Shown: positions 1 through 64,000 of the stretch, piece after piece
Numbering within the stretch: position 1 is the stretch's first letter
Layout of the letters: each line of letters begins with the position of its first letter
NCBI GenBank assembly: GCA_044892525.1
Contig: CM097885.1
Location: forward strand, 115,134,001-115,198,000
Source: Schmidtea polychroa
Taxonomy: Eukaryota
Length of the DNA stretch: 64,000 nucleotides
Reading direction: 5' to 3'
Notes under the pieces: generated by a model
The model's input: the letters and a program-made list of their open reading frames with translations, nothing else
Databases searched by the model: none
What the model was told of the DNA's origin: nothing
Program-made: the position numbers and the translations under genes

Positions 1-1646
1 CAGACGATATCTTATGAATTTACTATGCTGCAGACAAACAGTTGGATTTAATCGCAAACGGTGATTGTCAAGATTCTTTCTTAGCTACTCTGATCGTCAG
101 GCTGATTTTCCTGAAAGATTTTCCTCAATCTATGTGAAGTTTGTTTGGATCTATCTAAACACTCATATCCATCTAAATCCGGATTAACCTCTGTTGGGAG
201 TTCAAGCTTCCTATACGAATATCAGAAATCCCGATATAACTGAACGAAATGATAGAATTATCCTCCTAACGATCGCGCTGAGTGAAGGAAAATTTTTACT
301 CCGCAACTGGATTTTTCCATCTACCGAGTCTCATCACCCCTCATGACACACCCAAGAAGGCATTCATTGCTGCCGCCATTCTTGCACCGTCATGAGGGAC
401 CAATCAACTCCTTTACATTCAAAAAAAAAAATTAAACATTCGTATAAAAGTCATAATAATGACAGAATAAATGATGAGCAAAATAAACAAATCGAAATAC
501 CCGGCGACCATATCATCTGGGCTCCAAGTATGATGCTTTTCCCTTTTCGATCATATATTCAATTTCAGCATTTGCAAACATCTCATTGATTATTATCACC
601 TTCTCCAGTCCTAATATCTTCGCAACATCTCCTAGATGCATGCCACAAAAACTCCTCGTGGCTACTTCCTCCATTTGGCATCATACTTGAAATCACCAGA
701 GGGTATAGTCGTCGGCACCATGAAGAAAGGCAGTTTCTATTTTCAAATAAATTTATTAAATGAAATTATTCTTATTATTTACAAAAATTTACTAAAGTCA
801 ATCATAAATATCTATTAAATTCAATCATATAAGACTAATCCATAAATAACTTAACATACTTCGAGGTTTGAAAAACTGGAGTTAATCGGTTAACGCGAAG
901 GTTTTCTTGAGTAAGTTTACTGAGCTTCTTCCTAAAATCGATTTGGTTGTTTTTGAAATTAGTCCTTCGTAGTAGTTCGTAAGTCAAGTTCTGCAATCGT
1001 GAAAATTAAAGTGGTTCCTGAATGTCGTCCTGTAGAGTTTGGTTAAAAGTGGTTGTTCAAATTTAAGAATTTTACCTGTAGAGTTTGGTTAAAAGTGGTA
1101 CTCTACTAATTTTTCGCGTTTCTTATATACTATTTTTTCGTCCAATCAGGACTCAGTTAGGTTGTAATTTTTATATTTATTATTATTTAATGTTTTTATT
1201 ATAATATATTAGCCTTTAATAACTTAACTTATTTCTTATTATTATTTTATTTATTTTTCTTATTCTTATTATTTTTCTCCTATTTTTCCTGCTGATTTAT
1301 GGTTACTTTATTGCCATATGATTTTTTGTTTTAATTAGGCTTAGAGATATTTTTATTTTTATTTATTGCTTTAATTTCTCGTTTATTTTCTCTCACTTTT
1401 TCGTTTATTCTATTTCTACTTTACCCGCTGGGTGCTTTAAATCCTTTCTCTTTTGTCTTCGTTCCAATTCTTAGGGGTTTTATTTATTTATTACTTATTC
1501 TTATTTCTTTTTATGGGTATTTTATTGTTTCCTTATTTACTATTGAGGTTTGATGGTAATTTATCTTTTATTATATTTTGTTTATTTTTCGAGGTTCGCT
1601 TCCCGATTCAACCCAGTTTTTCTCTACTTCAAAATTTAGCCCAACA
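1..1646 (-). repeat. 3' LTR (partial)
   Basis: Matches 33846-35452 apart from a 39-bp indel near 345-383, a 1-nt A-run difference and at least one substitution. Identity stops at ...tttagcccaaca (1646). Confidence 0.95.
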
Positions 1647-1877
1647 AATCACTCCGGGGCCCGTTAAAATTGCGTCCCGCAATTCACATAACATCATACA
1701 TTCAAATCATACTTCCTTTGGTATCAAATCTAATCTCATAATCAACATTCACACAAACATAAAAATAAATCGACTAACTAATACTTTAATTGACAGATAA
1801 AAGACAAATAAAAGCAAGCAGTGGCCACATATGGTGACCGGATTTATATACACAAATTTATGGATAGTCACAGGATC

Positions 1878-2522
1878 TCAAAGTTCTGAATGTCGTTCCT
1901 GTCTTGGTGAATTGTTATTCGGGAATCTCTGAGAATTCTGAATTGAATGGCTGGTTGACGTTGTTGACGTGGAGAGTTGGATTGTGACGGGTATCTGGTT
2001 AGAGGATAGATTTTGTCGCGTTTGGTCAGATTGGTCTGGTGTTTGAAAACGCACTGTTCGTGTATGCTTGTTTCTTGGTCGTGGGTTCTTTCTTTTGGGT
2101 TTCTCGAATTGTGGTTGGTTTCTTCTCCATGCTCGATAGATATCATACGCTTTCCAGATGACTAGCGCGCAGATGAGGATGGTTTCACTAATTGTAGCAT
2201 AGAACAGGACTTGACTTTCTTTTGCTTCTTTCTTCACGAGGGTTTCTTTCAGAGATTGTTGGGTGGTTTGTTCTTGTAGGAGAATTTCGAGTTGTTCGAT
2301 CCTTTGGGTTTGTAAACTGAGTTGTATTTGGGCCTTTTGCCAGACGGCTTTGTTCCAACATGGTTTCTGGAGGTTGTTGTAGGGTTTTCTTTCGTTTTAT
2401 AGTTTGGTTATTGGGTCTTGTTGCTCTTCGGGACTCTTCCAACGTGTTGGGGTTGACTACCACATGGGTATTCCGTTTATTGTTATCATTATTATGGTTA
2501 TCAGGGTTGCTCCGGACCACAT
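1878..2522 (-). pseudogene. Accessory type-I membrane protein (signal peptide + coiled coil + TM), two in-frame stops
   Basis: ATG 2522 reads MWSGATLITIIMITINGIP and is in frame with the 1878-2237 ORF containing hydrophobic ISETILICALVIW. Confidence 0.55.
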
Positions 2523-2572
2523 ACTACTATACGAATATTTTATATACATTTATTTACATCAATTATCCATTT

Positions 2573-3265
2573 TTAATTATGGTCGGGATTTCTTTTTAGT
2601 GCTTTCTCAGATGCTCTCATCACTTCCGTTTCCGCTTTTATTACTCGTTTTCTCAATTCTGGCAGTACTTCTAGTTGCTTATCTCTTTCGTCTACCTGTT
2701 GTTTTAGGATCTTTATTTTTCCTTTTAACACCTTTATTTCCTGGGTTGCTCTTTCCAGGTTGTTATGGTTCAGTATTTGTAAGAAGTCGTTTCCTCTTTC
2801 CTCGTCTTTTTCGTCGTCTATCTCTTGGTATTTGTTGTTCAGTTTCCTCATTATCTCACACTCCTTTTGTTTTTGATGTAATTGGAGTTGTAGCTCTTTC
2901 AGGCTTTCTTGGTGTTTTCGTGCTTCTGTTCTCCAATAATCATTAATGACTTCGTCTGCCTTTCTACTGGCCCTTTCCTGCCATAATTCTTCTGCAATCT
3001 TCTCCCAATTTCTTCCTCGTTTTCTTTGCTCGTGGAGCCATTCGTTCTCCTCTTCTACTTCTTTCTTCACTTCTTCTAGCAAGGTGTATTCTTTTTTCAA
3101 TACTTTAATCATTTTTCGATTGTCTCTCCATCTCTCTGCTAATCTTTCGTTCTCTTGTCTTTCTTCTTGTAATTCTTCCTTGATAGTTCTCTTCCTCTCC
3201 ACTTCTTCGACTTCAATTTCTCCCTCTTCTAGTTCAGTTGTGGCGAGTATTTCCTCTATTTTCAT
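2573..3265 (-). CDS. Accessory coiled-coil protein, 230 aa, unknown function
   Basis: Open ORF, E/K/R-rich heptads, ttgcag acceptor 2 nt before the ATG. Confidence 0.65.
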   Translation of the reverse strand: MKIEEILATTELEEGEIEVEEVERKRTIKEELQEERQENERLAERWRDNRKMIKVLKKEYTLLEEVKKEVEEENEWLHEQRKRGRNWEKIAEELWQERASRKADEVINDYWRTEARKHQESLKELQLQLHQKQKECEIMRKLNNKYQEIDDEKDEERGNDFLQILNHNNLERATQEIKVLKGKIKILKQQVDERDKQLEVLPELRKRVIKAETEVMRASEKALKRNPDHN

Positions 3266-3448
3266 TTCTGCAATATGTACAATTAATATTTGCGCTACAG
3301 TGCGGCTTATACTTATATATTTATAGGTAATTTATATAATTAGGGTTACAGTCCCGTAAATACTTTTATCGTACTATTAAATTTTTTTTTTTTTTTTTTT
3401 GGGATACAGGTTCCGATTTTTTTTAATTTTTATCTTTTCTATATGCCT

Positions 3449-4494
3449 TTACACAAAGGTCTCTTCCTGACCTACATATCCTTCATCGCTTTTCACTGAC
3501 GCTTGTAGATGGAGTGCGATGGGATCGAATGGAATATAGTTTCGAGGAATCTGAGCTCTAAGCTCCTGGACTTCGTCTCTTAATGCTCTTGATACGTTAA
3601 GTTCCTCGTCTAACAGGTATGTCAGATACCTGGTTTCGTCATCCCTTACTTCTATCTGTTTTTCTAACTCTTCCGCCTTTTCGCCGTTTTCCCATTTTTT
3701 GATCTCCTTTTCTAGGTTTTTGATGTTTTCATCATACATCTTCCTTTCATTTTCTAGTTTTTTGTTTTTTCCGGCTAGCACTATGTTCCTTTGTTCTAGT
3801 GCCCCTTTATAGCCGTTATTGTCTCGCTCCAGGTCTGTCACCTTATTCACGAGTTCAACGATTCTCCCTGACTGTTGCAGGATCATCTCTTCCATGGCAG
3901 TATTTTCCTGTTCTTTCATAGATAACTTCATGGCCAGATGCCTTTCAAATTCCATGGCCTTGGTCTGCCAGGTTTGACTTCGGGCGGCGATTTTTCTGAG
4001 CCTCCTTAGCTCCTCTCTTTGGTCAAGGTTTTCTTCCCATTTTCCTTGCTCACTCTCGTATCCTAGTCTCTGAGGCAATTCTTTCATTTCTTTTTTAATT
4101 TCTTGATGTGATCTTTTCCACTTTCTGGCTTCTGTCAATAGTTGACGAGATTTCCTTTCCTCTTTTTTGGGTTTGTAAACTGAGTAAACCGTTTTTTATT
4201 CTCGTTGGTCAGTCTTTTTCTCGACTCCTGTACTAATTGTTTTAGGTAGTGACTGTGAGCTTCCTGTCGAGTACTCTCTAGTGCTGCCCATTTGGCGGCT
4301 CTTTTACATGCCTCTGCCTCTGCTCGTAAATTTTGCACCAACCACTGGAATTGGTGGTTCTCCCATTCTCTTGCTTCTTCGAGATAGTTTCGTGTTTGGT
4401 TTGCTAGTTGCGCCATCACTTTGGCCCATCTTTCTCGGTGCATCTTATTGATTCTTATCTCGTGGTTTTGGGCTTCAGTTTGTTCTGAGGTCAT
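3449..4494 (-). pseudogene. Accessory coiled-coil protein (~350 aa) with one frameshift near 4170
   Basis: The 4135-4512 and 3449-4138 ORFs join across an A-run (EERKSRQLLTEARK). ATG 4494 has a ttcag acceptor 7 nt upstream. Confidence 0.6.
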
Positions 4495-4706
4495 TTTTAA
4501 TCTGAATAACAATGTTATTAACTTGACGTCGCAAATTTGTTTTTATTATTTATTGTTTATAATTCATTATCGGTGGGTTGCTTTAAAATTTTTCCGCTTG
4601 AGTTTACCATTAATATATTTGGGGCTTAGCTACACTACTATATATTATTTTGCTGGATATATACGCCGATATTTACAAATTAGTATATACAAAATTATTC
4701 GTTTCA

Positions 4707-6106
4707 CTACTCTGTCCTACTCTTTCCATCTCGCCTCACTGTTATCTTTTTGTATATGGTATCGTTCCTCGTCATGTCCTCTACTTTTCGCTGTAAGATG
4801 AAATTCGGTGCTCCGGATGCTGGTCCTTCTTCCTCCAATGGCATCTGATAACATACGAGGTTTCCTGCTGTATGAAAACTCTGTTCATGTATACTTTGAT
4901 GATTCATCATTGCGAGGTTTATTTTCGCTTTGAACGTCATTCGATTAGCTCGTCGTATAACCCTTTGCACATAAAAAAGAATACTGAAAAATGTGTTCCG
5001 TATGCGCTTCCGTCCCAGTTGGGATACGCTTTCATTTTCATTTTATACCCGTTTTTCCATGCATAGAATGCTGGACTTAGCAATGTTGTATCCTTTCCGT
5101 TTCTCGCTTTCTGCATTTTTTCTTTTACTCCCGTTATCTTCCATATGTAGGGAGCCGTTGGTATTAATTCGTTGAGGTCCATTTTGCTCACTCTTTGATA
5201 TAGTTCTTTCACCATATTATTGCTAGTTTCTACTAAGTCGGTCTGTATCTTCGTACTTGTTCTCGCTTCTTCAAATGCTTCTTTTTCTTGTAATAACTCC
5301 TTTACCAACGCTTTTAGCGAGATTATTTCTTTTTCTAAGTTTTCGGTTTTCCTTTCGTTTTCTTGTAATACCGTTGACCACATCTCCGCGTGTGTTGATA
5401 CGTTCTCTGCTAGATGTTGGGGTAATTCTCCTCGGTGTAATTGTTTCTGACATCCCCATTTTCCTAACACACACGTTATCTTTTTCCTTTCACATTCTCT
5501 CAGATGTTGGGCGAGTTTTATAACTCCTGATTTATTGCATTTGTTAGGGCATTCTCCTCTGAACTCTGCGCACACTTTTTCCTCTTGTAGGTTGTGATGT
5601 TGATTAGTTAATTTTCTCCAGGTATCAGTTTCTCCGCAATATTCACATTTTTCCAGCCTTTCCTCGCATCGACTTTGATGTTCTTCCTCCTCATTTGCTT
5701 TAATCACTTCCTGGCAGCGTTTACATTGAGTGATCTTATATGCACATCCCTCCATATGCTGCTTGACTTCCCATATCAATCCTCGCCAACTACATGGGGT
5801 GTTTTTACATCCTAAATTTGCATTCAACATATCTTTCACTGCCGCTTTATCCTCGTTTGTCTCTTCCAAACTTGTTATCATGGCTTCTTTACATACTGGG
5901 CACCATTGTGGTCCCTTCTTTATTATCTCTTCTACACATTCTTTGCACATTCTGCATCCACATCTGGTTTGGTGAGGCTCTTTTAATAAACTCTTGCATA
6001 TTCCACACATTACATGGTTGTGTATTTGAATTGTGGTGGATTGTCTGACTAGCTCGACAATCTCTTTGAACTCTTCTCTTTGTCGCTTGTCCATTTCTAC
6101 AATCAT
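4707..6106 (-). pseudogene. Intronless TRAF-family protein (RING, TRAF zinc fingers, coiled coil, MATH) with stop/frameshift at ~4937
   Basis: CGICKSLLKEPHQTRCGCRMCKEC..CPVC RING; repeated C/H fingers; MATH start YIWKI..SPAFY..GYKM..YPN.DG..GTHFSVFF..KG.YD. MATH continues in the 4707-4970 frame (FKAKINL..ASGAPNF..NDTIY). Confidence 0.92.
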
Positions 6107-6185
6107 ATATATATATATATATATATTCGTTACTGGTACAGTTTCGTATTCTATTTACAATTATTTACATTTTATTTGGCTATAT

Positions 6186-6545
6186 TTATTGGCTAGAAGA
6201 GTCGGCCTCCTGTCCGCCCTCTTCCCTATTGGTTAACCATTCTGACCAGTCTTCCATCTCTACTTGCTCGGCTTCCTCCATCATTCTTTCTAATTCGATT
6301 TCTTGTCTTTGACTATACCGTGTTATTCGTTCTATCTCTCTCTGCATTTGGTTGATTTGTACCCTCTGGTCCTCAATTATTTTTAAATAACTAAATCCTT
6401 TGTTCAGACTATCTACTAAGTTCCTTTGCGCAGTGAGTCCTTGCTCCTGTAGATTTGATACTAATTGTGCTAATACGGTACATTGTTGCTTCCACATGTC
6501 CTCAGTTGTTGTATTGTGGTTTATCTCGTTGTTTGTCTGCTCCAT
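6186..6545 (-). CDS. Small accessory coiled-coil/acidic protein, unknown function
   Basis: Open ORF from ATG 6545 (MEQTNNEIN...) between AT-rich spacers. Confidence 0.5.
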   Translation of the reverse strand: MEQTNNEINHNTTTEDMWKQQCTVLAQLVSNLQEQGLTAQRNLVDSLNKGFSYLKIIEDQRVQINQMQREIERITRYSQRQEIELERMMEEAEQVEMEDWSEWLTNREEGGQEADSSSQ

Positions 6546-6690
6546 TCTTAATTTATATAGACTTTTCAACCCTTATCTAATTTTAACTTCATATTATTAT
6601 CCCCATAATTATATAATATTGATACCGCGCTTGTATAAAAATATAGAATACTGTTATATAAATAGACATAATGTACTTACTTTTTACAAT

Positions 6691-8085
6691 CTATATACAG
6701 TCATAATCCTTTCTATATTTGTGAGTTTGGAGGGGCTGAGCATTCCAGGCCTCCACCCACTGTTCTTGCTTGATTTTACTTGGTCGTTTGACTCGATGCT
6801 GAAAATTTCTGATTCTGGCCATCTCCAGTTCTCCGCGATGTCGTCTGTCTTTGATTATTTTTATCGTTCCCCCCGTTATGATTAAAAAGGCCCCAGCTAT
6901 TATTATTCCGCTGATCCACATCATCTGTTTTACGCTGATAATTTCCGATTTTTCCTTGTTTGTTGATATCGTCTCTGTACTTTTCTGATTACCGCCTTTG
7001 CCATTTCCCTTTATCATTCCTCGTATTCTCGCTATCTCCTCGTTCATACCTTCCTTTGCCATTTTTTGTATTTTTTCCATCTCTTCCTCTGACACATAAT
7101 TATCTTGATATTTCTCACTGGTTTTCTTGCGCTTTTCTTCCTCATCTTTTTCATCATTGCTTTTTCTTTTCTTCCCTCTTTTCCCAGGGTATCGTCGACA
7201 TTCTCTCTCTGTATCGTTTCTCCAGATACATACCGTGTATTCTTTTGGAGGTTGTTGCTGTGTTACATATTGTAAACAGTCTTCACCCGGTCTTAATCTT
7301 GAAATACAGACTTTGTGTTCTTTCCTTGGCTGGAGTTGCGTTATCACTGCCTCACCTCCTTTTTCCAGGTGTACCTCTTTCCCTTTAACTTTCGTTATTC
7401 TCTTCCCGTCTCGATTTCGGTATGCTTCTTGTATTCTTACTTCCGTTATCGGTTCTGTATCTTCATTTATCAACACTAGTCTCTGATATGCTCTAGACAT
7501 ACATCTTCCTAGTATGCACCTTTCTTTTAGATCCCATTCCTCTTTTAGATCCCATTGCTGATCCTGTGACCGTTTTTTCTTCCCCTGGTTTAGTTCTTCC
7601 TCCTTGTTGTCTTTGTTTTCCGTTTCTTTGGCTTCTTTTATTGTTCTCATCCCCCCATGGGCTGTTACTAACTCCATCATTGTTAGCACAATTATCATTA
7701 ATATCATATTCGTCTCTATTTCCTTGTTGGTGAAAAGTAGGCATACCCTCTGTTTTTCATTGTTCGTCTTTTCTTCTTCCTTTGTTCGGTTTCCGTGGGT
7801 GTTCTCCTCCTTTTTTGCACTTGAGTCGTTATTCCTTTGATTATTCTCTTTTGATTTCTTTTTCTCTCTGTCATCGTTTCGCCCTTTTCCATTATTATCG
7901 TCGTTATCGTCGTCTTTATCTCCCCCGCTGTCGTTTAAAATGTCGTCCTCGACATTTATATCGTTCAATAATCTGCGATATGATGTTAACACTCTGTTCC
8001 TTGCTAATTTTGCTTCGAATTCAAACTCTTTCCTCCCCGTTGCCGCATGTCTCTTTCTATTCCATTCCTTGACTAATTCTCTCAA
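6691..8085 (-). CDS. C-terminal pol extension: internal signal sequence, FN3-like ectodomain, TM helix, cytoplasmic tail
   Basis: Separated from the upstream ankyrin ORF by one in-frame TGA (8110-8112). Hydrophobic MILMIIVLTMMELVTA and MMWISGIIIAGAFLIITGG segments; ITQLQPRKEHKVCI resembles the FN3 L.P..Y.VC motif. Confidence 0.6.
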   Translation of the reverse strand: MRELVKEWNRKRHAATGRKEFEFEAKLARNRVLTSYRRLLNDINVEDDILNDSGGDKDDDNDDNNGKGRNDDREKKKSKENNQRNNDSSAKKEENTHGNRTKEEEKTNNEKQRVCLLFTNKEIETNMILMIIVLTMMELVTAHGGMRTIKEAKETENKDNKEEELNQGKKKRSQDQQWDLKEEWDLKERCILGRCMSRAYQRLVLINEDTEPITEVRIQEAYRNRDGKRITKVKGKEVHLEKGGEAVITQLQPRKEHKVCISRLRPGEDCLQYVTQQQPPKEYTVCIWRNDTERECRRYPGKRGKKRKSNDEKDEEEKRKKTSEKYQDNYVSEEEMEKIQKMAKEGMNEEIARIRGMIKGNGKGGNQKSTETISTNKEKSEIISVKQMMWISGIIIAGAFLIITGGTIKIIKDRRHRGELEMARIRNFQHRVKRPSKIKQEQWVEAWNAQPLQTHKYRKDYDCI

Positions 8086-8109
8086 TTGAATACGACGATG
8101 TTTTCCAAT

Positions 8110-8670
8110 TCACTTTTGTTCATTTTGATTTTGCGTGAATTTGAGGTCTTCCCGGTTTAGTACGATCAGTATGATTTTAGGAGTTCCTCCTTTCGTCAGC
8201 GTATTTTTAACCATTGCATTTTCTCCGTTTTCGTAGAACTCATTGATATTAATTGCATATTTATTGCTTTGTGGTATTCTCCATGTTAACAGTAACTTCA
8301 TAGCTTCTAAGTTTTTCCGTATCGTATTCCATTGGAACTGTGACGTATTCTTACAGATATTTTCTACCTCGTATCTTGTCGCATTTTTACAGATGAATCT
8401 AATCATTTCCAAGTTTGGTTGTATTGTTGCCCAATCCATGGTGGAATTTCCCTCGTTTGAGGTTTCGTCAAGTCTTGAACCTGATTGATGTAATATATGT
8501 AATGTTTTCGGGTGTATATTTGTTATTGCCGCATACATCATTGCTGTTTCTCCTTGTTCGTTTTTAGCGTTAGATTCTTCTCCTAAATCTCTAAGAATTC
8601 GCATGATTGTTATTGCTCTATTTTCTTTTGCTGCTAGTATTGCTTGTTGTAATGGTGTTCTTGAGTCTTT
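8110..8670 (-). pseudogene. Second ankyrin-repeat block of the pol extension
   Basis: TPLQQAI; NAKNEQGETAMMYAA; NEGNSTMDWA. Frameshift from the integrase ORF near 8670. Confidence 0.8.
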
Positions 8671-11194
8671 TGTTGGTATGGTGAATGCTTGTCTTTATTT
8701 TTCCTATGTCTAGATTTGTGGTCTGATCCCTTGCGTAGGTGTGTACTGTTTTTATTATTTTCGCTAGTATCGCTTCGTCAGATAAATCTCGCATTTCTTC
8801 GAAGAACACCTCTTTGGCTTTACGTATTACTATCTCGTGATCGGAGTTTATTATCTTTGCTTTACTTGTGGTTGTTATATTGTTTGGTATTTGATCGTCT
8901 TGTTTCTCAGACTCCCTGGTTGTTACTTTCTTCATTTTTATCTTTTTCCTGTTTGAACTGTTAATGCGTTCCTCCGCCGTAAGCACTTGAATAATACTTA
9001 GGTAGTTTTCTCGAATGTTATTCATGGTTTCCATCATATATAAGACACTCACAGTTTCCCAATATTTTACTTGTACTTTTTCGGTGAATTGAGATATGGA
9101 TTTTTCGAAACTGATAATTCGCTTTCTGATCAGTTGTTCGTCTTTGTGGTTTGAGAGCTTTATACCTCGTTGCAATAGTTGATTTGGAATTTCGAATAGA
9201 TGGTGTCCTCTCATAGCTTCTCTCATCAAGGTGTTTTCTCCTTTGGTAAATGTTTCGTTTATATCTACCATATAATCGTTTTTGATCGGGTTTCTCCACG
9301 AAATTAGTATTCCAGTAATGGTTATCAATTTCTCTTTGATTGCGGTTAATAGCCCGTCATACATATTTCCTATCTCTCTATTATCCTCATATGATAATAG
9401 ATCTACTAAGATTATGAAAGCTTCAGTACTTTTTCCTTTGATTGCATGATGTAGTGCATTTTTCTGATCGTGATCTTGTGTGGTTATCTTTGACCCTGTT
9501 TCCAGCAATGCTGTAATGATATCTTTAGTTTTATCCCGATTTGCTGCTATCATTAGTGGAGTGTAACCTTGATTGTTTTCTTGATTTGTCGAAATGTTAC
9601 AGTCATGAAATGCTTCAATCGTTTCCAATATTTGTTCATTATTACCAACCTTTAAAAGTTTGTGTAATGGTGTATCTCCGTAGTGGTCTGTGATCGTGAA
9701 TAATATAGGCCATTGACTTTTAACCACTCTGAGCAATGGGTGCGTTCTTTCCCGATTTGCATAATTTTCTATCATTGTTAGTAGACCTCCTAGTATTTCA
9801 AAATCCAATCTATCTTTTGCCCATCCGGGTATTTTAACTTTTACCTCTTTTATGATTCTTTCTGCTTCTGACGGTTGTAATCCTAGTCGACTGCCTGTTG
9901 GTTCGGTTACCTGTCGTAACATGTTCATTCTGTACGTTTGTGATCTTGTTGTTAATGTACGTCCTTCTGGCTGGCTAGTAGCTGTTTTCGGTATTGGTTT
10001 GCAGCGTGCAACGTTTACATATATTGGCCTTGTGAATGGATTGTTTACTAATCGTACTCTTACGTTAGTTTCTCCGACGAATAAAATCTCATACGGTCCT
10101 TTGCCATTGCGTTGTAATTTCTTGGTGGTTCCGGGAATTAATTCTGGTGTTTCGATCATCACCCAATCGCCTGTTTGAAACGTATGTTGTTTAACGTTTT
10201 TCTTTCTATCATGCAGATCTTTGTAGCTCTCCTGATAAAATTTTATGTTTAATCCTGCAGTTTCCCAGATTTCCTGCATTCTTTCCTTGAACTTCGTTAC
10301 ATAATCGTCTATTTCCATATATTGTGATATTGGTAGCTGATACTCTAAATCCATTGGCATATTACATTCTCTGCCGTACATCAACTTGAACGGACTCATC
10401 TTTGTGGATGCATGGATTGACATCCGGTAAGCCATTAGACATAATTTTATGTATTCATCCCAATCCCGTTGGTGACGGTCAACATAATTTGACAACATTT
10501 GAATGAGCGTTCCATTGAATCTTTCTGTCATACCATTTGTTTGTGGATGATACGGTGATGTTCTTAATTTTGCAATCTTGAAGTAGTTGGTTACTTCGCT
10601 CATTATTTCACTCATGAAATTTGTCCCTTGATCGGTCAGTATTTGTTTTGGCGTTCCATATCGACAACATATCTCTTCTACTAGTATTTTGGCTATTGTT
10701 TTTGCTTTCTGGTCTGCCATAGCGAACGCTTCAGGGAATTTAGTTAGATAATCCGTAATTACCAATATATAAATATTTCCTCTATCTGATTCTGGCAGTG
10801 GACCGACTACGTCCATTGATATCATTATCATTGGTTCAGCTGGTACTGGCATTGGCGTTAATGGTGCTTTCCATTTTGTTCCCGTATTTTTCCTAGTTGC
10901 GCAAGTTATACAATTTTTCACCCATTCCATTACATCCTCAGGTAACGTAGGCCAGAAGTATTTTTGTTTCATTCGTGCTAGCGTCTTTTTTGATGACATA
11001 TGTCCTCCGAGTCTTCCGTCATGATATTGCGTTAGCAAATCCTTGCGTCTATTCTCTGGGATACACATTAGTCTTTTTTCACCATCCATTATCAATAACC
11101 AATCCTTTTCTATTATATATCGGTGTCGATGTTTATCCATATGCTCTTTCAACTTTTGATCTTTCTCATATACCTCTGCTTTCCCGGTTTTCAC
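8618..11194 (-). CDS. Integrase (HHCC, DDE, GPY) fused to ankyrin repeats
   Basis: YHDGRLGGH..CITC; SMDVVGP; TDQGTNF; PYHPQTNGMTERFN; GPYEI; then GDTPLHKL, GYTPLMIAA, KNALHHAI. Confidence 0.95.
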   Translation of the reverse strand: MKTGKAEVYEKDQKLKEHMDKHRHRYIIEKDWLLIMDGEKRLMCIPENRRKDLLTQYHDGRLGGHMSSKKTLARMKQKYFWPTLPEDVMEWVKNCITCATRKNTGTKWKAPLTPMPVPAEPMIMISMDVVGPLPESDRGNIYILVITDYLTKFPEAFAMADQKAKTIAKILVEEICCRYGTPKQILTDQGTNFMSEIMSEVTNYFKIAKLRTSPYHPQTNGMTERFNGTLIQMLSNYVDRHQRDWDEYIKLCLMAYRMSIHASTKMSPFKLMYGRECNMPMDLEYQLPISQYMEIDDYVTKFKERMQEIWETAGLNIKFYQESYKDLHDRKKNVKQHTFQTGDWVMIETPELIPGTTKKLQRNGKGPYEILFVGETNVRVRLVNNPFTRPIYVNVARCKPIPKTATSQPEGRTLTTRSQTYRMNMLRQVTEPTGSRLGLQPSEAERIIKEVKVKIPGWAKDRLDFEILGGLLTMIENYANRERTHPLLRVVKSQWPILFTITDHYGDTPLHKLLKVGNNEQILETIEAFHDCNISTNQENNQGYTPLMIAANRDKTKDIITALLETGSKITTQDHDQKNALHHAIKGKSTEAFIILVDLLSYEDNREIGNMYDGLLTAIKEKLITITGILISWRNPIKNDYMVDINETFTKGENTLMREAMRGHHLFEIPNQLLQRGIKLSNHKDEQLIRKRIISFEKSISQFTEKVQVKYWETVSVLYMMETMNNIRENYLSIIQVLTAEERINSSNRKKIKMKKVTTRESEKQDDQIPNNITTTSKAKIINSDHEIVIRKAKEVFFEEMRDLSDEAILAKIIKTVHTYARDQTTNLDIGKIKTSIHHTNKRLKNTITTSNTSSKRK

Positions 11195-11206
11195 GTATTC
11201 GATAAT

Positions 11207-13601
11207 TTACTTCAACTCTACATCATCTTGTTGGTCTTTCCGTAATTGGCAAAAGTCTAAATCTTCCGCTACCATCAGACATATTCGTTGCATTTCGTGA
11301 TCCACTAAGTCTGGAAAAATAAATCTTGACATACAATCTGCATTTGCGTTTGCTCTTCCTGCTTTGAATTTTATGAATGGTGAATATTCCTGTAATTGCA
11401 TAGCCCATCGCATCAATCTACTGGAGGCTTCTTTGTGTTGTCCGAGCCATACTAATGGTTGATGATCTGTTGTTATACATATTTCATGTCCCCATAATAG
11501 ATATCGAAAATGCTTAATTGCCTGTATTATTGCTAATGCTTCCCTTTCTGTTACCGAGTAGTTTTTCTCATGTTTCTTGAACGTTCTGCTGTAGTAGCCG
11601 ATTACTCTCTCCTTACCTTCATCGTCTAGTTGTCCCAGTATTGCTCCGGCTGCATAACCACTTGCATCTGTCGCTAATAAAAACGGTTTCTTGAAATCTG
11701 GATGTACTAGTATTGGGGCTTCGATTAATTTATCTCGTAATGTTTCGAACGCCTTTTGTTGTTCTGCTCCTCAGATAAAGGAAATATCTTTTTTCACTAA
11801 TTCTTGGATAGGTTTCGCAATGCCTGCATAGTTTTTAATGAATTTACGATAATATCCGCCTAGTCCAAGAAATTCTTGAACTTGAGTGACGGTTTTCGGT
11901 GCTGGACAGGTTTTTATTTTTTTCTATATTTCTGGGATCTGGTTCTTTGCCTTTTGCTGACACTATGTGTCCTAGGAACGTAACCTTCTCTTTTGCCCAA
12001 TCACACTTTGATGGTTTGAGTTTCAATTTCCATTGCCTTAATCGGATGAACACATTTCTAATATCCTCCAAATGTTGTTCAAATGTTGCTGAATATATTA
12101 ATAGATCATCAATATATACCATACACTGCTTGATCCCGTGCGTGACAAAGTTCATGCATCTTTGAAATGATGCTGGGGCATTAGTTAATCCAAATGGCAT
12201 TTTCCTGAATTTGTATAGATCTCGTCCCAATGTGAATGCTGTTTTCTCCTTGTCCTCCTCTTTGACTTTGATCTGCCAATATCCGCTTTTCAGATCTAAA
12301 GATGTAAAATATGCGGCTCCCTGTAACATAAGCAACATCTCATTGATGTCTGGTAGCGGGTATGTGTCTCTTTTCGTTACCGCGTTGAGTTTTCGATAAT
12401 CGATACAGAATCTCTGCGTACCGTCTTTTTTCTTCACCATGACTACTGGAAATTTCCATGGTGAACAACTCGGTTCAATTACTTTTGCGTCTAACATCTT
12501 TTGCACTTCTGCTTCAGCTATTTCTTTTTGTTTTTCTGCTAGTTTGTATAAACGTAATGCGATTGGAGTTTCGTCTATCAACGGTATTGCGTGTAATGTA
12601 ACATCGCATGCTCCCAAATCCAAATCCGAAATGGCGAATATATCTTTATATTCTATCAATAATTGTTGAAGTTTTCCTTTTTCATTCTCTGTTAGCAAGG
12701 TACTATCGATTATCCATAATTCGTCAGTCTTCATGGTGTCGTTGATGATCTTTGGTAATTCAATGTCCATCATCGGTGTTAATCTACCCAATCTTTCATT
12801 CTCATATATGATCTTATCTTCTTCCTCGAAATTCGTGATGTTAATTGGTATTTCTCCTTCTTCATTTATTGTTATTATTTCTCTTGCCAATGGTAATTCT
12901 CGTCTTTTTTCGAATGATTTGCTTGGTTCGAATATGGCTTCTCCTTCCATTCCGGTATCTACTTTTATTTGACATATCATTTGTGATTTTGTTGGTACAA
13001 TTATTTTTTCCGGACATCTAATTATGGCTTTCATCTTGCATATTCTACCCAATTTGTCTTTTAGGCACATTGTTGTTAGATCGATTACCACTTCTTTGAA
13101 TAATTCCGGCATTAAGTCTGTTCCGATTATACAGGGTTCACTCAGTTTTGGTATTACCGCCAGATAGGTTTCGATTTCATTATCTTGATATCGCAACTTG
13201 GTCCGCCATCTTCCCACTACGTCTACTGTCTCTTTGCTGCATGCAATAATATGGATGGTTGTCTGTTCGATGTCTTTCCAATATTTACTGGGTATTTGAT
13301 TTATTGCTATTGCCGATACATTTGCTCCGGTATCTATCATTGCGCTCGTCTCTTTTCCATTAATTCGGATCATGACTGTTACGGCTGAGCCTCCTAGCGA
13401 ACTCATTACTGCTATCGTTCTTACGTCATCAGCTTGGTCTACGCTTTTGGTTCTTCGGGTTGGCATATAATTCATTCCTGGTTGACTTGGTAACTGTGGA
13501 TACATATTTGTGTCATGGTTAAAGCTGCTTGTGGTCCCACGATATCCGGTGGTATATAACTTCCATTGGCTATCCAAGTATTCGTCTTTTCTTTCTCCCA
13601 A
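11207..13601 (-). pseudogene. Protease - reverse transcriptase - RNase H
   Basis: IDTGANVS protease; RFCIDYRKLN, PFGLTNAP, VYIDD; TDASG, EREALAI, TDHQPL, NADCMSR. Frameshift ~11920, TGA 11771-11773, TAA 11207-11209. Confidence 0.96.
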
Positions 13602-15853
13602 TATGGTGCTGTTTCTATTTGCTTTTCGTGCGGGTTTCTACTTGGATATGGGTATTTATCATTTCCGTTATCATCGTCATCGCTATCGCTGCTGTTTGAG
13701 CGATTTCTAAATCTTTCCAGGAATTTTGGTTTGTTCTTCTTTAGTTGTGCTCTCGTGGCTTCGTCATACATTGTTTTCCGGAATCGTCTGCCAACTTCCT
13801 CGTCCGTTCCTTTTATTTTGGTTAATATTTTAATCAATCGTTTTATCCGATGAATGTCTTTTGAGTGGCCGTGTAACAGCATTGTTTTGGCTAAGAATGG
13901 TAGAAATCCCACTATCAATTTCCAATTCACTTTCTTCTCCCTCTTGTATATATCAAAACAAGCTAACATTTGAGTTAGGATTACTCTGACTATTTGAATT
14001 ATGAGTATGATTCCTAATATTCCGGCCATCATTTGTCCAAATACTAAAAATCTTCCCCACATTGCTTTCATCATTTTTGACGTGGCTTGTTGGAAATGAT
14101 CGGGTGACAATAATAGCTCATAATTTGGACCCGTTTGATAATTCGTTCCCCCGGTTATAGTTACCATATTTGACAATATTGACTCTCGTCTGACTGGAAA
14201 AAGTATGTTTAGCCGTGCTGTTTCTAGATCTTCTGGGGAATACATACCTCCGTTTGATACGTCAATGGGTTTGAAGACTTGTTCCGTGGCGAGTTCTATT
14301 AATCCAAACTTCTTGGGCTCCTCTGTTATGGATTTTACCGGTAACATTATCCATTTCCCATCGGGTCTTTCATACAATGGTCCGTACGCATTAGAACAGT
14401 TAAAGAGATTCGGGTAGAAACCCACTGGGTTCATAATTCTGGTGACTGGTTGGACGAATCGGTTTTGTCCTTTATAACGAATTTCTAATTCATTTGCACA
14501 TTTCCCTGATGGTATTGTGGGTTTTTCTGGCATTCGTGCATACGTCTTGGTACACTGATAGGTGTACATTACTTCTCCTACCATTCTTCCAAAATGTCCA
14601 TCTGGTAATGGAAGTGATGGCATCGTATTATCTGGATGCGTTATCGCGATAGCTAGTTTTGTTTTCAGTATCTCTTTATTCAATGAACAATCGTTTTGTA
14701 TCAGATCGTAATATACTTTTTGTAGTGTCGTTTGTCCACGATGAAATAAAAAATCCATTTTGTTGTTGGCGTATAGGTACAGTTTGACGTCTTCTGTGGC
14801 TATCTTTCCCACTGCTCTATCTATTATCTGCCTTGACATGTAGATGCCTGCGTAGTTAGTCTTGGATACTATACTATCGCATTTGGTGGTTTCCTTCTCC
14901 TTGATAAATCTCATGCCCAGGTCTGGATCGTCTGTGATTAGTGCCGTTGGTGTTTTCTGTGTTGAGAGTCTTTTTTCTCTGGGCGATGGTGGCACTGGTT
15001 TTCCGTTTCGCATGTGTACTTTCCCATTTCCATCTTCGTCGTCTTCGTTCTCATAAAATTCTCCCTTTACTTCATTGAACAAGGCACTTTTTAACAGTTG
15101 GAGTCGGCATTTTTGAGTGTTAGCTTCATATATTATGGTCGATACCCCCGTCTTGCATACGTTTTCCGTGGCTTTACATGTTGGGTTGGTTTTCATTTGA
15201 TAATTATTGGCGTCGAATTGTGCCTCGTATTCTTTTAATTCAACGGTGTAAGACTCGATCACTACTACCCCTGATATCACCTCTCCTCTGATCGTATATG
15301 CACCTCCGTTACATGATCCATCGCCTGCGTTTACACGTCCGGCTACATAAATACTTTCTGTTTTAATCATTCCGCTTTGTCCATGTTTTGTTACTCCGTT
15401 ATGCATTTTCATTGCTCCGGTTCTGAAGAGCTCCTTGCAGTCCTCTCTTTGTATGGATACTATTTCTTTATCTAATCCGGGTAGTATGAGATTTGAATAG
15501 GAATATTGTCCACAGTAATATGCGAGTACCCTTTTTGATACCACGCATTCCCTTGCTTGGGTCCTGATAAAATCCGATTCTTGATATACGTGGTATGTGA
15601 CCTTTCTATTTACTATGTCTAACTTGTTCGGCGATGCTTGTCTACATTCTTCTATATCTCTCAGTGAGTATTTGTCTCTCATTATCGAATTATCACAATC
15701 GTAAATTGTAAATCCACCTGCTCCGCTTGTACATAGCATCCATATCATCATGGTCATCATTAGTGAGTTAATTGACGCTTTTCTGCTGGCTGGGTCTTTT
15801 AATGGCAATTCCCATTCTAGTTCGTTTAGTAATTTCTTCAACCTGATTTGCAT
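13472..15853 (-). CDS. Envelope glycoprotein resembling chuvirus/Monjiviricetes class III fusion proteins
   Basis: Signal-like LMMTMMIWMLCTSGAGG, then TIYDC..YSLRDIEEC, ECVVSKRVLAYYCG, REDCKELFRTG, many conserved Cys, and TM anchor WGRFLVFGQMMAGILGIILII. Confidence 0.8.
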   Translation of the reverse strand: MQIRLKKLLNELEWELPLKDPASRKASINSLMMTMMIWMLCTSGAGGFTIYDCDNSIMRDKYSLRDIEECRQASPNKLDIVNRKVTYHVYQESDFIRTQARECVVSKRVLAYYCGQYSYSNLILPGLDKEIVSIQREDCKELFRTGAMKMHNGVTKHGQSGMIKTESIYVAGRVNAGDGSCNGGAYTIRGEVISGVVVIESYTVELKEYEAQFDANNYQMKTNPTCKATENVCKTGVSTIIYEANTQKCRLQLLKSALFNEVKGEFYENEDDEDGNGKVHMRNGKPVPPSPREKRLSTQKTPTALITDDPDLGMRFIKEKETTKCDSIVSKTNYAGIYMSRQIIDRAVGKIATEDVKLYLYANNKMDFLFHRGQTTLQKVYYDLIQNDCSLNKEILKTKLAIAITHPDNTMPSLPLPDGHFGRMVGEVMYTYQCTKTYARMPEKPTIPSGKCANELEIRYKGQNRFVQPVTRIMNPVGFYPNLFNCSNAYGPLYERPDGKWIMLPVKSITEEPKKFGLIELATEQVFKPIDVSNGGMYSPEDLETARLNILFPVRRESILSNMVTITGGTNYQTGPNYELLLSPDHFQQATSKMMKAMWGRFLVFGQMMAGILGIILIIQIVRVILTQMLACFDIYKREKKVNWKLIVGFLPFLAKTMLLHGHSKDIHRIKRLIKILTKIKGTDEEVGRRFRKTMYDEATRAQLKKNKPKFLERFRNRSNSSDSDDDDNGNDKYPYPSRNPHEKQIETAPYWEKEKTNTWIANGSYIPPDIVGPQAALTMTQICIHSYQVNQE

Positions 15854-15918
15854 TGATCTTTCTTGTTCGTTCTTTCGTGGGGCTTGTATCAGCCTTTTCC
15901 ATCCACCGGCGTGGATAA

Positions 15919-18900
15919 TAGGGTGGGTCGAATGTTAATAAATTTTGAGTTCAAGAAAGGAAACATGGTTAAAAAGTTGTATTTTGGTATAGAAAAATCG
16001 AATCAAACCATTTTACTTAGATTTATGAACATTTACTGCTCCCAACTTTTCTCCGAAAATGCAGTTCAACATAAGTGTGAAAACAATGTAATTTGGCTAG
16101 TGTCGGAATGTGTTTTGCGCCTTTGTCCATATTTAGATGTAGCTTTCTTAAGAGCTTATAAGTATATTATTTACTCTCTTGGGCTGAGATAGTATATTCT
16201 GTGTCCTCATCCCGCATTGAAATATATCCTGACAACGTCAGTGATTAGGAAGGGCCAAATTTGAATTATCCTTTTCAAAGACAAAAATCAACTTTCGAAA
16301 TTATTTTTTATTAAAAACATCCAGCCAAAAGTTTAGAAATGTATTAGCGAGGGCATAAAAAGAAGTCACATGAAATCAGCTTTGCTTTGCACCTTGGGCA
16401 ATTCCTTCCTTGATTTTTTACACAGTAGTACCATACCATGTCTGGACTTGTGACCAAACACTTTGCAACTGGCAGAAGAAACATCTTTGATGGCTCTTTC
16501 AACGGCTTGAGAATGACAGGGAAATTGTTCTAATGTAATTTTCTTATTCATCTTCAATTCATGATCCAATATATGAGATAAAAGAGGGGGAGGCGTCAAA
16601 TTACATTTTGTCCAGTCAATCATGTCAACATATGATGTAGCAGACGACTGAAGAAAGACAGTATTCTTGTCCATAGTGCGAATCACTTCGGAAGGGAGAA
16701 AATTTTTTCTTGCAGTTATGATTTTTTCTGTTGCAAACTTTCTGATTTCTTCATCATCATCACCAACAGCAGCTAGGAGTATATTTTCTGGATGTGAGAA
16801 GTAATTGTTGTTCTGAATGACAGGAAAGATGATTTCTTGGTCTGATGGATCCAAATCCTGCAGAAGTTGGAGCATATAAAAAATATTTCTTGCACCATCT
16901 TGGCATGACGAGTGAGTCTTTATATAAAACCATGACGGTCCATAGAAATTGACAATAAATTTCACTATTCGCATGAGAGGTTCAGATGGAGCAGTTTCGG
17001 ACATATATAGTCGCAGAATTATATTAGCTTTCGTTAGCCAGCGACTGTGATTCAAATTTCCTGGTTGTGCCATTTGTAGAAAAGGGACATCCTTGTTGTT
17101 GTGGTACCCTTTCTGGACTGCCAAGCATACTCTGAGGAAATACAATTGATCAGTGTTCAATTCTTTCTTGACATTTTCACTAATATCTACGACCTTTCCA
17201 GGAAGGGACATAAAGGCTACTACGGGCTTGTCTTTTGGATCAAAATCAAGAACGCTTCCTATTTCACCACATGACGTTTTTGGACCTTTTGTTTCTCCAC
17301 CATCGACGACTGAAAAATACTTCCTGAATGGCAATTCATTTGCATGCAACAAGCATATCAGCCATTGTAGAGGTCGCCCTAGGCTTTTTTCGAGTCTTCT
17401 GATTATTCCATTATTTTTTCCGGTGTTTGTATTGGTTGCATCGCACACAATTGCTTGAAGGGTCAGTGAGGACTGCGTGCTAACGATGATTGACATGATT
17501 TCTTTGCCAATATCCACAGCTTTACTACTTTGAGGTACAACATGATCGATATATGTATCCCCTGGAAAGGCGACAATCACATAATGCTCCTCTTTTAGGA
17601 TCCTTCTATGAAGTAAGGTGGAATCTTGTTTCCCGTCGAAACCGAGGTAAATCAAGTTTTTCGCTTCTGCTGAATGCTGTTCAATTTCTCTCTCCCTCCA
17701 GTACTTTCTCTGACGCCGTAATTTTGCGGGATCGATGATTGTTTGAGAGGATAACAGTTCCATATCTTTCAGAAAAGCGTTTACTAGCAAACACGTGTCT
17801 CTGTTGCTCACACTACATCTGTCAACAGCTTTACTTAATTCAGGATAATGTCTTCTATTTTGAAATTCATCACATTCTTCTACGCTTGACTCTGAGCTTT
17901 CTGTTGAATTGTCTAACTTATCTTTACTTTCATCACTAGCGGCTTTACTCTCCGTGTCACTTCTTGAGGTCGGATGTAGATCGTTAACTTCAGTGTCCAT
18001 TATTTCATTTTTCATTTGTTTTCCTTTTCCTGTAGGGCTGCTTTTCGTTTGTTTTCTCTTCAATTTTGAGGTTTCCTGTCTGTCCGTATTTCCGATTTTC
18101 ATGTTTCTGGTAGTTTGTTGGTCAATCCAGAACTCCCACTCTAAGGTAGGAATTTTCAAGGCCAACCGGCATGTACACTGACTTCTTCCACGAGCACCAT
18201 CATTAAAACATTTGCAGCAACATATGTCAAACAATTTGGAAAACGAGCTTAACTTATCTTGAAATTTGGCAGATGACCTCTTGCATTCTGGATACTTCTC
18301 TAATTCACGCACTTTTGATATTAGTCGCTTGACACGAACCACAATACTACTGAACTCAACAGTTGGGATACTTGCCTTCATATAAATTTCCTTCACCTTA
18401 TTTGCGAGAAGAGTTGCTTGTTCGTTAAAGCCAGTATGAAATTGCGTACATTTCTCATTGTAACAGTAATCACGAAACACATCTTCACAAGTAGGTAATT
18501 GGTTTCTGGGTAGTTCACAAGTTTGACCAAACAGACAATGACGTGATTTATTTCTTGTTTTGCGAAATTGCTTATTTCTCTGTCCCTTCATAACTGCTCT
18601 TCTGTACTCAGCTCTGGCAAAATAAAAGTGAATCATCAAGTTAACTTTTTTAATTAGGTCCAGCAAACACTTGACATCCAATCGAAACAAATTAAATTAT
18701 CTGAGTTTAGACTGACTAGTAGTATCCATGTGGATTATATGTTGACTGTAGTATGTGTGTTAGTATTGTTCAGAAGAAATTGTCTTTGTGAGTGCTTGTG
18801 TGAAGGTGCTTCCGTGAATTAACCTCTCTATACATGCACGCGTTAGCTTGGACTTGTGAATAGAGCATATCAAAAATGGTCTTTCTGCAAGCGTGTGACT

Positions 18901-19089
18901 GCTTGCAGGATGAGTTTACAATGGCACGTGTGCGAGCATTTTTACTGGGATAGTACTAATACATACAAACAAAAGTTGGGACCTGTAAACCCTTTTAAAC
19001 AGCAGTCTTTTGCAGGGATATTTCATTTTCTAGCATAAGCACAACTTTTTAGGCATGTTTGGAGAAAAAAAAAATTTCGACCCACCCTA
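15919..19089 (-). mobile_element. hAT-superfamily DNA transposon (probably hATm-like) nested in the LTR element
   Basis: 14-bp TIR TAGGGTGGGTCGAA; 8-bp TSD GTGGATAA at 15911-15918 and 19090-19097. Confidence 0.88.
16366..18690 (-). CDS. DDE transposase, apparently intact
   Basis: FDGKQD, VCDATNTNTG, WLICLLHANELP (CxxH), HSRWLT, YFSHPEN, PCHSQAVER. Confidence 0.9.
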   Translation of the reverse strand: MFRLDVKCLLDLIKKVNLMIHFYFARAEYRRAVMKGQRNKQFRKTRNKSRHCLFGQTCELPRNQLPTCEDVFRDYCYNEKCTQFHTGFNEQATLLANKVKEIYMKASIPTVEFSSIVVRVKRLISKVRELEKYPECKRSSAKFQDKLSSFSKLFDICCCKCFNDGARGRSQCTCRLALKIPTLEWEFWIDQQTTRNMKIGNTDRQETSKLKRKQTKSSPTGKGKQMKNEIMDTEVNDLHPTSRSDTESKAASDESKDKLDNSTESSESSVEECDEFQNRRHYPELSKAVDRCSVSNRDTCLLVNAFLKDMELLSSQTIIDPAKLRRQRKYWREREIEQHSAEAKNLIYLGFDGKQDSTLLHRRILKEEHYVIVAFPGDTYIDHVVPQSSKAVDIGKEIMSIIVSTQSSLTLQAIVCDATNTNTGKNNGIIRRLEKSLGRPLQWLICLLHANELPFRKYFSVVDGGETKGPKTSCGEIGSVLDFDPKDKPVVAFMSLPGKVVDISENVKKELNTDQLYFLRVCLAVQKGYHNNKDVPFLQMAQPGNLNHSRWLTKANIILRLYMSETAPSEPLMRIVKFIVNFYGPSWFYIKTHSSCQDGARNIFYMLQLLQDLDPSDQEIIFPVIQNNNYFSHPENILLAAVGDDDEEIRKFATEKIITARKNFLPSEVIRTMDKNTVFLQSSATSYVDMIDWTKCNLTPPPLLSHILDHELKMNKKITLEQFPCHSQAVERAIKDVSSASCKVFGHKSRHGMVLLCKKSRKELPKVQSKADFM

Positions 19090-21216
19090 GTGGATAATGT
19101 GTGGTTCAATTGTATTTTCGATGATTGTAACTGTCATTTCTACATGATTTGCGAATTGTTTGTTTGGTATCTTCCTTGCAGCTAATCCCATCAAATTGTA
19201 CATTAAATACGTTAGCACTACTAGATGATGTTCATCGTTGTTTGCGTTTAAAGTCAATTGCTCGATCATTCTACTTGTCTCTTCCCAATCTGTTTTAGCG
19301 GTCTTTGTTTTCTCTTTGATTAATTTCGGAATTATTCCGGATATTGCATTCCACAGTTGTCTGGCTTCTACACTCGCTACTTTCCGTTGCCATAGTCGTC
19401 TCAACTGTGGATTGGTTATTATTAGCATATCCTTTACTAACTCCCGTATCCATTTTTCACCTCTTTCGATTGTTGGCTGGGTTTCTTTTAGATCCCACAC
19501 TATTTTGTCCAGTTTTTCTAATCTGGCTTGCCCTTGTTCTTGTTTTAATTGTTCTCTGGTTTTGAATTCGGGGTTTTCGCCTTGCTTCTTGGGTCTTCCT
19601 TTTACCCGTTTCTCCATCATTGTTCCGGCTTCTCTCGTCATTTCGTAACTCGGGTTTCTCTCATTATCCGTTCTCGGCAATGAGCTATCATTGTTTCTCA
19701 GCCATTCATTCCATTCATCTATAATTTTGTCATTTTTCCCCTCCGTTGGCAGCTTGGTTGGTTCTTGTAATCTCTTTATTTGTTCATCCGTTTCAGTTTC
19801 TGTTGTATTATCCATAATTTCCTCAATACTCAGTTTATTTGGTAGTTGATAACTAGTGGATGGTTGGTTTGTTGTCCATGTTTCTGCTCCTGTCGGCCAT
19901 CTCACTAGAATTGGCGATCTTTCTCCAGCTTCTTCGTCACTATCTTCCAATATGATCTCCTCGATCTCTTCAGTTTCATTTGATTTGCTTGGCACGTTGT
20001 CAGGGCTTGGTGTACTCAAGCTACCTTTCGTGGGTTTGCTGGATTTGGTTTTCCTTTTGATTGGTTTTCCCAATGTTTCTGCCATTGTCAATACATTGAT
20101 TTCCCCCAGTCTCATGGGTGTTATTCCGACGTCTGCATTATCATCTAATGATTTTCCTTGCAGTTGTAGATGGAAAGGAGTTTCATATGCTAATTTCTTT
20201 TTTAATTCTCGGATTTTTGTGGTTGGATGCACCTCTACTTCCTCGACATTTTTATCTGGGTATTTAATTCGAATTCGATATCTTTCTTGGGTGTCTTATG
20301 ACCATTCATGGGTTCGCCATTTCCCGATGATTTGCTCCAATTGTTCCGGGTACCATTCGTTGTACTGTCGGTATTCTTCTATAGTCTTTACTATTTCTCT
20401 CAGATAGTGGATGTTGTCTGATACTTTTAGAATGAAGTTAGCCAATGCTATTACTTGTCGTTTTTGATTTTTCACTCCCATTATTAAGATATCACCTAAT
20501 TGTTTATATCTTTCTCTCTCTTCTCGATCTCTTGCTTCTATCGCTTCTTCACTGTCCATATCGGCATATTCACGTTCCTTCTTTCTCATTGCATGAATGT
20601 GTCTGGTTTCCGTTTCGCTTTCGGACGTGACATCTGTTTCACTTTCGTCATCTGATTCCGGTTCTATTTTGTCTTCTTCGTATTTCGGAGGTTCATCTTC
20701 CTCTTCTTCTGACTCACTTTCTATCTCACCGATGTCGGTTTCTACGAAAATTCCTTTCCTAATTTCCCATTCTTTATTTTCTGCATTCCACATCCAAGGG
20801 GTTCGTCTGCAAGATCTAGTACTCAGTTTCTTTATTTTCCCTTGTAGTTCTTTTTCGTTTAGCCACTGTTGATGCATTTCAATTATCTCTACTGATTTTT
20901 GGTATAGCGTTTTCATCCTATCTCGTATCTCTTTCTGGTAGGTCACATCTCTTGTGCGAAATTCATCCATGGGTAATATCCTGATTATTTGATGATTATC
21001 CCACATGCCCATTTCGCTTAACGAGGTGTCGTCCTCAGCTCGTAATATTATTTTGTCGTACATCATGACTACATCATCTATCATACCGTCGCTACTTTCA
21101 CTTCGTACCTTTTCCGTTATCTCTTGGTTTATCTTTGCTACCAAGTCATCCACCGTACTCTGGTTGCTCATTTTTATTCGTCGCTTCTCCTCGTTCGGCA
21201 ACCATATGGTTATTTC
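19090..21216 (-). pseudogene. Gag extension, part 2: ubiquitin-like domains 2 and 3, acidic repeat, Bcl-2-like region
   Basis: The 20296-21201 and 19087-20232 ORFs share a frame across one TAA and rejoin the flanking ORFs when the insertions are removed. Confidence 0.7.
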
Positions 21217-21624
21217 TAAAAAAAAAAAAAAAAAATCAAATTTTATTTTAATAAACCATCAGGCCCATCGGGCATAAGGGGAGATATTCTCGACCCTTTG
21301 AAATCTAAAGCTTTTTTTTCTGTTAACTGGCGAACGCTGAGCAGGTGCTCAAGCGTTAAACGAGAGGTCTGATTGGTTGATGTTGAAGCTTCTTGAGACA
21401 AGCTCCACTTTCATATAATAAAGATATTTTGGGTATAAATAAGGTTATGCATGGATATACAGTATTATATATAGGATATAGTTGGTGAGTTTTTGGTAGT
21501 TCAGAAGAATAGTGGGTAGACGAGGTGGGAGGTACAGGTACTACAGTGTGAGGTAAAGGGTTAGAGGTTGGAAGACATATGGTAGGGGTTTAATAGTATG
21601 TTAGGTGTGAAGGTTTTGGGTGAA

Positions 21625-21830
21625 GAGGTTGATGGAAGTTAGAGGTTGGAATGTAGAGGTTGGAATGTAGAGGTTGGAATGTAGAGGTTGGAAGGTAGAG
21701 GTTGGAAGGTAGAGGTTGGAAGGTAGAGGTTGGAAGGTAGAGGTTTGAAGGTAGAGGTTGGACGGTAGAGTTTGGACGGTAGAGGTTGGAGGGCATAGTA
21801 TTGAAAGGTAGAGGTTTGAGAGTAGGTTGT
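21625..21830. repeat. 14-bp minisatellite (tagaggttggaagg)n in the LINE 3' UTR
   Basis: About 12 tandem copies visible. Confidence 0.9.
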
Positions 21831-21999
21831 AGGGTGAAGGTTTCTTAAGGCTATTTAAAGATACGGTATAGGCGGGTAGAAGTGGGAGAGTAGAGGTTGA
21901 AGGATAGGTGAAAGGTTGTTTTAATTATTGTTTTTTTTTTAAATATTAAATATAAATAAGCAAATATAGGAATGAGGCAACACAAGAAAAGAGACGCTT

Positions 22000-22660
22000 G
22001 ACTGTTCAGGGTTGGTTGGGTTGACGCTTGACTGGTCAGAATTGCCGGATTGGTCATTCACAGTTAAAAACACATATAACAAAAGAGACTGGCTGGGTTG
22101 AATGGGTTGACGCTTGTCTGGTCGGGATTGCCGGATTGCTCATTCACAGTTAAAAAACATATATAACAAAAGAGACTGGCTGGGTGTAATGTGTTGACGC
22201 TTGACTGGCCAGGATTGCCGGGTTGATCATTCACAGTTAAAAAACATATATAACAGAAGAGACTGGTTGGGTTGGTTGGGTTGACGCTTGACTGGTCAGA
22301 ATTGCCGGATTGGTCATTCACAGTTAAAAACACATATAACAAAAGAGACTGGCTGGGTTGAATGGGTTGACGCTTGTCTGGTCGGGATTGCCGGATTGCT
22401 CATTCACAGTTAAAAAACATATATAACAAAAGAGACTGGCTGGGTTGAATGTGTTGACGCTTGTCTGGTCGGGATTGCCGGATTGCTCATTCACAGTTAA
22501 AAAACATATATAACAAAAGAGACTGGCTGGGTTGAATGTGTTGACGCTTGATGGCTGGGTTGGTTGGGTTGGCGCTTGACTGGCCAGGATTGCTGACTGT
22601 GTTGGTTGGGTTGAGGCTTGACTGGTCAGGATTGCCGGATTGATCAGTCACAGTTAAAAG
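22000..22660. repeat. 86-87-bp tandem repeat in the LINE 3' UTR
   Basis: ttgacgcttg recurs at about 22021, 22107, 22194, 22281, 22367, 22454, 22541. Confidence 0.9.
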
Positions 22661-22808
22661 CACATTGATGGGCAGGTGTCCAGTATGTCCTTGTATCATT
22701 GGGTATTCAACACGGTGGGTCCTTTCTATTAAATAAGTCGGTTGCCCGAGGAGGTGCATGGTATAGAATAATGGATATATTGTTTTTATTATTGTAATCG
22801 TTATTATT

Positions 22809-23025
22809 NNNNNNNNNNNNNNNNNNNNNNNNNNNNNNNNNNNNNNNNNNNNNNNNNNNNNNNNNNNNNNNNNNNNNNNNNNNNNNNNNNNNNNNNNNNN
22901 NNNNNNNNNNNNNNNNNNNNNNNNNNNNNNNNNNNNNNNNNNNNNNNNNNNNNNNNNNNNNNNNNNNNNNNNNNNNNNNNNNNNNNNNNNNNNNNNNNNN
23001 NNNNNNNNNNNNNNNNNNNNNNNNN
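22809..23025. other. Assembly gap (217 N)
   Basis: Run of N. Confidence 1.
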
Positions 23026-23228
23026 TTGATACTATGAATACCAATATCAAAAATCTTGTTGCTAATATTAAGAGCTTTGCATTCATACGCAACACTCAGT
23101 ATAGAAAATTTTTAAATCTCATCATTGCATAGGGATAATTAAAATTTTGTATAATAGGAATAGTTTTGATATAAATATGGTAATGCTTTGACAGTTAGAT
23201 AATATATAGAGAAATATGGGGGTGTGTG

Positions 23229-25965
23229 TTAGTCTTTGTATATGTGTTCCCTATATATGTGGTAGCTGCTGACTACGGCTGCTGTACAGGCTCTTTTTGC
23301 TAGAGCCTTAATTTCAGCTCTACTCAGACCAATTATTCTGAGGTCTTTGTCATTCTTCCTGTCCCAGGTACCGAGTGTACCAATAACGAGGGTAAGTAGA
23401 GAGGTCTTGCAGTTGTGTGCATGACCTATATCGATTGCTAGGTGTTTGTATTTCTCAAAATTATTATTCCTAGCTTGTTCAAAGTTTTTTTCACTTTCGT
23501 AAGGGACCTTTATGTCCAGGATATGAATCAATTTGTTCCGCGGGGTTTTGATAAGGAGGTCGGGGATGAGGGTGGTGTTGATCCCCATTGGGGTTTGTTC
23601 GATGTCTATATCGTATTTATGCTCGAGGAGGAAGTCGGAGACAGCTTGGAGGACATTTCTATGTTTGTTTCGGCGGGCATTGGATTTAGCAGGGCAGTGG
23701 TTAAATATGTGTGCCTGTGTTTCAGGATGAGCGTGGCAATGCCTACATAGGGTAGATTTCTTGGATTTAATTCGACGGGGCGTATAGTTTAATTTTAGGA
23801 TGTTGTTGCGTGCTCGGATCAGGAAGATAAATTGCGGGTCAGTTAGGATGTCCGTTTTAAAGAAGAAACTAGCGATGCTACTGCTACCAATGCTTTTGGC
23901 TATATGTCCTTGGCATTTCATTTCGGACCATCTATCAGCATAAATGAGGCTAATAATAGAGTGTATTTCGGATGAGGTGTCTTTAAGGTTGGAGGATGTG
24001 AAGTAATTAATTCGGTCTTTGTATTTAATTTCTAATTGGTAGGAATTTTTGAGGAAGACTATTTTAGTGGAGATGCCATATTTGAGTCGTAGTCTTATGG
24101 ATGATTTCCTGAATTTCGAGAAGAGAGATTTAGATGGAAAGTTTTTAGTGGAGTCGCCATTTAACCAGGAGATTGCAGAGTTGATGTTGCCATTTCCTCT
24201 GGCTTGACTGAGTTCGGATAGGGCGAGGTTGCGAAAATCAGTGTCAGTTGAGTTGAGGGCACGTATGAGGTGGACAATTCCCTGGATAAGGTATTCATCA
24301 ATGAGGGATGTTAACCCCAGTCCCCCAAGTTTGATGGATGCATATAGGAAATTGTTATTGAGCTCGCAAATTTTATCACCAATGGCATTTTTGATTATAG
24401 ATTTTAGTCTTTGGGTGGCGCCTCTATGGGGTATACCTGCATTATTTTTAAGGTTTCTTTCGGAGTCGAGAATACTGTGGTGAATTTCGCAGTTGCGGTA
24501 GATATAGGTAAGGCGAGAATGTATGAAAATTTGTAGGCATTGAGTTTTTGAGCAGGGTGCAGATGGGAGGCTAGAATTGTTTTGGTATCAGTTAAGGCAT
24601 TTTCAAGTCTCTCCTCAATGTTGTGCCTTACCTTATACGTGAAATCAACTCCAAGGTATCGGTAGAGGTTAGAGTCATCAATTCTGGGGAGGAGTTCGTC
24701 ATAAAGGCGGATTGGGCTATAATTGTCATCATGGTTGATATGAAAGTAACCGGATTTCGAGGGCTTAAATCGAAGGTTAACTTGTGAAGCCAGTTGTGTC
24801 GTTTCGCAAAGTGCTAGGTTTATAGAGTAGTACGAGTCAGAAATTAGTACAATATCATCGGCATAGGCAAGGATGCTAATGTTGTGCCCATGGAATAGAA
24901 AGGGATGGTGTTTTAAGACATGTTGAATTATGAAGTCTATACATAGGCAAAAGATTGTCATAGATAAGGGGCATCCTTGCTTAACTCCTTTAACAATGGG
25001 GACAGATGGGGAACGTTCTCCTTCACATTCAAAAATAGTTTGTACATCATTATACATGTCATTTATAAGTTTGATTGTATTTGGGTTGAGTCCCATATTG
25101 GTGAGAGTGTGCCATATAAGAGAATGGGGTAAGGATCCAAAAGCATCAGAGATATCGAGCCATATGATATGGAGGTCAGTTTTATTACGGATTGCAGCAT
25201 CTTTGACAAGGTGTAAGGTGAAATTGTGTTCAGCACATCCATCAGGTGCACATGTAGCCTTTTGGTTGTTAGACAGTGGGTTGCCGAGTTTTATCCAGCT
25301 CAAGAGGCGATTGTTTAGAAGTGAGGAGAATATACGGTATGAGGTGTTCATGATAGATATGGGTCTCCAGGAGCTAGCTTCATGGCTAGTCTCGGTCTTT
25401 CCAGCTTTTAGAATTAGTTTGGAGCGAAAGGTTTTCCAGGACATAGGGCAAGTAGTTGTGCGTAGTAGGCTGTTAAACAAGGATAGAAGGAATTCAAAGT
25501 CAGGTGATAGGATTCTCCAGTCAGATAGAGAGATGCCATCTATACCTGGGGCCGTATTGCTGAGTTGCTTGAAGATTGCCTTAATTTCATCGATGTCGAA
25601 AGGGTCGCAAGAGAGAGTTTCAGGAAGTGAGGGTAGTTCAATCAAAGGATTAGGCGAGCAACTTGCGAGTGTTCCAGCAAAGAGTTTAAGAATATTATCC
25701 ATAGTAGGTCTCTGGAAGGTTGGGGTATTTCTCAGGATCTTTGCGACTTCCTCCTTTGGGTTAATGGTATATTTTTTCTTTTTAATGAAGAGTAATTCGT
25801 TCTCATTACGGATTTTTTTATGTATTATGTCAGAGGGTTTTTTGGTAGTATATTTTAAAGGGTGGATGTTTGCATTTATTTTTTCCATTTCGGAAATAGC
25901 AGAGTCGGCATCAGTTTTGTTTTCGATGAGATTAAAAATAATATTCTTTATAAACTGCGGTTGTG
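23229..25965 (-). pseudogene. LINE RT + CCHC + restriction-like endonuclease, frameshift ~24530
   Basis: APGIDG, WRPISI, WLDISDAFGS, GVKQGCPLS, AYADD, YLGV, GGLGL; CRHC..ETQAHIFNHC, PDL..DIKVPYE..KY..GTLGTW. Confidence 0.92.
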
Positions 25966-27070
25966 TTTCTTTTAACCTTCCGTATTTGTGAATTAAATTT
26001 ATGGTTCTCCAGTTGCTCATCCTGAGTAATTCTGTATCGCGCAATTGGCTCATTAGTTCATGCATGGCTGGGGCTTGTCTCGCTATAAGCAAATCCCAGT
26101 TATCCTCAACTTGTTCTTGGATTTGCTTGATTAATTTATCTAAATTTCGTCGTAAAGTACATTGTTTTAGTTGTTCTAGTTTCAGCTTGATATTAAAATC
26201 GTATTCCGCCTTGGCGTCTTTAGCCCATTCGTGAATATTGGCGGGTTGCCTCTCCTTATGCAACTTCAATATTTGCGTTTCTCCTGGCCAAATTAATGCA
26301 TCAATTAGGTGCATATCTGGTCGGATTTGTTCTCCTTGGTATTGATATAGATACTCTTTCTTCCTCGAGCTGCCTAAATGCTCTCTTATCCAATCGAACA
26401 GTTCGTCCGTAACGGTATTTTTTATCCATATTCTCTCGAGTCCTTTACTTGTTCCGATCTTTATTACATAACGTATTGTATCTGCTTGTTTCATTTTTTC
26501 CATATACTTCTTTATTATCGCTTTCTCCTCGCTTGGTATTAAATCTTTTTCGTTTCTTTCCAGTTTCATTATCTTTTGTATGAAACGTCTATATGGTATA
26601 ATGTCAATGAATTCCTGGTTTCTTACCACCACTGGAAGTATTTCTTTTACTTGTTTTATCGCTTCTTCTCTTTCTTTTCTCAATTTCATCTCGATATTCT
26701 CATCTTCACTTTCGCTTGTTACATCACTTTCGCTCTCATCTTCATCTCCTTTTACTTCAATCTTTTCTTTTAGCTGTTCAATGTTTTCATTTAACTGTAA
26801 TATTTCTCCACCAAGGCTACTCACATAATCCTCCTCGTCATCCGTTGAAAATACTTTCTCTGTCGTCTTCATCACATTAATTCGTAAATTTCTCATTCTT
26901 GGTACTTTCTTTAGCTTTTTATTCTCGAATATTGTTAGTTCCTCTGAGTCTAATTCTTGTATCATCTCATGATTTAGATGGTTACTCTGTTTCCCGTTTT
27001 CGTTATTTTCCGTTTCCGCTTCTGTTTTGATTTTCTCGTGTTCCCTTTCGATTTTATCTTTTATCTTTTT
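25966..27070 (-). pseudogene. Gag extension, part 1: acidic coiled region and ubiquitin-like domain 1
   Basis: In frame with gag after a single TAG (27071-27073); UBL-like YQYQGEQIRPDMHLIDALIWPGETQILKL. Confidence 0.7.
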
Positions 27071-28990
27071 CTAGAATATTTTCTGAATTCTCTGGTTTCC
27101 CTTTAGCGGTGTTGTTGAATTTTCTCTTTTGCTTTCTATCATTGTTTCTTTTGGCTTCTCTGGTTCGATCATAGGTACAACTCTTGGATTTTTACCGTAA
27201 TTATAACAATATTGTTCCTTTATGTCTTTCACCATTCTCATCATATTTATCCTTAACGGTTGTTCTTGTCGTTGCCGAATTCGCTCTTGTTTTATTCTTT
27301 CTTCGTCAGCTTGTAATCTCTGCCATTCTTGTGCGTGTTGTTGTGCTTCATAATTGTTGAGATTTTCGGTGCTCCTTATCATACGTATATTCTGAGTTTG
27401 TTGTGGTACTTGTTCTTGTCTTGGTCTCATCATTTGTTGCATCATCTGCTTCATTTGTGAAATTTCTTGCATTACATTCATTTGTTTTCCCTCACTGGGG
27501 TTACTTTGTCGTTGCGGATTCGATGCATAATTATTATTTCGCTGGGGTGGTCGTTGTTGTTGGCTTCTTTCTCGGCACTCCCTCGAGATGTGACCTGGTT
27601 GACCACAGTTAAAACATGTTCTCATTTGGCATATATTTTCCGTGTGCCCTCGTCGTCCACACCTACTACAATTTGCGTTTCGGTAACAATCTCTATCCCA
27701 ATGCCCTAGTTTTCCGCATGTTCGACATTGTTTATTTTCGTTCATATTCCTCCTATTATTGGAGTTACTCCCGTTATTCATATTGTTACGATCGCTACTA
27801 TTCCCACTAGGTCGTCCTTGTGGTGGTTTGAAAATTTGGTGTGCTCCTGGTATAAATTGATTCATCTTTGGTTCATGATTGTTATGATCGCCATTCTCTG
27901 TTTTTGCCGTTGCTGTCGCGATTCTCCCCTCTTCTTGCATGACATTCATTTGCGCTGGGAGGTGAAGTTCGCATCTCGTGGCCCAATCTATGGCCTCTTC
28001 CAAGGTCTTACACATTTGGCATCCCACCGAGGCTCTTACCTCCTCTCGGCGAAGTCCTTCTATAAAATAACCAACAGGTTTTCCTCCGGTAAGTTTCCGT
28101 TCATGGCTTTCTTTGCTAATCTTCGCAATTCGCTTGCATATAACGTTATCGACTCGTTGGCTCTTTGTTTTCTACTTGCTAGTTCGTTTAATGCTTGATT
28201 TATCGGTTTGCTGGCTCCGAACGTTCTCCTCAAAAATGTTTTGATGCTTTTCCAATTGTTCAATGTCGTATTTCTTTCTTTCTCCTCTAGATACACCTCG
28301 AGTGCGCTATCGCACAAAAATAAAGGCATTCGTTTACTGATTGCTTCCTCTGTCCATCCGCACACCGTTGTGTAAACTTCAAAGTTGGTTATAAACGCTG
28401 CTAATTTATTCGCATTCCCATTGAAGGGTTCGCCTCTGAATTTCTCCTTATACTCTTCTGGTTTGCTAACATTCGTCATGATCGGTTCTTGAAGTTCTAC
28501 GATTTCTTTTAAATTATCTAACGATGTGGCTAAACTATGGGTGGATAGTTCTTCTGTTGATGCTGTTAGACTGTTCGTTATATCGGTTATACTTTCTCTG
28601 CTTCTAGATCGGCTTGGGGTAACTCGGGTTGTTGGGTTTTCTTTGTCGTCTATTGGTATTCTGGTTGTTTCGTTAGGTCCTTGCGATAATCCTCATTTAT
28701 GGCGATTTGATCTTGTTCTTTTGATGCTTTGCAATTGTTCTACTGAAAATAATGTATCGTATTGATTACTTGAGGATCTGAGCGCTCTTGAATTAGCCGT
28801 GATTTTTTCCTGTTGTCCCTTTGTCTCCTCTTGGTTTTTCTGTACTTTGGGCGGGTCCGACTTGGTTTGGATTGTTGGTTTCTCCGAATTCCTCCTGTGC
28901 AGGTTCTGAAATGCCTTAACTGGATTGCTTTTTCAGTCTTCTTCGGGTTCCTTCTGGACTGGTTCTGAATTGACTTGGTTGTATTGATAT
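27071..28990 (-). pseudogene. Gag: capsid-like domain and three CCHC zinc knuckles; frameshift ~28070
   Basis: EPFNG..AFITNFE; YFIEGL..TLEEAI after frame correction; CRTCGKLGHWDRDC, CSRCGRRGHTENIC, CFNCGQPGHISREC. Confidence 0.9.
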
Positions 28991-29654
28991 CTACAATGAA
29001 AAAATGATATCGTGTTGCATTTGCTTACACGAATCAATCATTCCTTTTTGCCACATTCAAGCACAGACACCGTTTTAAGGCCTCTGTTATGCTTCCCTTC
29101 TCCTCCCCTTATAATCTTCGTGGAATATAATTACCCATCAACCCATAATTTGCGTCGATTTTAAATTATCTATATGGGGTAGTCACAATTATCTATATGG
29201 TCGTATTAATTATCTATAATTATCATTTATAATATCGATGGTCGTTGTCGGTTACTACTTATTACCCCCCATATTTTCTTAATCCTTTTACGCGGTTCCG
29301 CTTAATCTTTCGTCTCTATTTTCCCTTTACTCGGTTCTATTCTGGAACCAAAACAAAAATCGTTTAACCGGTTTAAACTCAAAAAAAAATTCTGTAGATC
29401 TTTGTCTACTTACCTGGGATCCCTTTAATTATTTAATTATAACCATTCATTTGCATTTATTCTTTATTTTCCTCATTTCCGTAATTCATTTTCCTCTTCC
29501 TTCTTTTTTCTCACTATAATCTTATTATCATTTTCTACGAGCTCGTTTATTCCTCTCTTTATTCAAATTCCTGTTTCTCAATTTAATTCGTTTCTAGCTA
29601 GCTTTACTACTCTGTTTCCTGATTAGCTTAAATGCTATATCATTATTTCTACTA

Positions 29655-29853
29655 GGCCTTTACGACTGGCTGGCACTATTCAACAGCTCAATCTTCATTA
29701 TCCTGACCGGCTGGACTATTCACAACTCGGCCTTACGACTGGCTGGCACTTTTCCCACAGCTCAATCTTCAATATCTTCGAACTGGCTGGACTTTTCACA
29801 GCTCAGTTTTAATTTCCCTGACCGGCTGGACTTTTCCAACAGCTCGGCCTTAC
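29655..29853. repeat. Six degenerate copies of actggctgg(c)act(a/t)ttc(a)acagctc in the pre-gag leader
   Basis: Directly visible tandem array. Confidence 0.8.
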
Positions 29854-30450
29854 TATCTCCTACCCTGCATGCTTCCACTCTTTTCTCTTCTTTTTGTCCT
29901 GGGCTGTCATTTTTCCATTTTTACTTTTTATTTGTCAACCTACTCTCTGCCGCTTGAGAATGTTTTCCCCTTTCCCCCCTTGCTCAAAACGCAAAACGAT
30001 CGCATTGATCCATTTCTACATTGGTATGGTGATCAGCCATACCGTAGAAATTTTTCAATATTCGCGATGGTACCTCGCCTTACATCTCTTACTCGGGGTG
30101 ATCGGTTATCCCTTCCCAAACGGTTTTACAAATATCGTACCCCCCGAAGGTGGCTCGGTTTACTTCCCCCTTTAACCCTATATTGGGACTAGTTCCACTT
30201 TATATAATCAATTTAAACTTTTAAAAATACCCTTTCTTCATGGTGAAAATTATAATAACACAAATCAAATTATAACTTCGCATAATGAAATGAACACACA
30301 AAAATGATTTATTGGTTATCCAGCCCATGTTACATATAATATATGACATCATCATAAAACATTATCAAATTAAATCAAAACAAAAATATTAAAATGTTTA
30401 GTCTAATTGTTTAATCATTCAATTTCCTTCACCGAGCGACGATCGCGTGC

Positions 30451-30930
30451 CTAACTGAAATAGATCGTGTGCTTCTCTTTTATTACACATGTACACATAG
30501 AACAACGGATTAGACTGGCGGCGCATTTGTCACAATGGCTAAGGTGCCCACAAGGTAGAATCAGAATTCTGGCAGGTCGTGTCTTGCAAATGTTGCACGT
30601 TCTCAAGGCCGCTGCTTTTTCTATGATCAAGACTCGTATTCTCTTAGACAGAGTTTTCACTTGTTCGCGGATTCTTACGTATTCAATATTCAAGGCGGGA
30701 TCGTCGAGACGTTGCTGCATCCATTGGTAGTGGATAGATAAATCAGTATCGTTATTTGTTGATCCTAATCTGTCCGTTAAAAAGTTTTGCTTGGACATTA
30801 GTGGTGCGTTGTGGCGTTGTTGTTCTAGGATCTCTATTTGTTGCAATTTCTCCCTTAAGGTCTTTAGTGAATCGTTTTCTATGTCGACGAACCGGCTTAG
30901 TCGCTGTAAATGTTGTCGGGCTTCTGACAT
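30451..30930 (-). CDS. Accessory protein with C-terminal IAP/MDM2-type RING finger (putative E3 ligase)
   Basis: CNICKTRPARILILPCGHLSHCDKCAASLIRCSMCTCVIKEKHTIYFS* at the extreme C-terminus, as in IAP RINGs; no BIR domain seen. Confidence 0.85.
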   Translation of the reverse strand: MSEARQHLQRLSRFVDIENDSLKTLREKLQQIEILEQQRHNAPLMSKQNFLTDRLGSTNNDTDLSIHYQWMQQRLDDPALNIEYVRIREQVKTLSKRIRVLIIEKAAALRTCNICKTRPARILILPCGHLSHCDKCAASLIRCSMCTCVIKEKHTIYFS

Positions 30931-31424
30931 ATCTAAATAAATGTGTTGTCATTACTCGGTCTCACTTACAAAAATAAAAATAATATAATTGTGTTGTAAT
31001 CAATATTCGTTTGGCTTTTATTCGCTATTGTTTCTAGTTTATGTGTTTTATTCAATCTTTAACACTTCCCCCTTTTTAATTTAATAAATTAAAATTAAAC
31101 AAAATTAGCCAATTCCCGTTTTCTTTTCTCATCATACTCAATCATTAGACTCATTTTTATTCATGCATACTCCATTTCAGACACATATTGTTCGTATTGT
31201 CATTTATTACACTATAATATCACACTGATTCGGTTCGGTCCCGATTTCGTTATTATCATAATTAATTAAATTATTAAATTAACACCTCATAATACAATAA
31301 TAGGCAGTTAAACAAATCAAATTGAGTGAATCCCGGCTGAGCCCCCAAAAATCATGTTGGCATATGAGGGAGAAGAAACCCATACATACATAACCGTCAA
31401 CATACCAGACCTCATCGTTTAGCT

Positions 31425-31608
31425 CAGGCACTTCCTATGCATACGCCAAATGATCATCCGAATATTCCCACGCATGAGCCCGTGGTGATGTTCCACGTTG
31501 GTACTGCCCACACAGGTCGGAAAAGGTTAGCAGGTGAGCCCCTACTTTAGGACTACTGATAACCCCCTCGCGGTTCAGGTTCCATGGTGCCTTAGAAGGA
31601 CTTACCCC
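31425..31608 (-). ncRNA. Conserved structured motif, copy A (inside the intact element)
   Basis: GTAAGTCCTTCTA..AGTAGTCCTAA..GGGGCTCACCTGC..AGTACCAA shared with four other copies; covarying stems. Confidence 0.55.
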
Positions 31609-31899
31609 TATTCGTACATCAATCACGGTCCGATCCTGGTCCAAGGGAACGACCTTCATCCTGATTTCATTCATCTCACAGCATTATTTCGTTTATTCTG
31701 ATTTCAAAAATCAAACATACGGAAACTTCACAAGACAAAATCGAACAGAAAATATATTGACACCGACAACACAAAAGTAATTACAGCGTTACCAATGATA
31801 GGTTTAACAACATTTAATCAATTTGAACATGCAGCGTTATCGACGTTTGCAAGTTGAATCACAACTCGAAGAGAAATCGAGATCGAACGTAGGTTGTTT

Positions 31900-32661
31900 C
31901 TAGGTAAAGTTTTCCCCGTCGGCGATTATCTCATCGATGTCGACAGGCAATCGACAATCCGATATAAACCTGATGCCATTGGCCGGGACAATACGAAAAA
32001 CTTCCTTCGAGGGAATCGAATGGGTAGATGATATTTCGGTTAATTTTGACTGCGCTGCAGACAATGATGCTTCGAGCGTCTTTATCGCATCTCTGCGTTT
32101 TTTATTCTTCTCGGCCCTGGTTGGATGCTTGCGTTTTCGGGGTGACGGATTTTCTTCTCCAACCGTGATGACAGTAGGTGCCACGAGAATCGGGGCCAGA
32201 ATTGGGTCAGATGGACCACCTTTCATTGGTAGGTATCCTGACAGCACTGAGGCTGGGATGGGCGGTAGATGTGAACCGTGCCCTTGACAAGTTGTGGTGG
32301 AGGTTGTAGATGGCTGATGGTGGAGAGGGAAAACGTTTGTTCCGTCGATGACAGGAAACTCGCGCACTCGCTTGGCTAATTCTGCCTCCGTATAGACTTT
32401 GTGGAGGGCTTCGGGCTGGGCCTTTATCGTCAATCGTTGATTACGACTCTCCTCCAGGAGGCTATCGCGACAATGCTCCAGTCGCAGGATCTTGCTACGC
32501 TCCTCCTTCATTTGTGGCGGGGAGAACCACGTGCCTTCGTAAAGGTCAATTCTCTTTTTCAGTGCCCCGATGTAGAGTTGAAGCTGCGCGATGTCAGCAT
32601 TTTTATCAGCGCAGGAAAGACAAGGACGAAGAGCGTTTCCAGATTGGATGGGCGTAGTCAT
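31900..32661 (-). CDS. ORF-X, 253 aa: CxxC, coiled coil, basic patch; unknown function
   Basis: Open ORF with homologues at 36.3, 39.75, 45.3 and 50.0 kb. Confidence 0.75.
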   Translation of the reverse strand: MTTPIQSGNALRPCLSCADKNADIAQLQLYIGALKKRIDLYEGTWFSPPQMKEERSKILRLEHCRDSLLEESRNQRLTIKAQPEALHKVYTEAELAKRVREFPVIDGTNVFPLHHQPSTTSTTTCQGHGSHLPPIPASVLSGYLPMKGGPSDPILAPILVAPTVITVGEENPSPRKRKHPTRAEKNKKRRDAIKTLEASLSAAQSKLTEISSTHSIPSKEVFRIVPANGIRFISDCRLPVDIDEIIADGENFT

Positions 32662-32960
32662 TCTAGAATTTTAATCAATAGTTTATGTTCATATCATTCC
32701 CTCCTATTCACAATCATTCAGTTACAACACATTCAGGCAAATTTTACTCAGTCTAGAGACTTTGGAAAGAAAACGGGGAAATGCTTGAAAACTAATTCAT
32801 TCGACGTAAGATCAACATTTAATTTAGGTTGGATGGTTCCCACCTATTACTCCCTTTTGATTTTTAGTAATTATGAATTCTACATTTTTACTTTTCGAGA
32901 AAATAATAATTGAACAATCCAACTCTTAGCATCGTGGATAGTTGATTTGGGTATGCCCAC

Positions 32961-35452
32961 TGTTGTAGGGCCAGAAATTCGGTAGCATTTATATTTATTT
33001 GTGTAGAATCAGTCCTGATAAATGAAAGTATTGCGAACTATATTTTATAATTAATATATTAGGAATTAAAATATAATATTTTCCAAAAACGCGCCATGCT
33101 CGTTGTCGTGGTGACGCCTACACGTGTGTGTTTGTATGTCATGTTTCGTCTCTACGACGCGGCTTATCATGCTTACTGGATCAGTCTGGACTCATGCCTT
33201 TCAAGCAAATTCATCTATCCACTCTCTCGCCCTTACACACAGTTCTACTATCCTGAGCAATTACGATTACGAAATTATGATGTCATAGTGTAGTTTACTA
33301 TCCAGATTTATTACCATCCTACTGAGATGCATTCTATTTTAAGGCGTAATAATGCGTGTATTTCCGAGACACAGTCGATTAAGATTTCTACTAGAAGTTT
33401 TATGAGCAACCATATTCTAGATGGTAGATGACCAATTCGGGGGATAATAGGTGAACTGGTGTTGGAAATCTAATTTTTATCGTACGGACGACTCAAGATA
33501 ATCACTTGTCAGTGCATCAACTGAATAAGTCAGTACGGAAATTGGTATCTTATCATTCCTACCAGATTCCCGTCGGTCGTTTAATTCTATTAGCCACAGT
33601 TTGACTGAAATTCATTTATCAATTATCTGACAACCTCGACCGCGGCTTCCTAATGCAATTAACAATTTACCGATGACACTGTCAGTGGTTGATCTCATCT
33701 CTATCGTCGATAGTCCGATAATTGCTCATGATTTATTTACCTTATTTGCAGAAAACGGCGCTTATCAGAAATCCGAGTGTCAACAATCAAGGCTATAAGT
33801 ACATCCCCTATGGGTTTCATCGCTAACGTGCTGGCAATCCAAATCAGACGATATCTTATGAATTTACTATGCTGCAGACAAACAGTTGGATTTAATCGCA
33901 AACGGTGATTGTCAAGATTCTTTCTTAGCTACTCTGATCGTCAGGCTGATTTTCCTGAAAGATTTTCCTCAATCTATGTGAAGTTTGTTTGGATCTATCT
34001 AAACACTCATATCCATCTAAATCCGGATTAACCTCTGTTGGGAGTTCAAGCTTCCTATACGAATATCAGAAATCCCGATATAACTGAACGAAATGATAGA
34101 ATTATCCTCCTAACGATCGCGCTGAGTGAAGGAAAATTTTTACTCCGCAACTGGATTTTTCCATCTACCGAGTCTCATCACCCCTCATGCACCGTCATGA
34201 GGGACCAATCAACTCCTTTACATTCAAAAAAAAAAAATTAAACATTCGTATAAAAGTCATAATAATGACAGAATAAATGATGAGCAAAATAAACAAATCG
34301 AAATACCCGGCGACCATATCATCTGGGCTCCAAGTATGATGCTTTTCCCTTTTCGATCATATATTCAATTTCAGCATTTGCAAACATCTCATTGATTATT
34401 ATCACCTTCTCCAGTCCTAATATCTTCGCAACATCTCCTAGATGCATGCCACAAAAACTCCTCGTGGCTACTTCCTCCATTTGGCATCATACTTGAAATC
34501 ACCAGAGGGTATAGTCGTCGGCACCATGAAGAAAGGCAGTTTCTATTTTCAAATAAATTTATTAAATGAAATTATTCTTATTATTTACAAAAATTTACTA
34601 AAGTCAATCATAAATATCTATTAAATTCAATCATATAAGACTAATCCATAAATAACTTAACATACTTCGAGGTTTGAAAAACTGGAGTTAATCGGTTAAC
34701 GCGAAGGTTTTCTTGAGTAAGTTTACTGAGCTTCTTCCTAAAATCGATTTGGTTGTTTTTGAAATTAGTCCTTCGTAGTAGTTCGTAAGTCAAGTTCTGC
34801 AATCGTGAAAATTAAAGTGGTTCCTGAATGTCGTCCTGTAGAGTTTGGTTAAAAGTGGTTGTTCAAATTTAAAAATTTTACCTGTAGAGTTTGGTTAAAA
34901 GTGGTACTCTACTAATTTTTCGCGTTTCTTATATACTATTTTTTCGTCCAATCAGGACTCAGTTAGGTTGTAATTTTTATATTTATTATTATTTAATGTT
35001 TTTATTATAATATATTAGCCTTTAATAACTTAACTTATTTCTTATTATTATTTTATTTATTTTTCTTATTCTTATTATTTTTCTCCTATTTTTCCTGCTG
35101 ATTTATGGTTACTTTATTGCCATATGATTTTTTGTTTTAATTAGGCTTAGAGATATTTTTATTTTTATTTATTGCTTTAATTTCTCGTTTATTTTCTCTC
35201 ACTTTTTCGTTTATTCTATTTCTACTTTACCCGCTGGGTGCTTTAAATCCTTTCTCTTTTGTCTTCGTTCCAATTCTTAGGGGTTTTATTTATTTATTAC
35301 TTATTCTTATTTCTTTTTATGGGTATTTTATTGTTTCCTTATTTACTATTGAGGTTTGATGGTAATTTATCTTTTATTATATTTTGTTTATTTTTCGAGG
35401 TTCGCTTCCCGATTCAACCCAGTTTTTCTCTACTTCAAAATTTAGCCCAACA
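32961..35452 (-). repeat. 5' LTR, about 2.49 kb
   Basis: Right end is fixed by the repeat boundary (TGTTGGGCT on minus). Left end is inferred from plus-strand TGTTGTAGGG at 32961, which gives TGTTG...CAACA termini. Confidence 0.8.
34877..34952 (-). promoter_or_regulatory. LTR promoter: CCAAT box, TATA box and downstream 5' splice donor
   Basis: ATTGG/CCAAT at 34948-34952; GTATATAAG at 34936-34928; CAG|GTAAAA donor at 34882/34881. The same layout occurs in the related LTR at 43.2 kb. Confidence 0.65.
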
Positions 35453-35862
35453 ATAGTCAACTTTTATTCTGCAACTCCATCTGCAAACAAATCTTGATAC
35501 GATGATGAAAAGACACTGACACACAAGCACAGCGAGTAAATCGAGATCCTTATCGACTCACGGTAGAGTGTGATGCAACTAGACGATGCCCACGAAATAC
35601 CCGATAACGTCATGACGTCTCCCAGTAGATAATAATTTTTTATTACTCAACAGAGCATGAGGATAATTGAGTGAAATTAACATGAGGTCCACGAATGCAC
35701 ACCAGATAGAAATCTGAAACTAATGCATGTCTACACACAGTTAAGCGTCACTATGATGACAATTACGGTGTGGAATTTAAATAGTTAAACTTTTAAATTA
35801 TAATAAAAAATATATTTAAATTAACAACTTGTGATTTTACACCAATCTATCCCGGTTTAACA
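35453..35862 (+). mobile_element. 3' part of a related LTR into which the main element inserted
   Basis: Patchy similarity to the distal main LTR (acacacag..gcgtcac..), followed by ORF-X and the motif in the same order. End coordinate is tentative. Confidence 0.45.
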
Positions 35863-36297
35863 CCACGTAAGGGGACATTGGCAGTATTGATCTATCTGTT
35901 TTAACATAAAACCTACATAATTCTACAAGGCATAAAAACAAAGTATAAAAAGTATAATTGGAAAAAATAATAAATAAAATTAGAGATGATGAAAATAATA
36001 GCGAAACTCAATAACGATGAATTAAACAGTGATTGTCAAACCCCGAAAATAGACACAAGATTGATGTAAGAGTTAAGTTATTTGCGGATTCCCATTTTCT
36101 TTTTCATTGAATTGCAAAGAATGAGTAAATTGATTTGAATGTTTGAGGTTTAAATGAATGTGAGTGTTGTCAAGGGTGCGAATATGTGGGATAGTCCTAA
36201 ATGGATGTATTTATGGAACGATAAAACTCGCGTCGTAAAAGTATAAATGACATTTCAATGATTTTAAAGGTGTAAATGTAAACTTCTTAATCTTTAG

Positions 36298-37061
36298 ATG
36301 ACTACTTCAACTAATTCTGGAAAACACTTTCACCCGTGTTTCTCCTGCACCGATAAAAATGCTGATATCGTGCAGCTTCATCTTTATATCGGGGAATTAA
36401 AGAAGCGTATTGACCTATATGAAGGAACGTGGTTCTCCCCGCCACAAATGAAGGAAGAGAAGAGCAAGATTTTACGATTGGAGCACTGCCGTGACAGTCT
36501 CCTAGAAGAAAGCAGGTGCCAGAGGCTAACCATAAAAGCCCAATCAGAGGCTCTCCACAAGGTATATTCCGAATCAGAGATAGCGAAGCGAGTTCGCGAA
36601 TACCCCATAAAAGACGGGACTAACGTGTTCCCAGTACACCATCAATCCTCGGAAACATCTTCGACAACTAGTTGTAAGGGACATGGCCTACAGTTGCCAC
36701 CCATTCTCGCCCAGTTCTCTCGGGCTATAGGCATATGACAAGCGGTCCATCGGACCCTATCTTGGCTCCGACTCTCATATCTCACATCGCTCAGCCTTCA
36801 ACTGAAACTACAATGCCACCTCGAAAGCGTAAAAGGCCTACACGCTCTGAGAAGAATCAGAAGCGCAGAAACGCCATGGCCGCGCTCGAAGCTTCGTTAT
36901 CTGTGGCACAATCGACCATCAAAGAAATCTCAACCACCCATTCAATCCCATCGAAAGAAGTATTCCGGGTAGTCCCAACCGTCAGTATAAAATTTCTTGA
37001 AGATCGCTGGCTACCCGTTGATATTGATGAAATGATTGCTGAAGGAGAAGTCATCCAGTAA
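36298..37061 (+). pseudogene. ORF-X homologue with one frameshift (~36715-36735)
   Basis: KKRIDLYEGTWFSPPQMKEE.SKILRLEHCRDSLLEESR and HSIPSKEVFR..LPVDIDE match the 31900-32661 ORF. Confidence 0.85.
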
Positions 37062-37362
37062 TTCGACTTTCCACCAGTCTCGATTTCGTTCATTTCTTAA
37101 TAACCACCATGATAATCAACGACATTTTTCTAAGAAACTGCATCGCATGTTTTTTTTCGATTTGGTTTTTCTTTCTCAATGTATTATCCAGTTGTAAAAT
37201 ATATTTTTATTGAAATCAATATAAGTTTCGCTGTGTTTAATGAGTTATTTGCAGAAATTGTTATGTGATTGGTATAAATTGAATGATAAGCTTTGAATAT
37301 ACACCAGTGAATGAAGGTCGTCCTCTTGGACCAAGGTCGAACCGAGTTATGTATGAGAGTAT

Positions 37363-37530
37363 GGGTATATCCTTCTACGGCACCTTAGAACCCGAACCGT
37401 GAGTGGTTTAATAGCAGTCCTAAGGGGCTCACCTGTTAACAAACTCCAACCCATGTGTGCATCACCAACGTGTAACCTCTCCACGGGCTCACATGAGGGA
37501 CATCAGTAAAATCATCACGGATATGCTAGG
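37363..37530 (+). ncRNA. Conserved structured motif, copy B
   Basis: TCCTTCTACGGCAC..GTCCTAAGGGGCTCACCTG..ACCAACGTG..CCACGGGCTCA. Confidence 0.55.
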
Positions 37531-38224
37531 TGAGGGGACTGAGCGAATTAGATCGATTATATGTCCTGTACTTAAATTTTCTTTCCTCCCCACACATCCA
37601 ACACTGCAAACAACTGCTCTTTGTCTCATTATCTTTCTGGGGTTTAATTTTCAAGCATTTTCTGGCGATTTTTGAATTTTTATTTTCCGTTTTTACCAGC
37701 TTTTCCTTAAAAATGTCAGTGCCAATAACTATTCTATTCATTGTTACTTTCTTAGTATTTTCCATCTTTTATTTATCCGCTTTGTTTGTTTTAACTAGGT
37801 TTTCTATCTTTTCGTTTTTTGATTTTTAATTGTTTTATTTGCATTTTTGTTTATTAATCTAATTTTTCATTATATTTTCTTTTTTTATTTTATTCGTTTA
37901 TTTATTTTTTTAGTATTTTTCACTTTCCTCTATATTGATAAATTTTCGCGTACTGTTCAAGTTATTGATTCGCTTTGACTAAACAACTATATTAAATATT
38001 TTGAAATAATTTTCAATTATAAAAATTATCTTATTTTATTCAATTTTGCCAAAAAAGGCTTATATTATCATTTAATAATAATAAAAATATTAATAATAAG
38101 AATAATTAATTAATATATTAATAGACAAAATGCAACAGATTTATTTAGCTCTAGCATAAAATTTGAAATAAATATTTTATTACAAACTTAAACTGTTGTT
38201 AATTTTAAAACAACATTTTTTATT

Positions 38225-41200
38225 TTACTCAATTTTTCCATCTGTCATAGCTTCATACAAATAAGAGAGATTCAGTTTCTGCGTGATTTCTAGCAGTTTT
38301 AATTTTGTAGATTCGTTCCGTGTACAGCATGACAAAAATGCTTGTAACTGGGGTATACAAGCACCAACATCAATAGATCGAAGCCATTTAATTTGTTGGA
38401 CATCATAATTTTCTGAATGTATCTTAAAGGTTCATAAGTAAATAGAGTGAAAGCATAAATAATTATTTTGAAAAAACGCAACAATAATGTAAATCTTTTT
38501 CACAAAATCAGTTATATTATTTTATATTTATTCACTGTGTTCAACAGAAAAGCAAGATAAAAATAATTATATAAAATGAAAACGGTAATAATACAAACTA
38601 AACTTACTGCTATACATTTTGTTCTTTCAGCAAATATTCCCAAATCATTAAAGCACTTCGAATCAGAGGAAAAATGAATTATATGAAAAACAAAATAGAT
38701 GTCGAAAAGTTATAAATTATTATAAGAGATTGAAATATATTAAAGTCATTAAATTCACATTTTAATTTAATCAAATATTTTAAGAAAAAAGTTCATTGGT
38801 TCTGTTAGACCATAACTGGAAAAGATATCATTAGTTTAAATAAAAGGTTAAAACAGCACAGAAGAGCGAAAAAATATAAAATAATTATTTTATGCGTCCC
38901 ACCCATTTCAATATATTTGGCCCAAAAAATAAAAAATTTCATGTTTCATTTCATTTTTTCTTCAATATACGCGTAGATCCCACTTGGTAGGCTTTTGTGG
39001 ATTATACATCTTAAATGCAACACGTCCTTTGAATCCAATTGTGGATTCGTGTATAGCATCAGATTGGTTTGGATGAAGTTGGATAAACATTTATCTCGCA
39101 CGGTATTGACAACAATGCCAAGTTGGTCTGGTCTGGTTACAACGACTCCAACCGGGACAGGTGGAGAAAGCGCATCTTACAGAAGACGTCCACAAAGAAT
39201 GGCATGGTATTTGTCCAATCTTTGGAAAAGAAATCGAAAAAATTAGGTTTATCGTTGATGGCTTTCATCATTTTATTCAAAAGAACTGTCCTCATCATCA
39301 TCACTACTCAAATTTGCATCTGGTAAGTCATCTTCAATTTCGTTATCATCATCACTTGCAACAGAATAATCTTCATTGTCGTCGTACATTGCAAGTTATT
39401 GCTCTAACACTTCTTTCTGCACCACGAAATCTCTTAGCCATCGTTCACAATTATTTATTCTGAAATAAGAGATTATCATATAATAATTGATAATTATAAA
39501 TACTTACTGGCAATAATAAACACGCGACGGCAAGTCTGTGTCGACCTAGACCTGAATGACATAAGAGCCAAGAAACTCTACAGCTGTGTTATCGCTAGCG
39601 ACAGTATAGTACAAGTCCTCACCTGGGCGGGGAATCTCTATTTCCCTCTATTTTCCTTGTATTTAGATCTCTGATCATATTTCATTTTTCTTCGACTCCA
39701 CGTCATTAATCAACATTTGTATAGCCATCGTCCCTTGTTTTGTAGACTATGTCAACTACTACTACATCTCCATTGGTCTTGAAGCCCTGTTTCTCGTGTT
39801 CGGACAACACCGTCAACCGAGGACATCAGGCAGAAATGCGATTGCTAAAAAAGAAGATAGCCCACCTGGAGGGGAGTCAAGTTTGCAACATCAGCTAGAA
39901 AATATGGACATTAGGTCCAAATGGATATGAAAAAGAATAATTGAGCGTCAGAAATATTAACATGATAACTGTTATAAGTGAAAATCAAAATATATTAATT
40001 TGGCAGCGTTTGAAATATTCATCGAAATGTTAGATAATCTAAACTTTTTTTAAAAATTATAAAATCAATAAAAATTTATATTATTCATTAAGCGATGATA
40101 ATAAACATCCAAGTTGAGAATTGATAGTTTTTAGTTTAATATTTAAGAAATATTATATTTTTCAAGATTTTTTATTTGTAACATAAACTCAATAAATTTT
40201 AAATTGAAATTAAAAACGTACCAGATTTGAATGTGTAATGCTGATGATGGTGTTAAAAAGTGAACTTATTTCAAGGTATATTTCTTGAATTGACGTATTT
40301 TCAGTCTGCAAACTGCAAGTATAAGCTAAGCGCACCAGATTATCTAAAACATTTGGTTCAGATTGTAAGAGATTGAGAGCTTCATCAGCCGCCATATTGG
40401 CAACTACGACATTAATTGTAGGTAATATCAGTATCAAACTGTTATAGAATTGACCAATAATTATTAGATGTGGCTCTTCATCACATATTTTGTTGAGATA
40501 TTCGTCGAAACTCGAATATACAGCATTAAAATTTAAAACTAAGCAAAATAGTAATTTAAATAAGTATCAAATTTTTACTTAATGCTACGATTCCATTTTC
40601 ATTGGTTGAAAACAAGTGAATAAGATAATGAAAGTAATCAATATCGTTATTGGTGAACCACCTATAAATATTAATCATTTAAAGAAACTACAAAATATAA
40701 TATTCCATAATATTCAAGATCAATTTTTAAACATAAACTATGGCACCATATATGAAAAAAAGGTAAGTCCTTCTATCGGCACTCAGGAACCCGTACCGCG
40801 AATCTTACAGGGAGTATTCCTAACATATGGGCTCACCTGCTTGTAAGTTCCAAACTGCGTGCGCATCACCAACATGATACGTCGTCATCGGTACACTTAT
40901 GGGAGATAAATCGTAAATCGTGAAGGAAGCTTAGGGGATTAGACTGAGTGCACAAATATTTACCCTCAGTAACCAACATCAAGATCAGCTCTAATCTGTT
41001 GGCCTATATCAACTGTTTCTCTCATAATTTGTTTCTTCGTGATATTCATATGTTCCGTGAATAAAATACAAACAAGCAGTATCTATTCTAGCATAAATGG
41101 TTTTGTATAGAACTATAATAGGTTTAGTATAAAGTGAATATTTCTTGGTAGCAACATAAATTTAATATTAAACAATTATATGATAATATAAGCCTTTTCC

Positions 41201-44200
41201 TGTGAAGTATATATTCAATAAAATGAAAGAATTTTTCAACTATAAAAATAGTCCTTTTCAATAGATCTTCATTTTCAGTGATTTCAAACCAATCACCAAT
41301 GTAATTGGCTGAAAGGAGTATAAATAAAAATATTTAATGACAATAATAAATTACTATTCATGAATTTTCCAGCAGCATTCTTATTCAAATTTGTCTGAAA
41401 TAGTTGGACACTAAGCGTTTCTAAAAAAATGATAAAAATATAAAATAATTTATAAAAAATTTACTCTTTCCAACGACAGATTTTTTAATATTATTTGATG
41501 AAAATGAGTGAAATTGTAAAATTGAAAATTAATTGTGACGATAATTGTGAATGAATATGCTTATAAAGAGAAATTGATTTTGGTAATCGACCAATCATAA
41601 TTGAGCAATACAAATTATGCATACATAATTTTGAAAATACACACAAAGATGAGAGAAATTTATGCACATGTCCTTATTAATGAAGTCGCGAGTTAAACAA
41701 TTATATGTACGATTTAATAATGACCTATCTTTGTTAATCTTACATGGTTAACAATGTAAGTGCACCGAGCATTAAGTTTAAGTTTCTCATTGTTTGTAGT
41801 TTCGAACCCAATAAAACTGTATAATAGAAACTCAAAGGATGAAACATATGTATCTTGTTCGGTTTCTTTGCTAATAAATATTTTCCGATTCCATTGACCT
41901 GAATAGAACTACATCAATAAATTAAATATTTGAAAAACCTACTCCATGACAACGTTATCATTTGCAGTAATTTGTACCTCATTTTCAAATACTCAATATA
42001 TTATAACATACACAGGTTCAGCAATATAAAATTCCACATAATTTCTACTATCTGTAATAGATATCATTAGAAATACTTCTTCAAATGCCCCATATTCAAT
42101 AACTGTTTGATGCAATGATCGATCAAATTAGGATCACAATTCAAATTTACTGCAAATCATTTATCAAATATAGTTGTCTTTTCGTTCGTTTGTTTAGATG
42201 CGATGACCGATGTTTTCTACTTTTTGGAGCAGGGTCAGAATGCTAGTTAATCATCATTTTGAAATACTCGCGATCCCTGGTAAAGCCTTCTTTAGTTCGA
42301 ATAAAGCATTTGTTTACAGAGAGGATAATATCTTTTTATCATCTGTAATCACATATTTAGTAGTTTTCATACTGAATATAACTAAGTCTAGGAATCGGGA
42401 TTGCAAATCTATCAATTATCCGCAACCAGCCGGATCCGCACTGTTTACCAATAAAACATGGTAATTCCCCGCCGGCTTACCTACAACTATACTTTACAAA
42501 AATGTTGAATCTTTTGTAAAATCAATTAATTTATCATCGAGTATTTTTATTTCTATCGTTTATACATGAAGTTAAAACAGGTAAATACATGAAATTATCT
42601 AGTGATACCATTTTCCTACTCATTCATTTCAATAAAGACACATTGGAATCACCAACAAAGGCGGGTTCAATAATATGTAAATTAACATTTCCTGATAAAG
42701 TTTAATTATTTTCGGTTTTTCTATACACTCATAAAAATCCTAATGATTATTAAAAATATGTGAACAATTTTGAATTAGATAAACTGATCAATGTCTGCTA
42801 TATATAATTCATTCTTAAAAATAAATGTGTATGGCTGATAAAAAGGAAAGGTTACTGTTGGGCTGGAAAGTAAAATAATAATTTAAAAGCATAAGAGGAA
42901 AGCAATAGGAAATAAAATAAAAATTGGAAACAAACCAAAAATAAATAAAAATCAGGACAAATAAACAATAAGAATAAACAATAACAAATTAACCAAAGAG
43001 AATTAAAACAAAAAATAAAAAGATGAAAAATTAAGATAAGAAAACCCGGAAAAACAGTAAAATAATGGAAATTAAATAATAAATAACAAAAATAAATAAA
43101 AAATAAAGAAAACAATAAGGAAACACTAAGAAAACCACGAAAAACAAAGAAACCAAATTAAATTAAAAAATTACACCGCGCTCAATTTTGATTGGCTCGC
43201 ACAAAAACAAAATTAGGTATATAAGGGGAACACTGAATCAGAATATTCAGTGTTAACCCAACAATTCTTAAGGTAAAATTTGTGCATATATTCACGTTCA
43301 GTGTTAACCCAACAATTCTTAAGGTACACAGCGCATTCTAGGATCAATCAATTATTAATTTCCGACGACAAATCACTCGTGGACTTCAATATTTTAGCGA
43401 AGCAGTAGTATTGAAATAAAAAGTAAATTTTTACCATTTGTAAAGTTTTTGAATTTCTATGGTTGGACTAATATAAATTTATACTTAGTAAAGGGTTTCG
43501 TTTCTTTTGTTCATCAGTAATTAATAGTATTAGTAAAATTTTCCTTTAATTTATGTTTCGAATATACTTGTAATTATCTATTTAGAATAAAAATTTTTGA
43601 TACAAGTCGAATTATATTTAATAATTCAGTATTTTGTATATATTTTATAAAAAGTCGAAAAAATAATATTTTGAATTCCATTATAATGATGATAGTGTAT
43701 GATGCGAAGCTGAGGTTCGGCTGGCCACCGCTCGAGGAACACTGGTTGTTCCTCCTGCAAGAAGGTCGGGTGTGACTTCAGAGGCACAGTGGTTGAAATG
43801 GGTCATCGTGGGGGCTTCCTCACTGATCCGTCACCACAGGAAGGAGAAGTGCGGATTTAGAATCACAAAACAGAAAATAAAATGTCAAAATGAGTAGTGT
43901 ATAATATAATTGTGCGGCATGGAAAATCACCAATCTTCGCAATGAGTAAGGTGGCCGGAATATCTTTCATTTAGCCGATTCGAAAAGCGAGTATCCAGTA
44001 GTCATCGTACTTTGGGCCATCTGAAAGCCAAATCTGACGTTAGTTTCTTTCTGGTAGAATTTTCGATCCATATATCGTAATCGGCAAGACTATCATACGG
44101 TGGTAAGAATCATAAATCGAGTAAAATTCCTACACTCGCGGTGAATGGTCATCGATATCTAAATCGCCGTAGAACGTTTGAAAATTCCGAATTAAAACCT

Positions 44201-47200
44201 CGTCGGACTACCAAACTTGTCTTGAAAAACATTCTGAGTGAAACGAGGCAAAGCCCCGAATTTCGATATAGGTAATTCCATAGTTGCAGATAATCGGACA
44301 TCCATCGATCGGTGATGTACTTGTAGGAAAATATACAATATTAAATTCCAGCTGTTTAGATGTTGTGAAAATGACGGCCGATAATTTTGTCACTTAGATA
44401 ATTTGATAAGGCACTACTGAATCGTGGTATGAACCGAATACACCTTGATAAGAATATGCAATAGAATGTTCTTCAGTTGTTGAAATCACACATGATCGCA
44501 CCAAGATAATCAATTAAACATAATCACTCGCCTGCGAATGTCAGACACTACGATCACAATCAACGGGCAGATAATCCGCCAGCATTTCCACTCAAACTGA
44601 CTGCTGCTATCGATTTATTTATCACATGAAACATTACATGTGGGGATTCTACTAAGAGAGTGGCCGAATAATCATAATATGATAAAGATCGACAGCTAAC
44701 CACGGGATACCGATAAGAATTTCAAACGACGGCCGTACATCAGAGAGTGAATTTTTGTCATAGAATTAACTCACTAAATGCACTTCGGTAAAAGCTAACT
44801 AGAGATTTTGATAATAAAGAATATTAATTGTAATGCAACAGATACTGCCTTAATCAGTTATTTAATAACTAAATATTTTAATGATTAAAAATTTCTTGTA
44901 ACATAATGGATACTGTTTTAATTAATGACTAATAACTAAGGATTGAACTAATCATTTGCTGTTATCGAATCCCCCGGGGAATATCTCGTTCCGTAATAAT
45001 AAGACGAGGGCTCATGAACGTCGTAGGGTTGAACTAAAAATTCTGAGTGGCCGATCTAGCCCAGCGGATAATGATTTGATTTTTTTTTATTTTTGCAATT
45101 ATCTCTCTAAATTTATCCAAGTCCCGATGTTTTCTGGTATGTGTTCCGGATGATATGTGTGTGTTGATTTTCTTTTAAATTAATATGATTTTTCTTTCTA
45201 ATAAAATGATGGTCGAATGAGCATGATGGCAGTCATGAGCTTACTAGATATAAACTATTCTTAATAGAATTTTATTCAGCTTTCGAAATGTCCAAGTTGC
45301 CAATCACCCCAGCCATACGTCCATGTCTCTCTTGCGCGGACAAAAATCAATTAATACAGACTCTTCAAACTCAAAATGGCCTCCTAAAAAAGAAATCGGA
45401 CCATTTAGAAGGGACGTACTTTTCTCCAAGTCAAATGAAGGAGGTGAGAACGAGACTTACTCGAGTAGAGAAGTGTAGGGACGATGTGTTAGAAGAGAAT
45501 CGCGCTTTACGCACCCTTATTAAGGAGCAATCCGAGGCGTTAGATAGGGTGTTCGTACAAGCTTCAGTCACACGCAAAATCGTCAATATCCCACTCGCGG
45601 AAGAAGATAATTTGTTCCCGTCCCACCACCTTTCAGGGATCTCGTTGGTGAAGCCATCAAATCAGGTCAACTTAAGCCACTCGAACACTCCTCGGCCGAC
45701 GGCCGAAGTCGTCTGTACCGGCACAAGTCGCGCTGACCCCAGGATAGTGGACTTAACAACTTTGATCACCCTTCCGGAGGTGAAAAAGACCAAGAAACGC
45801 CGGCAACCATCTAGGGCCGAGCGTACCAAAAGGAAAAGGCCGAAAGAGAAACGGCTCTGATCGCCTCTGTTCAACCGCCAGCTCCAGTACTTCCAGTAGA
45901 ACCCTCCTCGCATTCTCTTCCTATCTACCGGGTAGTCCCGCCCGTCGATTCCTCATGGGAAGAAAACGCTAAAGACTTTTTCGATCTCGATGAGATCTTT
46001 GCCGGAGCTTCTCCGAATACCTTGTGATCTACATCCCTGTTCATCCTCGAAGATTATGTAATCCTGTAAATGTAATTTCTTGTAATAGTTCGTTAATATA
46101 TTTTTCTGTTGTGACCTGTCAAATTAAATAATTTTGAATGTTTGGGTTAAGATGGATGGCTGAGACGGAATTTAGACAATAAGTGAAGGGAGTCAATGTG
46201 TGGCAGAGATGTGATACAGCTGAATTTAGGGAGAATAGAAGTGAGGATGATGTGGTAAAAGTTGCTGATGAATGTGAAATAAAGACAAACTAGTGGTTGA
46301 GTGTTGTGGTGGAGGTTGATTGCAAAGAGGGATGATACATGAAATCTTAGAATGATGTGAATGACGTAAGTCCTTCTATCGGCAGTCGAATGTTTGTTAA
46401 GTCGAGTTGTGGTGGGGGAGTAGTCCTAAGGCAGGGGCTAACCTGCTCATTCGCAGCTCGCCGACGTGGCACAGTACCAACATGATGTAAATCATGGGTG
46501 TCATGTTCGGAGTATGATCGTGTGGGTGTTGGTTAAGGGTCCCGTGGGATGAAGATGCTGTGTGTGCGGTTAGGACTATCAACCCCTAGTGTAACAAAGT
46601 ATTTTTGACCCGACCCAAGACCCAGCATTACTTTTAATTTGATAGTCTTTCAGATCGCATTTTTTCATATATCTAGGTTATGGTATCTGTAATGTATCTG
46701 TAATTTTCGAACGATGCATAAGATGATAAATAATAATATACAACATATAGAAAATGGTAATCAGGATATAATATGACGTAGTTATTATAAGGAATACTGA
46801 TATCACATTCATCGTTTTCATTATCAAATTAATTGTTAAAATAAAAATTATTTGAATAGAATATTTTCATCAAGTGGAACAATTTTTGGTAATTAAAATT
46901 AATTTTAAGACTAAATAATTTATAAAAATGTAATATCAAAATACTTTATTTTGATTGGTTCATTCTTTTTACAATATTGTCATTGAAGACGACTGACATT
47001 TACTTCAAGTAATTGTTTTCTCATTACTTAAGTCTATATTTTGATTTCAGTGGTTTAAAAACTAGTAAATTAATGTTACAGGCAAACAATAATACTTGAT
47101 TGACTTATTCAAATATTTAGTATATATTGATAAACACTTTATGCCATAAATCTCCAATATAACATCCAAATAAAAACTTGAAACGATTGATTATCCTTTA

Positions 47201-48784
47201 AGGAAACTTAAAATTGTACTTTTTGATTCTATGTAAAACATTCCAATATATCATTAGCCAGAAAATATATAGAAGTCAAAATATAAGCGCATTAAAACAT
47301 AGTTAAAAATAGTTTTATTTACAAAACTAAATTCAATATTTTTAAATTTCTTTTAATTGTACCGATAAAATATTACTAACTTTGCTTCGTTCCGTGCCAT
47401 TAAAGCTGCAGCAAGCAATTCATTTGTTATCCAATTTTCACAAATGTCTTCATCTAGTTTCATTAACTGACCAACCACTTGCATTGTTGATATTAATAAC
47501 TCACCTAATTATAATATTAATGTTATTCAAAATTTTGAATTAATATACTAAACTATTAATAGAAGAATTAAGAATAAATAAAATGTGATTGAAGAAATTC
47601 TCATTTGATTTAATTACGTACATCCACTTGGAGGAACAACTAGAATTCTTCAAAACAATTTTGATCAACCTGAATATTGTAAAGTATTATGAATTTAATA
47701 TGTAAAAATACCTAGCGCACTCCAATAAAAAAGATGGGCAATCAGATGACCAAAATGATATTAACAGTTTACTAGAATTTCATGTAAATAAGAAAATAAA
47801 ATGTGACAATCGACTAACACAATTGATAAATTTCTTGTTATTTGATTACATAATTCATCATTAGAGGCAAAATTAGTCAAGATTCCAATAAAAAGTTCCT
47901 AAAAAATTTTAAAATACTGAAATATGTGAAAATTTACCAATAAAAAGTTTTAGTGCTTACAATTTATATCTCAAAAATTTTTAAAAATAAAAACAAGCAC
48001 GGAATACAAAATATCTATAATAAAAAATACACAGTTGGACAATAAATTATGGAATTTAACAATAAGGGCCTATTTTGAAATAAAAAATATGAATTAAGGG
48101 TGTGTTCCCGTCAAAACAAATACCTACTATTATATAATGATTACATTTCTTATGTAAGAATTGATATTTTATCAATGGAACGTGGTCAATTGTTACCTAG
48201 TAACATACGTAATTAATTCACTCTTAATTAACTAAATTATATTTTATTACTAAAATGAACTAACTATTAATTCTTACAAAACTCACTAGAACACATCAAT
48301 TGCTAGTTACAGCTATGCATAAACACTTCCCAACACGATTTGTTAATGCAAATAAGTACAAGCTTGCAAATAACGAACCCATGCGATGTGATGGTTAGTA
48401 AGGGTTAATTAATTTTTTTTTAAATAATTAAATACCATTATTGTAATAATAAAATATCTAATTTTGTCTTACATTAAATCTATCAGATTTATTGATACTT
48501 ATGGCATGACATATAGGTTCAATAAAGGCAAAATTTTTGATAAAGCATAGTACGTCTTCTTCAACAGTCATGTCCATAAATTTACATAAATCATCATCAA
48601 AATCAAAATCTTCGTTAGCTACTTCAGGATTATGTTCAACTGAACAATAATTGATTAACTGACTCATGATTCTTTTAATAATATCAATGCAAGTTAATTT
48701 ACTATAGCAAGTTTCACCAATTAAATCACATCTTAAATCTTCTTCTTTTATTCCTGGAGGAGGCGATATATTTCTCAAAGCCAT
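38225..48784 (-). CDS. SAAL1: Host SAAL1-like gene (multi-exon)
   Basis: Exon 48473-48784 (RNISPPPG..DLIGETCYSK..CKFMDMTVEEDV) resembles the SAAL1 N-terminus as I recall it (RNPSPPP..DCIGSTVYSK..CRVWDMSMDEDV). Phase-consistent GT-AG exons at 47819-47898, 47712-47771, 47554-47669, ~47385-47504; later exons 40222-40538 and 38225-38422. Some middle exons were not resolved. Confidence 0.8.
39749..39900 (+). pseudogene. Degraded ORF-X 5' fragment in a SAAL1 intron
   Basis: tgtag|actATG, then LKPCFSCSDN and LLKKKIAHLEG. Confidence 0.6.
40762..40940 (+). ncRNA. Conserved structured motif, copy C
   Basis: GGTAAGTCCTTCTATCGGCAC..TTCCTAA..GGGCTCACCTGC..ACCAACATG. Confidence 0.5.
42856..44903 (+). mobile_element. 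LTR of a related giant-element family
   Basis: Starts TGTTGGGCT like the main LTR; A-rich U3; GATTGG; GTATATAAG at 43217; 30-bp direct repeat containing AAG|GTAAAA donor at 43272/43273; followed by ORF-X and the motif. 3' end is tentative. Confidence 0.6.
45288..46027 (+). pseudogene. More divergent ORF-X homologue (frameshift near 45850)
   Basis: RPCLSCADKN, LEGTYFSPSQMKE, CRD..LEE.R, basic patch KKRRQPSRAERTKRKR. Confidence 0.8.
46363..46578 (+). ncRNA. Conserved structured motif, copy D
   Basis: GCAGG/CCTGC hairpin; CATGAT-GTAA-ATCATG hairpin; TAGTCCTAA pairs with TTAGGACTA. Confidence 0.6.
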
Positions 48785-49555
48785 ACTAAATAAGAAAAAA
48801 AATTTTTTTTAATTTAATATTGTAGGTATTTGAAAAACACATGTAATCAATTCGCTTTAATTAAAATAAACAAATTAAGTATCGAGATAAAATTAACATA
48901 GATAAATTCAAAATATATACCAGTTATTAACAATAATTATTGTTAATTTGATTATTGATAGAAGGTAATTAATTTTAAATAAAATTTCAAATTTTAAATA
49001 TATAATATAAATTGATTATGCCAGACAAATTAATATCGTATATATAAACAAAGCATAAAATTGCATAAAAACTATTTTTTTTGAACTGCAAAATAAATAA
49101 AATTATACAAATCACTTTTTAGGTATTGTTAAATATTAATATTGTTAACAAATTTTTATGATAATAAAATAATTAACAGAAGTTCAATGATATTTTTCTA
49201 TTTTGATCTTTTGTAATCTTATATATGGCATAGTAATTAATTTTGTAATTAACTGGCATTGATGAATGTTGCACGCAGATATTGCGATGGCTAATTAACT
49301 TATTTCCAGACATTAGATCAAGTGAACATTTTGAGAATGAACTCATTGTCGATTATAAAGCGCTTTATTAATTTTTGTGGCTACACCTACAAAGGTAAAC
49401 ACACTGATGTTGAGGTCTTACTATTTGAGATTCTCAACTTTACTGGTTCTTATGTAAATAAAAGAAATATGAGTCTTTGTATAAATATTGTTGGGTAATC
49501 GACTATGTCAACAAGAGCTTACTAGTTACAAGGGGATGATGGTCGAGAAAAGAGA

Positions 49556-49760
49556 AGTAGCCCTACACCATTTTATGCTGACCGCAAATCAAAAACCCAC
49601 ACGATTACTTTCTCATCATGACACCCATGATTTACATCATGTTGGTGCTGTGCCATGATGGCGAGATAAGATGAAGCAGGTGAGTCCCTGCCTTAGGACT
49701 ACTCCTTCACCCTATCTCGACTCCTCCGTTTTCTGACGGCCGATAGAAGGTCCTACGTCA
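49556..49760 (-). ncRNA. Conserved structured motif, copy E
   Basis: The reverse complement has the same blocks; AGTAGTCCTA pairs with TAGGGCTACT. Confidence 0.6.
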
Positions 49761-50019
49761 CCCGCGTCGAAATTCAGTGAAATCCATTTTCTGACATTAC
49801 GTTATTCGCCTAGAAATCGTCATGATCAACATGTCCCATATCAAAATAAATAGCTTCAGCAACAACACAGAGACTATAATTAATTATTACAAGATCTAAA
49901 ACATTGAAGTAATCTCGTCAATGTTGACTCAATAGATCTCAGACAACACGCAGAGTCAAAAACGCATTACACAGATTGAACATACGGGATCATAACATAG
50001 GCGCAATCAATCACAAAGT

Positions 50020-50119
50020 AGACGGAGACGTGCCAGCAAATAGTTCGTCCAAGTCGAAAAAATCAGCAGCATCTTCTTCCCATGAGGTACTAGGAGGAGG
50101 CACCATTTGAAGCTGGCGA
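50020..50119 (-). pseudogene. ORF-X 3' fragment truncated by the palindromic element
   Basis: Reverse complement cctcatgggaagaagatgctgctgattttttcgacttggacgaactatttgc aligns with 45950-46010. Confidence 0.65.
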
Positions 50120-52409
50120 GTTTTGACCCCCTAAGGGTACTGGTCGTAAGGGTACTGGTCGTTGGGTATTAGTCGTAAAGGTACTAGTCGTAAGGGTATT
50201 GCTAACTCTTAATCCCCACCTACCCGTTAACTAGCTACTAAGTACTAACAACCACCTACCAAGTACATACAACCACCATCAACCAGCTACTAAGCATTAT
50301 CAACCTACAACTATATAACAACAATCAGTAAACAACACTGTACCAACTATCAAGTACAATATACCAACAACATAGTATCATCAACCAGTAACTTACGAAC
50401 ATGTACTAACAACCAACAACTATGTATTAACAAATAGATCTTTAAAAGAAAATACTCTTCACTTGCAATATTGATCACACTCAATCCCACCTACTCATTA
50501 ATTAACTACCACATACTAACAACCACCATCAAAACCCATCGAGAAATTAACAAATATCAATCTACAACTATATAACAACAATCAGTAAACAACACTGTAC
50601 CAACTACCAAATACAAGATACCAACAACTAGATACCAAGTACCAACAATCAACTAATTACACATAAAAATAATAGCAATTAAATACAAAATATTCTTCAT
50701 CACATACACTATCTTCTTATCAAAATCTAAAAAGTCAATCAGATACCAACTACCAAGTACCAACTACTAACAACCAACAACTATGTACTAACAAATTGAT
50801 CTTTAAAAGCAAATACTCATCACTTGAAAAATTGGATGGAAAATTAATTGAACTCAAGGCATCAATAACTATGTAAAAATTGATTAAATTATTGTAAAAA
50901 TTTAAATTATTCAAAATACATATCATAAAAATTTAATTAATGTACATTTTTTCTGGTTGTTCTCAATTTTTCTGATATTTTGATGGTTCAATATTACGTT
51001 TTCTATTTTTTCAATTATTTCGCTTTCGATTCTTGTGTCTAGATTTATTTGTAAATCTAGTTCGTTGCTTGTTACTACTCTCATCATATTGATTTGTATT
51101 ACTCTTCTTTGTTGCCTTTCACACATTTCTTCTATTCCATTCTCATTGTTGTTTTGTTGGGTTATTTTCGATTTGTAATCTGCCTCCTACGCATTGTAAC
51201 ATATTCATTCTTGATTTTTGCTTTCCTTCCGCTAGAGATTGATAATTGATCATGTTACTGCACAGTCTTATGAAACTTATAGCCAATAATATTCTCGATC
51301 CCTGCCTATCTCCTGAAGGTGTCAATGAAATTAATGCCAATATATCAACGCTTATTAAATCTACCATCAACGCCAATTATGACTTTAGCTCATCTGAAAT
51401 TACACCTCCATTTAATTATTACATAAAGGATGATGAATACTCACATAATACTAACCATTACCAGGCTTCAAAGGGTCTTGTCCGTTTAGTATGTGTCGCC
51501 AGAATGTTATAAAACTATGACCCTGGGCAAAAGTTCGATGAGAACGCAAAAGGGATATAAATGCTTTCTTCGAAATTGCTTGTACTAAGTGTAATATATC
51601 AGACTTTGTATACTCCAAATTTCTACCAGATGTCCTTGAAAATTTAGCATATATAACAGCTACCTTGTGCTTAGAGAGCAACACTTGATATCTATTAATA
51701 ATTTAAAGAATATTAAAAAAATTGAACAAATCCCTGATCTGAAATTACCTAGTGATAACCTGCCACTGACTATCAATAACGAGTCTATTACACCCAAAAA
51801 CTATAGTAAAAAGAAGAAAAGGAAAAGACGTAATTAAGCGGTTCCTTTTCTTCTTTCATTGTTATCAATAGGTTAACGTAAGGATCCTTGTATGGGTCCT
51901 GCCTATTGATAAATACTTTTTAGTTGTTTTTATCTATATTATAGAAATATCCTTCTTTTATCCTATTCACCAAATGTCTATTATAATAAGTGGTGAATTA
52001 CGAGCTCAATGCGCGTCTGTGTGCGCGTTGTATTGTGTGATGGGTTTGTGTGTGCACACAGACGCGAGCAATGTCATTTTTGTGTTGGGTTGTTAGTTGA
52101 TCTCGCGCCTGTGTGCGCTTTTCTTTTCTTTGTTTTTGGCTGTGTGCGCACACAGACGCGAGCAAGAGGTATTTTCAATTTTAAATTAGGTTTGTTGTAA
52201 TTTGTGTTTTAGATTTAGAATTTTTATGGATTTTTGAAATTGTGAATATTAGAGTTGTTAATGGTATCGATCTTCGGTTTATGAATTTTAGAGAGTTGGT
52301 AAAGATGGCTGCTGTTAATTATGATTCAAACAATATGATCCAGGATAAATGTTCTTTGGAATCGGATAACTTTAATGGTGGTTTTGGCCAACTAATATTA
52401 AATTTATTT

Positions 52410-52790
52410 GGTGGATGGATTTCCGTTGTTATTCGATGCAATAATTGTGATGTAGTAGCTACACAAAGAAAGGTTCCAGATAAAATGATTGAGAAGAGTT
52501 CAGCTACAAGATTATTTAATATTACTGAAAGTACTGGAGGTGTTATGACTGGTATGATCCCTGATTATCGATCTCAAGTATGTCGTGCACAAATGGAAGC
52601 AGCTCGATTTAGATATAAAAATGGATATGAAATGCCTTGCGGCATAATATGTCGTTCTATTGCGGATATTAAGCAGCTTTCTACCCAATCAACTGAGATG
52701 CGACCATTAGGTTGTTCAATGATGGCATTATCTTATGGTATGGACATGGACAAATTGTTGTTATTCAAAACTGGCTCTGTGGATGGAAAT
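52410..52790 (+). pseudogene. PSMA6: Proteasome subunit alpha type-6 fragment
   Basis: TQRKVPDK..LFNITES.G.VMTGM..D.RSQV.RA..EAA...YK.GYEMP..IADI.Q..TQ..EMRPLGC; lacks N- and C-termini. Confidence 0.85.
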
Positions 52791-53146
52791 AAAATTATTA
52801 TGCTTTATCTTGAATTTAAACATGAACAATAAGTATAATCAACATTATAATCGCTATATCCCATATACGGAGTTTTCCTACTCCAATCCATTAAACCTTT
52901 AGATAAAATGATGAATCACCAGGAAGCCTCGAATACAAGCCTAACCGAAAAATGACAGCAACCTTGGAGTAGCCAATACACAGAGTTGATTATCTGAATC
53001 TAATCTATGAATGAATGTCCGGTGTATCTGTATGGCCATGGCTAGCCATGATTATCTATTATCATGCCTGAAGATGCTTACCGGAAGAAGTAACGACGTA
53101 CAAATGTGGGAGTTTATAACTCTAACATTAAAAGATTTAAAGAATT

Positions 53147-53235
53147 AAAAGCTATAGATTACATAAGGGTGAGAATTTCTCCACTTCGGCAAAGATGCTA
53201 GTTGGATTGATTAAAATAAAATTTGATTTTTTTTT
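53147..53235 (+). mobile_element. 3' end of a LINE/SINE related to the 21.2-kb insertion
   Basis: aaaagct.tagatt..aagggt.gagaa..tctcc..ttaaaataaaatttga(T)n aligns with the reverse complement of 21218-21320. Confidence 0.65.
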
Positions 53236-56200
53236 CAAATTACTTGTGGCCAGAGAATATTATAAATTGTTTAGACAATTTAATTACCTTTTCATAGAGA
53301 GGAAAAAGATTACTGAGGCCACTTAAGTAGGTAGTTAGTAGCCCTACCTCCCCCCACGGAGGAGAGGGGTGAGTTGTTTTTGATTACGCAATTGCTCCAG
53401 TGGGCTACGCTTATTTTTTTCAATACATTTAGATAGGCCCTATAAAGAAAAGGTCACTGCTTCAGAAGACTACGCTTATATTTTTCAATACATTTAGATA
53501 AGCCCTATAGAAAAAAGGCCAAGATTTTCAGACTATAGTGAGGAGCTTTCGATGGAACCTGAGAATTTCAATAGAAAAAAGGGTCCTCGGTAAAAATGCC
53601 AAGGATTTCTCTGACTAAAGTGAGGGGTCTCCTTGGTCCTGGAATTTTCAATACAAAATCCGATTATCACTAAAAAGGCAAGGTAATTTAAGGTCTCAAG
53701 ATATTTGCAATAGAAAAAGGCGGTCTTCTATAAAAAAGCCATGAATAAGTCAGTATTATTTGGGTAGGTCTCCTTGGTCCTGGGATTTTTAATACAAAAT
53801 CCGACTATCACTAAAAAATGCATAGAATTTTCAAAGTAAATTAAGGTGGGGCACCTTGGTCCTAGGATTTTCAATACAAATTCAATTATCACTAAAAAAG
53901 CATGGTAAATTTTTGAATTAAAGTAAATTATGGGTCTAAAAATTGAATCTTTAATAGAAAATAGTCTTCACTTGAAAATTGGATAAAAAATTAATTGAAC
54001 TCAAGGAACTTGTATGATTTACCAATAACTAGGTAAATATTGATTAAATTATGGTCTAAAACTTAAATTATTCAAAACATACTAAATAAATATCATAAAA
54101 ATGTAATCAATGGACAAGAAAGAACTTTAAATTCTAATCATTAATCATCCAGTAAATAAAAAAAATACTAATCATTCAAGTTAATATGAATCAACTAAAA
54201 TAATAAATTAATAAGATCTAGTAAATAAATGGTTTAGACTGAATAAATTAATTGAATAAATTAATTGAAATAAATTAATTTCAATTATTCTTTAAGACAC
54301 ACGTATATTGAAATTCATTGAGTGATTAATCAAATTATTCATTTACAATTATCAAATTCAACAATATCTTAGAAATAAATATCAAAAGAGACTGATATAA
54401 GCTTACTAATGATAAAATCTAATAAACAAGTAAATTCTTTTAACTGACAATAATTGGTATATCCAATAAAATCATCTAAAAAGCAACACATTCCCTGAAA
54501 TGACTCTATCTTTAAAGATTATTTTAACGATAAATACCCTTAAAAAGTTATATATTTCCTTCAGACTAATAAGATTCCTTAAAATCCTTTTAAATGACTA
54601 TAATTATATCTTTAATTTCTATTATCACACATATTTCACTAAAATCATCAAAAATTAATATGCTCATTAACCCTAAATAATTTATAAAATCTATTGATAA
54701 AACCAGTTATATTTAAATTTTTGTTCTCAAACTCGACATTTAAAATAAATATTACTGTACAATATAACTGAGTAGTTGCATTGCAAGATTAAATTTATCC
54801 ATCAAATAAAATCTAATGATAAAACCAGTTATAATTAAAAAATGATTAAGAATAATTAAAATTTTTGTTCGAAATCACTCGGAATTTAAAATAAATATTA
54901 CTATACAATATAACTGAGTAGTTGCATAGAAAGATTAAAGTTATCCATTCAATAAAATATATTTCTTCAAATGGTCATTAATATTTTACCGATATTCAAC
55001 CGATTTAATTACTAATTAAAATCACCCGATAAATTTCTTCCAATAAAGATCAATTTTCTTTAGTCGATGTTTTAAGTCAATATTTCTCAACTTTTGTCAT
55101 TTTCCGCCTAAAGTAAAGATAAAAATAATTTAAAGTTGATATCAATCCCAATTATCTGTAAACATTTCATTGTCAAAACCAAGTAAATTGGTCATTAACA
55201 CTACTTAACAAAACCCTGGATAATTAATAGAAAATTTTTTAAAACATTGTTCTAAACCATAAATCTAATTTAATTTACTGTGCATTCATTACAATCTAAT
55301 AAAACGATATAATTTCACATTATTATTGATTCATAACTGACTAATGTATTACAATTTCCCTTAAAACATTAATATTTTACCAACATTACCCATTTAAATA
55401 TTCAAAAGATTCCATCTTAACCGATCCCTCATTAAATCCAACGACTATATCCCCCTTAAAATGATATATTTCAACCTTAACTGATCTCTCACCAAATATA
55501 TTTACTCTTTAAACATCAATATACATCAATAAACATCAATATACCCTTAATTTCCCAAAAGATTCCACCCACTTGAGCCCTTAATATATATATCCTCTTA
55601 AAATCCATAGAGAATTCTTACAGACACCAAACATTCTTTCATTGAAATAATTTAGAAGCTAAATAATAAAAGCCCACGTAAAGATTAAAATGCAGTAAAA
55701 TTTTCTACAAATATTTCACCCGTCAAATACCTACCGAGAGATGATATATATTGATCATAATTCTTCATCGATTCAGCCAATCATTTTCAAGCAATTATAG
55801 CAAACTAAATCACAAATTTCAGTATATTCTACAATAATTTTCAAGTAAATTTAAAAATATTTGTCCTTGATAAAGTTAACTGGTTACTTAACTCATGATT
55901 TTTAAAAGATCATTTATGTGTAAATGGAAATATTCTTAGAAAATTATTGAAAAAATTATTTAGTCAAATTCAATATCATTACAAAGTCATCCAAATTAAG
56001 CCTATTACTTGATTATTAACTTAACAGTCATTAAAAATTAATTTTAATTTAAAATTTAAAAACAAGTCATTAAAAATACAGCAAATTATCAAGAAATTAA
56101 TTAAATTTTCCTTAGAATTAACATTAAATTTTCAATTATTCTGTCATTTTTACGAATTTCTATCTTTTTCATGAATTTCTGTCAGTTTTGTGAATTTATA

Positions 56201-57497
56201 TCATTTTAGTGAATTTGATGTTGATTGAAAGAATATTTTTAAATTTAAGGTTTTAATGTTAATTCTAAGATAAATGTAATTAATTTCTTGATAATTGGCT
56301 GTAATTTTATTGACTTGTTTTTAAATTTTAAATAAAAATTTATTTTTAATGATAGCTTAAAAATTATAGTTGGTATAATAATCAAGTGACAGGATAAATT
56401 TTGTTGATTATGACTTGGTAATGATATTGAATTTGACAAAATAATATTTTCATATATTTTTATGAATTTCATGTTGATTGATTAAAAATTCAAATTTTAA
56501 TGGTAATTTTAATTGAATTTCTTGATAATTTAATAAATCTTTTTGATTTGTTTTTTAATTTTAAATAAAAATTAATTTTTAATGACTGTTATGTTAATAA
56601 TCAAGTTTAATTTATGATGACTTTGATATGATATTGAATTTGACTAAATAATTTTTTCAATAAATTTCTAAGAATATTTCTATTTACACATTGATGAACT
56701 TTTAAAAATCATAAGCTAAGAAACCAGTTAACTTTATCAAGGATAGATATTTGAAATCTACTTGAAATTTATTGTAGGATATACTGAAATTTATGATTTA
56801 GTTTGCTATAATTGCTTGAAAATTATTGGCTTAATCGCTGAAGAATTAAGATCAATCAATATATATCATCTCTAGTTAGTTATTTGATGGATGAAATATT
56901 TGTAGAAAATATTGATTTTTGATCTTTTAGTGGGTTCTTATTATTTAGCTTCTAAATTATTTCAATGGAAGAATGTTTGGTGTCTGTAAAAGTTAATGAA
57001 AATTCATATTTTAAGAGGATTGATTGAATTAAAGGGGGAATATAACCTCAAGTGGGTAGAATTAAGTGATATAGTCGGTTAGATGTTTAAAAGGGTAGAA
57101 ATATTTAATGAGGATCGGTTTAGATGGGAATAAATGATTTTTAAGGGGATATAGTCGGTTGGATTTAATGAGGGATCGGTTAAGATGGGAATCTCTAGAA
57201 TATTTAAATGGGTAATGTTGATAAATATCAATGTTTTAAGGGAAATGGCAATACATTAGTCAGTTATGAATAAATAATGTGAAATTATATTGTTTTATTA
57301 GGTTGTGATTAATGCATTGTAAATTAATTTAGATTTATGGTTTTGAACAATGTTTTATTAAATTTTCTATTAATTATCCAGGGTTTTGTTAAGTAGTGTT
57401 AATGACTAATTTACTTGGTTTTGACAATGAAATCTTTACATATAATTGGGATTGACATCAACTTTAAATTATTTTTATCTTTATGTAAATGTTATAG

Positions 57498-59443
57498 TAA
57501 GGTGGCCATTTGTAAGCGTTTACCGCGTACAGTAATCGTTCAACCCACTGTACGCGTATGAAAGTGTACATGATAAGCAAATAAGCAAATAATCAAATTT
57601 TAAATTAGTTAGCAGACATTTTTGTTTGTGTCCTAAAATAAAAATAAATTACAAAAAAATTTAAAAGTGACTTTACATAAAAAATTAAGTAATGGTAAGT
57701 ATGACGTTATTCTGTTTTTTGAGTTATTTTTATGAAAATTTAAGATAAAAAAGTACATTAATAAATAATATATTTTTTTGCAGATAAAATGAGCGAGCAA
57801 TTTAAAAAGAGACGATTAAATACATTTAATGAAAAATTGAAGACGGAATTTCCCTTCATCTTACAAATAAAAGAAGAATTGGTAAAATGCACCATTTGTT
57901 TTGGTCAATTTGATATTAGTAGTCGTGGCCGATCAGCTATTGAAGACCACTGTATAAGTAGTAAACATAAATCTGTTTTTGAAGCTTCGTCATCATCCAA
58001 GAAAATTACAAATTTTCTAAGAAGCTCGAGTTACGGACAATGTGAAAAATTGATGGCAATTCAAGAAGGAACGTTTGCATTTCACACAATTAAACATAAT
58101 CACAGCTTCCGCAGTACTGATTGCACCTCAAAATTATTCAAAATATTTTATAGCCAAACATTTAGTTGTGCTAGAACTAAATGTGAAGTAATTGTTATTA
58201 ATGTTTTAAAAAACTACTGCGATGATAATTTGGAAAATGATCTGTCAAAAGCCTCATATGTTACCTTGCTTTCCGATGCATCAAATCAGCATGAAATAAA
58301 ATTGTAACCAATTCTGGTTAGATATTTTGATATCATAGAGTCAAAGTTCAATTATTTAATATGGAATCAATTACAAGTGAAACGTCAGAGTATTTGTCCG
58401 AACACATTTTTAAATGTGTTAATGATAAAAAAATGTCTAACAAAATATTGGCTATTTCTGCAGACAACACAAACTTAAATTTCGGTGGATTGAAGCGACG
58501 AGGAATAAACAATGTCCACAAAAAATTAATTAATTAATTTCAGCGAAACATTATTGGAGTCGGCTGCAACGCACACATTTTATCTAATGCAATTAATACT
58601 GCCTCGTCTGCTGCTAAAGTTGCTATAATTTTAAAAGATTTAGAAGAACAAATTGAAACCAGAAAAGACAAACAGTTTCTACCCAACTATTAAAAAACGC
58701 TGAAAAATCAAATAATGATATTAAGAAAAGGTTTATGAAGGTAGTTGACAGTTGTTATCGTATTTGTTCGAAATACTTAGAAGAATGGACTCAGCATTTT
58801 AAAGTGTATATATTCGCATGGTCATTACTTCATGAAAATGTATAATGGGAACCAGTTACTGGCACAATTTCTTATTTGAAAAATTTAGTTCAATTTGAAA
58901 TCGACTACAATGAATTGTTTGATGAAGTTCATAGAGTGAATTTGTATTGTACAGAAGAAAAGTTTGTAGAATGGCACTTAAAAGCAATCGAACCAGACAA
59001 ACGTTGGGTTGAAATTTTTTCTCACTTTACAAAATACCAAATTCCATTCCTAAATATTTTAAAATTGTTGAAGCAGCTTTTTGTTTGTCAGATACAAATG
59101 CTTCAGTTGAGAGAGTGTTTTCAATTGCCAATGACATTTGGATTGAAGAAAAATGGCGATTATCTGTGAATGCATTGTCTGCAATATTAAAAGTCAAATT
59201 TAATTTACGAAAATTAAACTACTGAATTTACCGATATATTAGAAAAAGATGAAACAATCTTGATAAAAATTCATTCCGTTGAAAAATACAAAAAATAAAT
59301 AATATAAAATATTATATGTACTTGAAATGTGATTTGAATCAGTATTTTATTGAAATAAAATAACTTTTTTTGTTTATTTGGTAAAAATTAAAGTTCATTT
59401 TTATAAAATACGGGTTTAGAAAAAACTTTATATGGTCACCTTA
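57498..59443 (+). mobile_element. Degraded hAT transposon (Blackjack-like)
   Basis: TIR TAAGGTG(G/A)CCAT; GTTATAG duplicated at 57491-57497 and 59444-59450; transposase remnants (CTIC zinc finger, SADNTN, GCNAH, SVERVFS). Confidence 0.85.
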
Positions 59444-61789
59444 GTTATAGGCAAACAAAAGTTGAGAAATATTGACTTAAAACATCGACTAAAGAAAATT
59501 GATCTTTATTGGAAGAAATTTATCGGGTGATTTTAATTAGTAATTAAATCGGTTGAATATCGGTAAAATATTAATGACCATTTGAAGAAATATATTTTAT
59601 TGAATGGATAACTTTAATCTTTCTATGCAACTACTCAGTTATATTGTATAGTAATATTTATTTTAAATTCCGAGTGATTTCGAACAAAAATTTTAATTAT
59701 TCTTAATCATTTTTTAATTATAACTGGTTTTATCATTAGATTTTATTTGATGGATAAATTTAATCTTGCAATGCAACTACTCAGTTATATTGTACAGTAA
59801 TATTTATTTTAAATGTCGAGTTTGAGAACAAAAATTTAAATATAACTGGTTTTATCAATAGATTTTATAAATTATTTAGGGTTAATGAGCATATTAATTT
59901 TTGATGATTTTAGTGAAATATGTGTGATAATAGAAATTAAAGATATAATTATAGTCATTTAAAAGGATTTTAAGGAATCTTATTAGTCTGAAGGAAATAT
60001 ATAATTTTTTAAGGGTATTTATCGATAAAATACTAATCTTTAAAGACAGAGATATTTCAGGGAGATTTGATGCTTTTTAGATGATTTTAGTGAAATATTT
60101 GTAATAATAGGAATTAAGGGTAGAAATATAGTCATTTAAAAGGATTTTAATGAATCTTATTAGTCTGAGAGAATATATAATTTTTTACAAGTACTTATCA
60201 TTAAAATACCAATCTTTAAATATTGATATATTTAGGGAAAATTGATTCTTTTTAGATGATTTTATTTGAGAATTCGTTTGGATATAACAAATGTTTGAAT
60301 ATTGTCATTTAAATAAATTCACTGGTTTATTAGATGTTATCATTAGTGGGCTAATATCAGTATCTTTTGAAATTTAATGATAATTATTTTTAGTGTAGAT
60401 TTACGACTTTGATAATTGTAATGAATTTATACTGAATTTTTTGAATATTTTGAGCAATCAGTCAATCAATTTGAGTATACATGTATTACTTTTATAAAAA
60501 TAATTTAAATTAATTTATTTAATCTAAATAAATTATCTAATTTATCTAATTTATCTTATTTCAAAATTCTTATTAATTTATTATCTTAGTTGATTCATAT
60601 TAACTTGAATGATCAGTATTTTTTATTTACTGAATGATTAATGACTAGAATTTAAAGTTCTTTCTTGTCCATTAAATACATTTTGATATTTATTTATTAT
60701 GTTTTGAATAATTAAATTTTTTTACAATTATTAAATCAATTTTTACCAAGTTATTGATGCCTTGAGTTCAAATTATTTTTCATTCAATTTTATCAAGTGA
60801 AGAGGATTTTCTTTTAAAGATATATTTGTTAGTACATAGTTATTGGTATTTGTTATTAAGTACTTGGTTTTTAGTACTTGGTAGTTAGTTGTAAGTGTTT
60901 AGTATTTAGTTGTTTGACATCTAGTTGTTAGAACATAATAGCTAGTTAATGGGTAGGTGGGGGGGGGGGGGGGGTTGAGTGTGAACAATACCATTACGAC
61001 CAGTACCATTTCGACTAGTACCCTTACGATCAATACCCTTATGACCAGTAGTCATAGAGGGTCAAAACATCCTGTCGGATAAACTCAGAGTATATATAAT
61101 AAAACGAATCAACAATAACTATTAATTGAATGCAATTTTTACTTTCCAATAATAAGTCAGTAGTAACCAATTAAAAGTTAAGCAGATCCTTTTGTGAATT
61201 AGAATTAGAATTTTATAGTCTTTCATTGTAATTTTATTTAAATTATTTTCAATTCAACGTGGTGTTTCAAAGTGGTTGACAATTATTCATTATTGACGAA
61301 AATCAATATTTTTGTTAAATTCTAACATAAATAAAAATTAATTTATTTAAAAAGCATTTGATAAAATACAATGAAGAATACTTAGTTGTTTGTATCTAGT
61401 TGCAAAGTATTTGGTACTTATTTATTAGTATACAGTTAAAAATATTTAGTTGCTGGTCGTTAGTAAATAGTACCTAGATGGTACCTAGTTGTTAGGTATC
61501 TAGTGGTTAACCGTTTGTTTGAAGTACATAGTGGTTAGTATTTGGTTGACTTTTTAGATTTTGACAAGAATACAAGAAATATTTTACTTGCTGAATTAAG
61601 AAGAGCTTATTATAAGCAAATACTTGATGAATAAATTTTATATCTTTACTTTTACGTTGTTAATTTTTATTTGTAAGTATGTGGTTGTTATTACTTGGTT
61701 GTTTTTACTTGGTTGTTGTTAGTATATGGTACTTGGTAGATGGTTGTAAGTACTTGGTTGTTAAATTATTATTTCTATTATGATTATTA

Positions 61790-61793
61790 TAAC

Positions 61794-61859
<66 letters not shown>
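61790..61859. repeat. (ATT)n microsatellite
   Basis: Direct observation. Confidence 0.95.
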
Positions 61860-62124
61860 CAGGCCCGGCGTGAGGCGGGTACGATGCGTGATTTTCACGC
61901 AGGCGCCACGGCGGAAAAATACAACAGGCGGCAAAATTGTACAGAAATTTGTTATTTTCATAAGATTTTTATGTTTTTATAATAAATATGAATTAAATTA
62001 AAAGTAATAAAGTTATATTGTTTTGTTATGTATGCATTTATCGTTTTTTTTACTCTTATTATGGAATGCGAAGGCGGTAATATGCAATTTTCACACATCA
62101 TCTGAAACTCTAGCGCCGGTGCTA
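61860..62124. mobile_element. 265-bp hAT-type MITE
   Basis: Imperfect TIR CAGGCCCGGCG / TAGCACCGGCG; 8-bp ATTATTAT on both sides (within a microsatellite context). Confidence 0.6.
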
Positions 62125-62199
62125 ATTATTATTTTTATTATCATCATCATCATTATTATTAAGTGATGATTTCTTGGTAGCAGCATTTATTATTGAAGA

Positions 62200-64000
62200 C
62201 AGCGATTTCCAACCCGTGGTACGCGTACCCCTGGGGGTACGCGAAAAAATATGAGTAATGGCGGATGTTAAAAATATAACTCCTGGATCAATTTAGTTTC
62301 AAAGCGGTGGCAAATATTGGACAAAATATTGTTCAAAGTTATGTGTGGCCTTCTGAATTGCATCATCACATTAGAACGGGTTGTGTTAGAATTCAAATGG
62401 ACCCAATGTTACAAAGCGTGTCTATTGTAGTGTGACAAATTTAATACTCGTTTTTTGCGATTACACAATTCTTATTACAGTAATAATATTACTAATAATA
62501 ACTTTATTTTCAAACGGTAAGTTTTAACATTATTTTAATTTCAAACTTAAATTAATTTCTAAATGAATTTAAGATTAAATATGGATAAGTGGTTGGAAGC
62601 TGGTACAATAAAAAACAATAAAGGTACACTGGAAAGTGACGAATTAGTTAGGACTTCTCAAGTCACATCAAAAACACAAGTACAAATTCAAAACACAGAA
62701 AATGCGCCGTCTTCAGTTCTGTAGATAGCTAAAAAGAGGAAATACTGCGACGAATATATGAAATATGGATTTTCATATACAGGAGGTGAAGACAGCCCTA
62801 AACCCAAATATGTAGTATGTGGTGAAGTGTTATCAAATGGCAGTATGAAACCCTCCCTGCTTTTACGTCATCTCCACACAAAACATGCCAATTATAAAAA
62901 CAAAGAATATGATTTTTTTTAAACGCTTAGCAGCTCAAAATTTGAAAATGTCAGTTTTGACATCGTACATCCTGCCAGCTAATAAAGATAACGAAAATGC
63001 GACTGAAGCTAGTTACCGCATTAGTTACCGTATTGTTACGTGTGGTAAACATACAATTGCAGAGAATCTAATTCAACCATGCATAGAAGATGCTGTTCGG
63101 TGTATGCTTGGAGAAGAACATGTGCAAAAAAATAAAAAATATTCCTCTTTCAAGCAATACAATATCTCGAAGAATTTTGGATATGTCTGATAATGTTGAG
63201 GCAACAGTGATTGATAGAATTAAAAATAGTAAGGTTTTCGCTATACAAGTTGATGAAAGCACGGATGTTGCTAATTTTGCTATTTTGCTTGTTATTGCGA
63301 GATATTTAAAAGACAATAAAGCCGAAGAAAACCTTTTACTTTGTCATGCTCTGTCAGAACATACAACAGGTGAGGATATATTCAAAGCTATCGATTTTTA
63401 TTTCCAAGAAAAAGGCATAAATTGGTCTAATTGCTGTGGGCTTTGTCCCGATGGTGGCAAGTCTATGTCTGTGCGGTTGAGTCTTGAAGATAGCTCCCAA
63501 AATAAGTTGGAGTCACTGTTGCATCCACAGGCAAAGTTTGGCATCTAAGCATCGTCCAGTGCAAATGAAGCTTGTTCTTGACGAAGCTACGAAAGTGGTT
63601 AATTTTATAAAGTCAAGTTCAACCAACTCGAGAATTTTTAAAGCTTTTTGTGAAGATTTTGATAGTGTTCATTCTACTCTGCTATATCATACAGAAGTAA
63701 GGTGGCTATCTTGAGGCAAGGTCCTTACCCGATTGTTCGAGCTTAAGCATGAAATACAGGCTTTCTTCAAAGAACATCCTTTTCAACTTGCTTCCAAGTT
63801 TCACGACTGTAATTGGCTTCAGACTCTTGCGTATTTATCAGACATTTTCCTACGTACAAACAATCTAAATTTAGCACTTCAAAATAACTCCATATCGATA
63901 TTCAATGTCTCGGATAAAATTGAATCAATGATTAAAAAAATTAATTTTTGGAGAACATGTATTGAAAACGGTCAACCGGAGGTATTTGAAACTTTGCACA
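62200..64000 (+). mobile_element. Degraded Charlie/Buster (ZBED5/SCAND3-like) hAT element, continues past the window end
   Basis: CAGCGATTTCCAAC start; GTACGCGTACCCCTGGGGGTACGCG palindrome; MDKW, BED-like KPS.L.RHL..KH, QVDESTD, CCIHRQSL, HTEVRWLS; multiple stops and frameshifts. Confidence 0.9.

Follow-up and report, generated by a model that had tools for sequence, protein, structure and literature searches.

Giant LTR retrotransposons of the Burro type have been described from planarians: Schmidtea mediterranea has Burro-1/GYPSM1, and Dugesia tigrina a Burro-like element (Jurka 2007 and Grohme et al. 2018, as cited in PMC6431247). According to section 7 of PMC6431247, Burro-type elements exceed 30 kb in total length with internal regions of up to 25 kb, and Burro/GYPSM1 has env fused in frame to gag on one side and pol on the other, together with MATH/TRAF, BCL2-like, ubiquitin/SUMO-like and ankyrin domains; a dUTPase-like domain lies between the protease (PR) and reverse transcriptase (RT). 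The same section lists a BIR domain for GYPSM1 and notes one for Burro-2 to -4, mentions cargo motifs for Burro-2, -3 and -4, describes the cargo as variable between members, and already proposes that such a provirus interferes with apoptosis or ubiquitination. The Platyhelminth errantiviruses Smed_errantivirus_1-6 (PMC13524379) share with the element described here a gag-env-pol order, a gB-type envelope and a Ty3/Gypsy pol; the terms ‘Burro’, ‘accessory’ and ‘ankyrin’ are absent from the main text of that article, and no tRNA type is tabulated there for these six elements.

We analysed a 64,000-nt window of the Schmidtea polychroa genome (GCA_044892525.1, CM097885.1:115,134,001-115,198,000), and all coordinates below are positions in that window. 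It contains an LTR retrotransposon copy, now defective, that very probably belongs to the giant Burro-type Ty3/Gypsy elements (endogenous errantivirus-like) and stems from a recently active family. The element lies on the minus strand, spans 37,942 bp, and has a native length of about 30,030 bp without two nested insertions (7.9 kb together), with an internal region of about 22 kb. Its ends and insertions are as follows:

31355..35452, minus strand: 5′ LTR, 4,098 bp, TG..CA
1..1646, minus strand: in-window part of the 3′ LTR (full length 4,136 bp, extending 2,490 bp beyond the window start; TG..CA)
35453..35456, unstranded: 4-bp target-site duplication, the same as the flank of the other LTR
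31330..31347, minus strand: primer-binding site, complement of the 3′ end of genomic tRNA-Pro(TGG) plus CCA
15919..19089, unstranded: nested DNA transposon of 3,171 bp; TIR 14 bp, target duplication 8 bp, frame of 776 codons
21217..25954, minus strand: nested non-LTR retrotransposon, 5′-truncated, with RT and a C-terminal zinc-finger/endonuclease-like region

The initial annotation had recognized the paired LTRs and both insertions. Its LTR size of about 2.5 kb was rejected because the direct repeat runs on to 31355, and its lengths of 36.3 kb overall and 28.4 kb without insertions give way to those measured here. The two LTRs of the present copy differ by seven substitutions and two indels. 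The tRNA-Pro(TGG) primer-binding site sits 7 nt from the 5′ LTR; no canonical polypurine tract was found ahead of the 3′ LTR, the position being taken by a conserved stretch that is GC-rich, not purine-rich.

The family comprises at least 150 copies in the genome. Among ten siblings compared, the six with an end-to-end LTR-pair match measure 30.26-30.60 kb; sibling LTR pairs are 99.6-99.98% identical, and perfect 4-bp target duplications flank five of the eight siblings that gave LTR-pair rows. The family is young and recently active. Both nested insertions are missing from all ten siblings. The DNA transposon, which we take to be hAT-like from its termini, has a frame with no Pfam profile match and no useful PDB match, and it interrupts the Bcl-2-like domain immediately ahead of that domain's GGW motif. 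The non-LTR retrotransposon bears 14-bp and 87-bp tandem repeats in its 3′ part and is joined in frame to an acidic region of the element's polyprotein. Contigs of three sequencing runs, taken to be RNA by guess only, covered 30 of 30, 25 and 17 bins; we do not count them as evidence.

The siblings encode a giant polyprotein in the order Gag, ubiquitin-like, Bcl-2-like, gB-type Env, PR, RT, RNase H (RH), integrase (IN) and ankyrin. This is a single stop-free frame of 4,733-4,808 codons in three of the ten, and by hand count 62 of 150 scored copies keep a frame 4,700 codons long or longer. In the present copy the polyprotein is interrupted by stops, frameshifts and the insertions, and can be followed through these segments:

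27071..28782, minus strand: Gag (Retrotrans_gag), capsid-like core, three CCHC knuckles
25955..27070, resuming at 20296-21216, minus strand: acidic low-complexity region; dN/dS 0.10-0.11
20116..20295, minus strand: ubiquitin-like domain (weak), Pfam E 0.006; dN/dS 0.08
19090..19545, last residues past the insertion at about 15880-15918, minus strand: Bcl-2-like domain; dN/dS 0.04
13508..15800, minus strand: gB-like (class III-type) envelope glycoprotein, PF24664 E 9e-73
11913..13400, minus strand: aspartic protease (DTG), conserved spacer, reverse transcriptase (YIDD)
11207..11770, minus strand: RNase H, PF17917 E 1e-40
10001..11206, minus strand: integrase, HHCC and DDE motifs; dN/dS 0.02
8110..9700, minus strand: two ankyrin-repeat blocks after the integrase, Pfam Ank_2 E 7e-9 and 3.5e-10; dN/dS 0.07
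6691..8109, minus strand: C-terminal tail, in the polyprotein frame in siblings; dN/dS 0.14

Profiles and catalytic motifs give the pol order PR-RT-RH-IN of Ty3/Gypsy elements, and the gag, env and pol named in the initial annotation are all present, with Gag broken in this copy by one stop and one frameshift. Since the siblings carry a single polyprotein, the ubiquitin-like, Bcl-2-like and ankyrin ‘ORFs’ (and the 6691-8109 frame), first read as stand-alone genes, are fragments of it. The build was likened at the outset to that of a complex retrovirus; the resemblance is smaller than proposed there, since of the five cargo types named, three lie inside the Gag-Env-Pol polyprotein.

The RT is 97-98% identical to that of five siblings and 48-50% identical to that of three other env-bearing families, and in the RT tree the element is sister to an env-PR-RT protein (support 100/99). 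The PR-RT spacer (dN/dS 0.07) has homologues in three other families and no Pfam match. The envelope, which in siblings follows the Gag part and precedes Pol within one frame, is intact, with a leader and a transmembrane (TM) segment at 14056, and has a dN/dS of 0.06. The polyprotein tail is probably a second membrane protein, having a hydrophobic segment that resembles a signal, a region containing Cys and a TM segment; searches of Pfam, PDB and the Atlas matched it to nothing and gave no support to a by-eye suspicion of a fibronectin-III-like ectodomain. For a hydrophobic motif that recurs where domains meet, the score was 11 (vs 3.1 shuffled) in a test that is circular because the pattern was selected after inspection.

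Outside the polyprotein there are seven true accessory ORFs, among which are a TRAF of full length and a RING of the IAP type; the count of seven in the initial annotation stands, for a different set of ORFs. Accessory ORFs and the ORF inside the LTR are located as follows:

30451..30930, minus strand: IAP-type RING ORF in the leader, 159 aa, RING C-terminal; dN/dS 0.14
6186..6545, minus strand: accessory ORF of 119 aa without a family match; dN/dS 0.15
4707..6106, minus strand: full-length, intronless TRAF with RING, Cys/His-rich fingers, coiled coil and MATH; 462 aa in a sibling
3449..4494, minus strand: accessory ORF of about 345 aa with a coiled-coil-like sequence; dN/dS 0.06-0.07
2573..3265, minus strand: accessory ORF, about 233 aa, charged, coiled-coil-like by sequence; dN/dS 0.16
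1878..2522, minus strand: accessory ORF (sibling product about 211 aa), hydrophobic at the N-terminus, single TM segment
31900..32661, minus strand: ORF within the LTR, thus twice per element, 253 aa; dN/dS 0.09

The TRAF matches Pfam MATH at E 2e-25, with TRAF3 and TRAF2 as its top PDB matches (E 1e-29); a homologue search with it gave no match at E 1e-10. It is frameshifted near 4.95 kb in the present copy, is stop-free in 86 of the 92 full-length copies scored, and has a dN/dS of 0.19. The RING ORF is closest in PDB to the cIAP1/XIAP RING (E 8e-9), and no BIR match was found among window ORFs or the scanned sibling pieces, leaving an IAP-type RING only. The ORF at 1878..2522 has two stops in the present copy, no Pfam match, and dN/dS values of 0.46 and 0.27 in two estimates; that at 3449..4494 is frameshifted here. 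Pfam returned no family match for four of the seven accessory ORFs, nor for the LTR ORF.

Two foreign insertions and numerous breaks make the present copy a nest in its own right, as would be expected if the cargo were passively captured host DNA or a chance accumulation of separate insertions. Against this, every cargo segment is found in 9 or 10 of the ten siblings in unchanged order, and every cargo ORF is under purifying selection (dN/dS 0.04-0.46), so that this reading is refuted and we regard it as extremely improbable. Because the cargo is neither absent from other copies nor evolving neutrally, the initial proposal survives on this point. Across all 25 segments dN/dS was 0.02-0.46, compared with 0.57-0.91 for the non-coding leader and 0.75-4.9 for shifted frames; these pooled values come from related sibling copies and are non-independent, with bootstrap intervals that are too narrow. 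Selection of this kind tells us that the element benefits from its cargo, not that the cargo acts on host immunity.

As described in section 7 of PMC6431247, Burro-1/GYPSM1 and the Dugesia tigrina element have in common with the present one a length of about 30 kb or more, a polyprotein near 4,800-5,100 aa, an N-terminal Gag with CCHC knuckles, accessory ORFs, in-frame Ubl, BCL2-like and env regions followed by PR-RT-RH-IN, ankyrin repeats, and a TRAF/MATH domain. A described element of the same architecture would have counted against the initial annotation, and given the domain set and hypothesis published for Burro/GYPSM1 this is largely the case. Differences from those descriptions lie in the MATH domain, which is inside the polyprotein in Burro-1 and in an upstream ORF in Dugesia tigrina, whereas here a full-length TRAF lies downstream of pol; in the absence of any BIR match alongside the IAP-type RING, unlike GYPSM1; and in the conserved 253-aa ORF within the LTR, which sets the element apart from Burro-1 and the Dugesia tigrina element.

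MATH was not found in a sibling polyprotein, of which the N-terminal 1,499 and C-terminal 1,000 residues were scanned, nor in the middle pieces of the window. Because its TRAF lies outside the polyprotein, the element, judged by its sequence, is not Burro-1; Burro-2 to -4 were compared by description only. None of three BURRO1 probe/qPCR primer sequences matches the window at up to three mismatches (a result that bears only on Burro-1), and one such primer had no genome-wide match at up to one mismatch. The family could well be an already named Burro-2, -3 or -4 or a direct orthologue, a possibility we place somewhat below an even chance: size, polyprotein length and domain set agree, and motifs are noted for these three elements in PMC6431247, but the envelope is identical to none of the six published Schmidtea errantivirus rows (PMC13524379), reaching 29/60 residues (~48%, aligned by eye) with the nearest, Smed_errantivirus_5, and the unmatched BURRO1 primers add an argument relevant to Burro-1 only.

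The cargo types named initially were TRAF, IAP-type RING, ankyrin, Bcl-2-like and ubiquitin-like. The first three are recovered as described (TRAF with both RING and MATH), the Bcl-2-like call holds at the level of profile and predicted fold, and the ubiquitin-like assignment is weak; in another family a ubiquitin-like match (E 2e-4) also falls between Gag and Bcl-2. The Bcl-2 assignment was obtained only from a five-row alignment (one sibling row was excluded for a stop) and not from a single sequence: hhalign gave 94% and E 1.3e-7, and the profile matched Bcl-2/Bcl-xL in PDB with a best E of 8e-4. With a model of the domain, all matches listed by Foldseek were Bcl-2 family members, the EBV BHRF1 structure included; the models are of low confidence (pLDDT 46 and 51).

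Single-sequence approaches were unproductive. The single-sequence fold (pLDDT 46) had no meaningful match in two structure libraries, scores in the ESM Atlas were all under 0.8, a PDB search found nothing, and a representative search gave two matches to repeat-rich proteins, of which the one scanned was unrelated. In the alignment the BH1 region is degenerate and the NWGR motif absent. Four other env-bearing regions, from three families, were scanned, and each has a Bcl-2-like domain directly upstream of env; a fifth comparison region, around a small Bcl-2 match, contained no Burro-like element.

Viral Bcl-2 and IAP genes are carried by large DNA viruses such as herpesviruses, poxviruses and baculoviruses. 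Host-derived death regulators of these classes are predicted here for a retroelement, three of whose cargo types are polyprotein domains. In the Burro-type element the genomic RNA would be translated into the giant polyprotein, which its own protease, and signal peptidase at two hydrophobic leaders, would process to give capsid, enzymes and fusion protein and to set free the Ubl, Bcl-2-like and ankyrin proteins; tRNA-Pro would prime reverse transcription. During replication the Bcl-2-like, TRAF and IAP-RING products would most likely prevent the death of the producing or receiving cell and damp stress or immune signalling, and Env would most likely enable movement between cells. Infectivity and host suppression by the element are what we infer from these features. 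The fullest version, in which the family is a currently active enveloped endogenous planarian virus, passing from cell to cell (stem cells included) and blocking death and immune signalling with its Bcl-2-like, full-length TRAF and IAP-type E3 products, we offer as speculation that is on balance unlikely.

The cargo may alternatively serve the element's own life cycle (assembly, budding, ubiquitin-dependent trafficking or polyprotein processing) rather than suppression of host death and immunity. This reading, which we consider rather unlikely, draws on the one-to-one production of the Ubl, Bcl-2-like and ankyrin domains with Gag and Env, the degenerate BH1, and the lack of family matches for most accessory ORFs and the LTR ORF. 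However, the TRAF has all domains of a signalling TRAF, the RING is nearest to cIAP/XIAP, and the Bcl-2 fold is retained in four families with an RT about 50% identical to the present one.

With the architecture and the hypothesis already in print, the element itself is a small surprise. What the analysis adds is the conservation of its cargo and the purifying selection on it in a family with dozens of uninterrupted, very recent copies. Cargo selection is a point left open by PMC6431247, and a comparable analysis was not found in the literature searched (which did not cover Grohme et al. 2018 and its supplement). The idea of host tinkering thereby becomes testable in an RNAi-capable animal.

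An expansion of TRAF genes in planarians (PMC6109357) and piRNA targeting of planarian traf, E3-ligase and ankyrin mRNAs (PMC6824462) have been reported. The TRAF copies and ankyrin cargo may be part of the cause of that targeting. The intronless TRAF copies, numbering at least 90, may likewise be a part-source of the expansion, and planarian TRAF gene counts may include retroelement copies.

Comparison with the upstream stretch showed that the direct repeat of the window extends past the window start, and that it forms the LTR pair of the element, a Burro-type giant Ty3/Gypsy copy lying on the minus strand. Both LTRs are flanked by a 4-bp duplication and they differ by 7 substitutions and 2 indels.

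Features of the element (window coordinates)
31355-35452, minus strand: 5' LTR, 4,098 bp, TG..CA ends
Starting 2,490 bp before the window, minus strand: other LTR copy, 4,136 bp, TG..CA ends
15919-19089, no strand assigned: nested DNA transposon, 3,171 bp, 14-bp TIR, 8-bp duplication
21217-25954: nested non-LTR retrotransposon, 5'-truncated
Within the LTR: stand-alone ORF, 253 aa
In the leader: stand-alone ORF, RING
Downstream of pol: stand-alone ORFs of 119, 462 (TRAF), 345, 233 and 211 aa

With both LTRs and the nested insertions the element spans 37,942 bp, or about 30,030 bp without the two insertions; the values in the initial annotation (LTRs of about 2.5 kb, a total of about 36.3 kb and a native length of about 28.4 kb) were therefore too small. 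The 2.5-kb reading probably arose from an internal LTR stretch at 32961-32990 that looks like an LTR terminus with a primer-like site after it. An 18-nt primer site lies 7 bases past the 5' LTR and is complementary to the 3' end of a genomic tRNA-Pro(TGG) plus CCA. Genes for tRNA-Pro(TGG) occur in a long tandem array (475-bp period) on contig C1 near 130.9 Mb, and their pattern has 1,552 matches across the genome. The stretch preceding the 3' LTR is conserved, yet is not purine-rich.

Many relatives of the element are present in the same genome at 84–93% nucleotide identity, and ten siblings picked among the best matches were compared. Six span 30.26–30.60 kb with LTR pairs 99.6–99.98% identical (of the others, two have split LTR rows and two have none), and the two nested insertions are absent from all ten. 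Three siblings keep a single stop-free frame of 4,733–4,808 codons spanning Gag through the tail; in the remaining seven it is broken. Because siblings encode this one frame, the window's frames for the ubiquitin-like (Ubl), Bcl-2-like and ankyrin domains, and the one at 6691-8109, represent pieces of the polyprotein. The initial annotation had counted at least seven stand-alone accessory ORFs; seven there are (one lies in the LTR, another in the leader, and the remaining five follow pol), with the Ubl, Bcl-2-like and ankyrin domains it named no longer among them. By hand count, the Bcl-2-like domain sits in a frame of 4,700 codons or more in 62 of 150 copies scored, a tally that is no copy number since there were 848 candidates.

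The window copy itself is defective, carrying six frameshifts and the two insertions besides about eight nonsense stops. The stops fall over ∼19.5 kb of coding sequence (1878-28782), for which the 0.17% divergence of its LTR pair would predict about one; the copy may have been made in trans from an already defective template, or its LTRs may have been homogenised later. At 36295-37491, about 0.8 kb to the right of the element, a related LTR has left a decayed fragment in inverted orientation (75–78% identity, LTR ORF included).

The gag, env and pol content first proposed was confirmed by Pfam, which matched Gag, zinc knuckles, protease, RT, RNase H, integrase and ankyrins, together with a Monjiviricetes-type fusion glycoprotein (E 9e-73), RING plus MATH, and a second RING; the match to the Ubl domain was weak. 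The TRAF and IAP-type RING assignments likewise held: the TRAF is full-length, with TRAF3/TRAF2 as its closest solved structures (86 of 92 full-length copies scored in the genome lack an internal stop), and the leader RING is closest to those of cIAP/XIAP, a search of its ORF for a BIR match finding none.

The Bcl-2-like domain matched Pfam weakly as a single sequence (E 0.03). In each of the four further env-bearing regions that were scanned, a Bcl-2 match lies directly upstream of env (E 2e-6 to 5e-3), and a five-row alignment of these with the element's family gave 94% probability against six Bcl-2 sequences of the same genome and placed Bcl-2/Bcl-xL on top in a PDB search. For a low-confidence model (pLDDT 51), the Foldseek matches listed were Bcl-2-family chains only (best E 0.02, TM about 0.5). 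The NWGR motif of BH1 is absent from the domain. The genome contains at least three other Gag-Bcl2-Env-Pol families; their polyproteins are shorter (two of the families have 3,053 and 3,334 codons), and TRAF and ankyrin matches were not found in the tiles examined. The Bcl-2-env module occurs more widely than the remaining cargo. The genome also holds a small multicopy Bcl-2-like gene whose reading frame is split by a short, stop-containing stretch of low complexity, probably an intron.

We pooled dN/dS over pairs of the window copy and 9–10 siblings. Values were 0.02 for RT, RH and IN, 0.06 for env, 0.04 for the Bcl-2-like domain, 0.08 for Ubl, 0.07 for each of two ankyrin blocks, 0.14 for RING, 0.19 for TRAF and 0.09 for the LTR ORF, reaching 0.46 in the least conserved ORF. 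On nucleotide-based alignments, 11 segments gave 0.03–0.27 in true frames, against 0.75–4.9 in shifted frames and 0.57–0.91 in the non-coding leader. The copies have common ancestry, so the pooled values are not independent; the contrast with controls is large. Neutral cargo evolution, which would have counted against the initial annotation, was not what we found (0.04–0.46 for the cargo), and these comparisons indicate that the replicating element maintains its cargo.

Beyond the observed anatomy, primer site, recent transposition and selection, the element's protease would, as in retroviral polyproteins, cut the polyprotein to free capsid, enzymes and cargo domains. Hydrophobic leaders precede env and the polyprotein tail, and could send these two proteins to membranes. 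From family function, the Bcl-2-like, TRAF and IAP-RING products might shield the cell hosting replication, and Env might move the element from cell to cell; alternatively, the cargo may work in assembly or trafficking, not in protection of the replicating cell.

The element is real and well supported, and its architecture is already known from Burro/GYPSM1. Section 7 of PMC6431247 describes that element as over 30 kb, with an ORF1 of 4,873 aa, a Gag with three knuckles, an in-frame env with gag on one side and pol on the other, MATH_TRAF, Ubi/SUMO-like, BCL2, ankyrin and BIR domains, and accessory ORFs. It concludes that such elements may be proviruses that interfere with apoptosis and ubiquitination, so the host-modulating reading of the initial annotation repeats an inference already published for Burro/GYPSM1. 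The accessible text of PMC11410931 mentions Burro as known, and nothing more. Unlike in Burro-1, MATH in the element's family sits outside the polyprotein, and the BURRO1 primers obtainable from PMC8532177 had no match in the window (nor one of them genome-wide); by these sequence criteria the family is therefore distinct from Burro-1, a claim limited to Burro-1 and not extending to Burro-2, -3 or -4. PMC13524379 lists six GAG-ENV-POL elements of Schmidtea whose env is gB-type; by eye, the element's env is nearest to number 5 of these (29/60 residues) and identical to none of the six. An RT tree built on 30 rows resolves the family as one clade (100/97) with an unnamed env-PR-RT protein as sister (100/99), and both fall in a weaker group (85/89) that takes in three other env-bearing families of the genome.

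A wider link is possible. Excerpts of two papers report, respectively, a planarian expansion of 121 MATH domains (PMC6109357) and mRNA decay directed by piRNAs against traf, E3-ligase and ankyrin transcripts (PMC6824462); the family's cargo classes include TRAF (at least 92 copies in this family alone), E3 RING and ankyrin, making it a candidate contributor to both.

Elsewhere in the window, a 578-bp perfect inverted repeat has arms 4.4 kb apart (54520-60032), and imperfect inverted repeats are nested both between its arms and around them; these are probably foldback or MITE-type DNA elements. A frame at 52185-52832 matching a proteasome subunit (PF00227, E 3e-22) is probably a host-gene exon, and a weak DUF4371 match at 63087-63548 (E 2e-4) probably marks a DNA transposon remnant.

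Follow-up and report, generated by a model that had tools for sequence, protein, structure and literature searches.

A duplicated leader with its own splice donor in the LTR of a Burro-type giant Gypsy retrotransposon of Schmidtea polychroa suggests a replicating RNA that may be spliced

In the adenovirus major late unit and in the leader-body mRNAs of nidoviruses, one 5' leader is carried by a nested set of mRNAs, as we propose here for a planarian retrotransposon; neither system, however, reverse-transcribes a spliced genome, and nidoviruses work without the spliceosome. LTR elements usually replicate from unspliced RNA (PMC3315495). Burro or GYPSM1 elements are giant planarian Gypsy retrotransposons of >30 kb with LTRs, and the present element shares with them a huge Gag-Env-Pol-ankyrin ORF in which gag and pol flank a mononegavirus-type fusion protein, and also MATH/TRAF and RING motifs and accessory ORFs, although TRAF is here a downstream accessory ORF and ORF-X lies inside the LTR, unlike the arrangement outlined in their description (PMC6431247). 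Foamy viruses also have a major splice donor in the LTR and spliced subgenomic mRNAs for pol and env, but their genomic RNA is unspliced, their accessory genes have an internal promoter, and no leader copy is reported in the relevant sections of the accounts cited (PMC3694450, PMC7828637). The full-length RNA of HIV-2 likewise has a short intron at its 5' end (optional, 140 nt), the spliced form being kept out of particles and the intron surviving by non-splicing, whereas the sequence of the present element suggests a spliced template (PMC3315320). Cer1 of C. elegans is another Gypsy element in a trans-splicing host with a spliced subgenomic RNA, but it uses the host spliced leader SL1, has an unspliced 8-kb RNA and makes one accessory product (PMC3315495). 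Dinoflagellate retrogenes carry tandem and relic leaders from cycles of splicing and reverse transcription; their leader is a single host spliced leader (SL) added in trans, while the one considered here would be encoded by the element, specific to its subfamily and followed by its own donor (PMC12014239). In the literature that we searched, Grohme et al. 2018 and article supplements aside, neither a duplicated leader nor splicing of Burro elements is described.

The window is a stretch of 64,000 nucleotides of S. polychroa DNA, and its main element, on the minus strand, is by its architecture a Burro-type giant Gypsy retrotransposon (Table 1). The TG...CA LTR pair is 98.9% identical across 4138 columns and is accompanied by a target-site duplication, CTAT, and by a primer-binding-site-like sequence, which we take to be of tRNA-Pro type and whose letters also follow the 5' LTR in other copies; a tRNA search of the window found none. 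The domain order is that of Ty3/Gypsy elements, PR-RT-RH-IN, with PR and RT at 13505-11844 and IN at 11140 (Pfam located PR, RT and IN), and the relatives of the RT are Gypsy-type Pol proteins. As in Burro, the length exceeds 30 kb (from the 26.4-kb donor spacing plus LTR) and a single Gag-Env-Pol-ankyrin polyprotein has env between gag and pol; its fusion protein is PF24664 in Pfam, and its frames in other copies are 3950 and 4158 aa long. Pfam detected MATH, RING and ankyrin motifs in the window, and gave no match to BIR, BCL2, ubiquitin-like or dUTPase domains within the window's broken pieces. The nested insertion with a 756-aa ORF, for which Pfam gave no match, is probably a DNA transposon.

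Table 1. Coordinates in the window of the main element, its putative splicing signals and related copies
Feature	Position	Strand	Basis or remark
5' LTR	31355..35452	-	4.1 kb, TG...CA, contains ORF-X
TATA box TATATAAG	34928..34935	-	promoter-donor pattern matches
Leader exon L1, 24 nt, predicted cap site to donor, without ATG	34882..34905	-	LTR comparison
46-nt GT...AG intron-shaped unit	34836..34881	-	LTR comparison
L2, the second leader copy (identical to L1), as the intron 3' end	34836..34859	-	LTR comparison
Relic leader, like another subfamily's leader, 14 nt past L2	34797..34821	-	sequence comparison
ORF-X, 253 aa, inside LTR, with its acceptor (G at 32663)	31900..32663	-	cluster conservation
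Primer-binding-site-like sequence	31330..31347	-	starts 7 nt past LTR
Acceptor and RING ORF, 159 aa	30451..30933	-	PF13920
ATG-poor 5' UTR from acceptor 28991 to gag ATG	28479..28991	-	ATG counts, alignment
Gag-Env-PR-RT-IN-ankyrin polyprotein region	6691..28479	-	stops, frameshifts and two nested elements interrupt window copy
Nested non-LTR retrotransposon, outside the system	21219..25955	-	gap against another copy; RVT_1 and zf-RVT
Nested insertion with 756-aa ORF, outside the system	15935..19075	-	gap against another copy
119-aa accessory ORF, weak TTAAG acceptor candidate	6186..6547	-	copy comparison
Acceptor and TRAF-like ORF (start 6094)	4937..6097	-	truncated in window copy, 462 aa elsewhere
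Acceptor and 4494/4087 ORF	3449..4502	-	two pieces here; elsewhere one ORF of 345-351 aa
Acceptor and 230-aa coiled-coil-like ORF	2573..3268	-	copy comparison
Acceptor and last accessory ORF (start 2522)	1876..2527	-	stop interrupts window copy
3' LTR	1..1646	-	extends beyond window edge; leader 1099-1076, intron 1075-1030
ORF-X copy of older LTR, insertion target of main element	36290..37061	+	acceptor 0 nt before ATG 36298
Decayed third ORF-X start	39740..39830	+	acceptor 3 nt before ATG 39749
Divergent solo LTR	42856..46627	+	TATA 43218, leader to 43272, 51-nt intron 43273-43323, ORF-X at 45288, TSD TTAC

An earlier note on this DNA had placed a donor about 45 nt after the LTR TATA box, and its GT does begin at 34881, 46 nt past the box (34935-34928). 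The pattern TATATAAG-N40-50-AG/GTAAAATT has 196 matches in the genome against 2 for a reversed control. Across 67 LTR cores, found by a scan that required a GTAA donor, the intron-shaped unit is 43-55 nt long and ends in AG in 66; the donors vary around AG/GTAA. With its GT...AG ends and host-size length, the unit has the form of a spliceosomal intron: planarian introns have a short-length peak at 45-85 nt (PMC13594981), and 43 of 78 host myosin intron candidates, a rough and noisy set, measure 40-59 nt. In 49 of the 67 distinct cores the duplication of the leader begins 29-31 nt past the TATA start. The identity of L1 and L2, 0.99 up to the intron, drops to background with its first base, although identity at positions -22 to -1 was partly selected for and only the edges of the identity block are unselected. 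There are 57 different leaders, and L2 matches L1 at 22.9 of 24 nt within its own LTR against 11.4 between LTRs. A comparison of related LTRs in 20 disjoint pairs finds 45 changes common to both leader copies, against 13 and 14 confined to a single copy. To judge from these comparisons, the second leader copy stops at the donor and covaries with the leader across the 67 LTR variants. Loci picked by ORF-X alone give a donor plus a leader copy in 19/28 cases with a promoter in range, the copies here and elsewhere being related, so that the counts are not independent. No ATG occurs in any of the 57 distinct leaders, against 12.8 in shuffles. The donor that the earlier note reported in the divergent solo LTR is present, with its GT at 43273, but as AAG/GT and not CAG/GT, and the 51-nt intron there also ends in a leader copy. 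Leader-like relics lie in the first 150 nt past L2 in 24/67 cores and at 300-450 nt in 0/67, clustered as expected if strand transfer occurs just past L2; by the spacing of these relics, R would end 0-25 nt past L2. No AATAAA lies near L2.

The earlier note had further placed AG acceptors immediately before several ORFs, and the distances are exact: the AG is separated from the ATG by 1 nt at 32661, 2 nt at 30930, 7 nt at 4494, 2 nt at 3265, 1 or 4 nt at 2522 and, for the ORF-X copies, 0 nt at 36298, 3 nt at 39749 and 8 nt at 45288. Conservation across copies and enrichment over shuffled sequence, which it had named as checks, are both borne out. Counted per sequence cluster, a T-n-Y-A-G no more than 9 nt from the start is present in 45/49 clusters for ORF-X (shuffle mean 4.4, maximum 11 in 500) and in 6/9, 4/4, 5/5, 4/4 and 2/2 for RING, TRAF, 4494, 3265 and 2522, respectively; the background is 5-7% at other sense-strand ATGs of six elements, and ATGs internal to the polyprotein give 0/4 clusters. 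A YAG stands 2 nt upstream of RING in 18/19 distinct contexts, and in the window alone 6/7 starts have an acceptor against a 7% background. The acceptor sites before ORF-X, RING, gag, TRAF, 4494, 3265 and 2522 are real and far above chance. TRAF had been given only a weak upstream site, but its conserved start is 6094, with an AG 2 nt before it, not 6106. For the 6545 ORF, T-n-Y-A-G is found in 0/4 clusters; a TAG does lie about 30 nt before it, as claimed, and a TTAAG stands 1-2 nt upstream. The supposed donor/acceptor pair 29413/28991 before gag does not hold as a pair: the donor lacks GT in 21/39 rows, some of which are the same locus, whereas the acceptor is kept in all 16 rows placed (23 are unplaced). 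The gag 5' UTR, 508-687 nt long, contains no ATG in 7/8 elements and one in the window copy, with 6-9 expected. ORF-X itself has no Pfam family, no protein relative and no Atlas lead, and none was found outside the Schmidtea polychroa genome. The tandem leader copy and the location of ORF-X inside the LTR were absent from the earlier note.

That note had inferred an LTR leader exon of about 25 nt spliced to many genes; a leader of about 24 nt and functional acceptors are strongly supported by conservation. On these sequence patterns, we think it somewhat better than an even prospect that the LTR makes a 24-nt first exon cis-spliced to one acceptor per ORF, and that the replicating RNA is also spliced, the second leader rebuilding the donor at each reverse transcription. 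Transcription would begin about 30 nt past the TATA box, full-length RNA would arise by splicing to the AG of the second leader copy, and mRNA for a single ORF would arise by splicing to a later acceptor; the unspliced 5' region could not be scanned to ORF-X because 50 ATGs precede it. Minus-strand strong-stop DNA would end in a leader copy and would pair with the second copy at the RNA 3' end. In the new LTR, leader 1 and the donor would derive from the 3' end and leader 2 from the spliced 5' end, so that both copies would stay identical. Pairing with leader 1 instead would give an intron-less LTR, and an unspliced template a triple leader. We are rather less sure, at a little under an even chance, that the packaged genome is the spliced RNA, its intron rebuilt via leader pairing, and that eight ORFs, spread over up to 32 kb, share the 24-nt leader in a nested mRNA set like that of adenovirus. 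Cis splicing seems fairly probable for the distant ORFs, with host trans-splicing a minority prospect. Against the proposal, donor-like sites inside the elements show no depletion and each element has 32-40 acceptor-like sites, which leaves acceptor choice across up to 32 kb unexplained. If true, the proposal means that these elements splice their own genome yet retain the intron, against the usual rule for LTR elements; it would explain the expression of seven accessory genes by 30-kb Burro elements, which are abundant in planarian genomes, it predicts exact junctions testable in existing long-read planarian RNA data, and it makes leader duplication a possible route to intron gain.

Other readings divide the evidence differently. 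The LTR intron could be real and self-rebuilding while the 3' accessory ORFs, perhaps with RING and gag, form an operon resolved by host SL trans-splicing, an unlikely reading. These ORFs lie on one strand, with an acceptor for each downstream gene (that of the 6545 ORF being weak) and spacers of 50-223 nt that fit the 300-nt flatworm operon limit; Schmidtea has SL trans-splicing (PMC12582326), Cer1 has an SL1-spliced subgenomic mRNA (PMC3315495), and no 30-kb introns would be needed. All flatworm SLs reported in the pertinent part of PMC12582326 end in ATG, however, and in 28/46 ORF-X clusters, as for all RING and all TRAF acceptors, acceptor and ORF start differ in frame; moreover, the spacers show no excess of AATAAA (6-11 observed, 6-8 expected), and the LTR donor would be left with little function. 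SL trans-splicing, offered as an alternative in the earlier note, may act at the closely spaced 3' ORFs but is unlikely, on sequence grounds, at the acceptor inside the LTR, because L2 matches the element's own leader and no leader has an ATG. That the AGs are chance occurrences in AT-rich spacers, the ORFs being read via internal promoters or reinitiation, is scarcely credible beside the ORF-X and window counts above, even though AT makes up 73-82% of the spacers, TATA-like runs occur in them and the 6545 ORF lacks a standard acceptor.

Flatworm SL RNA genes carry a Sm-binding site and stem-loops. Their leader ends in AUG before the GU (PMC12582326). Three features led us to reject an SL RNA gene in the LTR, namely the ATG-free leaders (0/57), a Sm-like site in just 9/67 introns (1.7 expected), and the lack of a stable fold (z about +1.1) or Rfam match. 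The same Sm and folding results make it very improbable that the LTR produces a private short SL RNA trans-spliced onto the element's polycistronic RNA, as does the match of L2 to its own L1 and not to the leader pool, although the leader is of capped-exon size and free of ATG, and relics of other subfamilies' leaders, stacked past L2 in 15/77 cases, resemble dinoflagellate SL relics (PMC12014239). It is also improbable that a reverse-transcription slip made the leader doubling and that direct-repeat expansion and contraction keep it uniform, with genomic RNA unspliced, as for foamy viruses and HIV-2, and only subgenomic RNAs using the donor. Single and triple leader forms do exist, short tail repeats past L2 (8/77) show slippage at the same spot, and the leader-spliced genomic RNA of HIV-2 is kept out of particles (PMC3315320), but an identity that ends exactly at AG/GT in 67 cores with 57 leaders, and a period held at minimal-intron length, would be left unexplained.

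Three possible RNA runs and a DNA-like one, all in the form of contigs, were compared with a naturally occurring tandem stretch in L133, a related copy; neither a joint nor a loose end of the leader shows up among the rows listed, most of which come from the DNA-like run. Against the proposal, one contig of a possible RNA run covers the TATA box, the leader and the unspliced intron and continues about 26 nt past L2. The search for genomic leader-ORF retrocopies gave 2 matches against 5 controls, neither a junction, and the RING-junction motif has 13 genomic matches, of which 10 were inspected and none is a junction. Among U3-sharing LTR pairs, 45/50 lose their match somewhere from 92 nt upstream to 50 nt downstream of the L2 end. 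Since divergence is simply faster in the downstream part, we do not count this as proof of a transfer site.

The genome has precise intron-less LTRs, in one element as both members of the LTR pair (L247/L248), and triple-leader LTRs (L033, L034), by-products that the spliced-template mechanism predicts. Direct-repeat deletion or expansion yields the same by-products without splicing. Intron-less LTRs are common, a point against the proposal: single-leader LTRs make up 9/28 of the ORF-X-chosen loci, about 7 being precise and 2 disrupted, and another tally gives 20 non-G plus a few G-starting cases, against 213. Identical intron-less LTRs occupy separate loci (L235/L254 and L255/L256), and the donor is for that reason not strictly required in cis for moving.

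The main element, on the minus strand, is an LTR retrotransposon that runs from 35452 to past the window start, with a CTAT duplication flanking its LTR pair. Pfam matches in the window comprise gag, zinc knuckles, a Monjiviricetes fusion protein, protease, reverse transcriptase, integrase, ankyrin, RING and MATH/TRAF, and other copies carry gag, env, pol and ankyrin, in that order, in single frames of 3950 and 4158 amino acids. This architecture agrees with that of the giant planarian Burro elements as described in excerpts of PMC6431247, an already known family. The LTR encloses ORF-X, the RING ORF is placed between it and gag, and downstream of the polyprotein come five more ORFs. Two insertions break the window copy. 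The first (21219-25955), nested in the polyprotein, is a non-LTR retrotransposon containing tandem repeats of 14 nt and 87 nt, and its reverse transcriptase prolongs the reading frame of the main element, starting with codon 345 of an 853-aa ORF. The second (15935-19075) is 3.1 kb long and has a 756-aa ORF lacking a Pfam match; a 97-99% identical piece of this insertion is found in locus L027. Within 31354-31330, a PBS-like sequence is offset by 7 nt from the LTR end, and the stretch preceding the 3' LTR (1670-1647) is GC-rich, not a purine tract.

Coordinates of promoter, leader, LTR and spacer features in the window
Feature	Position	Strand	Remark
TATA box	34935	-	followed by the 24-nt leader
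Leader 1, 24 nt	34905-34882	-	between TATA box and GT
5' LTR, 4.1 kb	35452-31355	-	98.9% identical to 3' LTR
3' LTR	begins at 1646	-	pair with 5' LTR
Divergent solo LTR	42856-46627	+	same plan, different leader
TGTAHATA sites	6160-6140, 4700-4670, 3282-3275, 2560-2541, 1860	-	ORF spacers

The short LTR leader exon proposed near the TATA box in the earlier note is supported by the 24-nt leader and its GT, but the tandem copy of that leader had gone unreported: the GT is followed by 22 unique nt and then by the identical 24 nt again, closing with AG at 34836. A genome pattern scan for the TATA-leader-donor plan gives 196 matches versus 2 in controls, and a looser scan over all loci yields 96 TATA-donor candidates, 76 of them with a copy and enough flank, representing 67 distinct LTR cores and 57 leaders. 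The leader-copy period is 43-55 nt across these cores, and in 49 of the 67 the distance from the TATA start to the copy is 29-31 nt; a short-intron peak is described for planarian introns in excerpts of PMC13594981. Leader and copy have an identity of 0.99 over the last bases of the exon, which falls to background from the first intron base on. Among 20 disjoint LTR pairs, 45 changes are common to leader and copy versus 13 and 14 single ones, with some counts inflated by indels. When 40 loci were chosen by ORF-X only, 28 had a promoter in range, 19 with donor and copy and 9 single. No leader contains an ATG (0/57 versus 12.8 expected). Leader-like relics follow the second leader in 24/67 cores, compared to 0/67 further on, and start mostly 0-23 nt past it (15/77 by stricter alignment), which suggests a short R region.

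From its boundaries, the predicted cap site and the donor, we infer that the copy is the trace left by a first exon that underwent splicing. In full-length RNA, the donor after leader 1 would be joined to the AG that closes leader 2, giving a 5' end of leader plus exon 2; strong-stop DNA would then anneal to leader 2 at the RNA's 3' end. In the new LTR, leader 1 and its donor would derive from the 3' end of the RNA, whereas leader 2 would be contributed by the spliced 5' end, thereby restoring the intron and homogenising the leader pair. Mis-registered transfer would yield intron-less and triple LTRs, and both occur, one full element having two intron-less LTRs (L247/L248). Repeat slippage alone can also generate the single and triple forms; LTRs without the intron are frequent, and identical intron-less LTRs occupy separate loci. 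One contig of a possible RNA run extends unspliced past the second leader, and donor-like sites inside elements show no depletion. Excerpts of earlier reports describe a splice donor in the foamy virus LTR (PMC3694450, PMC7828637), an intron in the HIV-2 leader, with the spliced form excluded from packaging (PMC3315320), and stacked relic leaders in dinoflagellate retrogenes (PMC12014239), while the excerpts of PMC8532177, PMC13524379, PMC5542766 and PMC13238120 contain nothing on Burro splicing. A literature search found no account of such a doubled-leader arrangement; the feature itself is real, and the replication twist is possibly new.

The AG-to-ATG distances listed in the earlier note are all correct, and the acceptors before most ORFs stand out in the shuffle comparison and the survey of copies that it had proposed. 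Homologous starts from 204 loci and the window were collected and their upstream 40 nt clustered at 75%, several ORF-X matches being excluded because no in-frame ATG lay close to the expected position. A T-n-Y-A-G motif terminates no more than 9 nt from the ATG in 45/49 clusters for ORF-X (against a mean of 4.4 and a maximum of 11 in shuffles), 6/9 for RING, 4/4 for TRAF (start at 6094), 5/5 for 4494, 4/4 for 3265 and 2/2 for 2522, the sets for the 3' ORFs being small and closely related; the 6545 ORF has it in 0/4, as do polyprotein-internal ATGs (0/4), and the rate for all ATGs is 5-7%. Before gag, the acceptor at 28991 is kept in 16/16 placeable rows (23 not placed), but its suggested partner donor at 29413 was rejected because GT is missing from 21/39 rows. 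The 508-687 nt from 28991 to the gag ATG are ATG-free in 7/8 elements, compared to 9-15 ATGs in an equal length upstream.

Because 50 ATGs lie between leader 2 and ORF-X, the simplest way to supply each ORF with a 5' end would then be the same LTR donor. Trans-splicing of the host spliced leader (SL), as excerpts of PMC3315495 describe for Cer1 and SL1, is possible at the 3' ORFs, where spacers are operon-sized; acceptor spacing out of frame with the terminal ATG of a flatworm SL is no more than a modest argument against host SL use there. Host SL use at leader 2 is unlikely, and a private SL RNA fails on terminal AUG, Sm site, fold and Rfam match. Copies of leader-ORF junctions were sought in the genome with two patterns and none was found. 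Solo LTRs retain promoter, leader, acceptor and ORF-X, and so could express ORF-X, an orphan 253-aa gene (31900-32661) with thousands of candidate loci in the genome.

The spacers also carry TGTAHATA, a Pumilio-element-like motif, at 8-12 per element versus 0.6-0.9 in dinucleotide shuffles (window and four other copies); in a young copy, all 8 sense sites of 30 kb lie in spacers, mostly paired, 13-30 nt past stop codons. The main element is inserted in opposite orientation in an LTR (35453-37603, plus strand, and L058) that is older and belongs to the same superfamily, and a third LTR, now decayed, spans about 39749-40980. Head-to-tail arrays with shared LTRs and periods of 26-33 kb occur at G000:C1:72.65-72.70 Mb, C1:145.07-145.17 Mb and C4:46.24-46.29 Mb of the genome searched. 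Elsewhere in the window, a proteasome-subunit-like ORF lies at 52281, and nested long inverted repeats (53936-60883; 578 nt at 100%) surround a transposase-like fragment at 57789.

Follow-up and report, generated by a model that had tools for sequence, protein, structure and literature searches.

The planarian Schmidtea mediterranea harbors giant Gypsy-like elements named Burro1 (GYPSM1), Burro-2, Burro-3 and Burro-4 (PMC6431247, citing Jurka 2007 and Grohme 2018), and MATH_TRAF_C, BIR, Bcl-2-like and ankyrin motifs have already been published as part of their coding content (PMC6431247). The accessible text of that paper names only the MATH_TRAF_C motif, which it places in ORF1 or, in D. tigrina, in an accessory ORF upstream of ORF1. 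As reported by Lee et al. 2026 (Dev Cell, as given in PMC13465017), the B-IAP gene of Burro1 protects planarian stem cells against caspase death. An expansion of TRAF genes in planarians has been reported, in the passages available, without reference to such elements (PMC6109357; PMC7586133; bioRxiv 2021.10.12.463740), and its reason is described as unresolved (bioRxiv 2021.10.12.463740). In addition, traf and ankyrin RNAs are listed as piRNA targets in a text whose accessible part does not contain the word Burro (PMC6824462), and the accessible parts of PMC8532177 and PMC11410931 mention Burro and do not mention TRAF. The literature text that was searched holds no account of a full-length stand-alone TRAF ORF in Burro elements; Grohme 2018, Lee 2026, and figures and supplements lay outside this search and may annotate the ORF. 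What is added here to the known Burro cargo is a stand-alone, full-length TRAF under selection, the MATH, BIR and Bcl-2 motifs and the B-IAP function being prior knowledge.

The window, i.e., the whole analyzed stretch of 64,000 nucleotides of the Schmidtea polychroa genome, contains most of an element of 37.9 kb (~30 kb without two nested transposons), all features of which lie on the minus strand. Its 5′ LTR (31355-35452) carries a 256-aa ORF at 31903-32670 and is followed by a 4-bp target duplication; its 3′ LTR begins 2,490 bases before the window and ends inside it (1-1646). Both LTRs are ~4.1 kb long, have TGTTG..CAACA ends and differ by 7 mismatches in 4,098 aligned bases and by two indels. 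This LTR pair with its target duplication flanks the TRAF gene, so the preliminary description was right to place TRAF inside an LTR element. The primer-binding site (31330-31347), which is identical in all three element families of this genome that are discussed below, is complementary at 18 of 18 positions to the host tRNA-Pro(TGG) with its CCA. The size of ~30 kb, the long LTRs, the Gypsy order of protease, reverse transcriptase, RNase H and integrase, the CCHC gag, the tRNA primer site and the target duplication are all Burro traits, and we classify the element as Burro-type by its layout as described in PMC6431247.

Reading in the direction of the element, a 5′ accessory ORF of 165 aa (30454-30948; 160-170 aa across families) with an IAP-type RING at its end precedes gag and is kept in all three families. 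The polyprotein follows in pieces: gag with three CCHC knuckles and the region after it (25960-29024); a part with a ubiquitin-like domain and a faint Bcl-2-like stretch (19090-21258), which, unlike that of the Burro1-like family, has no MATH domain; an env-like fusion glycoprotein (13475-15934; PF24664, E 8.6e-73); protease, reverse transcriptase and RNase H (11210-13637); and integrase, ankyrin repeats and a tail (6694-11206). The env domain lies in frame between gag and pol, as PF24664 precedes the protease and other copies have long open frames across this region. The ankyrin repeats match at E 1e-8, and the ubiquitin (E 0.003) and Bcl-2 (E 0.048) matches fall short of the Pfam cut-offs. 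Two nested insertions, both missing from the other copies examined, interrupt the element, namely, a non-LTR retrotransposon with RT, zf-RVT and poly-A (21219-25959) and a DNA transposon bounded by terminal inverted repeats, with an ORF of 776 aa (15920-19089). Downstream of the polyprotein, five separate ORFs are found, of which TRAF is the second: a 128-aa ORF directly upstream of TRAF (6189-6572), common to all three families and showing 26% identity in the Burro1-like one; TRAF itself (4707-6106); a coiled-coil-like ORF, split here and ~350 aa long in other copies (3452-4542); a charged, coiled-coil-like ORF without a Pfam family (2576-3331); and a last ORF, split by a frameshift here, ~224 aa long in other copies and likewise without a Pfam family (1881-2523). 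A BIR gene and a polyprotein MATH are both absent from the window's family and both present in a family of the same genome with a 4,791-aa polyprotein.

The signs of age in this element disagree. The near-identical LTRs (7/4,098) enclose, within positions 1-35452, an interior in which the polyprotein has about five stops and five frameshifts, three accessory ORFs are broken and the two transposons are nested. This mismatch suggests that the LTRs were homogenized or that a dead genome was copied again late, and LTR dating would mislead for the window element. Near relatives of its LTR were recorded elsewhere at 12 unpaired places (91-98%). Several further features were observed in passing. A coiled-coil-like ORF of ~250 aa without a Pfam family lies inside LTRs (31903-32670, 36298-36976 and 45210-45857) and has an open frame in every family examined as well as in unrelated LTRs of the vicinity; 14- and 87-base tandem repeats occupy 21560-22700, in the 3′-terminal part of the nested non-LTR retrotransposon; and nested long inverted repeats at 50100-61100, with arms at 54464-55097 and 59455-60092 (98%), surround a transposase-like ORF (57765-58304) and represent foldback-type DNA transposons. 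The tRNA-Pro(TGG), the primer tRNA of all three families, forms a 475-bp tandem array at G000:C1:130.9 Mb (L185-L187), with 2,164 matches genome-wide.

The TRAF frame (4707-6106) comprises a RING (5891-6007), a zinc-finger region (~5450-5809), a coiled coil (~5159-5392) and a MATH domain (~4710-5155), with a single frame break. The first 389 codons are open from position 6106 downward and include the RING, the zinc fingers, the coiled coil and half of MATH; a stop codon together with a one-base frameshift at 4937-4939, particular to the window copy, then shifts the remainder of MATH into another frame, which continues down to 4707. The window copy also has an altered form of a MATH motif that is nearly invariant, being present in 19/20 type-A (the window's type) and 16/16 type-B unbroken copies. 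Sequencing contigs spoke neither for nor against the break, and hypermutation of the window copy was considered and rejected, as its substitution spectrum resembles that of the other copies. The window copy is broken and cannot make a whole MATH domain. Its RING scores above the cut-off (Pfam zf-C3HC4, E 6.5e-5), and the first half of MATH matches MATH_2 at E 2e-11. Pfam zf-TRAF at E 0.01 gave no score for the window's TRAF type and scored in the third, Burro1-like type only; the zinc-finger call is based on matches to TRAF6/TRAF5 RING-zinc-finger structures (best E 3.7e-13) and on conserved Cys/His columns. In a natural unbroken copy, both Pfam MATH families are matched at E ~1e-25, the N-terminal start matches the RING-zinc-finger structures of TRAF6 and TRAF5, and the C-terminal end matches TRAF3 and TRAF2. 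The predicted fold of this copy (mean pLDDT 86) includes a helix of 76 residues and a MATH sandwich similar to that of TRAF1/2/3 at E ~1e-17. Every unbroken copy of type A (20 of 20) and of type B (16 of 16) retains all eight RING cysteines. Pfam, structure matches and the Cys/His columns therefore bear out the initial claim of a full RING, zinc-finger, coiled-coil and MATH TRAF with one break.

How widespread is this gene? Exact 18-mers placed type A at 133 and type B at 158 sites, while reversed controls gave 0. A DNA search with the TRAF sequence returned 397 candidates, and the 40 that were scored were 89-92% identical, apart from the window itself. Type B shares 68-69% protein identity with type A and has the same neighboring ORFs. 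In a wider context, 24 of 25 copies were colinear with the element ORFs, and LTR pairs were found around 3/5 type-A, 2/2 type-B and 1/1 Burro1-like copies read across. These data show that TRAF is a fixed gene of the element family, with hundreds of copies and a constant position after the polyprotein. Twenty further stretches picked among the 133 type-A places comprised eight full-length copies in element context, nine representatives of one locally duplicated fragment and three other fragments. The movement of intact element-type TRAFs outside elements was considered and rejected: the 10-match cluster on C1 (152.9-153.5 Mb) represents one truncated, locally duplicated fragment without MATH. 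This cluster (G000:C1:152.86-153.50 Mb; L165-L173, also L182) consists of ten copies, 98-99.8% alike, of an element fragment 3.4 kb long that contains the truncated TRAF; they lie in both orientations within local duplications. Another type-A TRAF, with an open RING-to-MATH frame (G000:C1:98.06 Mb; L006/L055), has another long-ORF element as its 5′ neighbor, and its 3′ side departs from the family within ~0.7 kb; it may be an interrupted copy or a moved fragment.

Among the 29 nearest copies, 20 are unbroken, and the breaks in the other nine are at differing places, which indicates decay after insertion. The dN/dS ratio (Nei-Gojobori) was 0.09 over 97 pairs with dS of at least 0.2 and 0.12 over 52 deep pairs of type B; by domain (136 pairs), it was 0.12 for the RING, 0.10 for the zinc fingers, 0.13 for the coiled coil and 0.04 for MATH, all values referring to unbroken frames only and to pairs that share history and are not independent. 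Between types A and B, silent sites are saturated, and the proteins are still 69% identical. Purifying selection on every TRAF domain is thus shown. In 28 matched pairs, TRAF (0.14) was compared with the ankyrin region (0.16), the tail (0.12) and integrase (0.02) of the same elements, so that the dN/dS comparison suggested in the preliminary description yields ~0.1 for TRAF, close to the ankyrin region. The idea that TRAF is a neutral passenger, captured once and decaying, could draw on the broken window copy and the nine broken near copies, but the scattered breaks, the dN/dS of ~0.1 and the presence of the gene in the same slot in three lineages refute it, and we regard its probability as negligible. 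With 133 and 158 places and such a dN/dS ratio, TRAF is neither confined to this copy nor subject to neutral decay. Selection means that TRAF is of use to the element; it does not specify which use.

The third family provides a view of the gene in a different company. A MATH search of the genome gave 1,484 candidates, and 123 of the 150 that were scored lay in open frames of more than 600 aa, mostly in the 4,791-aa Burro1-like polyprotein. One Burro1-like element was read across; its RT and RNase H are 70% and 81% identical to those of the window element, and in the same 3′ slot, it carries a stand-alone TRAF of 487 aa (32% identical), with a BIR-RING IAP ORF as the next gene. The polyprotein of this family additionally holds a MATH-only copy. 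Of 338 candidates for the Burro1-like TRAF, 40 were scored and were all ~100% alike, 35 of them located 10-13 kb from a listed polyprotein MATH. In 20 TRAF/IAP neighborhoods, TRAF was unbroken in all 20 and IAP in 18. The TRAF-IAP pairing holds only for the Burro1-like family, as the window's family is without a BIR gene.

Another important question concerns the source of the element TRAF. The preliminary description took the intronless gene for a captured host cDNA. However, six host TRAF2-like genes, which lie outside Burro layouts and have the C-G-C RING variant in common with the element TRAF, equally possess uninterrupted coding frames. As the nearest host genes are themselves without coding introns, the lack of introns does not demonstrate cDNA capture, and capture at the DNA level is indistinguishable from capture at the RNA level; the argument for a cDNA is therefore not supported as made. 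The element TRAF is 25-31% identical to host TRAF2-like proteins, and one host TRAF of this genome shares 71% identity with Dugesia japonica TRAF2-like A, which marks the host as a triclad flatworm. In word-based protein searches, type A yielded two distant matches and the third type none at 1e-10; a HMMER search added four MetaClust proteins, which group with the element TRAFs. A full-length tree of 31 rows unites the element TRAFs (98/94), places them on the flatworm side with respect to other animals (98/95) and makes them sister to one host gene (88/79). In a 25-row tree including the four MetaClust relatives, the element group (100/100) lies outside all sampled host TRAFs (88/88). In a MATH tree, the polyprotein MATH joins the element TRAFs (87/90, unstarred). 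When the element clade was constrained with one host lineage, the topology was not rejected (AU p 0.30), and the place of the element clade differs between the two trees. The phylogeny with host TRAFs that had been proposed as a check thus identifies the element genes as TRAF-derived and as one clade with no sampled host gene inside. A single ancient capture is the likely origin suggested by these comparisons, with the planarian TRAF2-like radiation as its presumed source.

The same trees bear on the opposite direction of transfer, in which the intron-free host TRAF2-like genes and the planarian TRAF expansion would descend from element TRAFs. The six host genes with uninterrupted frames and the shared C-G-C RING variant would fit this scenario, as would the 25-row tree, where the element clade branches outside every sampled host TRAF. 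Nevertheless, no host gene was nested within the element clade among the ~15 sampled in three trees, and the element-type copies found outside elements are fragments (9/9 stretches in one local duplication and 3/11 others). Moreover, the host TRAF clade has members in Dendrocoelum, which lies outside the families with a reported Burro1 expansion (PMC13465017). We consider such a reverse flow very improbable. The earlier suggestion that these elements contribute to the expansion of host TRAFs accordingly stands as a matter of counting only, given the 123 of 150 MATH matches in long polyprotein-type frames and the hundreds of full TRAFs that are element-borne; as a statement on the descent of host genes, it finds no counterpart in the trees, where the element clade is free of sampled host genes. 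A large host TRAF cluster at G000:C2:114.7-121.5 Mb (L072-L098), whose genes have an intron before the MATH exon and form a clade separate from the element TRAFs, is likely the true host expansion.

With regard to expression, a pyrimidine-AG occurs 0-7 bases before the first ATG in 12 of 19 accessory ORFs of the three families, against 3.6 expected from shuffles (p 2.5e-5), a count in which the ORFs are homologous and not independent and in which an in-frame stop can mimic the motif (7 of the 12 are out of frame); before internal ATGs, it occurs in about one case in five. This signal suggests spliced subgenomic or leader trans-spliced RNAs. Contigs from one run, presumably of RNA, span the 3′ ORFs in a type-A copy, contain no GT-AG joint and do not allow the depth to be ranked.

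Taken as a whole, the gene at 4707-6106 is a conserved Burro accessory gene, broken here. Its complete product, a TRAF2/3-like protein, likely promotes survival of the host cell as an adaptor and ubiquitin ligase, a reading that we favor with some reserve. The Burro lineage would have acquired the gene once, long ago, from the planarian TRAF2-like radiation, and the gene would have come to be expressed from a spliced RNA, either in cis or by leader trans-splicing. The protein would form a trimer through its coiled coil, its MATH domain would bind receptor tails or adaptors, and together with a viral or host IAP, it would carry out ubiquitination, damping TAK1/p38/JNK and caspase death signaling, with survival of the cells transcribing the element as the outcome. 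In mammals, TRAF2 and cIAP act together. In S. mediterranea, loss of TRAF raises cell death (PMC7586133), and traf2-1 restrains tissue degeneration, the infection screen in that study being centered on TAK1/MKK/p38 (PMC4993586). A search for the NF-kB Rel domain in the genome gave no match, and the control likewise matched nowhere. At ~31% identity and with a sequence that differs in the stretch lining the peptide groove in TRAF3, the element TRAF may have targets different from those of the host proteins.

The protein could instead act as a decoy, as envisaged in the preliminary description, occupying receptor tails or joining host TRAF trimers and so blocking immune signaling without productive ligase output. 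Its far divergence from host TRAFs (~31%), the position of MATH as the most constrained domain (dN/dS 0.04) and the MATH-only copy in the Burro1-like polyprotein are compatible with this role. On the other hand, the RING ligands and zinc fingers are kept at dN/dS 0.10-0.12 and across lineages that are 32% identical, and the usual dominant negatives among TRAFs are RING-less forms. Furthermore, a block of host TRAFs would be expected to kill cells, judging from the RNAi result in PMC7586133. As all eight RING ligands and all domains are retained, an active pro-survival mimic fits better, and the decoy becomes the less likely reading, to which we attach a rather low probability. Still less probable, in our estimation, is a role in the element's own cycle, in which TRAF would ubiquitinate the polyprotein or a restriction factor, in assembly, budding or the removal of silencing proteins, and leave receptor signaling untouched. 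The other ubiquitin-related parts of the element (the ubiquitin-like domain, the 5′ RING ORF and the ankyrins), the env gene and the drifted peptide-groove region are in line with such a role, but the whole adaptor architecture is retained, and the company of IAP and Bcl-2-like sequences, noted also in PMC6431247, points to death signaling.

The complete, selected TRAF beside B-IAP, which is reported to protect stem cells, is an obvious candidate partner for it and a directly testable second gene, and sister families without IAP still keep TRAF. A broader and much more tentative extension would be that the complete TRAF, the IAP ligase and the Bcl-2-like domain form a portable survival kit of the TNF-receptor type in which each accessory gene has its own splice acceptor, in the manner of a complex retrovirus or a trans-spliced operon, and in which TRAF with B-IAP protects stem cells. 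Under this extension, much of the planarian "TRAF expansion" and of the piRNA-targeted traf and ankyrin RNAs might be element-encoded or a result of cross-fire from the silencing of these elements. Host genes and hundreds of retroelement copies may be confounded in planarian TRAF/MATH counts, in RNAi reagents and in lists of piRNA targets.

In comparison with known systems, the window element shares with Burro1, -2, -3 and -4 the length of ~30 kb, the long LTRs and the polyprotein order of gag (three CCHC), env, protease, RT, RNase H, integrase and ankyrin domains, with candidate ubiquitin-like and Bcl-2-like stretches between gag and env, as well as a cargo of MATH_TRAF, RING and coiled-coil sequences. 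Unlike Burro1, the window's family lacks the polyprotein MATH and the BIR gene and has the complete RING-to-MATH TRAF in a separate ORF 3′ of pol. Burro1 B-IAP is, like TRAF, a host death-regulator gene used as an accessory ORF of an element; B-IAP has a tested function, whereas the literature text searched gives none for TRAF, and the window's family has TRAF without IAP. The host TRAF2-like genes (Smed-TRAF-2A/B, D. japonica TRAF2-like A and Dendrocoelum TRAF-2/4/5) resemble the element TRAF in domain order, C-G-C RING variant, short coiled coil and uninterrupted frame, but at 25-31% identity, and they are few in copy number, lie outside Burro elements and are conserved across triclads. Finally, mammalian TRAF2 and TRAF3, with cIAP1/2 (1ca4, 8zuk), share the MATH fold and the architecture with the element TRAF; they are cellular genes, and their RING has His where the element RING has Cys.

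Follow-up and report, generated by a model that had tools for sequence, protein, structure and literature searches.

Organization of the locus

The window, which is the whole stretch of 64,000 nucleotides of Schmidtea polychroa DNA analyzed here (contig CM097885.1), holds a decayed copy of a Burro-type giant Ty3/gypsy retroelement. Its features are given below from the 5′ LTR to the 3′ LTR; "natural ORF" refers to the uninterrupted reading frame of other copies in the same genome.

31355..35453 (-): 5′ LTR, ~4.1 kb, beginning with TG at 35453, 98.9% identity to the 3′ LTR
30451..30948 (-): accessory ORF upstream of gag, its C-terminus bearing a RING finger (Pfam zf-C3HC4_3, E 1.2e-8)
28060..28692 (-): gag capsid-like N-part (Retrotrans_gag, E 5.3e-9), aa 47-251 of the natural ORF
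27071..28171 (-): gag C-part, in which lie three CCHC knuckles (zf-CCHC, E 2.7e-11), stop-terminated in this copy
25955..27070 (-): Gag extension piece 1, aa 586-953 of the natural ORF
~21220..25954 (-): non-LTR retrotransposon insertion with RT, zinc-binding C-terminal ORF and tandem repeats (RVT_1, E 4.9e-32; zf-RVT)
20296..21219 (-): Gag extension piece 2, aa 955-1263 of the natural ORF, stop-terminated in this copy
19090..20295 (-): Gag extension piece 3, holding a ubiquitin-like domain (ubiquitin, E 0.0064) and most of the Bcl-2-like domain
15919..19089 (no strand assigned): DNA-transposon insertion (hAT-like), 14-bp TIRs, 8-bp TSD
16366..18696 (-): 776-aa ORF within the hAT-like insertion, no Pfam match
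15773..15910 (-): end of the BH2-like motif (GGW), then a linker
15713..15772 (-): predicted internal signal peptide, with basic patch, hydrophobic core and small -3/-1 residues
14057..15712 (-): Env ectodomain, 552 aa, predicted class III (gB-like) fusogen fold (PF24664, model, Foldseek/VIA)
13955..14032 (-): predicted transmembrane anchor, the most hydrophobic stretch in the ORF (Kyte-Doolittle, KD, 2.53)
13874..13930 (-): another hydrophobic helix, weaker than the anchor and preceded by a basic cluster (KD 1.3-1.4), kept across homologues
11844..13637 (-): protease and reverse transcriptase (RVP, E 2.9e-10; RVT_1, E 1.5e-36)
11207..11770 (-): RNase H (RT_RNaseH, E 9.9e-41)
8618..11206 (-): integrase, then ankyrin repeats (Integrase_H2C2, rve, Ank_2)
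8110..8694 (-): second ankyrin block (Ank_2, E 7e-9), aa 4075-4267 of the natural ORF
6691..8109 (-): polyprotein C-terminal module with a second signal-like stretch, a ~250-aa domain and a C-terminal transmembrane segment
4937..6154 (-): downstream accessory TRAF-like ORF with RING and MATH (MATH_2, E 2.1e-11; zf-C3HC4)
1..1647 (-): 3′ LTR, the portion within the window; it extends ~2.5 kb past the window start

The two LTRs of this copy form a 4.1-kb pair with 98.9% identity over 4,138 columns. LTRs at both ends, gag upstream of PR-RT-RH-IN and the Pfam matches RT_RNaseH, Integrase_H2C2 and Retrotrans_gag fit Ty3/gypsy. In the natural copies the upstream RING ORF was also found, and the TRAF-like ORF is a separate ORF of 478 aa. 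The C-terminal module matched no Pfam family, its Atlas search gave only fibronectin-III leads scoring below 0.9, and the modules of families 1 and 2 failed to align with each other. No BIR domain was matched in the 20 ORFs scanned.

The connection between gag and env is broken in the window copy by the stop at 20296, the non-LTR insertion, the stop at 27071 and a frame change at ~28.1 kb, while another frame change at ~13.5 kb puts the protease and RT out of the env frame. The non-LTR insertion is missing from other copies, appearing as a gap when aligned to six of them; a search for a TSD of at least 7 bp around it found none.

Continuity of the Gag-Env-Pol reading frame

The insertion at 15919-19089 lies within the BH2-like motif and is bracketed by copies of an 8-bp direct repeat at 15911-15918 and 19090-19097. 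Its terminal inverted repeats are perfect over 14 bp, and it was the best among all TSD-bounded candidates tested, with 16 of 20 terminal bases complementary against 10 in the runner-up. The label hAT (here "hAT-like") rests on the 8-bp TSD and the TIRs; the transposase-like ORF of 776 aa had no Pfam match at E<=0.01. Upstream, the frame of 19090-20295 ends in IEPHIIH, and downstream the frame of 13472-15934 has a codon start at 15910 (AGGW...). By arithmetic the codon phase is the same on either side, so the reading frame is unaffected by the insertion. The earlier note had claimed that removing the insertion joins these two ends in frame with a glycoprotein of 793 aa, a length counted from the Met of ...SMQIRL to the stop at 13472. 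The junction is borne out by the repeats, the phase and the natural copies: in 15/15 insertion-free copies examined, the BH2-like motif and the env N-terminus share one open frame, and no stop was found between them. The frame is open from the gag extension into env in intact copies, and the placing of env in the gag frame stands as well.

The search for env in the same genome gave 2,434 first-look candidates, from which 111 were scored. Fifty-nine of these matches sit in an open frame of 4,732 codons (one of the 59 was flagged with an internal stop), and 62/111 lie in an open frame of at least 4,700 aa. Five chosen long-frame copies carried gag, with CCHC x3, the BH2-like GGW, env, PR, RT, RNase H and integrase in a single ORF. 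Their LTR pairs were 99.9-100% identical across the 2.8-3.0 kb compared; LTR starts in natural copies are ~26 kb apart. The same domain order in one frame is retained by two sister families whose env is only 35-37% identical. Among 19 public homologues scanned, the protease was found downstream on the same chain in 9 and gag markers upstream in 3.

The earlier note also took pol to start after env. This had to be corrected, since pol is in frame too, in one Gag-Env-Pol ORF, and its apparent start is the frame change of the window copy at ~13.5 kb. As the env anchor and the protease share a frame in 9/9 other same-family copies examined, the separate pol of the window is an artefact of that change, which is confined to the window copy among 10 same-family copies; a pol encoded as a separate ORF was rejected on this basis.

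Fold and conservation of the Env ectodomain

The ectodomain matched PF24664, the chuvirus/Monjiviricetes glycoprotein family, with E 8e-73, and has the same start motif. Its predicted model (pLDDT 90.7) shows a long central helix at 311-358, an elongated beta domain I and a gB-type five-domain fold complete across residues 1-532. Foldseek gave E 6e-14 to HSV-1 gB, all 32 rows listed being gB. The VIA comparison with herpes gB gave Z 9.9 over 428 residues (rmsd 9.1); in this alignment, residue 1 of the model falls where the ordered part of the gB ectodomain begins. In the viral structure library the best matches were glycoproteins of chu-like viruses (TM up to 0.74). A profile of 124 rows retrieved 39 matches from the PDB sequences, all of them herpes gB (best E 5e-5), and no useful match was obtained there with single-sequence and 9-row queries. 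Word-index protein searches with near, longer and alignment queries also returned no match, which reflects a limit of sensitivity because the full HMMER search gave 848 relatives. Judged by the predicted fold, the ectodomain is a chuvirus-like class III (gB-type) fusogen, as the check proposed beforehand had anticipated; an F-type or class I env was rejected, every structural match being class III.

The ectodomain has 14 cysteines, all kept and including the conserved ones of the family, and one N-glycosylation sequon. A conserved furin site was considered and rejected, the furin-like REKR not being retained in the sister families. The ectodomain is under purifying selection, with dN/dS of ~0.06: 0.057 (bootstrap 0.038-0.082), and 0.062 between two uninterrupted natural copies. 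The values of other modules were 0.044 for ankyrin and 0.075 for both the C-terminal module and the extension; given such similar values in cargo domains, selection alone is no proof of fusion.

A predicted signal peptide inside the polyprotein

We looked for signal peptides with a hand-made rule, distinct from SignalP, that asks for a hydrophobic core and small residues at -3/-1. The pattern was present ahead of the ectodomain in 16/16 own-genome sequences from three families and in 15/18 internal public homologues, against a background of 106/9,000 random positions (1.2%). Stand-alone homologues with an N-terminal position, presumed true signals, scored 49/81; matches without the anchor motif, 44 of 150, were left out of the public-homologue count. 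The internal signal is positioned where the stand-alone homologues end their N-terminal signal peptide, and the -3/-1 residues are small in the three families though the sequence varies (A/T..G, T..S, T..C). Some family-2 rows were given Met as first codon by the aligner, which is a one-residue artefact. In the window family the core is moderately hydrophobic, with an 11-residue KD of 2.05, and lies below the 19-residue threshold of 1.5. It is well supported by this conservation that the predicted internal signal peptide ends just before FTIYDC, and this peptide probably serves to release the envelope. That signal peptide had been proposed before as the means of releasing Env from a Gag polyprotein with a separate pol; the signal was upheld by its conservation, and the Gag-Env polyprotein without pol was not.

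In the three own-genome families the signal pattern comes after a weak Bcl-2-like domain. The Pfam E values for Bcl-2 were 0.064 in the window family and 0.0037/0.02 and 2e-5 in the two sister families, all below the curated cut-off, and the ubiquitin-like match is likewise weak. The BH2-like W-I-x-x-x-GGW is present in the sister families. The model of the Bcl-2-like region had pLDDT 46, its Foldseek matches had E 0.02 or worse with all listed rows in the Bcl-2 family, and the Atlas search with this region found no match. The signal stretch may double as the tail anchor of the Bcl-2-like domain. A general requirement of the internal signal for a Bcl-2 domain was rejected: GGW lay within 120 aa upstream in only 4/15 of the long/internal homologues listed.

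As for the topology, the predicted signal pattern and the main predicted transmembrane segment may be those of a type I protein with a single TM. A second hydrophobic helix, weaker than the anchor, follows it in most homologues and may either associate with the membrane or cross it. Were it to cross, Pol would end up on the lumenal side and the topology proposed below would fail.

Relation to known elements

Arkhipova and Yushenova (2019, PMC6431247) described the Burro env in frame between gag and pol. Their planarian gypsy-like Burro1/GYPSM1 and Burro2-4 resemble the element studied here in being ~30 kb long with kilobase LTRs, and in a single ORF of 4,700-5,100 aa with gag bearing three CCHC, ubiquitin-like, BCL2-like, env (in frame between BCL2 and PR), PR, RT, RH, IN and ankyrin, together with RING and MATH/TRAF cargo. 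Here MATH/TRAF has an ORF of its own, downstream of the polyprotein, whereas it lies within ORF1 in Burro1 and in an upstream ORF in a Dugesia element. Our assignment to Burro used the published descriptions of Burro1-4 and considered size, long LTRs, copy number, ORF order and cargo. That paper compared the Burro env with gypsy Env/F-type proteins and with the glycoproteins of mononegaviruses, while the fold match here is class III gB, and it does not discuss a signal peptide in the Burro env.

According to the accessible text of Chary and Hayashi (2026, PMC13524379), the envs of planarian GAG-ENV-POL elements are gB-type, and gB-type errantiviruses of this order occur in Platyhelminthes, Nematoda and Bryozoa, including Smed_errantivirus_1-6. 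Like the present element, they have a Ty3/gypsy pol, a chuvirus-like gB-type env between gag and pol, and many intact copies. By eye, from the env rows available from that source, Smed_errantivirus_2 and _1 closely resemble sister families 2 and 3, respectively, and Smed_errantivirus_5 is nearest to the window family. GAG, ENV and POL are treated there as ORFs, and the accessible text contains neither "polyprotein" nor "in frame" nor processing. The same ectodomain family and start motif are shared by the chuvirus/Monjiviricetes glycoproteins (PF24664) and by BEL/Pao elements with a captured chuvirus glycoprotein; the chuvirus-type homologues differ in being mostly stand-alone proteins of 620-750 aa with an N-terminal signal peptide (81/106 scorable matches).

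The novelty that the earlier note implied for an in-frame env was thus anticipated for Burro (PMC6431247), and gB-type flatworm GAG-ENV-POL elements appear in the accessible text of PMC13524379. With the order known since 2019 and the gB-type planarian assignment since 2026, the residual value is mechanistic. Our literature search found no paper explaining how a membrane glycoprotein embedded within a Gag-Pol chain is set free, though part of this may already be published in the Burro work. What appears new here, as judged from the sequence, is the conserved internal signal pattern, the predicted Env N-terminus and the possible overlap of Bcl-2 anchor and signal.

Proposed mechanism and alternatives

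We consider it probable that the env of the window is that of a decayed Burro-type Ty3/gypsy element, intact copies of which carry Gag, Env and Pol in a single frame of 4,732 codons, and whose gB-like Env is released through an internal signal peptide by the host signal peptidase. The basis for this is the single ORF of natural copies, the domain order, the class III fold match, the purifying selection and the conserved signal pattern. Gag and its extension would be made in the cytosol, and the hydrophobic stretch after the Bcl-2-like domain would thread the ectodomain into the ER. Signal peptidase would cleave before FTIYDC, leaving the upstream part tethered through the hydrophobic stretch, and the C-terminal anchor would halt transfer and bring the chain back to the cytosolic side. 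The enzymes (protease, RT, RNase H and integrase) would then hang from the cytosolic tail of Env until released by the element's own protease, and Env would trimerise and serve as the fusion protein of enveloped particles budding at internal membranes. In flavivirus polyproteins, through the capsid anchor, and in alphavirus structural polyproteins an internal signal likewise comes after a cytosolic capsid and inserts the envelope protein, and in flaviviruses the enzymes lie downstream in the same chain; these are unrelated RNA viruses with class II fusogens. The likeness would be an analogy of processing logic only.

Env might be processed in this way and yet have lost cell-to-cell spread, being kept as a membrane assembly scaffold or, in the manner of the RING, TRAF, Bcl-2-like and ankyrin modules, as cargo that interacts with the host. 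The similar dN/dS of the cargo domains (0.044-0.075) agrees with such a role, as does the Burro1 IAP cargo, reported to aid host stem cells (cited in the accessible text of PMC13465017); the gB fold, complete over residues 1-532 and with its conserved cysteines retained, speaks against it, and we regard it as unlikely. The working Env might instead be translated from a subgenomic or spliced RNA, or ribosomes might initiate internally at the Met residues clustered in the signal, leaving the full-length polyprotein mainly for Gag and Pol; this seems to us quite unlikely. The env of Drosophila gypsy is expressed via a spliced RNA, the signal of the window family starts with several Met, and a 1:1:1 ratio of Gag, Env and Pol would seem wasteful. 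However, no stop separates BH2 and env in the 15 copies, the Met residues of the sister families lie inside the hydrophobic core of the signal, where a start would truncate it, and ribosomes producing Pol would traverse signal and anchor regardless. Contigs from three runs, aligned to one natural copy, gave no splice joint that could be interpreted and are uninformative for either reading; such expression can also coexist with release by signal peptidase.

Another reading takes the first hydrophobic stretch for a signal-anchor that is left uncut; Env would then stay fixed at its two ends, or the element's protease would release it on the cytosolic side. The tail anchors of Bcl-2 proteins are normally uncleaved, which favours this. 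So does the description of gB-type ectodomains flanked either by a signal peptide and a TM or by two TMs (Chary and Hayashi, accessible text of PMC13524379). Against it, the small -3/-1 residues are kept despite sequence divergence, precisely where the signal of stand-alone homologues ends, and we find an uncleaved anchor very unlikely.

Release by signal peptidase would admit a wider reading, which we put forward tentatively and with some doubt. Burro elements could be actively replicating enveloped endogenous viruses whose particle derives from one ER-threaded polyprotein. The tail anchor of a captured Bcl-2-like protein would serve also as the signal peptide of Env, the matrix-less Gag would after cleavage be tethered to the membrane via the anti-apoptotic domain and Pol to the Env tail, and a second internal signal would free a further single-pass C-terminal membrane protein. 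With such flavivirus-style processing they could move between host cells.

The question of release can be tested directly through the conserved internal signal pattern, the exact N-terminus predicted for Env and the possible overlap of Bcl-2 anchor and signal. Its answer bears on whether elements that are very abundant and were recently active in a regenerating animal are true enveloped viruses.

Layout and decay of the window copy

The glycoprotein (env) is carried by a giant Burro-type LTR element of the Ty3/gypsy class, whose LTRs are 98.9% identical over 4,138 columns. The element is delimited and interrupted by the following features.

31355-35453, minus strand: 5' LTR of the giant element carrying env
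From 1647, extending beyond the window, minus strand: 3' LTR of the same element
15919-19089: insertion bounded by 14-bp terminal inverted repeats and a duplicated 8-bp target site
About 21220-25954: non-LTR insertion, a further break in this copy

Between the LTRs the order is a RING ORF, gag (Retrotrans_gag with three CCHC knuckles), a long extension, the glycoprotein, protease, RT, RNase H, integrase, ankyrin repeats, a C-terminal membrane module, and a separate RING-MATH ORF. The earlier note had stated that removing the insertion at 15919-19089 rejoins the env frame, and this was confirmed by equal codon phases on both flanks together with the duplication and the inverted repeats. The glycoprotein length of 793 aa is counted from a Met within the linker. 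The insertion is a hAT-like DNA transposon placed within the BH2-like GGW motif, and its open 776-aa ORF gave no match in a Pfam search. The window copy is decayed: it has stops at 27071 and 20296, frame changes near 28.1 kb and 13.5 kb, and additional breaks in pol. The non-LTR retrotransposon fragment (21220-25954) holds 14-bp and 87-bp tandem arrays and a masked N stretch (22809-23025); its RT and the Gag extension share a frame and form a chimeric 888-aa ORF (24404-27070).

An ORF of about 256 aa was seen within the LTR (31900-32670). Related ORFs in the opposite orientation are found nearby, at 36298-37061 (+) and 45210-45860 (+), probably in the LTRs of neighbouring related elements. The long nested inverted repeats at 53936-56119 / 56493-60832 (578 bp at 100%, other arms 75-93%), together with a transposase-like fragment (57765-58307), make up a foldback-type DNA element.

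Gag, Env, and Pol in a single frame

Querying the S. polychroa genome with the ectodomain returned 2,434 candidates. Of the 111 that were scored, 59 sat in an open frame of 4,732 aa and 62 in one of at least 4,700 aa. Six natural copies were fetched, five of them picked for their long frames. In these five, one ORF contains gag, GGW (residue 1668), the env start (1733), the TM (2293), protease (2525), RT (2932), and integrase (3296). Over the 2.8-3.0 kb fetched, the two LTRs of each copy agree at 99.9-100%, which marks these copies as recent insertions. The earlier note had left frame continuity to be checked in intact copies: one open frame spanned both the BH2-like motif and the start of env in 15/15 natural copies examined. 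Gag knuckles and env had a common frame in 10/15, and env anchor and protease in 13/15 overall and in 9/9 other copies of the same family. The location of env in the gag frame, between gag and protease, is thus borne out in the long-frame copies, whereas the proposal that pol starts after env is not, as pol continues in that frame. Since the long-frame copies hold everything in one ORF and protease lies in the frame of the env anchor in most copies examined, the product is Gag-Env-Pol, and not Gag-Env plus a separate pol.

A Pfam-profile search of this genome recovered two further families, which keep the single-frame layout and whose env shares 35-37% identity with that of the window family. 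At least two Burro-like families exist beyond that of the window (e.g., loci L019-L030 and L036-L047), one further family having a 3,334-aa ORF. Among 19 public homologues scanned, protease was downstream on the same chain in 9, gag markers upstream in 3, and both in 2.

In gag, Bcl-like, RT, and IN regions the window copy is 88-91% identical to a copy of the 4,733-aa subfamily (81-84% to the 4,732-aa subfamily), while its env (14057-15712) is nearer the 4,732-aa subfamily (86.5% versus 83.3%). This mosaic pattern suggests exchange of the env module between subfamilies. In the window family and one sister family (families 1 and 2), the first Met lies about 250 aa ahead of the first CCHC knuckle, without Gly-2; because it falls directly at the capsid-like domain, there would be no room for a matrix domain. 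An (I/V)-x-M-M-like motif recurs at domain borders of the natural ORF (L004-L006), marking candidate protease sites.

Fold and conservation of the glycoprotein

The glycoprotein matches PF24664 (Pfam, E 8e-73) and, at E<=0.001, 848 proteins of the library. All 39 PDB sequence matches of a 124-row profile were herpesvirus gB. The AlphaFold2 model of the ectodomain (pLDDT 90.7, pTM 0.75) matched post-fusion gB in Foldseek (E 6e-14, TM about 0.43) and in VIA (Z 9.9, 428 residues, rmsd 9.1), and models of chu-like virus glycoproteins with E 4e-37 and TM up to 0.74. The class III fold on which the earlier note had made its reading depend was therefore recovered, and by its modelled fold the protein is a class III-type fusogen. 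Comparing the window copy with a natural copy gave an ectodomain dN/dS of 0.057 (RT 0.012, capsid 0.105), and comparing two uninterrupted copies gave 0.062; the values are rough because several domains are almost saturated at synonymous sites.

Predicted internal signal and membrane segments

Stand-alone homologues have an N-terminal signal peptide ending at an xxAYDC motif. Of 150 matches, 44 without a usable motif were left out. The others were scored by a simple rule for the stretch immediately before the motif, which asked for an 11-residue hydropathy of at least 1.8 and for small residues at both -3 and -1. The rule was passed by 49/81 N-terminal, 15/18 internal, and 2/7 intermediate public homologues, by 16/16 own-genome sequences, and by 106/9,000 random positions. 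The pattern passes the rule and persists across the three families although the sequence of the stretch varies, which supports an internal, cleavable signal ahead of the ectodomain. Of the signal peptide placed before FTIYDC by the earlier note, the pattern stands, and from it we infer cleavage. In the public homologue P0095, a DUF5641 domain is joined to the glycoprotein by the same signal-like stretch, suggesting a BEL-type pol that carries env in frame at its end. P0008, labelled a bacterial MAG protein, is a eukaryotic-type env-pol polyprotein and probably mis-binned.

In the three families the signal stretch lies about 25-50 aa after the BH2-like motif. The Bcl-2 assignment of the region upstream agrees with the literature but is weak: the Pfam matches (E 2e-5 to 0.064) did not reach the cut-off, and the model (pLDDT 46) had only the Bcl-2 family among the matches listed, at E>=0.02. 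Bcl-2 proteins carry a tail anchor at the chain end, about where the signal stretch sits, so that one hydrophobic stretch could be Bcl-2 tail anchor and env signal at once. Dependence of the signal on the GGW was ruled out, since a comparable upstream GGW is present in only 4/15 long or internal homologues listed.

After the ectodomain there is one strong TM and then a less hydrophobic helix that is conserved among homologues, with a basic cluster between them in the window family; the proposed topology would require that the weaker helix not span the membrane. The polyprotein end in families 1 and 2 (6691-8109 (-); L019:4280-5392 (-)) has another signal-like stretch, followed by a domain of 250-330 aa and a C-terminal TM; this part may be set free as a second membrane protein. 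An Atlas search with this module gave only weak fibronectin-III leads (0.86).

Relation to described elements

The env-in-frame arrangement and the fold class are already known. Arkhipova and Yushenova 2019 (PMC6431247) described Burro elements in which env sits in frame between gag and pol. Chary and Hayashi 2026 (PMC13524379) describe GAG-ENV-POL elements with gB-type env from nematodes, bryozoans, and flatworms, six of them from a planarian; comparing their env rows by eye, two closely match the sister families, whereas the window family comes nearest to a third. Expression of Burro1 and an IAP cargo are on record in PMC8532177 and PMC13465017. Our literature search, which covered the Burro literature in part, found no paper on the env processing mechanism. 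The observation of the earlier note is real, and the arrangement is more complete than it had seen, with Gag-Env-Pol in one chain. What remains as testable is the internal signal, the predicted cut before FTIYDC, and the overlap with a Bcl-2 anchor.

Follow-up and report, generated by a model that had tools for sequence, protein, structure and literature searches.

In the window, i.e. the whole 64,000-nucleotide stretch of Schmidtea polychroa DNA analysed in this study, the helical segment encoded between a ubiquitin-like domain and the envelope (env) domain of a giant LTR retroelement is, with high probability, a diverged Bcl-2-like module of a Burro-type, gypsy-like element. The Bcl-2 homology, which a previous sequence-only reading of this DNA had proposed, is supported by two intact relatives of the element and by the published domain order of Burro elements. 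As a Bcl-2-like module located before env, the segment represents a further instance of a feature published for Burro elements, in this case in a dead copy.

A single giant LTR element of gypsy-like type, oriented on the minus strand, takes up the window from its start to 35.5 kb; it belongs, as Burro-type elements do, to the LTR elements of about 30 kb, and at least two insertions are nested between its LTRs. From the 5' to the 3' end, the element contains a RING ORF, Gag, a nested non-LTR element, a linker, the ubiquitin-like domain, the Bcl-2-like segment, and env, followed by protease, RT, RNase H, integrase, ankyrin repeats, and a TRAF-like ORF. The features identified are as follows.

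1 to 1647, no strand assigned: 3' LTR, which pairs with 33845-35453 and may run past the window start
4937 to 6154, minus strand: accessory TRAF-like ORF with RING and MATH domains (PF22486, E 2e-11; PF00097, E 6.5e-05)
8110 to 13637, minus strand: four ORF pieces coding for protease, RT, RNase H, integrase, and ankyrin repeats (Pfam)
13472 to 15727, minus strand: env, a Monjiviricetes-type fusion glycoprotein (PF24664, E 8.3e-73)
15728 to 15766, minus strand: hydrophobic stretch ahead of the env ectodomain (mean hydropathy 1.62 over 13 residues)
15869 to 15910, minus strand: remaining C-terminal piece of the Bcl-2-like domain, which holds the BH2-like GGW at 15907-15899 (ORF translation)
15911 to 15918 (left) and 19090 to 19097 (right), no strand assigned: 8-bp target-site duplication with identical copies (sequence comparison)
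15919 to 19089, minus strand: DNA transposon with hATm-type termini (terminal inverted repeats, target duplication, and transposase-like ORF)
19090 to 19485, minus strand: bulk of the Bcl-2-like domain, from its N-terminal side, with helices 1-6 predicted (matched by the profile built from the two intact relatives)
20131 to 20274, minus strand: ubiquitin-like domain that precedes the Bcl-2-like domain within one ORF (PF00240, E 0.0064, below the cut-off)
27071 to 28692, minus strand: two ORF pieces coding for Gag, with CCHC zinc knuckles (Pfam)
33845 to 35453, no strand assigned: 5' LTR (LTR pair alignment)

The two LTRs align over 1648 columns with 1 mismatch and 40 gap positions, and a transmembrane helix of env was located by hydropathy at approximately 14032-13976. 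The order of Gag, the ubiquitin-like domain, the Bcl-2-like segment, a mononegavirus-like env, and PR-RT-RH-IN is that of Burro-type elements, and the ankyrin and MATH/TRAF cargo is likewise present. The location of the segment directly before env, as originally read, was confirmed by the assignment of the latter to PF24664 (E 8e-73). BIR and dUTPase-like motifs had no Pfam match in the 31 ORF pieces scanned, which are the longer frames; the published dUTPase call in Burro was made with HHpred. The polyprotein region of the window copy is divided into eleven ORF pieces with changing frames, indicating that this copy has decayed regardless of the transposon. Past 38 kb, most bins of the flanking DNA have a low GC content of 0.23-0.34, which is consistent with a planarian host.

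In planarian Burro elements, according to PMC6431247, a ubiquitin-like motif precedes BCL-2, env lies between BCL2 and the protease and matches mononegavirus glycoproteins, and ankyrin and MATH/TRAF domains are carried; the BCL2-like motif is credited there, by Arkhipova and Yushenova 2019, to Grohme et al. 2018. Transcripts of BURRO1 occur in tissues, and BURRO1 RNAi did not rescue a piwi phenotype (PMC8532177), a paper whose passages covered here contain nothing on a Bcl-2-like domain, and in the excerpts of PMC11410931 Burro figures merely as a giant repeat. Neither function tests nor the membrane topology of the Burro BCL2-like motif were found in the main texts of the open-access papers searched.

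The domain is split by a transposon of 3171 bp that lies between the ubiquitin-like domain and env, has 14-bp perfect terminal inverted repeats (15919-15932 and 19076-19089), and contains an intact 776-codon transposase-like ORF (16366-18696). Its ends and its 8-bp target duplication fit those of hATm elements, which have a duplication of 8 or 9 bp and the reported termini 5'-TAGGGTG...CACCCTA-3' (PMC6004678, in part), but the 776-aa product had no match in Pfam (no hAT domain, no PF05699) or in PDB, so the label 'hAT' was given on the basis of the ends and the duplication. Contig comparison at the insertion site covered 4 of the 24 listed runs, all of them consisting of contigs and one, X5, being putatively RNA-derived: contigs of runs X1 and X4 jump exactly 3179 letters, corresponding to the transposon plus one duplication, and one X6 contig matches both flanks, which indicates that uninterrupted copies exist. 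The proposed splitting of the domain by a hAT insertion was thus borne out by the inverted repeats, the duplication, and contigs without the insert, and the two ORFs flanking the transposon are in register across the insertion site. The break lies just before BH2, leaving approximately 130 residues on one side and GGW with a dozen more residues on the other. The EHHLVV...IEPHIIH part closes the ORF at 19087-20295 and the GGW part opens the ORF at 13472-15934, and all peptides that had been quoted for the rejoined domain are present in the translated ORFs. The accompanying statement that the domain is invisible in the ORF track holds only in the sense that it is unlabelled there, as about 130 of its 145 residues belong to a visible 402-codon ORF.

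Searches with env yielded two intact polyproteins of approximately 4,000 residues, P0001 and P0002 (2 of 4145 candidates, 37-38% identity), and a metagenome scan yielded one further locus, L001 (1 of 302 pattern matches), whereas no relative turned up when viral contigs were scanned with env. In P0002, the whole element forms one ORF that encodes a Gag-ubiquitin-like-Bcl2-like-Env-PR-RT-RH-IN polyprotein. P0002 and L001 both contain a ubiquitin-like domain at the matching position and, between it and env, a GGW-ending segment as in the window. P0001 has no match to the Bcl-2-like profile, i.e. the module is present in two of the three relatives; since P0001 is without such a domain, the module is optional and dispensable.

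Counted inclusively, the distance from E of EHHL to W of GGW is 52 residues in the window (48 up to the break, with GGW at offset 1 beyond it), which equals the distance from W of NWGR to W of GGW in the aligned Bcl-xL chain and agrees with the spacing originally proposed; the corresponding values are 51 in P0002 and 50 in L001. In all three sequences, the BH2 GGW is located approximately 50 residues past BH1, the two are separated by a hydrophobic central helix, and the most hydrophobic 13-mer occupies the helix-5 position, the helix-5-like segment of the window domain starting at approximately 19233. NWGR is missing from the helix-5 start of all three, so that the combination of an intact BH2 and a lost BH1 motif described for the window also applies to P0002 and L001. 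The BH1 Arg position is occupied by His in the window and by Lys in both P0002 and L001, and of the three versions, that of the window has diverged most at BH1.

Among 24,736 Pfam families, PF00452 was the sole family found for P0002 residues 1034-1182 (E 0.0061, 17.5 bits) and for L001:2596-3030 (E 0.029, 15.3 bits), both values being below its curated cut-off of 31.4 bits and both segments having been picked by eye because of GGW, with the family Bcl-2 named beforehand. Because these scores are below the cut-off and the window has no match, we filed the segment as Bcl-2-like and not as a canonical PF00452 member. The P0002 and L001 segments share 28% identity (pairwise z 11.3). A profile of the two scored 11.4 bits against the larger window piece, which was reached by 2 of 5000 shuffles, and 20.1 bits against the window read-through with X at the break, which was reached by none of 5000; in a separate shuffle set, 1 of 942 reached 17.2 bits, under the score of the read-through. 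With the P0002 and L001 profile, the window ORF ranked first of 2547 six-frame pieces (E 0.21). When the profile of all three sequences was compared with PDB, Bcl-xL/Bcl-2 chains accounted for 58 of the best 60 rows (best E 0.04), with two designed proteins ranked above them. The matches were aligned over helices 4-8, the only part of this alignment that we count, as the N-terminal halves were misaligned in the three-way alignments A3 and A4. Profile A7 likewise retrieved Bcl-xL in 36 of 36 PDB rows, covering the BH2 stretch only (E 1.2-2.3), and the two-sequence profile A1 retrieved ribosomal L19 alone (E 3).

By itself, the window piece showed no sign of Bcl-2 in Pfam, PDB sequences, or ESM Atlas, and the Bcl-2 label for the window segment therefore rests on the relatives. 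Compared pairwise, it had no significant alignment with P0002 (z -0.7) and scored 50 with L001, and an unrelated P0002 segment reaches 49. The L001 segment had no usable match in ESM Atlas. Structure prediction gave all-helical models for the L001 segment (two-row alignment; pLDDT 53, pTM 0.43) and for the window piece (pLDDT 52), both of low confidence and without superposition on Bcl-2 (TM ~0.26). With the low-confidence L001 model, the best 42 Foldseek rows were all Bcl-2-family chains, with 130-166 columns aligned (E 0.17-0.65, TM 0.21-0.29, rmsd 10-14 A), and BAK and BOK were also among the rows listed. These E values, together with the TM of ~0.26, indicate that the chains are ranked by sequence and local structure and not by a correct bundle. 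No Bcl-2 chain was among the best 50 VIA-align rows for the same model, and the best 50 BFVD rows included four viral proteins named as Bcl-2-like, at non-significant E values of 0.8-2.1. For the window-piece model, also of low confidence, no Bcl-2 chain was among the rows listed by Foldseek or VIA-align (50). At such model confidence, these absences carry no information.

These results bear on whether the segment could be an unrelated helical spacer of the polyprotein in which GGW and the spacing are coincidental. Such a spacer would account for a window piece without a significant match in any library, for fold searches giving a TM of ~0.26 at the best-listed Bcl-2 rows, and for the complete lack of matches in large protein searches with the window piece (501 candidates), P0002 1040-1200 (830 candidates), and profile A1 (1.84 billion proteins). 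We nevertheless regard it as improbable, given that two diverged relatives independently give PF00452 alone, that the position equals that of the published Burro BCL2-like motif, and that the X read-through scores above all 5000 shuffles.

The function of a Bcl-2-like module is a separate matter. The Gly and Arg of NWGR matter for BH3 binding, the Arg contacting BH3 peptides (PMC9027176, in part), and viral proteins without NWGR can either bind BH3 peptides or switch to NF-kB control (PMC4358236, in part). It is conceivable, but rather unlikely, that the module has a Bcl-2 fold but acts outside apoptosis control, as a scaffold that blocks innate or ubiquitin signalling like vaccinia A49, A46, A52, B14, and K7 and that works together with the TRAF-like, RING, ankyrin, and ubiquitin-like cargo of the element. 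The replaced BH1 Arg in 3 of 3 sequences, the ubiquitin-pathway domains among its companions, and the poxvirus precedent described in passages of PMC4358236 fit such a role, but BH2 GGW and its spacing are preserved enough for sequence searches to find Bcl-xL, whereas no sequence similarity can be identified for A49. Moreover, M11, N1, and F1 bind BH3 peptides, as does, more weakly, ORFV125 with SPGR (PMC9027176 and PMC4358236, in part).

We attach very little probability to a Bcl-2-derived segment that is either a decaying passenger in the lineage or a Bax/Bak-like membrane disruptor aiding particle release. The strong divergence of the window version at BH1 and the lack of the module in P0001 are compatible with a passenger, and the best PDB matches, with BAK and BOK also listed, cannot tell pro- from anti-death members; however, the module is kept in frame across lineages with env only 37-39% identical, which implies long retention, and Bcl-xL/Bcl-2 lead the sequence matches.

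Ahead of these three alternatives, the explanation that we favour overall, with moderate confidence, is a pro-survival Bcl-2-like module anchored through the env signal. Bcl-2 proteins usually face the cytosol and have a C-terminal anchor. In all four sequences, including P0001 with no Bcl-2-like domain, the env ectodomain is preceded by a hydrophobic stretch, which lies 47, 62, and 29 residues after GGW in the window, P0002, and L001, respectively. The stretch at 15728-15766 is probably the env signal sequence and is, we infer, a candidate tail anchor of the Bcl-2-like domain. In this scheme, the stretch would act as the env signal on entering the ER, and signal peptidase, by cutting after it, would release Env into the lumen; past the ectodomain, a second hydrophobic stretch would lead the chain back into the cytosol, for protease and pol. 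The element protease would cut upstream, after the ubiquitin-like domain, where a hydrophobic-Asn-hydrophobic-hydrophobic motif (20100) could, as a guess, be its site; this motif has 8 matches in 12 ORF pieces and none between GGW and the signal stretch. The Bcl-2-like domain would then be left on the cytosolic ER face, held by the signal sequence like a tail anchor, where it would most likely damp host cell death and allow cells making element proteins to survive. Because the NWGR arginine is replaced, action through a non-canonical groove is proposed. In L001, the reading frame is closed by a stop after GGW and before the hydrophobic stretch, which counts against the anchor model at that locus unless this stop is a lesion or is read through.

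As a more tentative extension, the cleaved env signal sequence may double as the ER tail anchor of the Bcl-2-like domain, so that one polyprotein would yield a membrane-bound death inhibitor in a fixed ratio to the envelope, and the module may be an optional cassette that also occurs outside the planarian elements described so far and does not need the NWGR arginine to work. The window copy cannot make the Bcl-2-like protein, since the transposon detaches the anchor and BH2 from the remaining domain and the polyprotein is interrupted elsewhere by frameshifts and stops. Viral Bcl-2 mimics are known chiefly from large DNA viruses, and a Bcl-2-like domain in a retroelement polyprotein suggests that env-bearing invertebrate elements manipulate host cell death. 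The broken window copy by itself adds little; P0002 and L001, as intact natural relatives, supply defined domain boundaries, and P0001, without the domain, provides a natural control.

Among known systems, the closest in layout is Burro/GYPSM1 (Jurka 2007; Grohme et al. 2018, as described in PMC6431247), the giant gypsy-like LTR elements of planarians, which have in common with the window element a CCHC Gag, ubiquitin-like and BCL2-like domains, a mononegavirus-like env, PR-RT-RH-IN, ankyrin repeats, and MATH/TRAF. Unlike Burro, the window copy has been disrupted by a DNA transposon and by a non-LTR insertion, and also by frameshifts and stops; it carries its TRAF-like ORF downstream of pol, and its scanned ORF pieces gave no Pfam match to BIR or dUTPase. 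The two are likened here by layout. The domain resembles cellular Bcl-xL/Bcl-2 (PF00452) in its hydrophobic helix-5 segment, BH2 GGW, equal BH1-to-BH2 spacing, and downstream hydrophobic stretch, but differs in having no NWGR, in scoring under the Pfam cut-off, and in being part of a polyprotein. With viral Bcl-2-like proteins, such as KSHV KsBcl-2, myxoma M11, and vaccinia N1 and A49, it shares the character of a captured, strongly diverged module in a virus-like element; those proteins, however, are encoded by separate genes of large DNA viruses, whereas the module described here is a polyprotein domain directly before the env signal sequence.

Aligned over 1648 columns, the two LTRs of the giant Burro-type element (1-1647 and 33845-35453) show a single mismatch and 40 gap positions, and despite this near-identity, the interior contains many stops, many frameshifts, and two nested insertions. 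This combination reflects either the recent mobilisation in trans of a defective copy, homogenisation of the LTRs, or an assembly artefact. Part of the 5' region of the element (31475-32661) is also present as a diverged, inverted copy (69-76% identity) beyond the 5' LTR, at 36298-37491.

The hATm-type transposon (15919-19089) has near-identical copies in many sequencing runs (shares of 0.42-0.47), among them metatranscriptomes of leaf litter and runs that carry the labels of other organisms, which points to a young, high-copy element. In the contig-level comparison, which covered runs X1, X4, X5, and X6, one 3179-letter X6 contig matched with 18 differences. A non-LTR retrotransposon is also located inside the giant element, flanked by gag on one side and the linker on the other:

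~21300-26200, minus strand, non-LTR retrotransposon (RT, E 4.9e-32)
22003-22665, 87-bp tandem repeats within it
22809-23025, N run within it
23229-24587, zinc-binding ORF within it, probable restriction-like endonuclease

Two further features lie beyond the giant element, namely a probable host gene and probable foldback or MITE-like elements:

52185-52832, plus strand, ORF for a proteasome subunit (PF00227, E 2.6e-22)
53900-60900, long inverted repeats in nested arrangement (578 bp at 100%, ~1 kb at 83%)

The acidic linker units at 26100-27070 and 20296-21258 are related (35% identity over 121 columns), and the intact relative P0002 apparently contains, as judged by eye, two ubiquitin-like domains; linker and ubiquitin-like domain may possibly form a repeated unit of the polyprotein. 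The intact relative P0001 carries three protease-like domains. Past the integrase, the C-terminal 500 residues of both relatives contain an additional hydrophobic stretch and a domain without annotation, and end in a transmembrane segment, which suggests a second membrane protein. In the metagenome locus L001, the frame is open apart from an in-frame TGA (3058-3060), representing either a lesion or a read-through site, that lies between the Bcl-2-like domain and the signal stretch of env.

An accessory ORF is located upstream of gag:

30451-30948, minus strand, ORF ending in a C3HC4 RING (PF13920, E 1.2e-08)

No BIR accompanying this RING was found by Pfam in the 31 ORF pieces scanned; a C3HC4 RING of the PF13920 kind also terminates IAP proteins.

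Follow-up and report, generated by a model that had tools for sequence, protein, structure and literature searches.

The closest described system is Burro/GYPSM1 of Schmidtea mediterranea. There Env is located between Gag and Pol in the same frame, and a Ubi2/SUMO-like motif is placed between the MATH and BCL-2 domains (accessible part of PMC6431247). According to the same part of that text, about half of the Burro polyprotein carried no annotation before remote-homology searches. In PMC8532177, as far as its accessible text extends, Burro elements were used only as expression markers. The GAG-ENV-POL order is also described for errantiviruses with a gB-type Env, which have been reported in Platyhelminthes (PMC13524379, in part); Burro, ubiquitin and Bcl are not mentioned in the main text of that paper. 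Ubiquitin-like domains (UBLs) are known from within viral polyproteins as well. Ubiquitin insertions in BVDV act as processing signals, and the Ubl1 domain of coronavirus nsp3 has a neighbouring acidic region. As an integral viral UBL, Ubl1 binds nucleocapsid in the partial source available. The BVDV polyproteins contain host ubiquitin-like inserts, sometimes with duplications (PMC13517609, in part).

The window, by which we mean the whole stretch of 64,000 nucleotides of Schmidtea polychroa DNA analysed here, is filled from position 1 to about 35450 by a single LTR element in minus-strand orientation. Its LTR parts at 1–1647 and 33845–35453 are 97.5% identical and lie 33.8 kb apart, insertions included, and a second copy of the element has an LTR of at least 5.4 kb. 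The Pfam matches begin with Retrotrans_gag and the zinc knuckles, continue with a weak ubiquitin match, a Monjiviricetes-type fusion protein, protease, reverse transcriptase, RNase H and integrase, and end with ankyrins and a TRAF-like ORF; a RING ORF lies upstream. The Gag capsid region (28063–28692; PF03732, E = 5e-9), the zinc knuckles with the start of the Gag extension (27074–28171; zf-CCHC, E = 3e-11) and Env, a Monjiviricetes-type fusion glycoprotein between the Gag extension and Pol (13475–15934; PF24664, E = 9e-73), are all on the minus strand. A Bcl-2-like domain, with an AT-hook-like basic motif before it, is assigned by homology to 19090–19521 on the same strand: this region has no direct Pfam match in the window, and a sister family that matches PF00452 at about 29 bits aligns to it.

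The element has the features of the Burro type, namely long LTRs and a length above 30 kb, an Env that sits between Gag and Pol in one frame with them, a Bcl-2-like domain before Env, and ankyrin and MATH/TRAF cargo. It is a giant envelope-bearing Gypsy with the Gag-Env-Pol order and, by its architecture compared with the published description, likely a planarian Burro. Within the accessible part of PMC6431247, the length, the single Gag-Env-Pol frame, three zinc knuckles, cargo of the Bcl-2-like, ankyrin and MATH/TRAF types, and a Ubi2/SUMO-like motif immediately ahead of Bcl-2 are shared with Burro/GYPSM1, and the gene order and envelope class are also those of the gB-type errantiviruses (PMC13524379, in part). 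The TRAF-like ORF, at 4937–6154 downstream of Pol, encodes RING, zinc fingers, a coiled coil and a truncated MATH, and another copy has the RING ORF (30451–30948 in the window) within its long LTR. Ahead of Env there is a short hydrophobic segment (about 15800–15935) into which the Bcl-2-like domain runs, and which might serve both as membrane anchor and as internal signal sequence; in the window family it falls below the 19-residue hydropathy threshold, and in three sister families it is more hydrophobic by eye.

A first-pass annotation had proposed three ubiquitin-like segments with a beta-grasp fold in the Gag extension. All three were found at the claimed places on the minus strand, at 26255–26470 (segment 1), 20971–21213 (segment 2, its domain being delimited at 20971–21219) and 20080–20280 (segment 3). 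Structure prediction supported the fold for segment 3 and, with moderate confidence, for segment 1, whereas for segment 2 only the first four elements were recovered. Segment 3 matches the Pfam ubiquitin family (PF00240) with an E-value of 4e-4 and 20.5 bits, which is under the gathering score of 25.4 bits; segments 1 and 2 alone have no ubiquitin-family Pfam match. The AF2 model of segment 3 adopts the beta-grasp fold with good confidence and is 1.8 Å from ISG15, and we regard this segment as a predicted beta-grasp domain. For segment 1 the AF2 model features the full strand-strand-helix-strand-strand order at pLDDT 53–67, every listed Foldseek row is a UBL fold (best E = 2e-3, given without residue ranges), and ESM Atlas gave ubiquitin/SUMO-like clusters at 0.90, so that a beta-grasp is likely. 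The alignments behind the models of segments 1 and 3 included other modules, so that these models give no independent test of the module described below. In segment 2 the last strand is missing from the AF2 model, with pLDDT below 45 at the C-terminal end; ESM Atlas gave UBL clusters at 0.88–0.90, module 2 matches Pfam PI3K_rbd with an E-value of 0.005, and a beta-grasp, here partly modelled, is probable.

The unit that is repeated is larger than the first-pass annotation had seen, and comprises a predicted bundle of three to four helices followed by a UBL; the bundle, absent from that annotation, is duplicated together with each UBL. On the minus strand, the bundle of module 1 spans 26480–26668 (three helices in the AF2 model), that of module 2 spans 25956–26143 (AF2 model; none of 1000 shuffles reaches the score of the module), and that of module 3 is a four-helix bundle at 20296–20514 (helices within residues 2–73 of the AF2 module model). 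Direct UBL–UBL similarity was rejected as a line of evidence, since shuffling attains the pairwise scores in 529, 187 and 108 of 1000 cases. Leave-one-out profiles were built from nine modules with near orthologues excluded, and the tests of segments 1 and 2 rest on those nine. Against these profiles, modules 1, 2 and 3 outscore 999, 1000 and 1000 of 1000 shuffles. Single halves are significant for module 3 only: the helical half alone is not significant for module 1 and is matched by 0 of 1000 shuffles for module 3, and the UBL-only test is not significant for segment 1 (54/1000) or segment 2 (107/1000). The internal duplication that had been proposed thus holds at the level of the bundle-plus-UBL module, as detected by profiles, whereas the three UBLs are not detectably alike in pairwise comparison.

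Three more Env-bearing families of this genome were sampled through Bcl-2 and Env profile matches. The four families carry 3, 1, 2 and 2 copies of the module, the window family having three, and in the sister families a helical segment of about 70 residues stands before each UBL. In all four the module lies between the zinc knuckles and the Bcl-2-like domain or Env, and it likewise follows the zinc knuckles in the database polyproteins P0009, P0011 and P0113. The MATH/TRAF cargo, unlike the module, shifts in ORF location between elements. A profile search of 1.84 billion representatives gave 245 matches; most of the best 150 cover the UBL half only, and about a dozen of them cover bundle and UBL. 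Of 16 proteins scanned, four carry zinc knuckles, and one of these also has Env and protease. The sister protein P0115 is 32% identical to modules 1 and 2 over 473 residues, which are followed by MATH and then by the bundle of module 3.

These results bear on the possibility that segment 3 alone is a UBL, segments 1 and 2 being alpha/beta domains of other origin that look like it by chance. Such a reading would account for the missing pairwise similarity, the non-significant UBL-only tests and the low confidence of the joint model of modules 1 and 2, which has a mean pLDDT of 50 and no Foldseek match at E ≤ 0.001; it would also fit a PDB search that retrieved no UBL, its family-only profile being diluted by P0115 in full. 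It does not explain why the whole-module shuffle tests are significant, why segments 1 and 2 have independent ESM Atlas matches and weak matches to beta-grasp Pfam families, or why sister families carry two clear modules, and we consider it very unlikely. With the module profile, the PDB search retrieves ubiquitin, ISG15 and Mdy2. Three tail-less domains of ubiquitin fold, each forming the second half of a duplicated helical-bundle and UBL module, are highly probable.

The order in P0115 (modules 1 and 2, MATH, bundle 3) also indicates which segment has been described before. The motif published between MATH and BCL-2 of Burro is likely segment 3, modules 1 and 2 being unnamed in the accessible text of PMC6431247; one Ubi2/SUMO-like motif is named there, whereas the locus described here has three UBLs, each with a helical bundle. 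A further difference is that the window ORF has no MATH domain, the TRAF-like ORF lying downstream, while P0115 has one between modules 2 and 3. In the literature found, that single motif is the only mention of the repeated module; Grohme et al. 2018 and a 2007 Repbase entry may annotate more. The element class and one UBL were therefore already known, and the three-fold array, the helical and UBL unit and the variation from one to three copies were not found in print.

Conservation was assessed across a searched genome of 781 Mb, in which most element matches lie on four large contigs. The copy sample comprised 29 distinct other copies among 39 listed, one having been dropped as identical and nine left out. 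All three segments lie in one stop-free frame in 24 of the 29. The window copy is damaged in several places. The span 20083–26476 had been given for the three domains in the Gag extension, and the segments do lie inside it, but 21220–25955 (minus strand) is a foreign non-LTR retrotransposon outside the module array, with Pfam RVT_1 and zf-RVT matches and, by eye, reverse transcriptase, zinc finger and restriction-like endonuclease motifs. It ends with 87-bp and 14-bp tandem repeats and then a T run. This 4.7-kb insertion is missing from other copies and splits bundle 2 from UBL 2; both flanks align to two other copies, and the empty-site pattern is present in 13 of 13 copies (L003–L015). In the window copy the frame of UBL 1 reads straight into the inserted reverse transcriptase, giving a chimeric Gag-extension/RT frame of 888 aa, and a premature stop at 20296–20298 cuts segment 3 off from segment 2. 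A DNA transposon (15936–19074, minus strand), which has terminal inverted repeats and is flanked by a target duplication of 8 bp, cuts the Bcl-2-like domain near its end. It encodes a 776-aa ORF with no Pfam match.

The acidic motif that had been reported to occur twice is present at both claimed places, at 26705–26737 and 20614–20646 on the minus strand, and its core is kept in 23 and 29 of the 29 copies, respectively. The exact 7-residue repeat of the core is beyond chance, being reached by 10–17 of 3000 composition-keeping block shuffles. When motif, helix and UBL 1 were compared with the same parts of UBL 3, 14 of 1000 shuffles reached the score with the motif and 87 of 1000 without it. 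The motif was rejected as proof of module duplication: the two copies use different codons at 6 of 10 shared residues, and it is not kept in P0115, which makes it weak evidence for an old duplication. Given these two observations, the acidic repeat may be a later local copy or a product of convergence.

Pairwise dN/dS over the 29 copies, which are not independent of one another, indicated purifying selection on UBLs 1, 2 and 3 (0.061, 0.031 and 0.097). The corresponding values are 0.020 for the Bcl-2-like domain, 0.05–0.13 for the bundles, 0.2 for the acidic patches and 0.08–0.12 for the flanks (linker 0.078, extension 0.12), so that the whole ORF is constrained and the selection is not specific to the UBLs. 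In agreement with the first-pass annotation, no C-terminal GG follows the UBL in any copy that matches the locating pattern (29, 28 and 28 of 29 for segments 1, 2 and 3), which supports integral, non-conjugated UBLs in the Gag extension. The hydrophobic core positions are mostly retained, whereas the Leu8/Ile44/Val70 patch is absent: the Ile44 position is Gln in segments 1 and 3 and, depending on the alignment, Met or Asp in segment 2, and it is variable across families (16 aligned rows). Across families, the UBL surface that is best retained by eye is an acidic/aromatic stretch equivalent to ubiquitin 51–60 rather than Leu8/Ile44/Val70. Like the BVDV inserts, these are ubiquitin-fold sequences within a viral-type polyprotein; in contrast to the inserts, as far as PMC13517609 is accessible, they are identical to host ubiquitin at only 9–12 of 76 positions and have no GG.

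The segments had been suggested to be ubiquitin mimics, either processing signals read by deubiquitinases or domains that recruit, or act as decoys for, proteasome, p97 or ESCRT factors. The predicted fold is compatible with this, as is a weak Pfam OTU1_UBXL match of segment 3 (E = 0.1), and integral UBLs of cellular proteins do recruit proteasome or p97. Many ubiquitin-binding domains, however, read the Ile44 patch (PMC4276913, in part), which is not kept here and whose loss disfavours proteasome/ESCRT mimicry; together with the absence of GG and the low identity to host ubiquitin, it leaves both kinds of role improbable. The decoy claim is weak at best, and the processing-signal claim is not supported, protease-like motifs suggesting that the element cuts itself. 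What a processing signal looks like in this genome may be seen from a separate LTR family, BEL/Pao-like by eye, in which Gag is preceded by a near-host di-ubiquitin fused in the same frame, whose first ubiquitin keeps an intact tail (L105–L107, at C1:18608000-18612500, C3:118947500-118952500 and C1:15637500-15642500). Some copies of that family have a phosphatase-like piece further upstream, and there are many similar matches in long frames. The Burro-type array adds a further case of a retroelement that reuses the ubiquitin fold without the tail or patch of ubiquitin.

In both Gag and Pol the protease-like motifs coincide with borders between domains. One copy has six motifs of this class in its Gag-to-Env frame versus 0.29 expected, for a pattern picked after inspection, and a looser form marks the borders of protease and integrase; one strict match sits inside the last strand of UBL 3. 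Putative sites for the element's own protease lie upstream of module 1 (26861–26881, minus strand; a similar motif is aligned in P0115) and of module 3 (20581–20601, minus strand; by eye, a similar motif is at the same place in P0115). The aspartic protease of the element would likely release the modules from the polyprotein as two products, modules 1 and 2 in one and module 3 with the Bcl-2-like domain in the other. Once released, the modules could act as protein-docking adaptors in the element's own replication, a tentative assignment in which docking would most plausibly connect the membrane-anchored Env precursor with the Gag shell. What favours this role is that the module keeps its position throughout the clade, in contrast to MATH/TRAF, which moves. 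Coronavirus nsp3 Ubl1, also an integral, non-conjugated UBL in a viral polyprotein, serves there as docking site for nucleocapsid (partial source). The likeness is one of analogy only: the virus class is unrelated, no homology is evident, and the UBLs described here are tandem repeats, each behind a helical bundle. Tail-less UBLs in duplicated modules, released by the element's protease and docking in replication, form the best explanation as a whole, to which we would give somewhat less than an even chance.

The variable copy number and the Bcl-2-like domain before Env fit an accessory role equally well. The modules might, with the Bcl-2-like, TRAF/MATH, RING and ankyrin cargo, modulate the host by damping cell death or ubiquitin-dependent signalling through a surface other than Ile44. 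Module 3 would come off together with the Bcl-2-like domain, the MATH domain of P0115 lies between modules, the same element holds TRAF-like, RING and ankyrin ORFs, and meddling with apoptosis and ubiquitination has been proposed for Burro (PMC6431247, in part). Set against this, the module is steadier in place than MATH, P0113 keeps the module yet gave no Bcl-2 Pfam match, and the fold matches pointed to no particular host signalling UBL. We consider host modulation somewhat unlikely, close behind replication docking. Under either role, a strongly conserved module of soluble size, present one to three times across the Gag-Env-Pol clade, provides a testable handle on particle building or host engagement.

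A different role follows if the bundle, rather than the UBL, is the active half. By eye the bundle resembles the TFIIS N-terminal/LEDGF integrase-binding fold; it has four helices in about 70 residues, and hhalign aligns 49 columns in register with host TND sequences (E = 0.049). A TFIIS-N (TND/LEDGF-IBD)-like bundle with an AT-hook-like motif would be a chromatin or integrase tether or a transcription-elongation mimic, with the UBL as stabilising partner. In several members the last module is indeed followed by an AT-hook-like basic motif (P0060 with a Pfam AT_hook match at E = 0.027; others by eye), but it is not evident in two of the four families. The hhalign probability is 1.1% with the invariant TND glycine in a gap, HMM scoring against host TNDs yields no more than 3.7 bits, none of the scanned modules has a Med26 Pfam match (PF08711), and the PDB profile search gave no TND; the fold-search rows for module 3 span residues 76–146 only, which is the UBL and not the bundle. 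We therefore regard this reading of the bundle as improbable. Equally hard to credit is its extension to a LEDGF-like tether of the Burro type's own, in which an amplified TFIIS-N/IBD-like bundle with UBL and AT-hook would be released by the protease and dock integrase or elongation factors on chromatin.

Several observations were made apart from the module array. Dispersed Bcl-2-like matches in the genome (C1:50168106, C1:34775875 and others) share one in-frame TAG inside the match. A host proteasome subunit exon, unrelated to the element, is located at 52185–52832 of the window (PF00227). Large nested inverted repeats occupy window positions 53900–60900, outside the element, and their arms are 98% alike over about 630 bp.

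What the first reader, a model, noticed from the sequence alone, without database searches (positions are those of the whole stretch)
31425..49760. A ~200-nt motif with covarying stems, present five times, always downstream of ORF-X
Seen in copies at 31425-31608(-), 37363-37530, 40762-40940, 46363-46578 and 49556-49760(-). Stem 1: TCCTTC pairs with GAAGGA/GGGGGA/GAGGGG. Stem 2: GCAGG-loop-CCTGC hairpin. Stem 3: outer helix varying as GTGTGGGC/GCTCATGC, CATGTGTGC/GCTCACATG and CATCATGGCAC/GTGTCATGATG, enclosing an unpaired A(G/T)YACCAA. Stem 4: hairpin CGTGG/CCACG versus CATGAT-GTAA-ATCATG. Stem 5: long-range AGTAGTCCTA with TAGGGCTACT or TTAGGACTA. The compensatory changes point to selection on structure. 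I cannot assign it to a known family. Inference: packaging signal, export (RRE-like) element, IRES or ribozyme.
Basis: partly seen in the sequence, partly recalled or inferred. Interest (0 to 1): 0.82.

Follow-up and report, generated by a model that had tools for sequence, protein, structure and literature searches.

The report
Conserved structured RNA after ORF-X
A 190-230-nt RNA element that folds the same way in five anciently diverged copies follows a small orphan gene, once apparently inside a giant planarian-type retrovirus-like element; it matches no known RNA family, and its role, probably deciding the fate of transcripts that keep it, is inferred and not shown.

Summary
The five copies are real. 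An invariant-base pattern hits exactly these five sites, against 0 expected. A covariance model scores them at E 1e-25 to 1e-32 and finds no sixth copy.

The element is RNA on the ORF-X strand and is not coding. ORF-X copies are saturated at synonymous sites (pS about 0.84, pN 0.11-0.23). The motif still keeps 76-77% identity within pairs, while the ORF-to-motif spacer no longer aligns. So both the ORF and the motif are constrained.

The core has two hairpins:
Its stem differs in every copy and its apex is invariant.
Of 40 cells, 37 pair, and 6 of 8 positions are doubly substituted.

Stem 5 holds in c4, c5 and c2. Stem 1 is no better than shuffles. Stem 2 is one of two alternative folds of the apex.

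The element starts at a splice-donor-like GUAAGU. There is no Rfam hit.

Copy c1 lies between an LTR-like repeat and gag of a roughly 35-kb Burro-like retroelement. The other four stand free, with damaged or vestigial ORF-X.

Best reading, at moderate-to-low confidence: a protein-binding control element for unspliced or read-through ORF-X transcripts. The ribozyme and IRES readings have no support.

The parts
31420..31608 (-). Motif copy c1. GUAAGU head at 31605; core 31451-31608; the 3' tail pairing is weak.
   Evidence: CM R1 142.7 bits. The core folds into the two-hairpin architecture, z -1.5.
37362..37555 (+). Motif copy c2. Head is GUAUAU at 37365. A 4-nt deletion lies in the apex loop. 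The tail pairs with block 2.
   Evidence: CM 124.5 bits. Same architecture in the MFE fold. S5: 14/1000 shuffles do as well.
40760..40948 (+). Motif copy c3, degenerate. H_a is kept; stem 3 is weakened.
   Evidence: CM 133.5 bits. H_a duplex: 4/1000 shuffles; stem 3 not significant. The core MFE adopts a different fold.
46363..46591 (+). Motif copy c4. GUAAGU head at 46366, with a strong tail helix S5.
   Evidence: CM 152.8 bits. Core z -4.4. S5 extended: 17 bp, 0/1000 shuffles.
49540..49759 (-). Motif copy c5, the most stable copy. Head is GUAGGA at 49756.
   Evidence: CM 157 bits. Core z -7.2. S5 extended: 18 bp, 1/1000 shuffles.
49662..49719 (-). Hairpin H_a in c5, as the example: a 15-bp stem plus the conserved apex (AGUAGUCCUAA .. 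GGGACUCACCUGCU).
   Evidence: The homologous hairpin forms in all five copies with different stem sequences.
49614..49660 (-). Stem 3 / stem 4 hairpin in c5. The conserved 8-nt internal loop A(G/U)(U/C)ACCAA faces a single G.
31900..32661 (-). ORF-X copy X1, intact, 253 aa. Predicted helical hairpin (residues 15-100), a disordered linker, and a basic helix (182-211).
36298..37061 (+). ORF-X copy X2: one frameshift and no other break seen.
   Evidence: Both pieces show pN 0.11-0.23 against pS 0.84 versus X1.
39776..39877 (+). ORF-X remnant upstream of c3. Only the N-terminal 34 aa are recognisable; the rest is no longer an ORF.
   Evidence: tblastn E 3.7e-4 with X4.
45288..46003 (+). ORF-X copy X4: one change of frame. 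About 40% identical to X1.
50010..50087 (-). Remnant of the ORF-X 3' region upstream of c5 (74% identical to c4). The rest is replaced by other repeats.
33845..35453 (-). LTR-like repeat, the presumed 5' LTR of the giant element. It is almost identical to 1-1647.
1..1647 (-). LTR-like repeat, the presumed 3' LTR. It is cut by the window start.
1..35453 (-). Burro-like giant gypsy-type retroelement, which contains c1. Its genes run on the minus strand in this order: ORF-X, motif, RING, gag, LINE-like RT, env-like glycoprotein, PR-RT, IN-ankyrin, RING-MATH/TRAF. The coding region is split into at least 10 ORFs.
   Evidence: Pfam hits. Published description of Burro elements in PMC6431247.

Best explanation
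WHAT IT IS. The motif is a cis-acting structured RNA in the untranslated tail of the ORF-X transcript, 250-350 nt after the stop codon. It has four parts:
- a conserved single-stranded head that begins with a splice-donor-type sequence (G|GUAAGU, then CCUUCUAUCGGC);
- hairpin H_a, which presents an invariant 29-nt apex;
- a 3' tail that can pair with the apex.

HOW IT PROBABLY WORKS (inferred). The helices act as scaffolds. The invariant loops and the head are binding sites for a protein and possibly for U1 snRNP. Because everything after the donor-like site is lost if that site is used, the element would mark RNAs that stay unspliced or read through. It would control their retention, 3'-end formation or export. 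That is the logic of retroviral response or transport elements and of autoregulatory 5'-splice-site structures. The most economical partner is the ORF-X protein itself, a coiled-coil protein with a basic helix.

SHOWN: the copies, their conservation, the helices and their covariation, the strand, the absence of coding, and the genomic context.

INFERRED: that the motif lies on the ORF-X transcript, that the donor-like site is used or bound, who binds it, and what follows.
For: - The five copies are specific: 0 expected by chance and no sixth copy.
- ORF-X is under purifying selection while its synonymous sites are saturated. The motif still aligns at 76-77% within pairs, and the spacer does not align.
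- The spacing from ORF to motif is kept at 250-350 nt.
- H_a and stems 3 and 4 are kept through double-sided changes. Their G-U pairs exist only on the ORF-X strand.
- The loops and the head are invariant while the stems vary. That is the pattern expected of recognition sites held on scaffolds.
- The conservation edge falls exactly at GUA in all five copies. Three read GUAAGU. GGTAAGT occurs only 8 times in the 128 kb of both strands.
- The apex has two mutually exclusive pairings, both conserved.
- ORF-X is predicted as a helical hairpin plus a basic helix, with no enzyme fold.
- c1 lies between the LTR-like repeat and gag of a Burro-like element, on the same strand.
- The GC profile shows ORF-X and the motif as two GC-rich islands in AT-rich DNA. 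The unit ends at the motif.
Against: - There are no transcript data. Whether the motif is on the ORF-X mRNA, and whether the GUAAGU is ever used or bound, is unknown.
- c2 (GUAUAU) and c5 (GUAGGA) have weaker donor sequences than the following CCUUCUA block is conserved. Donor function may therefore not be the main constraint.
- No conserved acceptor or downstream exon was found.
- Four of the five copies stand outside any recognisable retroelement, so a retroelement-specific role cannot be general.
- c5 keeps a perfect motif with almost no ORF-X. The motif can therefore persist without its proposed partner in cis.
- There are only five sequences, and clade A folds are only weakly more stable than shuffles (z -0.8 to -1.5).
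Confidence: 0.33

Rival explanations
1. An ordinary 3'-UTR regulatory element (stability, localisation or translation) of a tandemly duplicated host gene family. One member was captured, with its UTR, as an accessory gene of the giant retroelement. The GUAAGU would be just part of a binding site.
For: - The copies are old paralogues: synonymous sites are saturated.
- They are clustered within 18 kb in both orientations, with a birth-and-death pattern of one intact ORF, two with a single frame change and two vestigial.
- They have no LTRs, terminal inverted repeats or tails of their own.
- Burro elements are described as carrying host-like accessory ORFs.
Against: - The exact coincidence of the conservation edge with a donor consensus.
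- ORF-X relatives in other proteomes occur at 10 or more loci, 8 of the 10 fused to unrelated host domains. That fits a dispersed, mobile-like sequence.
- The only intact ORF-X is the one inside the young element.
Confidence: 0.25
2. A packaging or dimerisation signal of the giant retroelement's genomic RNA. It would sit in the leader just after the major splice donor, so that only unspliced RNA carries it.
For: - c1 lies between the 5' LTR-like repeat and gag, on the same strand, and starts at a donor-like site.
- The architecture has several hairpins with invariant loops.
Against: - Four copies have no gag, pol or LTR nearby.
- An ORF of 253 aa and about 290 nt of spacer lie between the LTR and the motif.
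- No second Burro-like copy was available to test whether the module is an integral part of the element.
Confidence: 0.1
3. A separate stable non-coding RNA: either its own small gene or an intron-derived stable RNA whose 5' end is the donor site.
For: - Sharp 5' edge, GC-rich island, and persistence in c5 without ORF-X.
- A TATA-like hexamer lies about 100 nt upstream in c1 and c2.
Against: - No conserved promoter or terminator elements across the five copies.
- No Rfam class resemblance; the snoRNA hits have E above 2 and lack conserved boxes.
- The linkage and spacing to ORF-X are conserved.
Confidence: 0.1
4. The 3'-end recognition structure of a non-autonomous retroposon (an ORF1-only element) copied by the reverse transcriptase of a LINE.
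For: - The unit is an ORF plus a structured 3' region.
- ORF-X relatives are dispersed in another genome.
- A LINE-like RT is present in the window.
Against: - The covariance model finds no copy at or near the LINE-like RT's 3' side.
- There is no poly(A) or microsatellite tail and there are no target-site duplications. Conservation fades into AT-rich DNA.
- The copies are far too diverged to be recent insertions.
Confidence: 0.07
5. A self-cleaving ribozyme whose cleavage site is the sharp 5' edge.
For: The sharp 5' boundary, and a possible pseudoknot (apex with tail, crossing H_a).
Against: - No match to any ribozyme model in Rfam, even at E up to 10 on short slices.
- The helix order does not fit the nested double pseudoknot of HDV-like ribozymes or the three-way junction of hammerheads (by inspection).
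- Clade A copies are only marginally stable.
Confidence: 0.04
6. An internal ribosome entry site for a downstream ORF.
For: It lies after one ORF. In c1 a RING ORF follows.
Against: - The RING ORF starts about 500 nt further on and is preceded by AAUAAA signals and an acceptor-like UUUAG.
- No homologous ORF follows the other four copies.
- No Rfam IRES model matches.
Confidence: 0.03
7. Not an RNA element at all: a coding exon, or a DNA-level site such as an enhancer or a transposase binding site.
For: The invariant blocks contain strings that resemble transcription-factor sites (by eye only).
Against: - c5 has stops in all three sense frames, c4 and c2 have stops in every frame, and no frame is open across all copies.
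- Indels are of 1, 2 and 4 nt, and mismatches show no 3-nt periodicity.
- Helices are kept by double-sided changes with strand-specific G-U pairs.
Confidence: 0.02

Closest known systems
Retroviral response and transport elements paired with small basic regulators (Rev/RRE, Rex/RxRE, Rem/RmRE types; constitutive transport elements). Cited from general knowledge.
   Same: - A multi-hairpin RNA of about 200 nt with invariant loops on variable stems.
- It lies in sequence that is lost on splicing.
- It is encoded next to a small helical protein with a basic helix.
- One copy sits in a retrovirus-like element that carries an env-like gene.
   Different: - No sequence or model similarity.
- The ORF precedes the element on the same unspliced RNA, instead of being made from a fully spliced one.
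- Four copies stand free of any retroelement.
- Neither binding nor export has been shown.
Retroviral leader: the major splice donor embedded in the packaging or dimerisation region. Cited from general knowledge.
   Same: - Position of c1 between the 5' LTR-like repeat and gag.
- The element begins at a donor consensus.
- Several hairpins with conserved loops.
   Different: - A 253-aa ORF and a spacer precede it.
- A RING ORF and about 3 kb separate it from gag.
- The other copies have no gag at all.
U1-snRNP-binding 5'-splice-site-like elements in 3' UTRs that restrain polyadenylation (papillomavirus late regulatory elements), and autoregulatory structures at 5' splice sites (yeast RPL30 type). 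Cited from general knowledge.
   Same: - A donor-like sequence in an untranslated tail, upstream of AAUAAA signals (c1).
- RNA structure lies next to the donor.
- Possible feedback by the encoded protein.
   Different: - Those elements are short and lack a 150-nt covarying two-hairpin core.
- The donor consensus is not strictly kept in c2 and c5.
Burro / GYPSM1 giant gypsy-like LTR retroelements of planarians (PMC6431247). This is context for the motif and not its family.
   Same: - LTR-like repeats spanning about 35 kb.
- gag with Retrotrans_gag plus CCHC.
- A mononegavirus-type fusion glycoprotein between gag and pol.
- PR-RT-IN, ankyrin, MATH/TRAF and RING motifs.
- Accessory ORFs upstream of gag.
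   Different: - The coding region is in at least 10 ORFs, not one giant ORF.
- A LINE-like RT follows gag.
- BIR, BCL2-like and Smc motifs were not seen.
- Neither ORF-X nor the motif is mentioned in the passages of that description retrieved.

Membership tests
Any Rfam 15 family | Score at or above the family's gathering threshold | tested here: not met
   0 hits in the whole window. Nothing relevant at E up to 5-10 in the region or on 350-nt slices.
Self-cleaving ribozymes (hammerhead, HDV-like, twister, pistol, hatchet, hairpin, hovlinc) | Match to the family covariance model or its conserved catalytic core | tested here: not met
   No hit even at permissive E-values.
Self-cleaving ribozymes | Site-specific self-cleavage | not testable with these tools
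   Needs RNA-end data.
Retroviral response/transport element (RRE/CTE type) | Lies in the part of a retroelement RNA that is removed by splicing | tested here: inconclusive
   All copies start at a donor-like GUA. Only c1 is inside a retroelement. Splicing is not documented.
Retroviral response/transport element (RRE/CTE type) | Specific binding by a cognate regulator or export receptor | not testable with these tools
   ORF-X has a basic helix, but no binding data exist.
Retroviral packaging signal | Located in the leader between the 5' LTR and gag of the element it serves | tested here: inconclusive
   Met for c1. Not met for c2-c5, which have no gag, pol or LTR nearby.
Dicistrovirus-type intergenic IRES | Sits immediately upstream of the ORF it drives, with triple-pseudoknot model similarity | tested here: not met
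   No Rfam IRES hit. No conserved downstream ORF.
LINE/SINE 3'-end recognition structure | Same 3' structure on a partner autonomous LINE, with the copy ending in a tail and flanked by target duplications | tested here: not met
   The CM finds no copy near the LINE-like RT. No tails or flanking repeats.
C/D box snoRNA | Conserved C (RUGAUGA) and D (CUGA) boxes with a terminal stem | tested here: not met
   Only single-copy hits at E 2.3 and 4.2, far below gathering scores. The boxes are not conserved among copies.
Protein-coding exon | A shared open frame, indels in threes, third-position bias | tested here: not met
Burro-like giant LTR retroelement (context of c1) | LTRs more than 30 kb apart; gag (Retrotrans_gag + CCHC); env-like fusion glycoprotein between gag and pol; PR-RT-IN; ankyrin, MATH/TRAF and RING accessory domains | tested here: met
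   Searches compared with the description read. The inner LTR edge, PBS, PPT and target duplication could not be checked because the left LTR is cut by the window start.

The most novel reading that the evidence does not exclude
ORF-X and the motif form a cognate regulator/response-element pair of an invertebrate giant endogenous retrovirus-like element. A small coiled-coil protein with a basic helix would bind a switchable two-hairpin RNA placed just after the major splice donor, so as to export or select unspliced 35-kb genomic RNA. The same module would also live as free-standing units in the host genome. That would be a Rev/RRE-like system that arose independently outside vertebrate retroviruses.
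Probability: 0.15. Interest if true: 0.85.

Novelty: new variant of a known kind. Interest (0 to 1): 0.6.

Why it matters
- Structured cis-acting RNAs that decide the fate of unspliced transcripts are well known in vertebrate retroviruses. They are almost undescribed in invertebrate retroelements.
- Nothing is known about how the 30-kb-plus planarian elements express many ORFs from one RNA.
- A conserved RNA with clear covariation, tied to an orphan protein family that has relatives in at least one other genome, gives a concrete handle on that question.
- It would also add a new RNA family to the databases.
- If it proves to be an ordinary 3'-UTR element of a host gene family, it is still a clean example of a deeply conserved UTR structure in an AT-rich genome.

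Tried and rejected
- **Rfam** at gathering and permissive thresholds: nothing.
- **tRNA scan:** none.
- **More copies elsewhere.** The motif pattern in metagenome, viral and prokaryote-genome collections gave only 5 chance hits without the other blocks. A protein-pattern scan of viral contigs found none.
- **Word-index protein searches** with X1 and with a profile found nothing new.
- **Exact look-ups** of window proteins and of P0001 found no contigs on record.
- **A third protein search**, with the RING-MATH ORF, meant to place the organism: best hit 29% identity, uninformative.
- **ORF-X against Pfam, PDB sequences and fold libraries:** no significant match.
- **Literature search by sequence strings:** nothing relevant.
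- **CM-based realignment (A8)** left stems 3 and 4 out of register for c1-c3, so its formal counts understate them. I replaced it with an anchor-based count.
- **Terminal inverted or direct repeats around the units:** none consistent.
- **A short conserved 'first exon'** upstream of c1 and c2: rejected. Substitutions are spread over all three codon positions, and c3-c5 do not share it.
- **Paralogues of the other retroelement ORFs near c2-c5:** none.
rejected as a conserved helix.

Full report
**1. The observation**

- A pattern built only from invariant bases hits exactly these five places; 100 shuffles gave none.
- A covariance model built from the five (R1) scores them at 124-157 bits. Run with filters off over all 64 kb on both strands, it finds nothing else better than E about 1.
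- There are therefore five copies in the window, none of them near the other retroelement genes.
- Pairwise identity is 76-77% within the pairs c1/c2 and c4/c5, about 65% between c3 and c1/c2, and 49-58% between the clades.

**2. It is RNA, on the ORF-X strand, and not coding**

- c5 has stops in all three sense frames. c4 and c2 have stops in every frame, and no frame is open across the copies.
- Indels are of 1, 2, 3 and 4 nt. Mismatches show no 3-nt periodicity.
- The helices contain many G-U pairs, which would be C-A mismatches on the other strand.

**3. The structure**

*Core architecture.* Folding the core of each copy alone gives the same two-hairpin architecture as the minimum-energy fold in c1, c2, c4 and c5. 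The z-scores are -1.5, -0.8, -4.4 and -7.2. The degenerate c3 folds differently, with z -0.3.

- In c5 it has a 15-bp continuous stem.
- The sequence of the stem differs in every copy, yet it forms in each independent fold.
- Duplex energies beat shuffles in c5 (0/1000), c3 (4/1000), c4 (40/1000) and c1 (94/1000), but not in c2.
- By inspection, four positions differ on both sides between the related c4 and c5 while pairing is kept.
- H_a carries an invariant apex (AGUAGUCCUAA .. GGGGCUCACCUGCU).

- It was read in register from the invariant CANNACCAAC loop.
- Stem 3 pairs in 37 of 40 cells, and 6 of 8 positions are changed on both sides.
- Stem 4 pairs in 23 of 25 cells, with 2 of 5 positions changed on both sides.
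- Sliding the partner by 1-3 nt drops pairing to 6-25 of 40 for stem 3 and 4-15 of 25 for stem 4.
- The formal count on the model-fitted alignment is weaker for these two stems, because that alignment keeps c1-c3 one position out of register. Even so, the covariation score for the whole structure exceeds 499 of 500 shuffles and every slid control.

*Stem 5 (apex block AGUAGUCCUA with the 3' tail).*
- It is strong in c4 (17 bp extended, 0/1000 shuffles) and c5 (18 bp, 1/1000).
- It is present in c2 (14/1000), where a U-to-C change in the apex block is matched by a G in the tail.
- It is not above chance in c1 and c3.
- It crosses H_a, so it would be a pseudoknot or an alternative fold.

*Two folds of the apex.* One is an AGUCCU/GGGGCU hairpin, with 6, 6, 4, 6 and 6 of 6 pairs in c1 to c5. 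A need to satisfy two folds would explain why the apex never varies. This is inference.

*The head.* GUAAGUCCUUCUAUCGGCAC has no conserved partner and is best read as single-stranded.

**4. The 5' edge**

- Conservation starts exactly at G|GUA in every copy.
- The hexamers are GUAAGU in c1, c3 and c4, GUAUAU in c2 and GUAGGA in c5.
- GGTAAGT occurs only 8 times on both strands of the window. An ancestral donor consensus sitting exactly at the edge is therefore unlikely to be chance.
- The CCUUCUA..GGC that follows is better conserved than positions +4 to +6 of the donor.

**5. ORF-X**

*State of the copies.*
- X1 is intact at 253 aa.
- X2 has one frameshift.
- X4 has one change of frame.
- Upstream of c3 only the first 34 aa are recognisable.
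- Upstream of c5 only a 78-nt remnant remains, next to other repeats.

*Selection.*
- Between X1 and X2, pN is 0.11-0.23 and pS 0.84. Between X1 and X4, pN is 0.41 and pS 0.79.
- Synonymous sites are saturated and the protein is under purifying selection.
- The copies are therefore ancient. The alignable motif, next to an unalignable 250-350-nt spacer, must itself be constrained.
- ORF-X and the motif are two GC-rich islands (46-54% GC) in DNA of 15-30% GC.

*Homology and fold.*
- ORF-X has no Pfam, PDB-sequence or fold match.
- The model shows a confident helical hairpin (residues 15-100), a disordered linker and a basic helix at 182-211.
- An exhaustive profile-free search found ten distant relatives (E 2e-8 to 2e-4). 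All are UniParc-only, and eight are chimeric models that join the ORF-X-like domain to unrelated host domains.
- The family therefore exists, dispersed, in at least one other genome. No DNA could be fetched for those relatives.

**6. Context**

- The left 35 kb of the window carries nearly all long ORFs on the minus strand. It lies between two direct repeats of at least 1.6 kb that differ by two mismatches, one 1-nt indel and one 39-nt indel.
- The domains in minus-strand order are: RING, Retrotrans_gag, CCHC, a LINE-like RT with zf-RVT, a Monjiviricetes-type fusion glycoprotein, protease-RT, integrase-ankyrin, ankyrin, and RING-MATH/TRAF.
- This matches the published description of the planarian giant gypsy-like 'Burro' elements: env between gag and pol; ankyrin, MATH_TRAF and RING motifs; accessory ORFs upstream (PMC6431247).
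- The source is therefore probably a planarian-like flatworm. This is inference.
- Copy c1 lies between the presumed 5' LTR and RING/gag, on the same strand.
- After the c1 motif come two AAUAAA hexamers. About 90 nt further on, an acceptor-like UUUAG lies directly before the RING start codon.
- Copies c2-c5 lie outside the element. No relative of any other element ORF is near them, and they have no terminal repeats or tails of their own.
- I could not decide whether c1 is an integral module of the element, a captured host gene, or lies between a solo LTR and a truncated element. The left repeat is cut by the window start.

**7. Interpretation**

- The pattern of variable, compensated stems with invariant loops and an invariant head is that of a recognition platform.
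- Its place, directly after a donor-type site in the untranslated tail of a small gene for a basic helical protein, and once in the leader of a retrovirus-like element, fits best a control element for RNAs that keep it. That means a decision between unspliced or read-through RNA and processed RNA, or export or selection of the former.
- I put this at about one in three.
- An ordinary 3'-UTR element of a host gene family is nearly as likely (0.25).
- Less likely are packaging proper (0.10), a separate stable RNA (0.10), a retroposon 3' end (0.07), a ribozyme (0.04) and an IRES (0.03).

**8. Limits**

- Only five sequences in about three lineages were available.
- There are no transcript data.
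- No copies were found outside the window despite searches of every available collection.

**9. Slip, declared as required**

In my private reasoning I several times recalled from memory short sequence fragments of known molecules: a ribozyme, an intron domain, a spliced leader, a small nuclear RNA, a retroviral export-signal peptide and a retroviral primer-binding site. None was entered into a tool, script, note or this report, and none served as evidence. Queries of the frameshifted ORF-X copies were made piece by piece.

Noticed in passing
window 1-35453 (minus strand): A giant (at least 35 kb) Burro-like gypsy-type LTR retroelement. Its LTR-like repeats (1-1647 and 33845-35453) differ by only 2 mismatches, a 1-nt indel and a 39-nt indel. 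The coding region is split into at least 10 ORFs, not one polyprotein. The kinds of breaks were not analysed.
   Followed up: partly
window 13472-15853 (-): An ORF of 793 aa matches the Monjiviricetes viral fusion glycoprotein family (E 7.5e-73). It lies upstream of protease-RT and overlaps it, the unusual env-between-gag-and-pol order reported for planarian Burro elements.
   Followed up: partly
window 23229-26965 (-), 22009-23095: A LINE-like RT ORF (RVT_1) and a zf-RVT ORF sit directly after gag inside the giant element. They are followed by an assembly gap (N 22809-23025) and tandem repeats of about 87 nt (22009-22665). Whether this is a nested LINE or part of the element is open.
   Followed up: no
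window 8110-11194 (-): Integrase (H2C2 + rve) continues into ankyrin repeats in the same ORF. A second ankyrin ORF follows.
   Followed up: no
proteins P0001-P0010 (another genome): The ORF-X-like domain occurs in ten UniParc-only gene models. Eight carry an unrelated host domain (GDC-P, SNF transporter, CRAL_TRIO, L21, ABC, subtilase, tyrosine phosphatase, actin). In P0001 the join falls just before what looks like the host protein's own start. P0001 and P0003 also share a PPPY-containing C-terminal block.
   Followed up: partly
window 31609-31710 (-) and 37260-37361 (+): c1 and c2 share about 50 further conserved nt upstream of the motif, with a GGUC..GACC hairpin. An (A/T)ATAAA hexamer lies about 45 nt further up. 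This is absent from c3-c5. Substitutions do not look coding.
   Followed up: partly
40-80 nt 3' of each tail (about 31355, 37596, 40971, 46620, 49497): A short CCAACA block recurs after all five copies (CCCAGCA in c4) and echoes the ACCAAC of the internal loop. The head and the apex likewise share UA(A)GUCCU. These may be paired binding sites or chance.
   Followed up: no
window 37985-38026, 41210-41249, 47325-47361 (+): A 37-40-nt AT-rich block is shared downstream of c2, c3 and c4, at 270-750 nt from the motif. It could be a 3'-end signal or low-complexity chance.
   Followed up: partly
ORF-X copies: The proportion of synonymous differences (0.79-0.89) exceeds the 0.75 expected for random sequence. 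This may mean the copies have different codon preferences.
   Followed up: no
window 53936-61068: Long inverted repeats (54464-55097 against 60092-59455 at 98%; 55114-56119 against 57483-56493 at 83%) surround ORF 57789-58307. ORF 63090-63548 has a weak DUF4371 (transposase-associated) match. Probably a DNA transposon.
   Followed up: partly
window 52242-52832 (+): An ORF with a proteasome-subunit domain (E 2e-22). It is either a host gene exon or a retrocopy.
   Followed up: no
window 31425-31436 (-): In c1 a 12-nt string (AUAGGAAGUGCC) is identical to the SNORD49 model consensus. The overall hit has E 4.2 and the other copies do not share it, so it is judged chance.
   Followed up: yes
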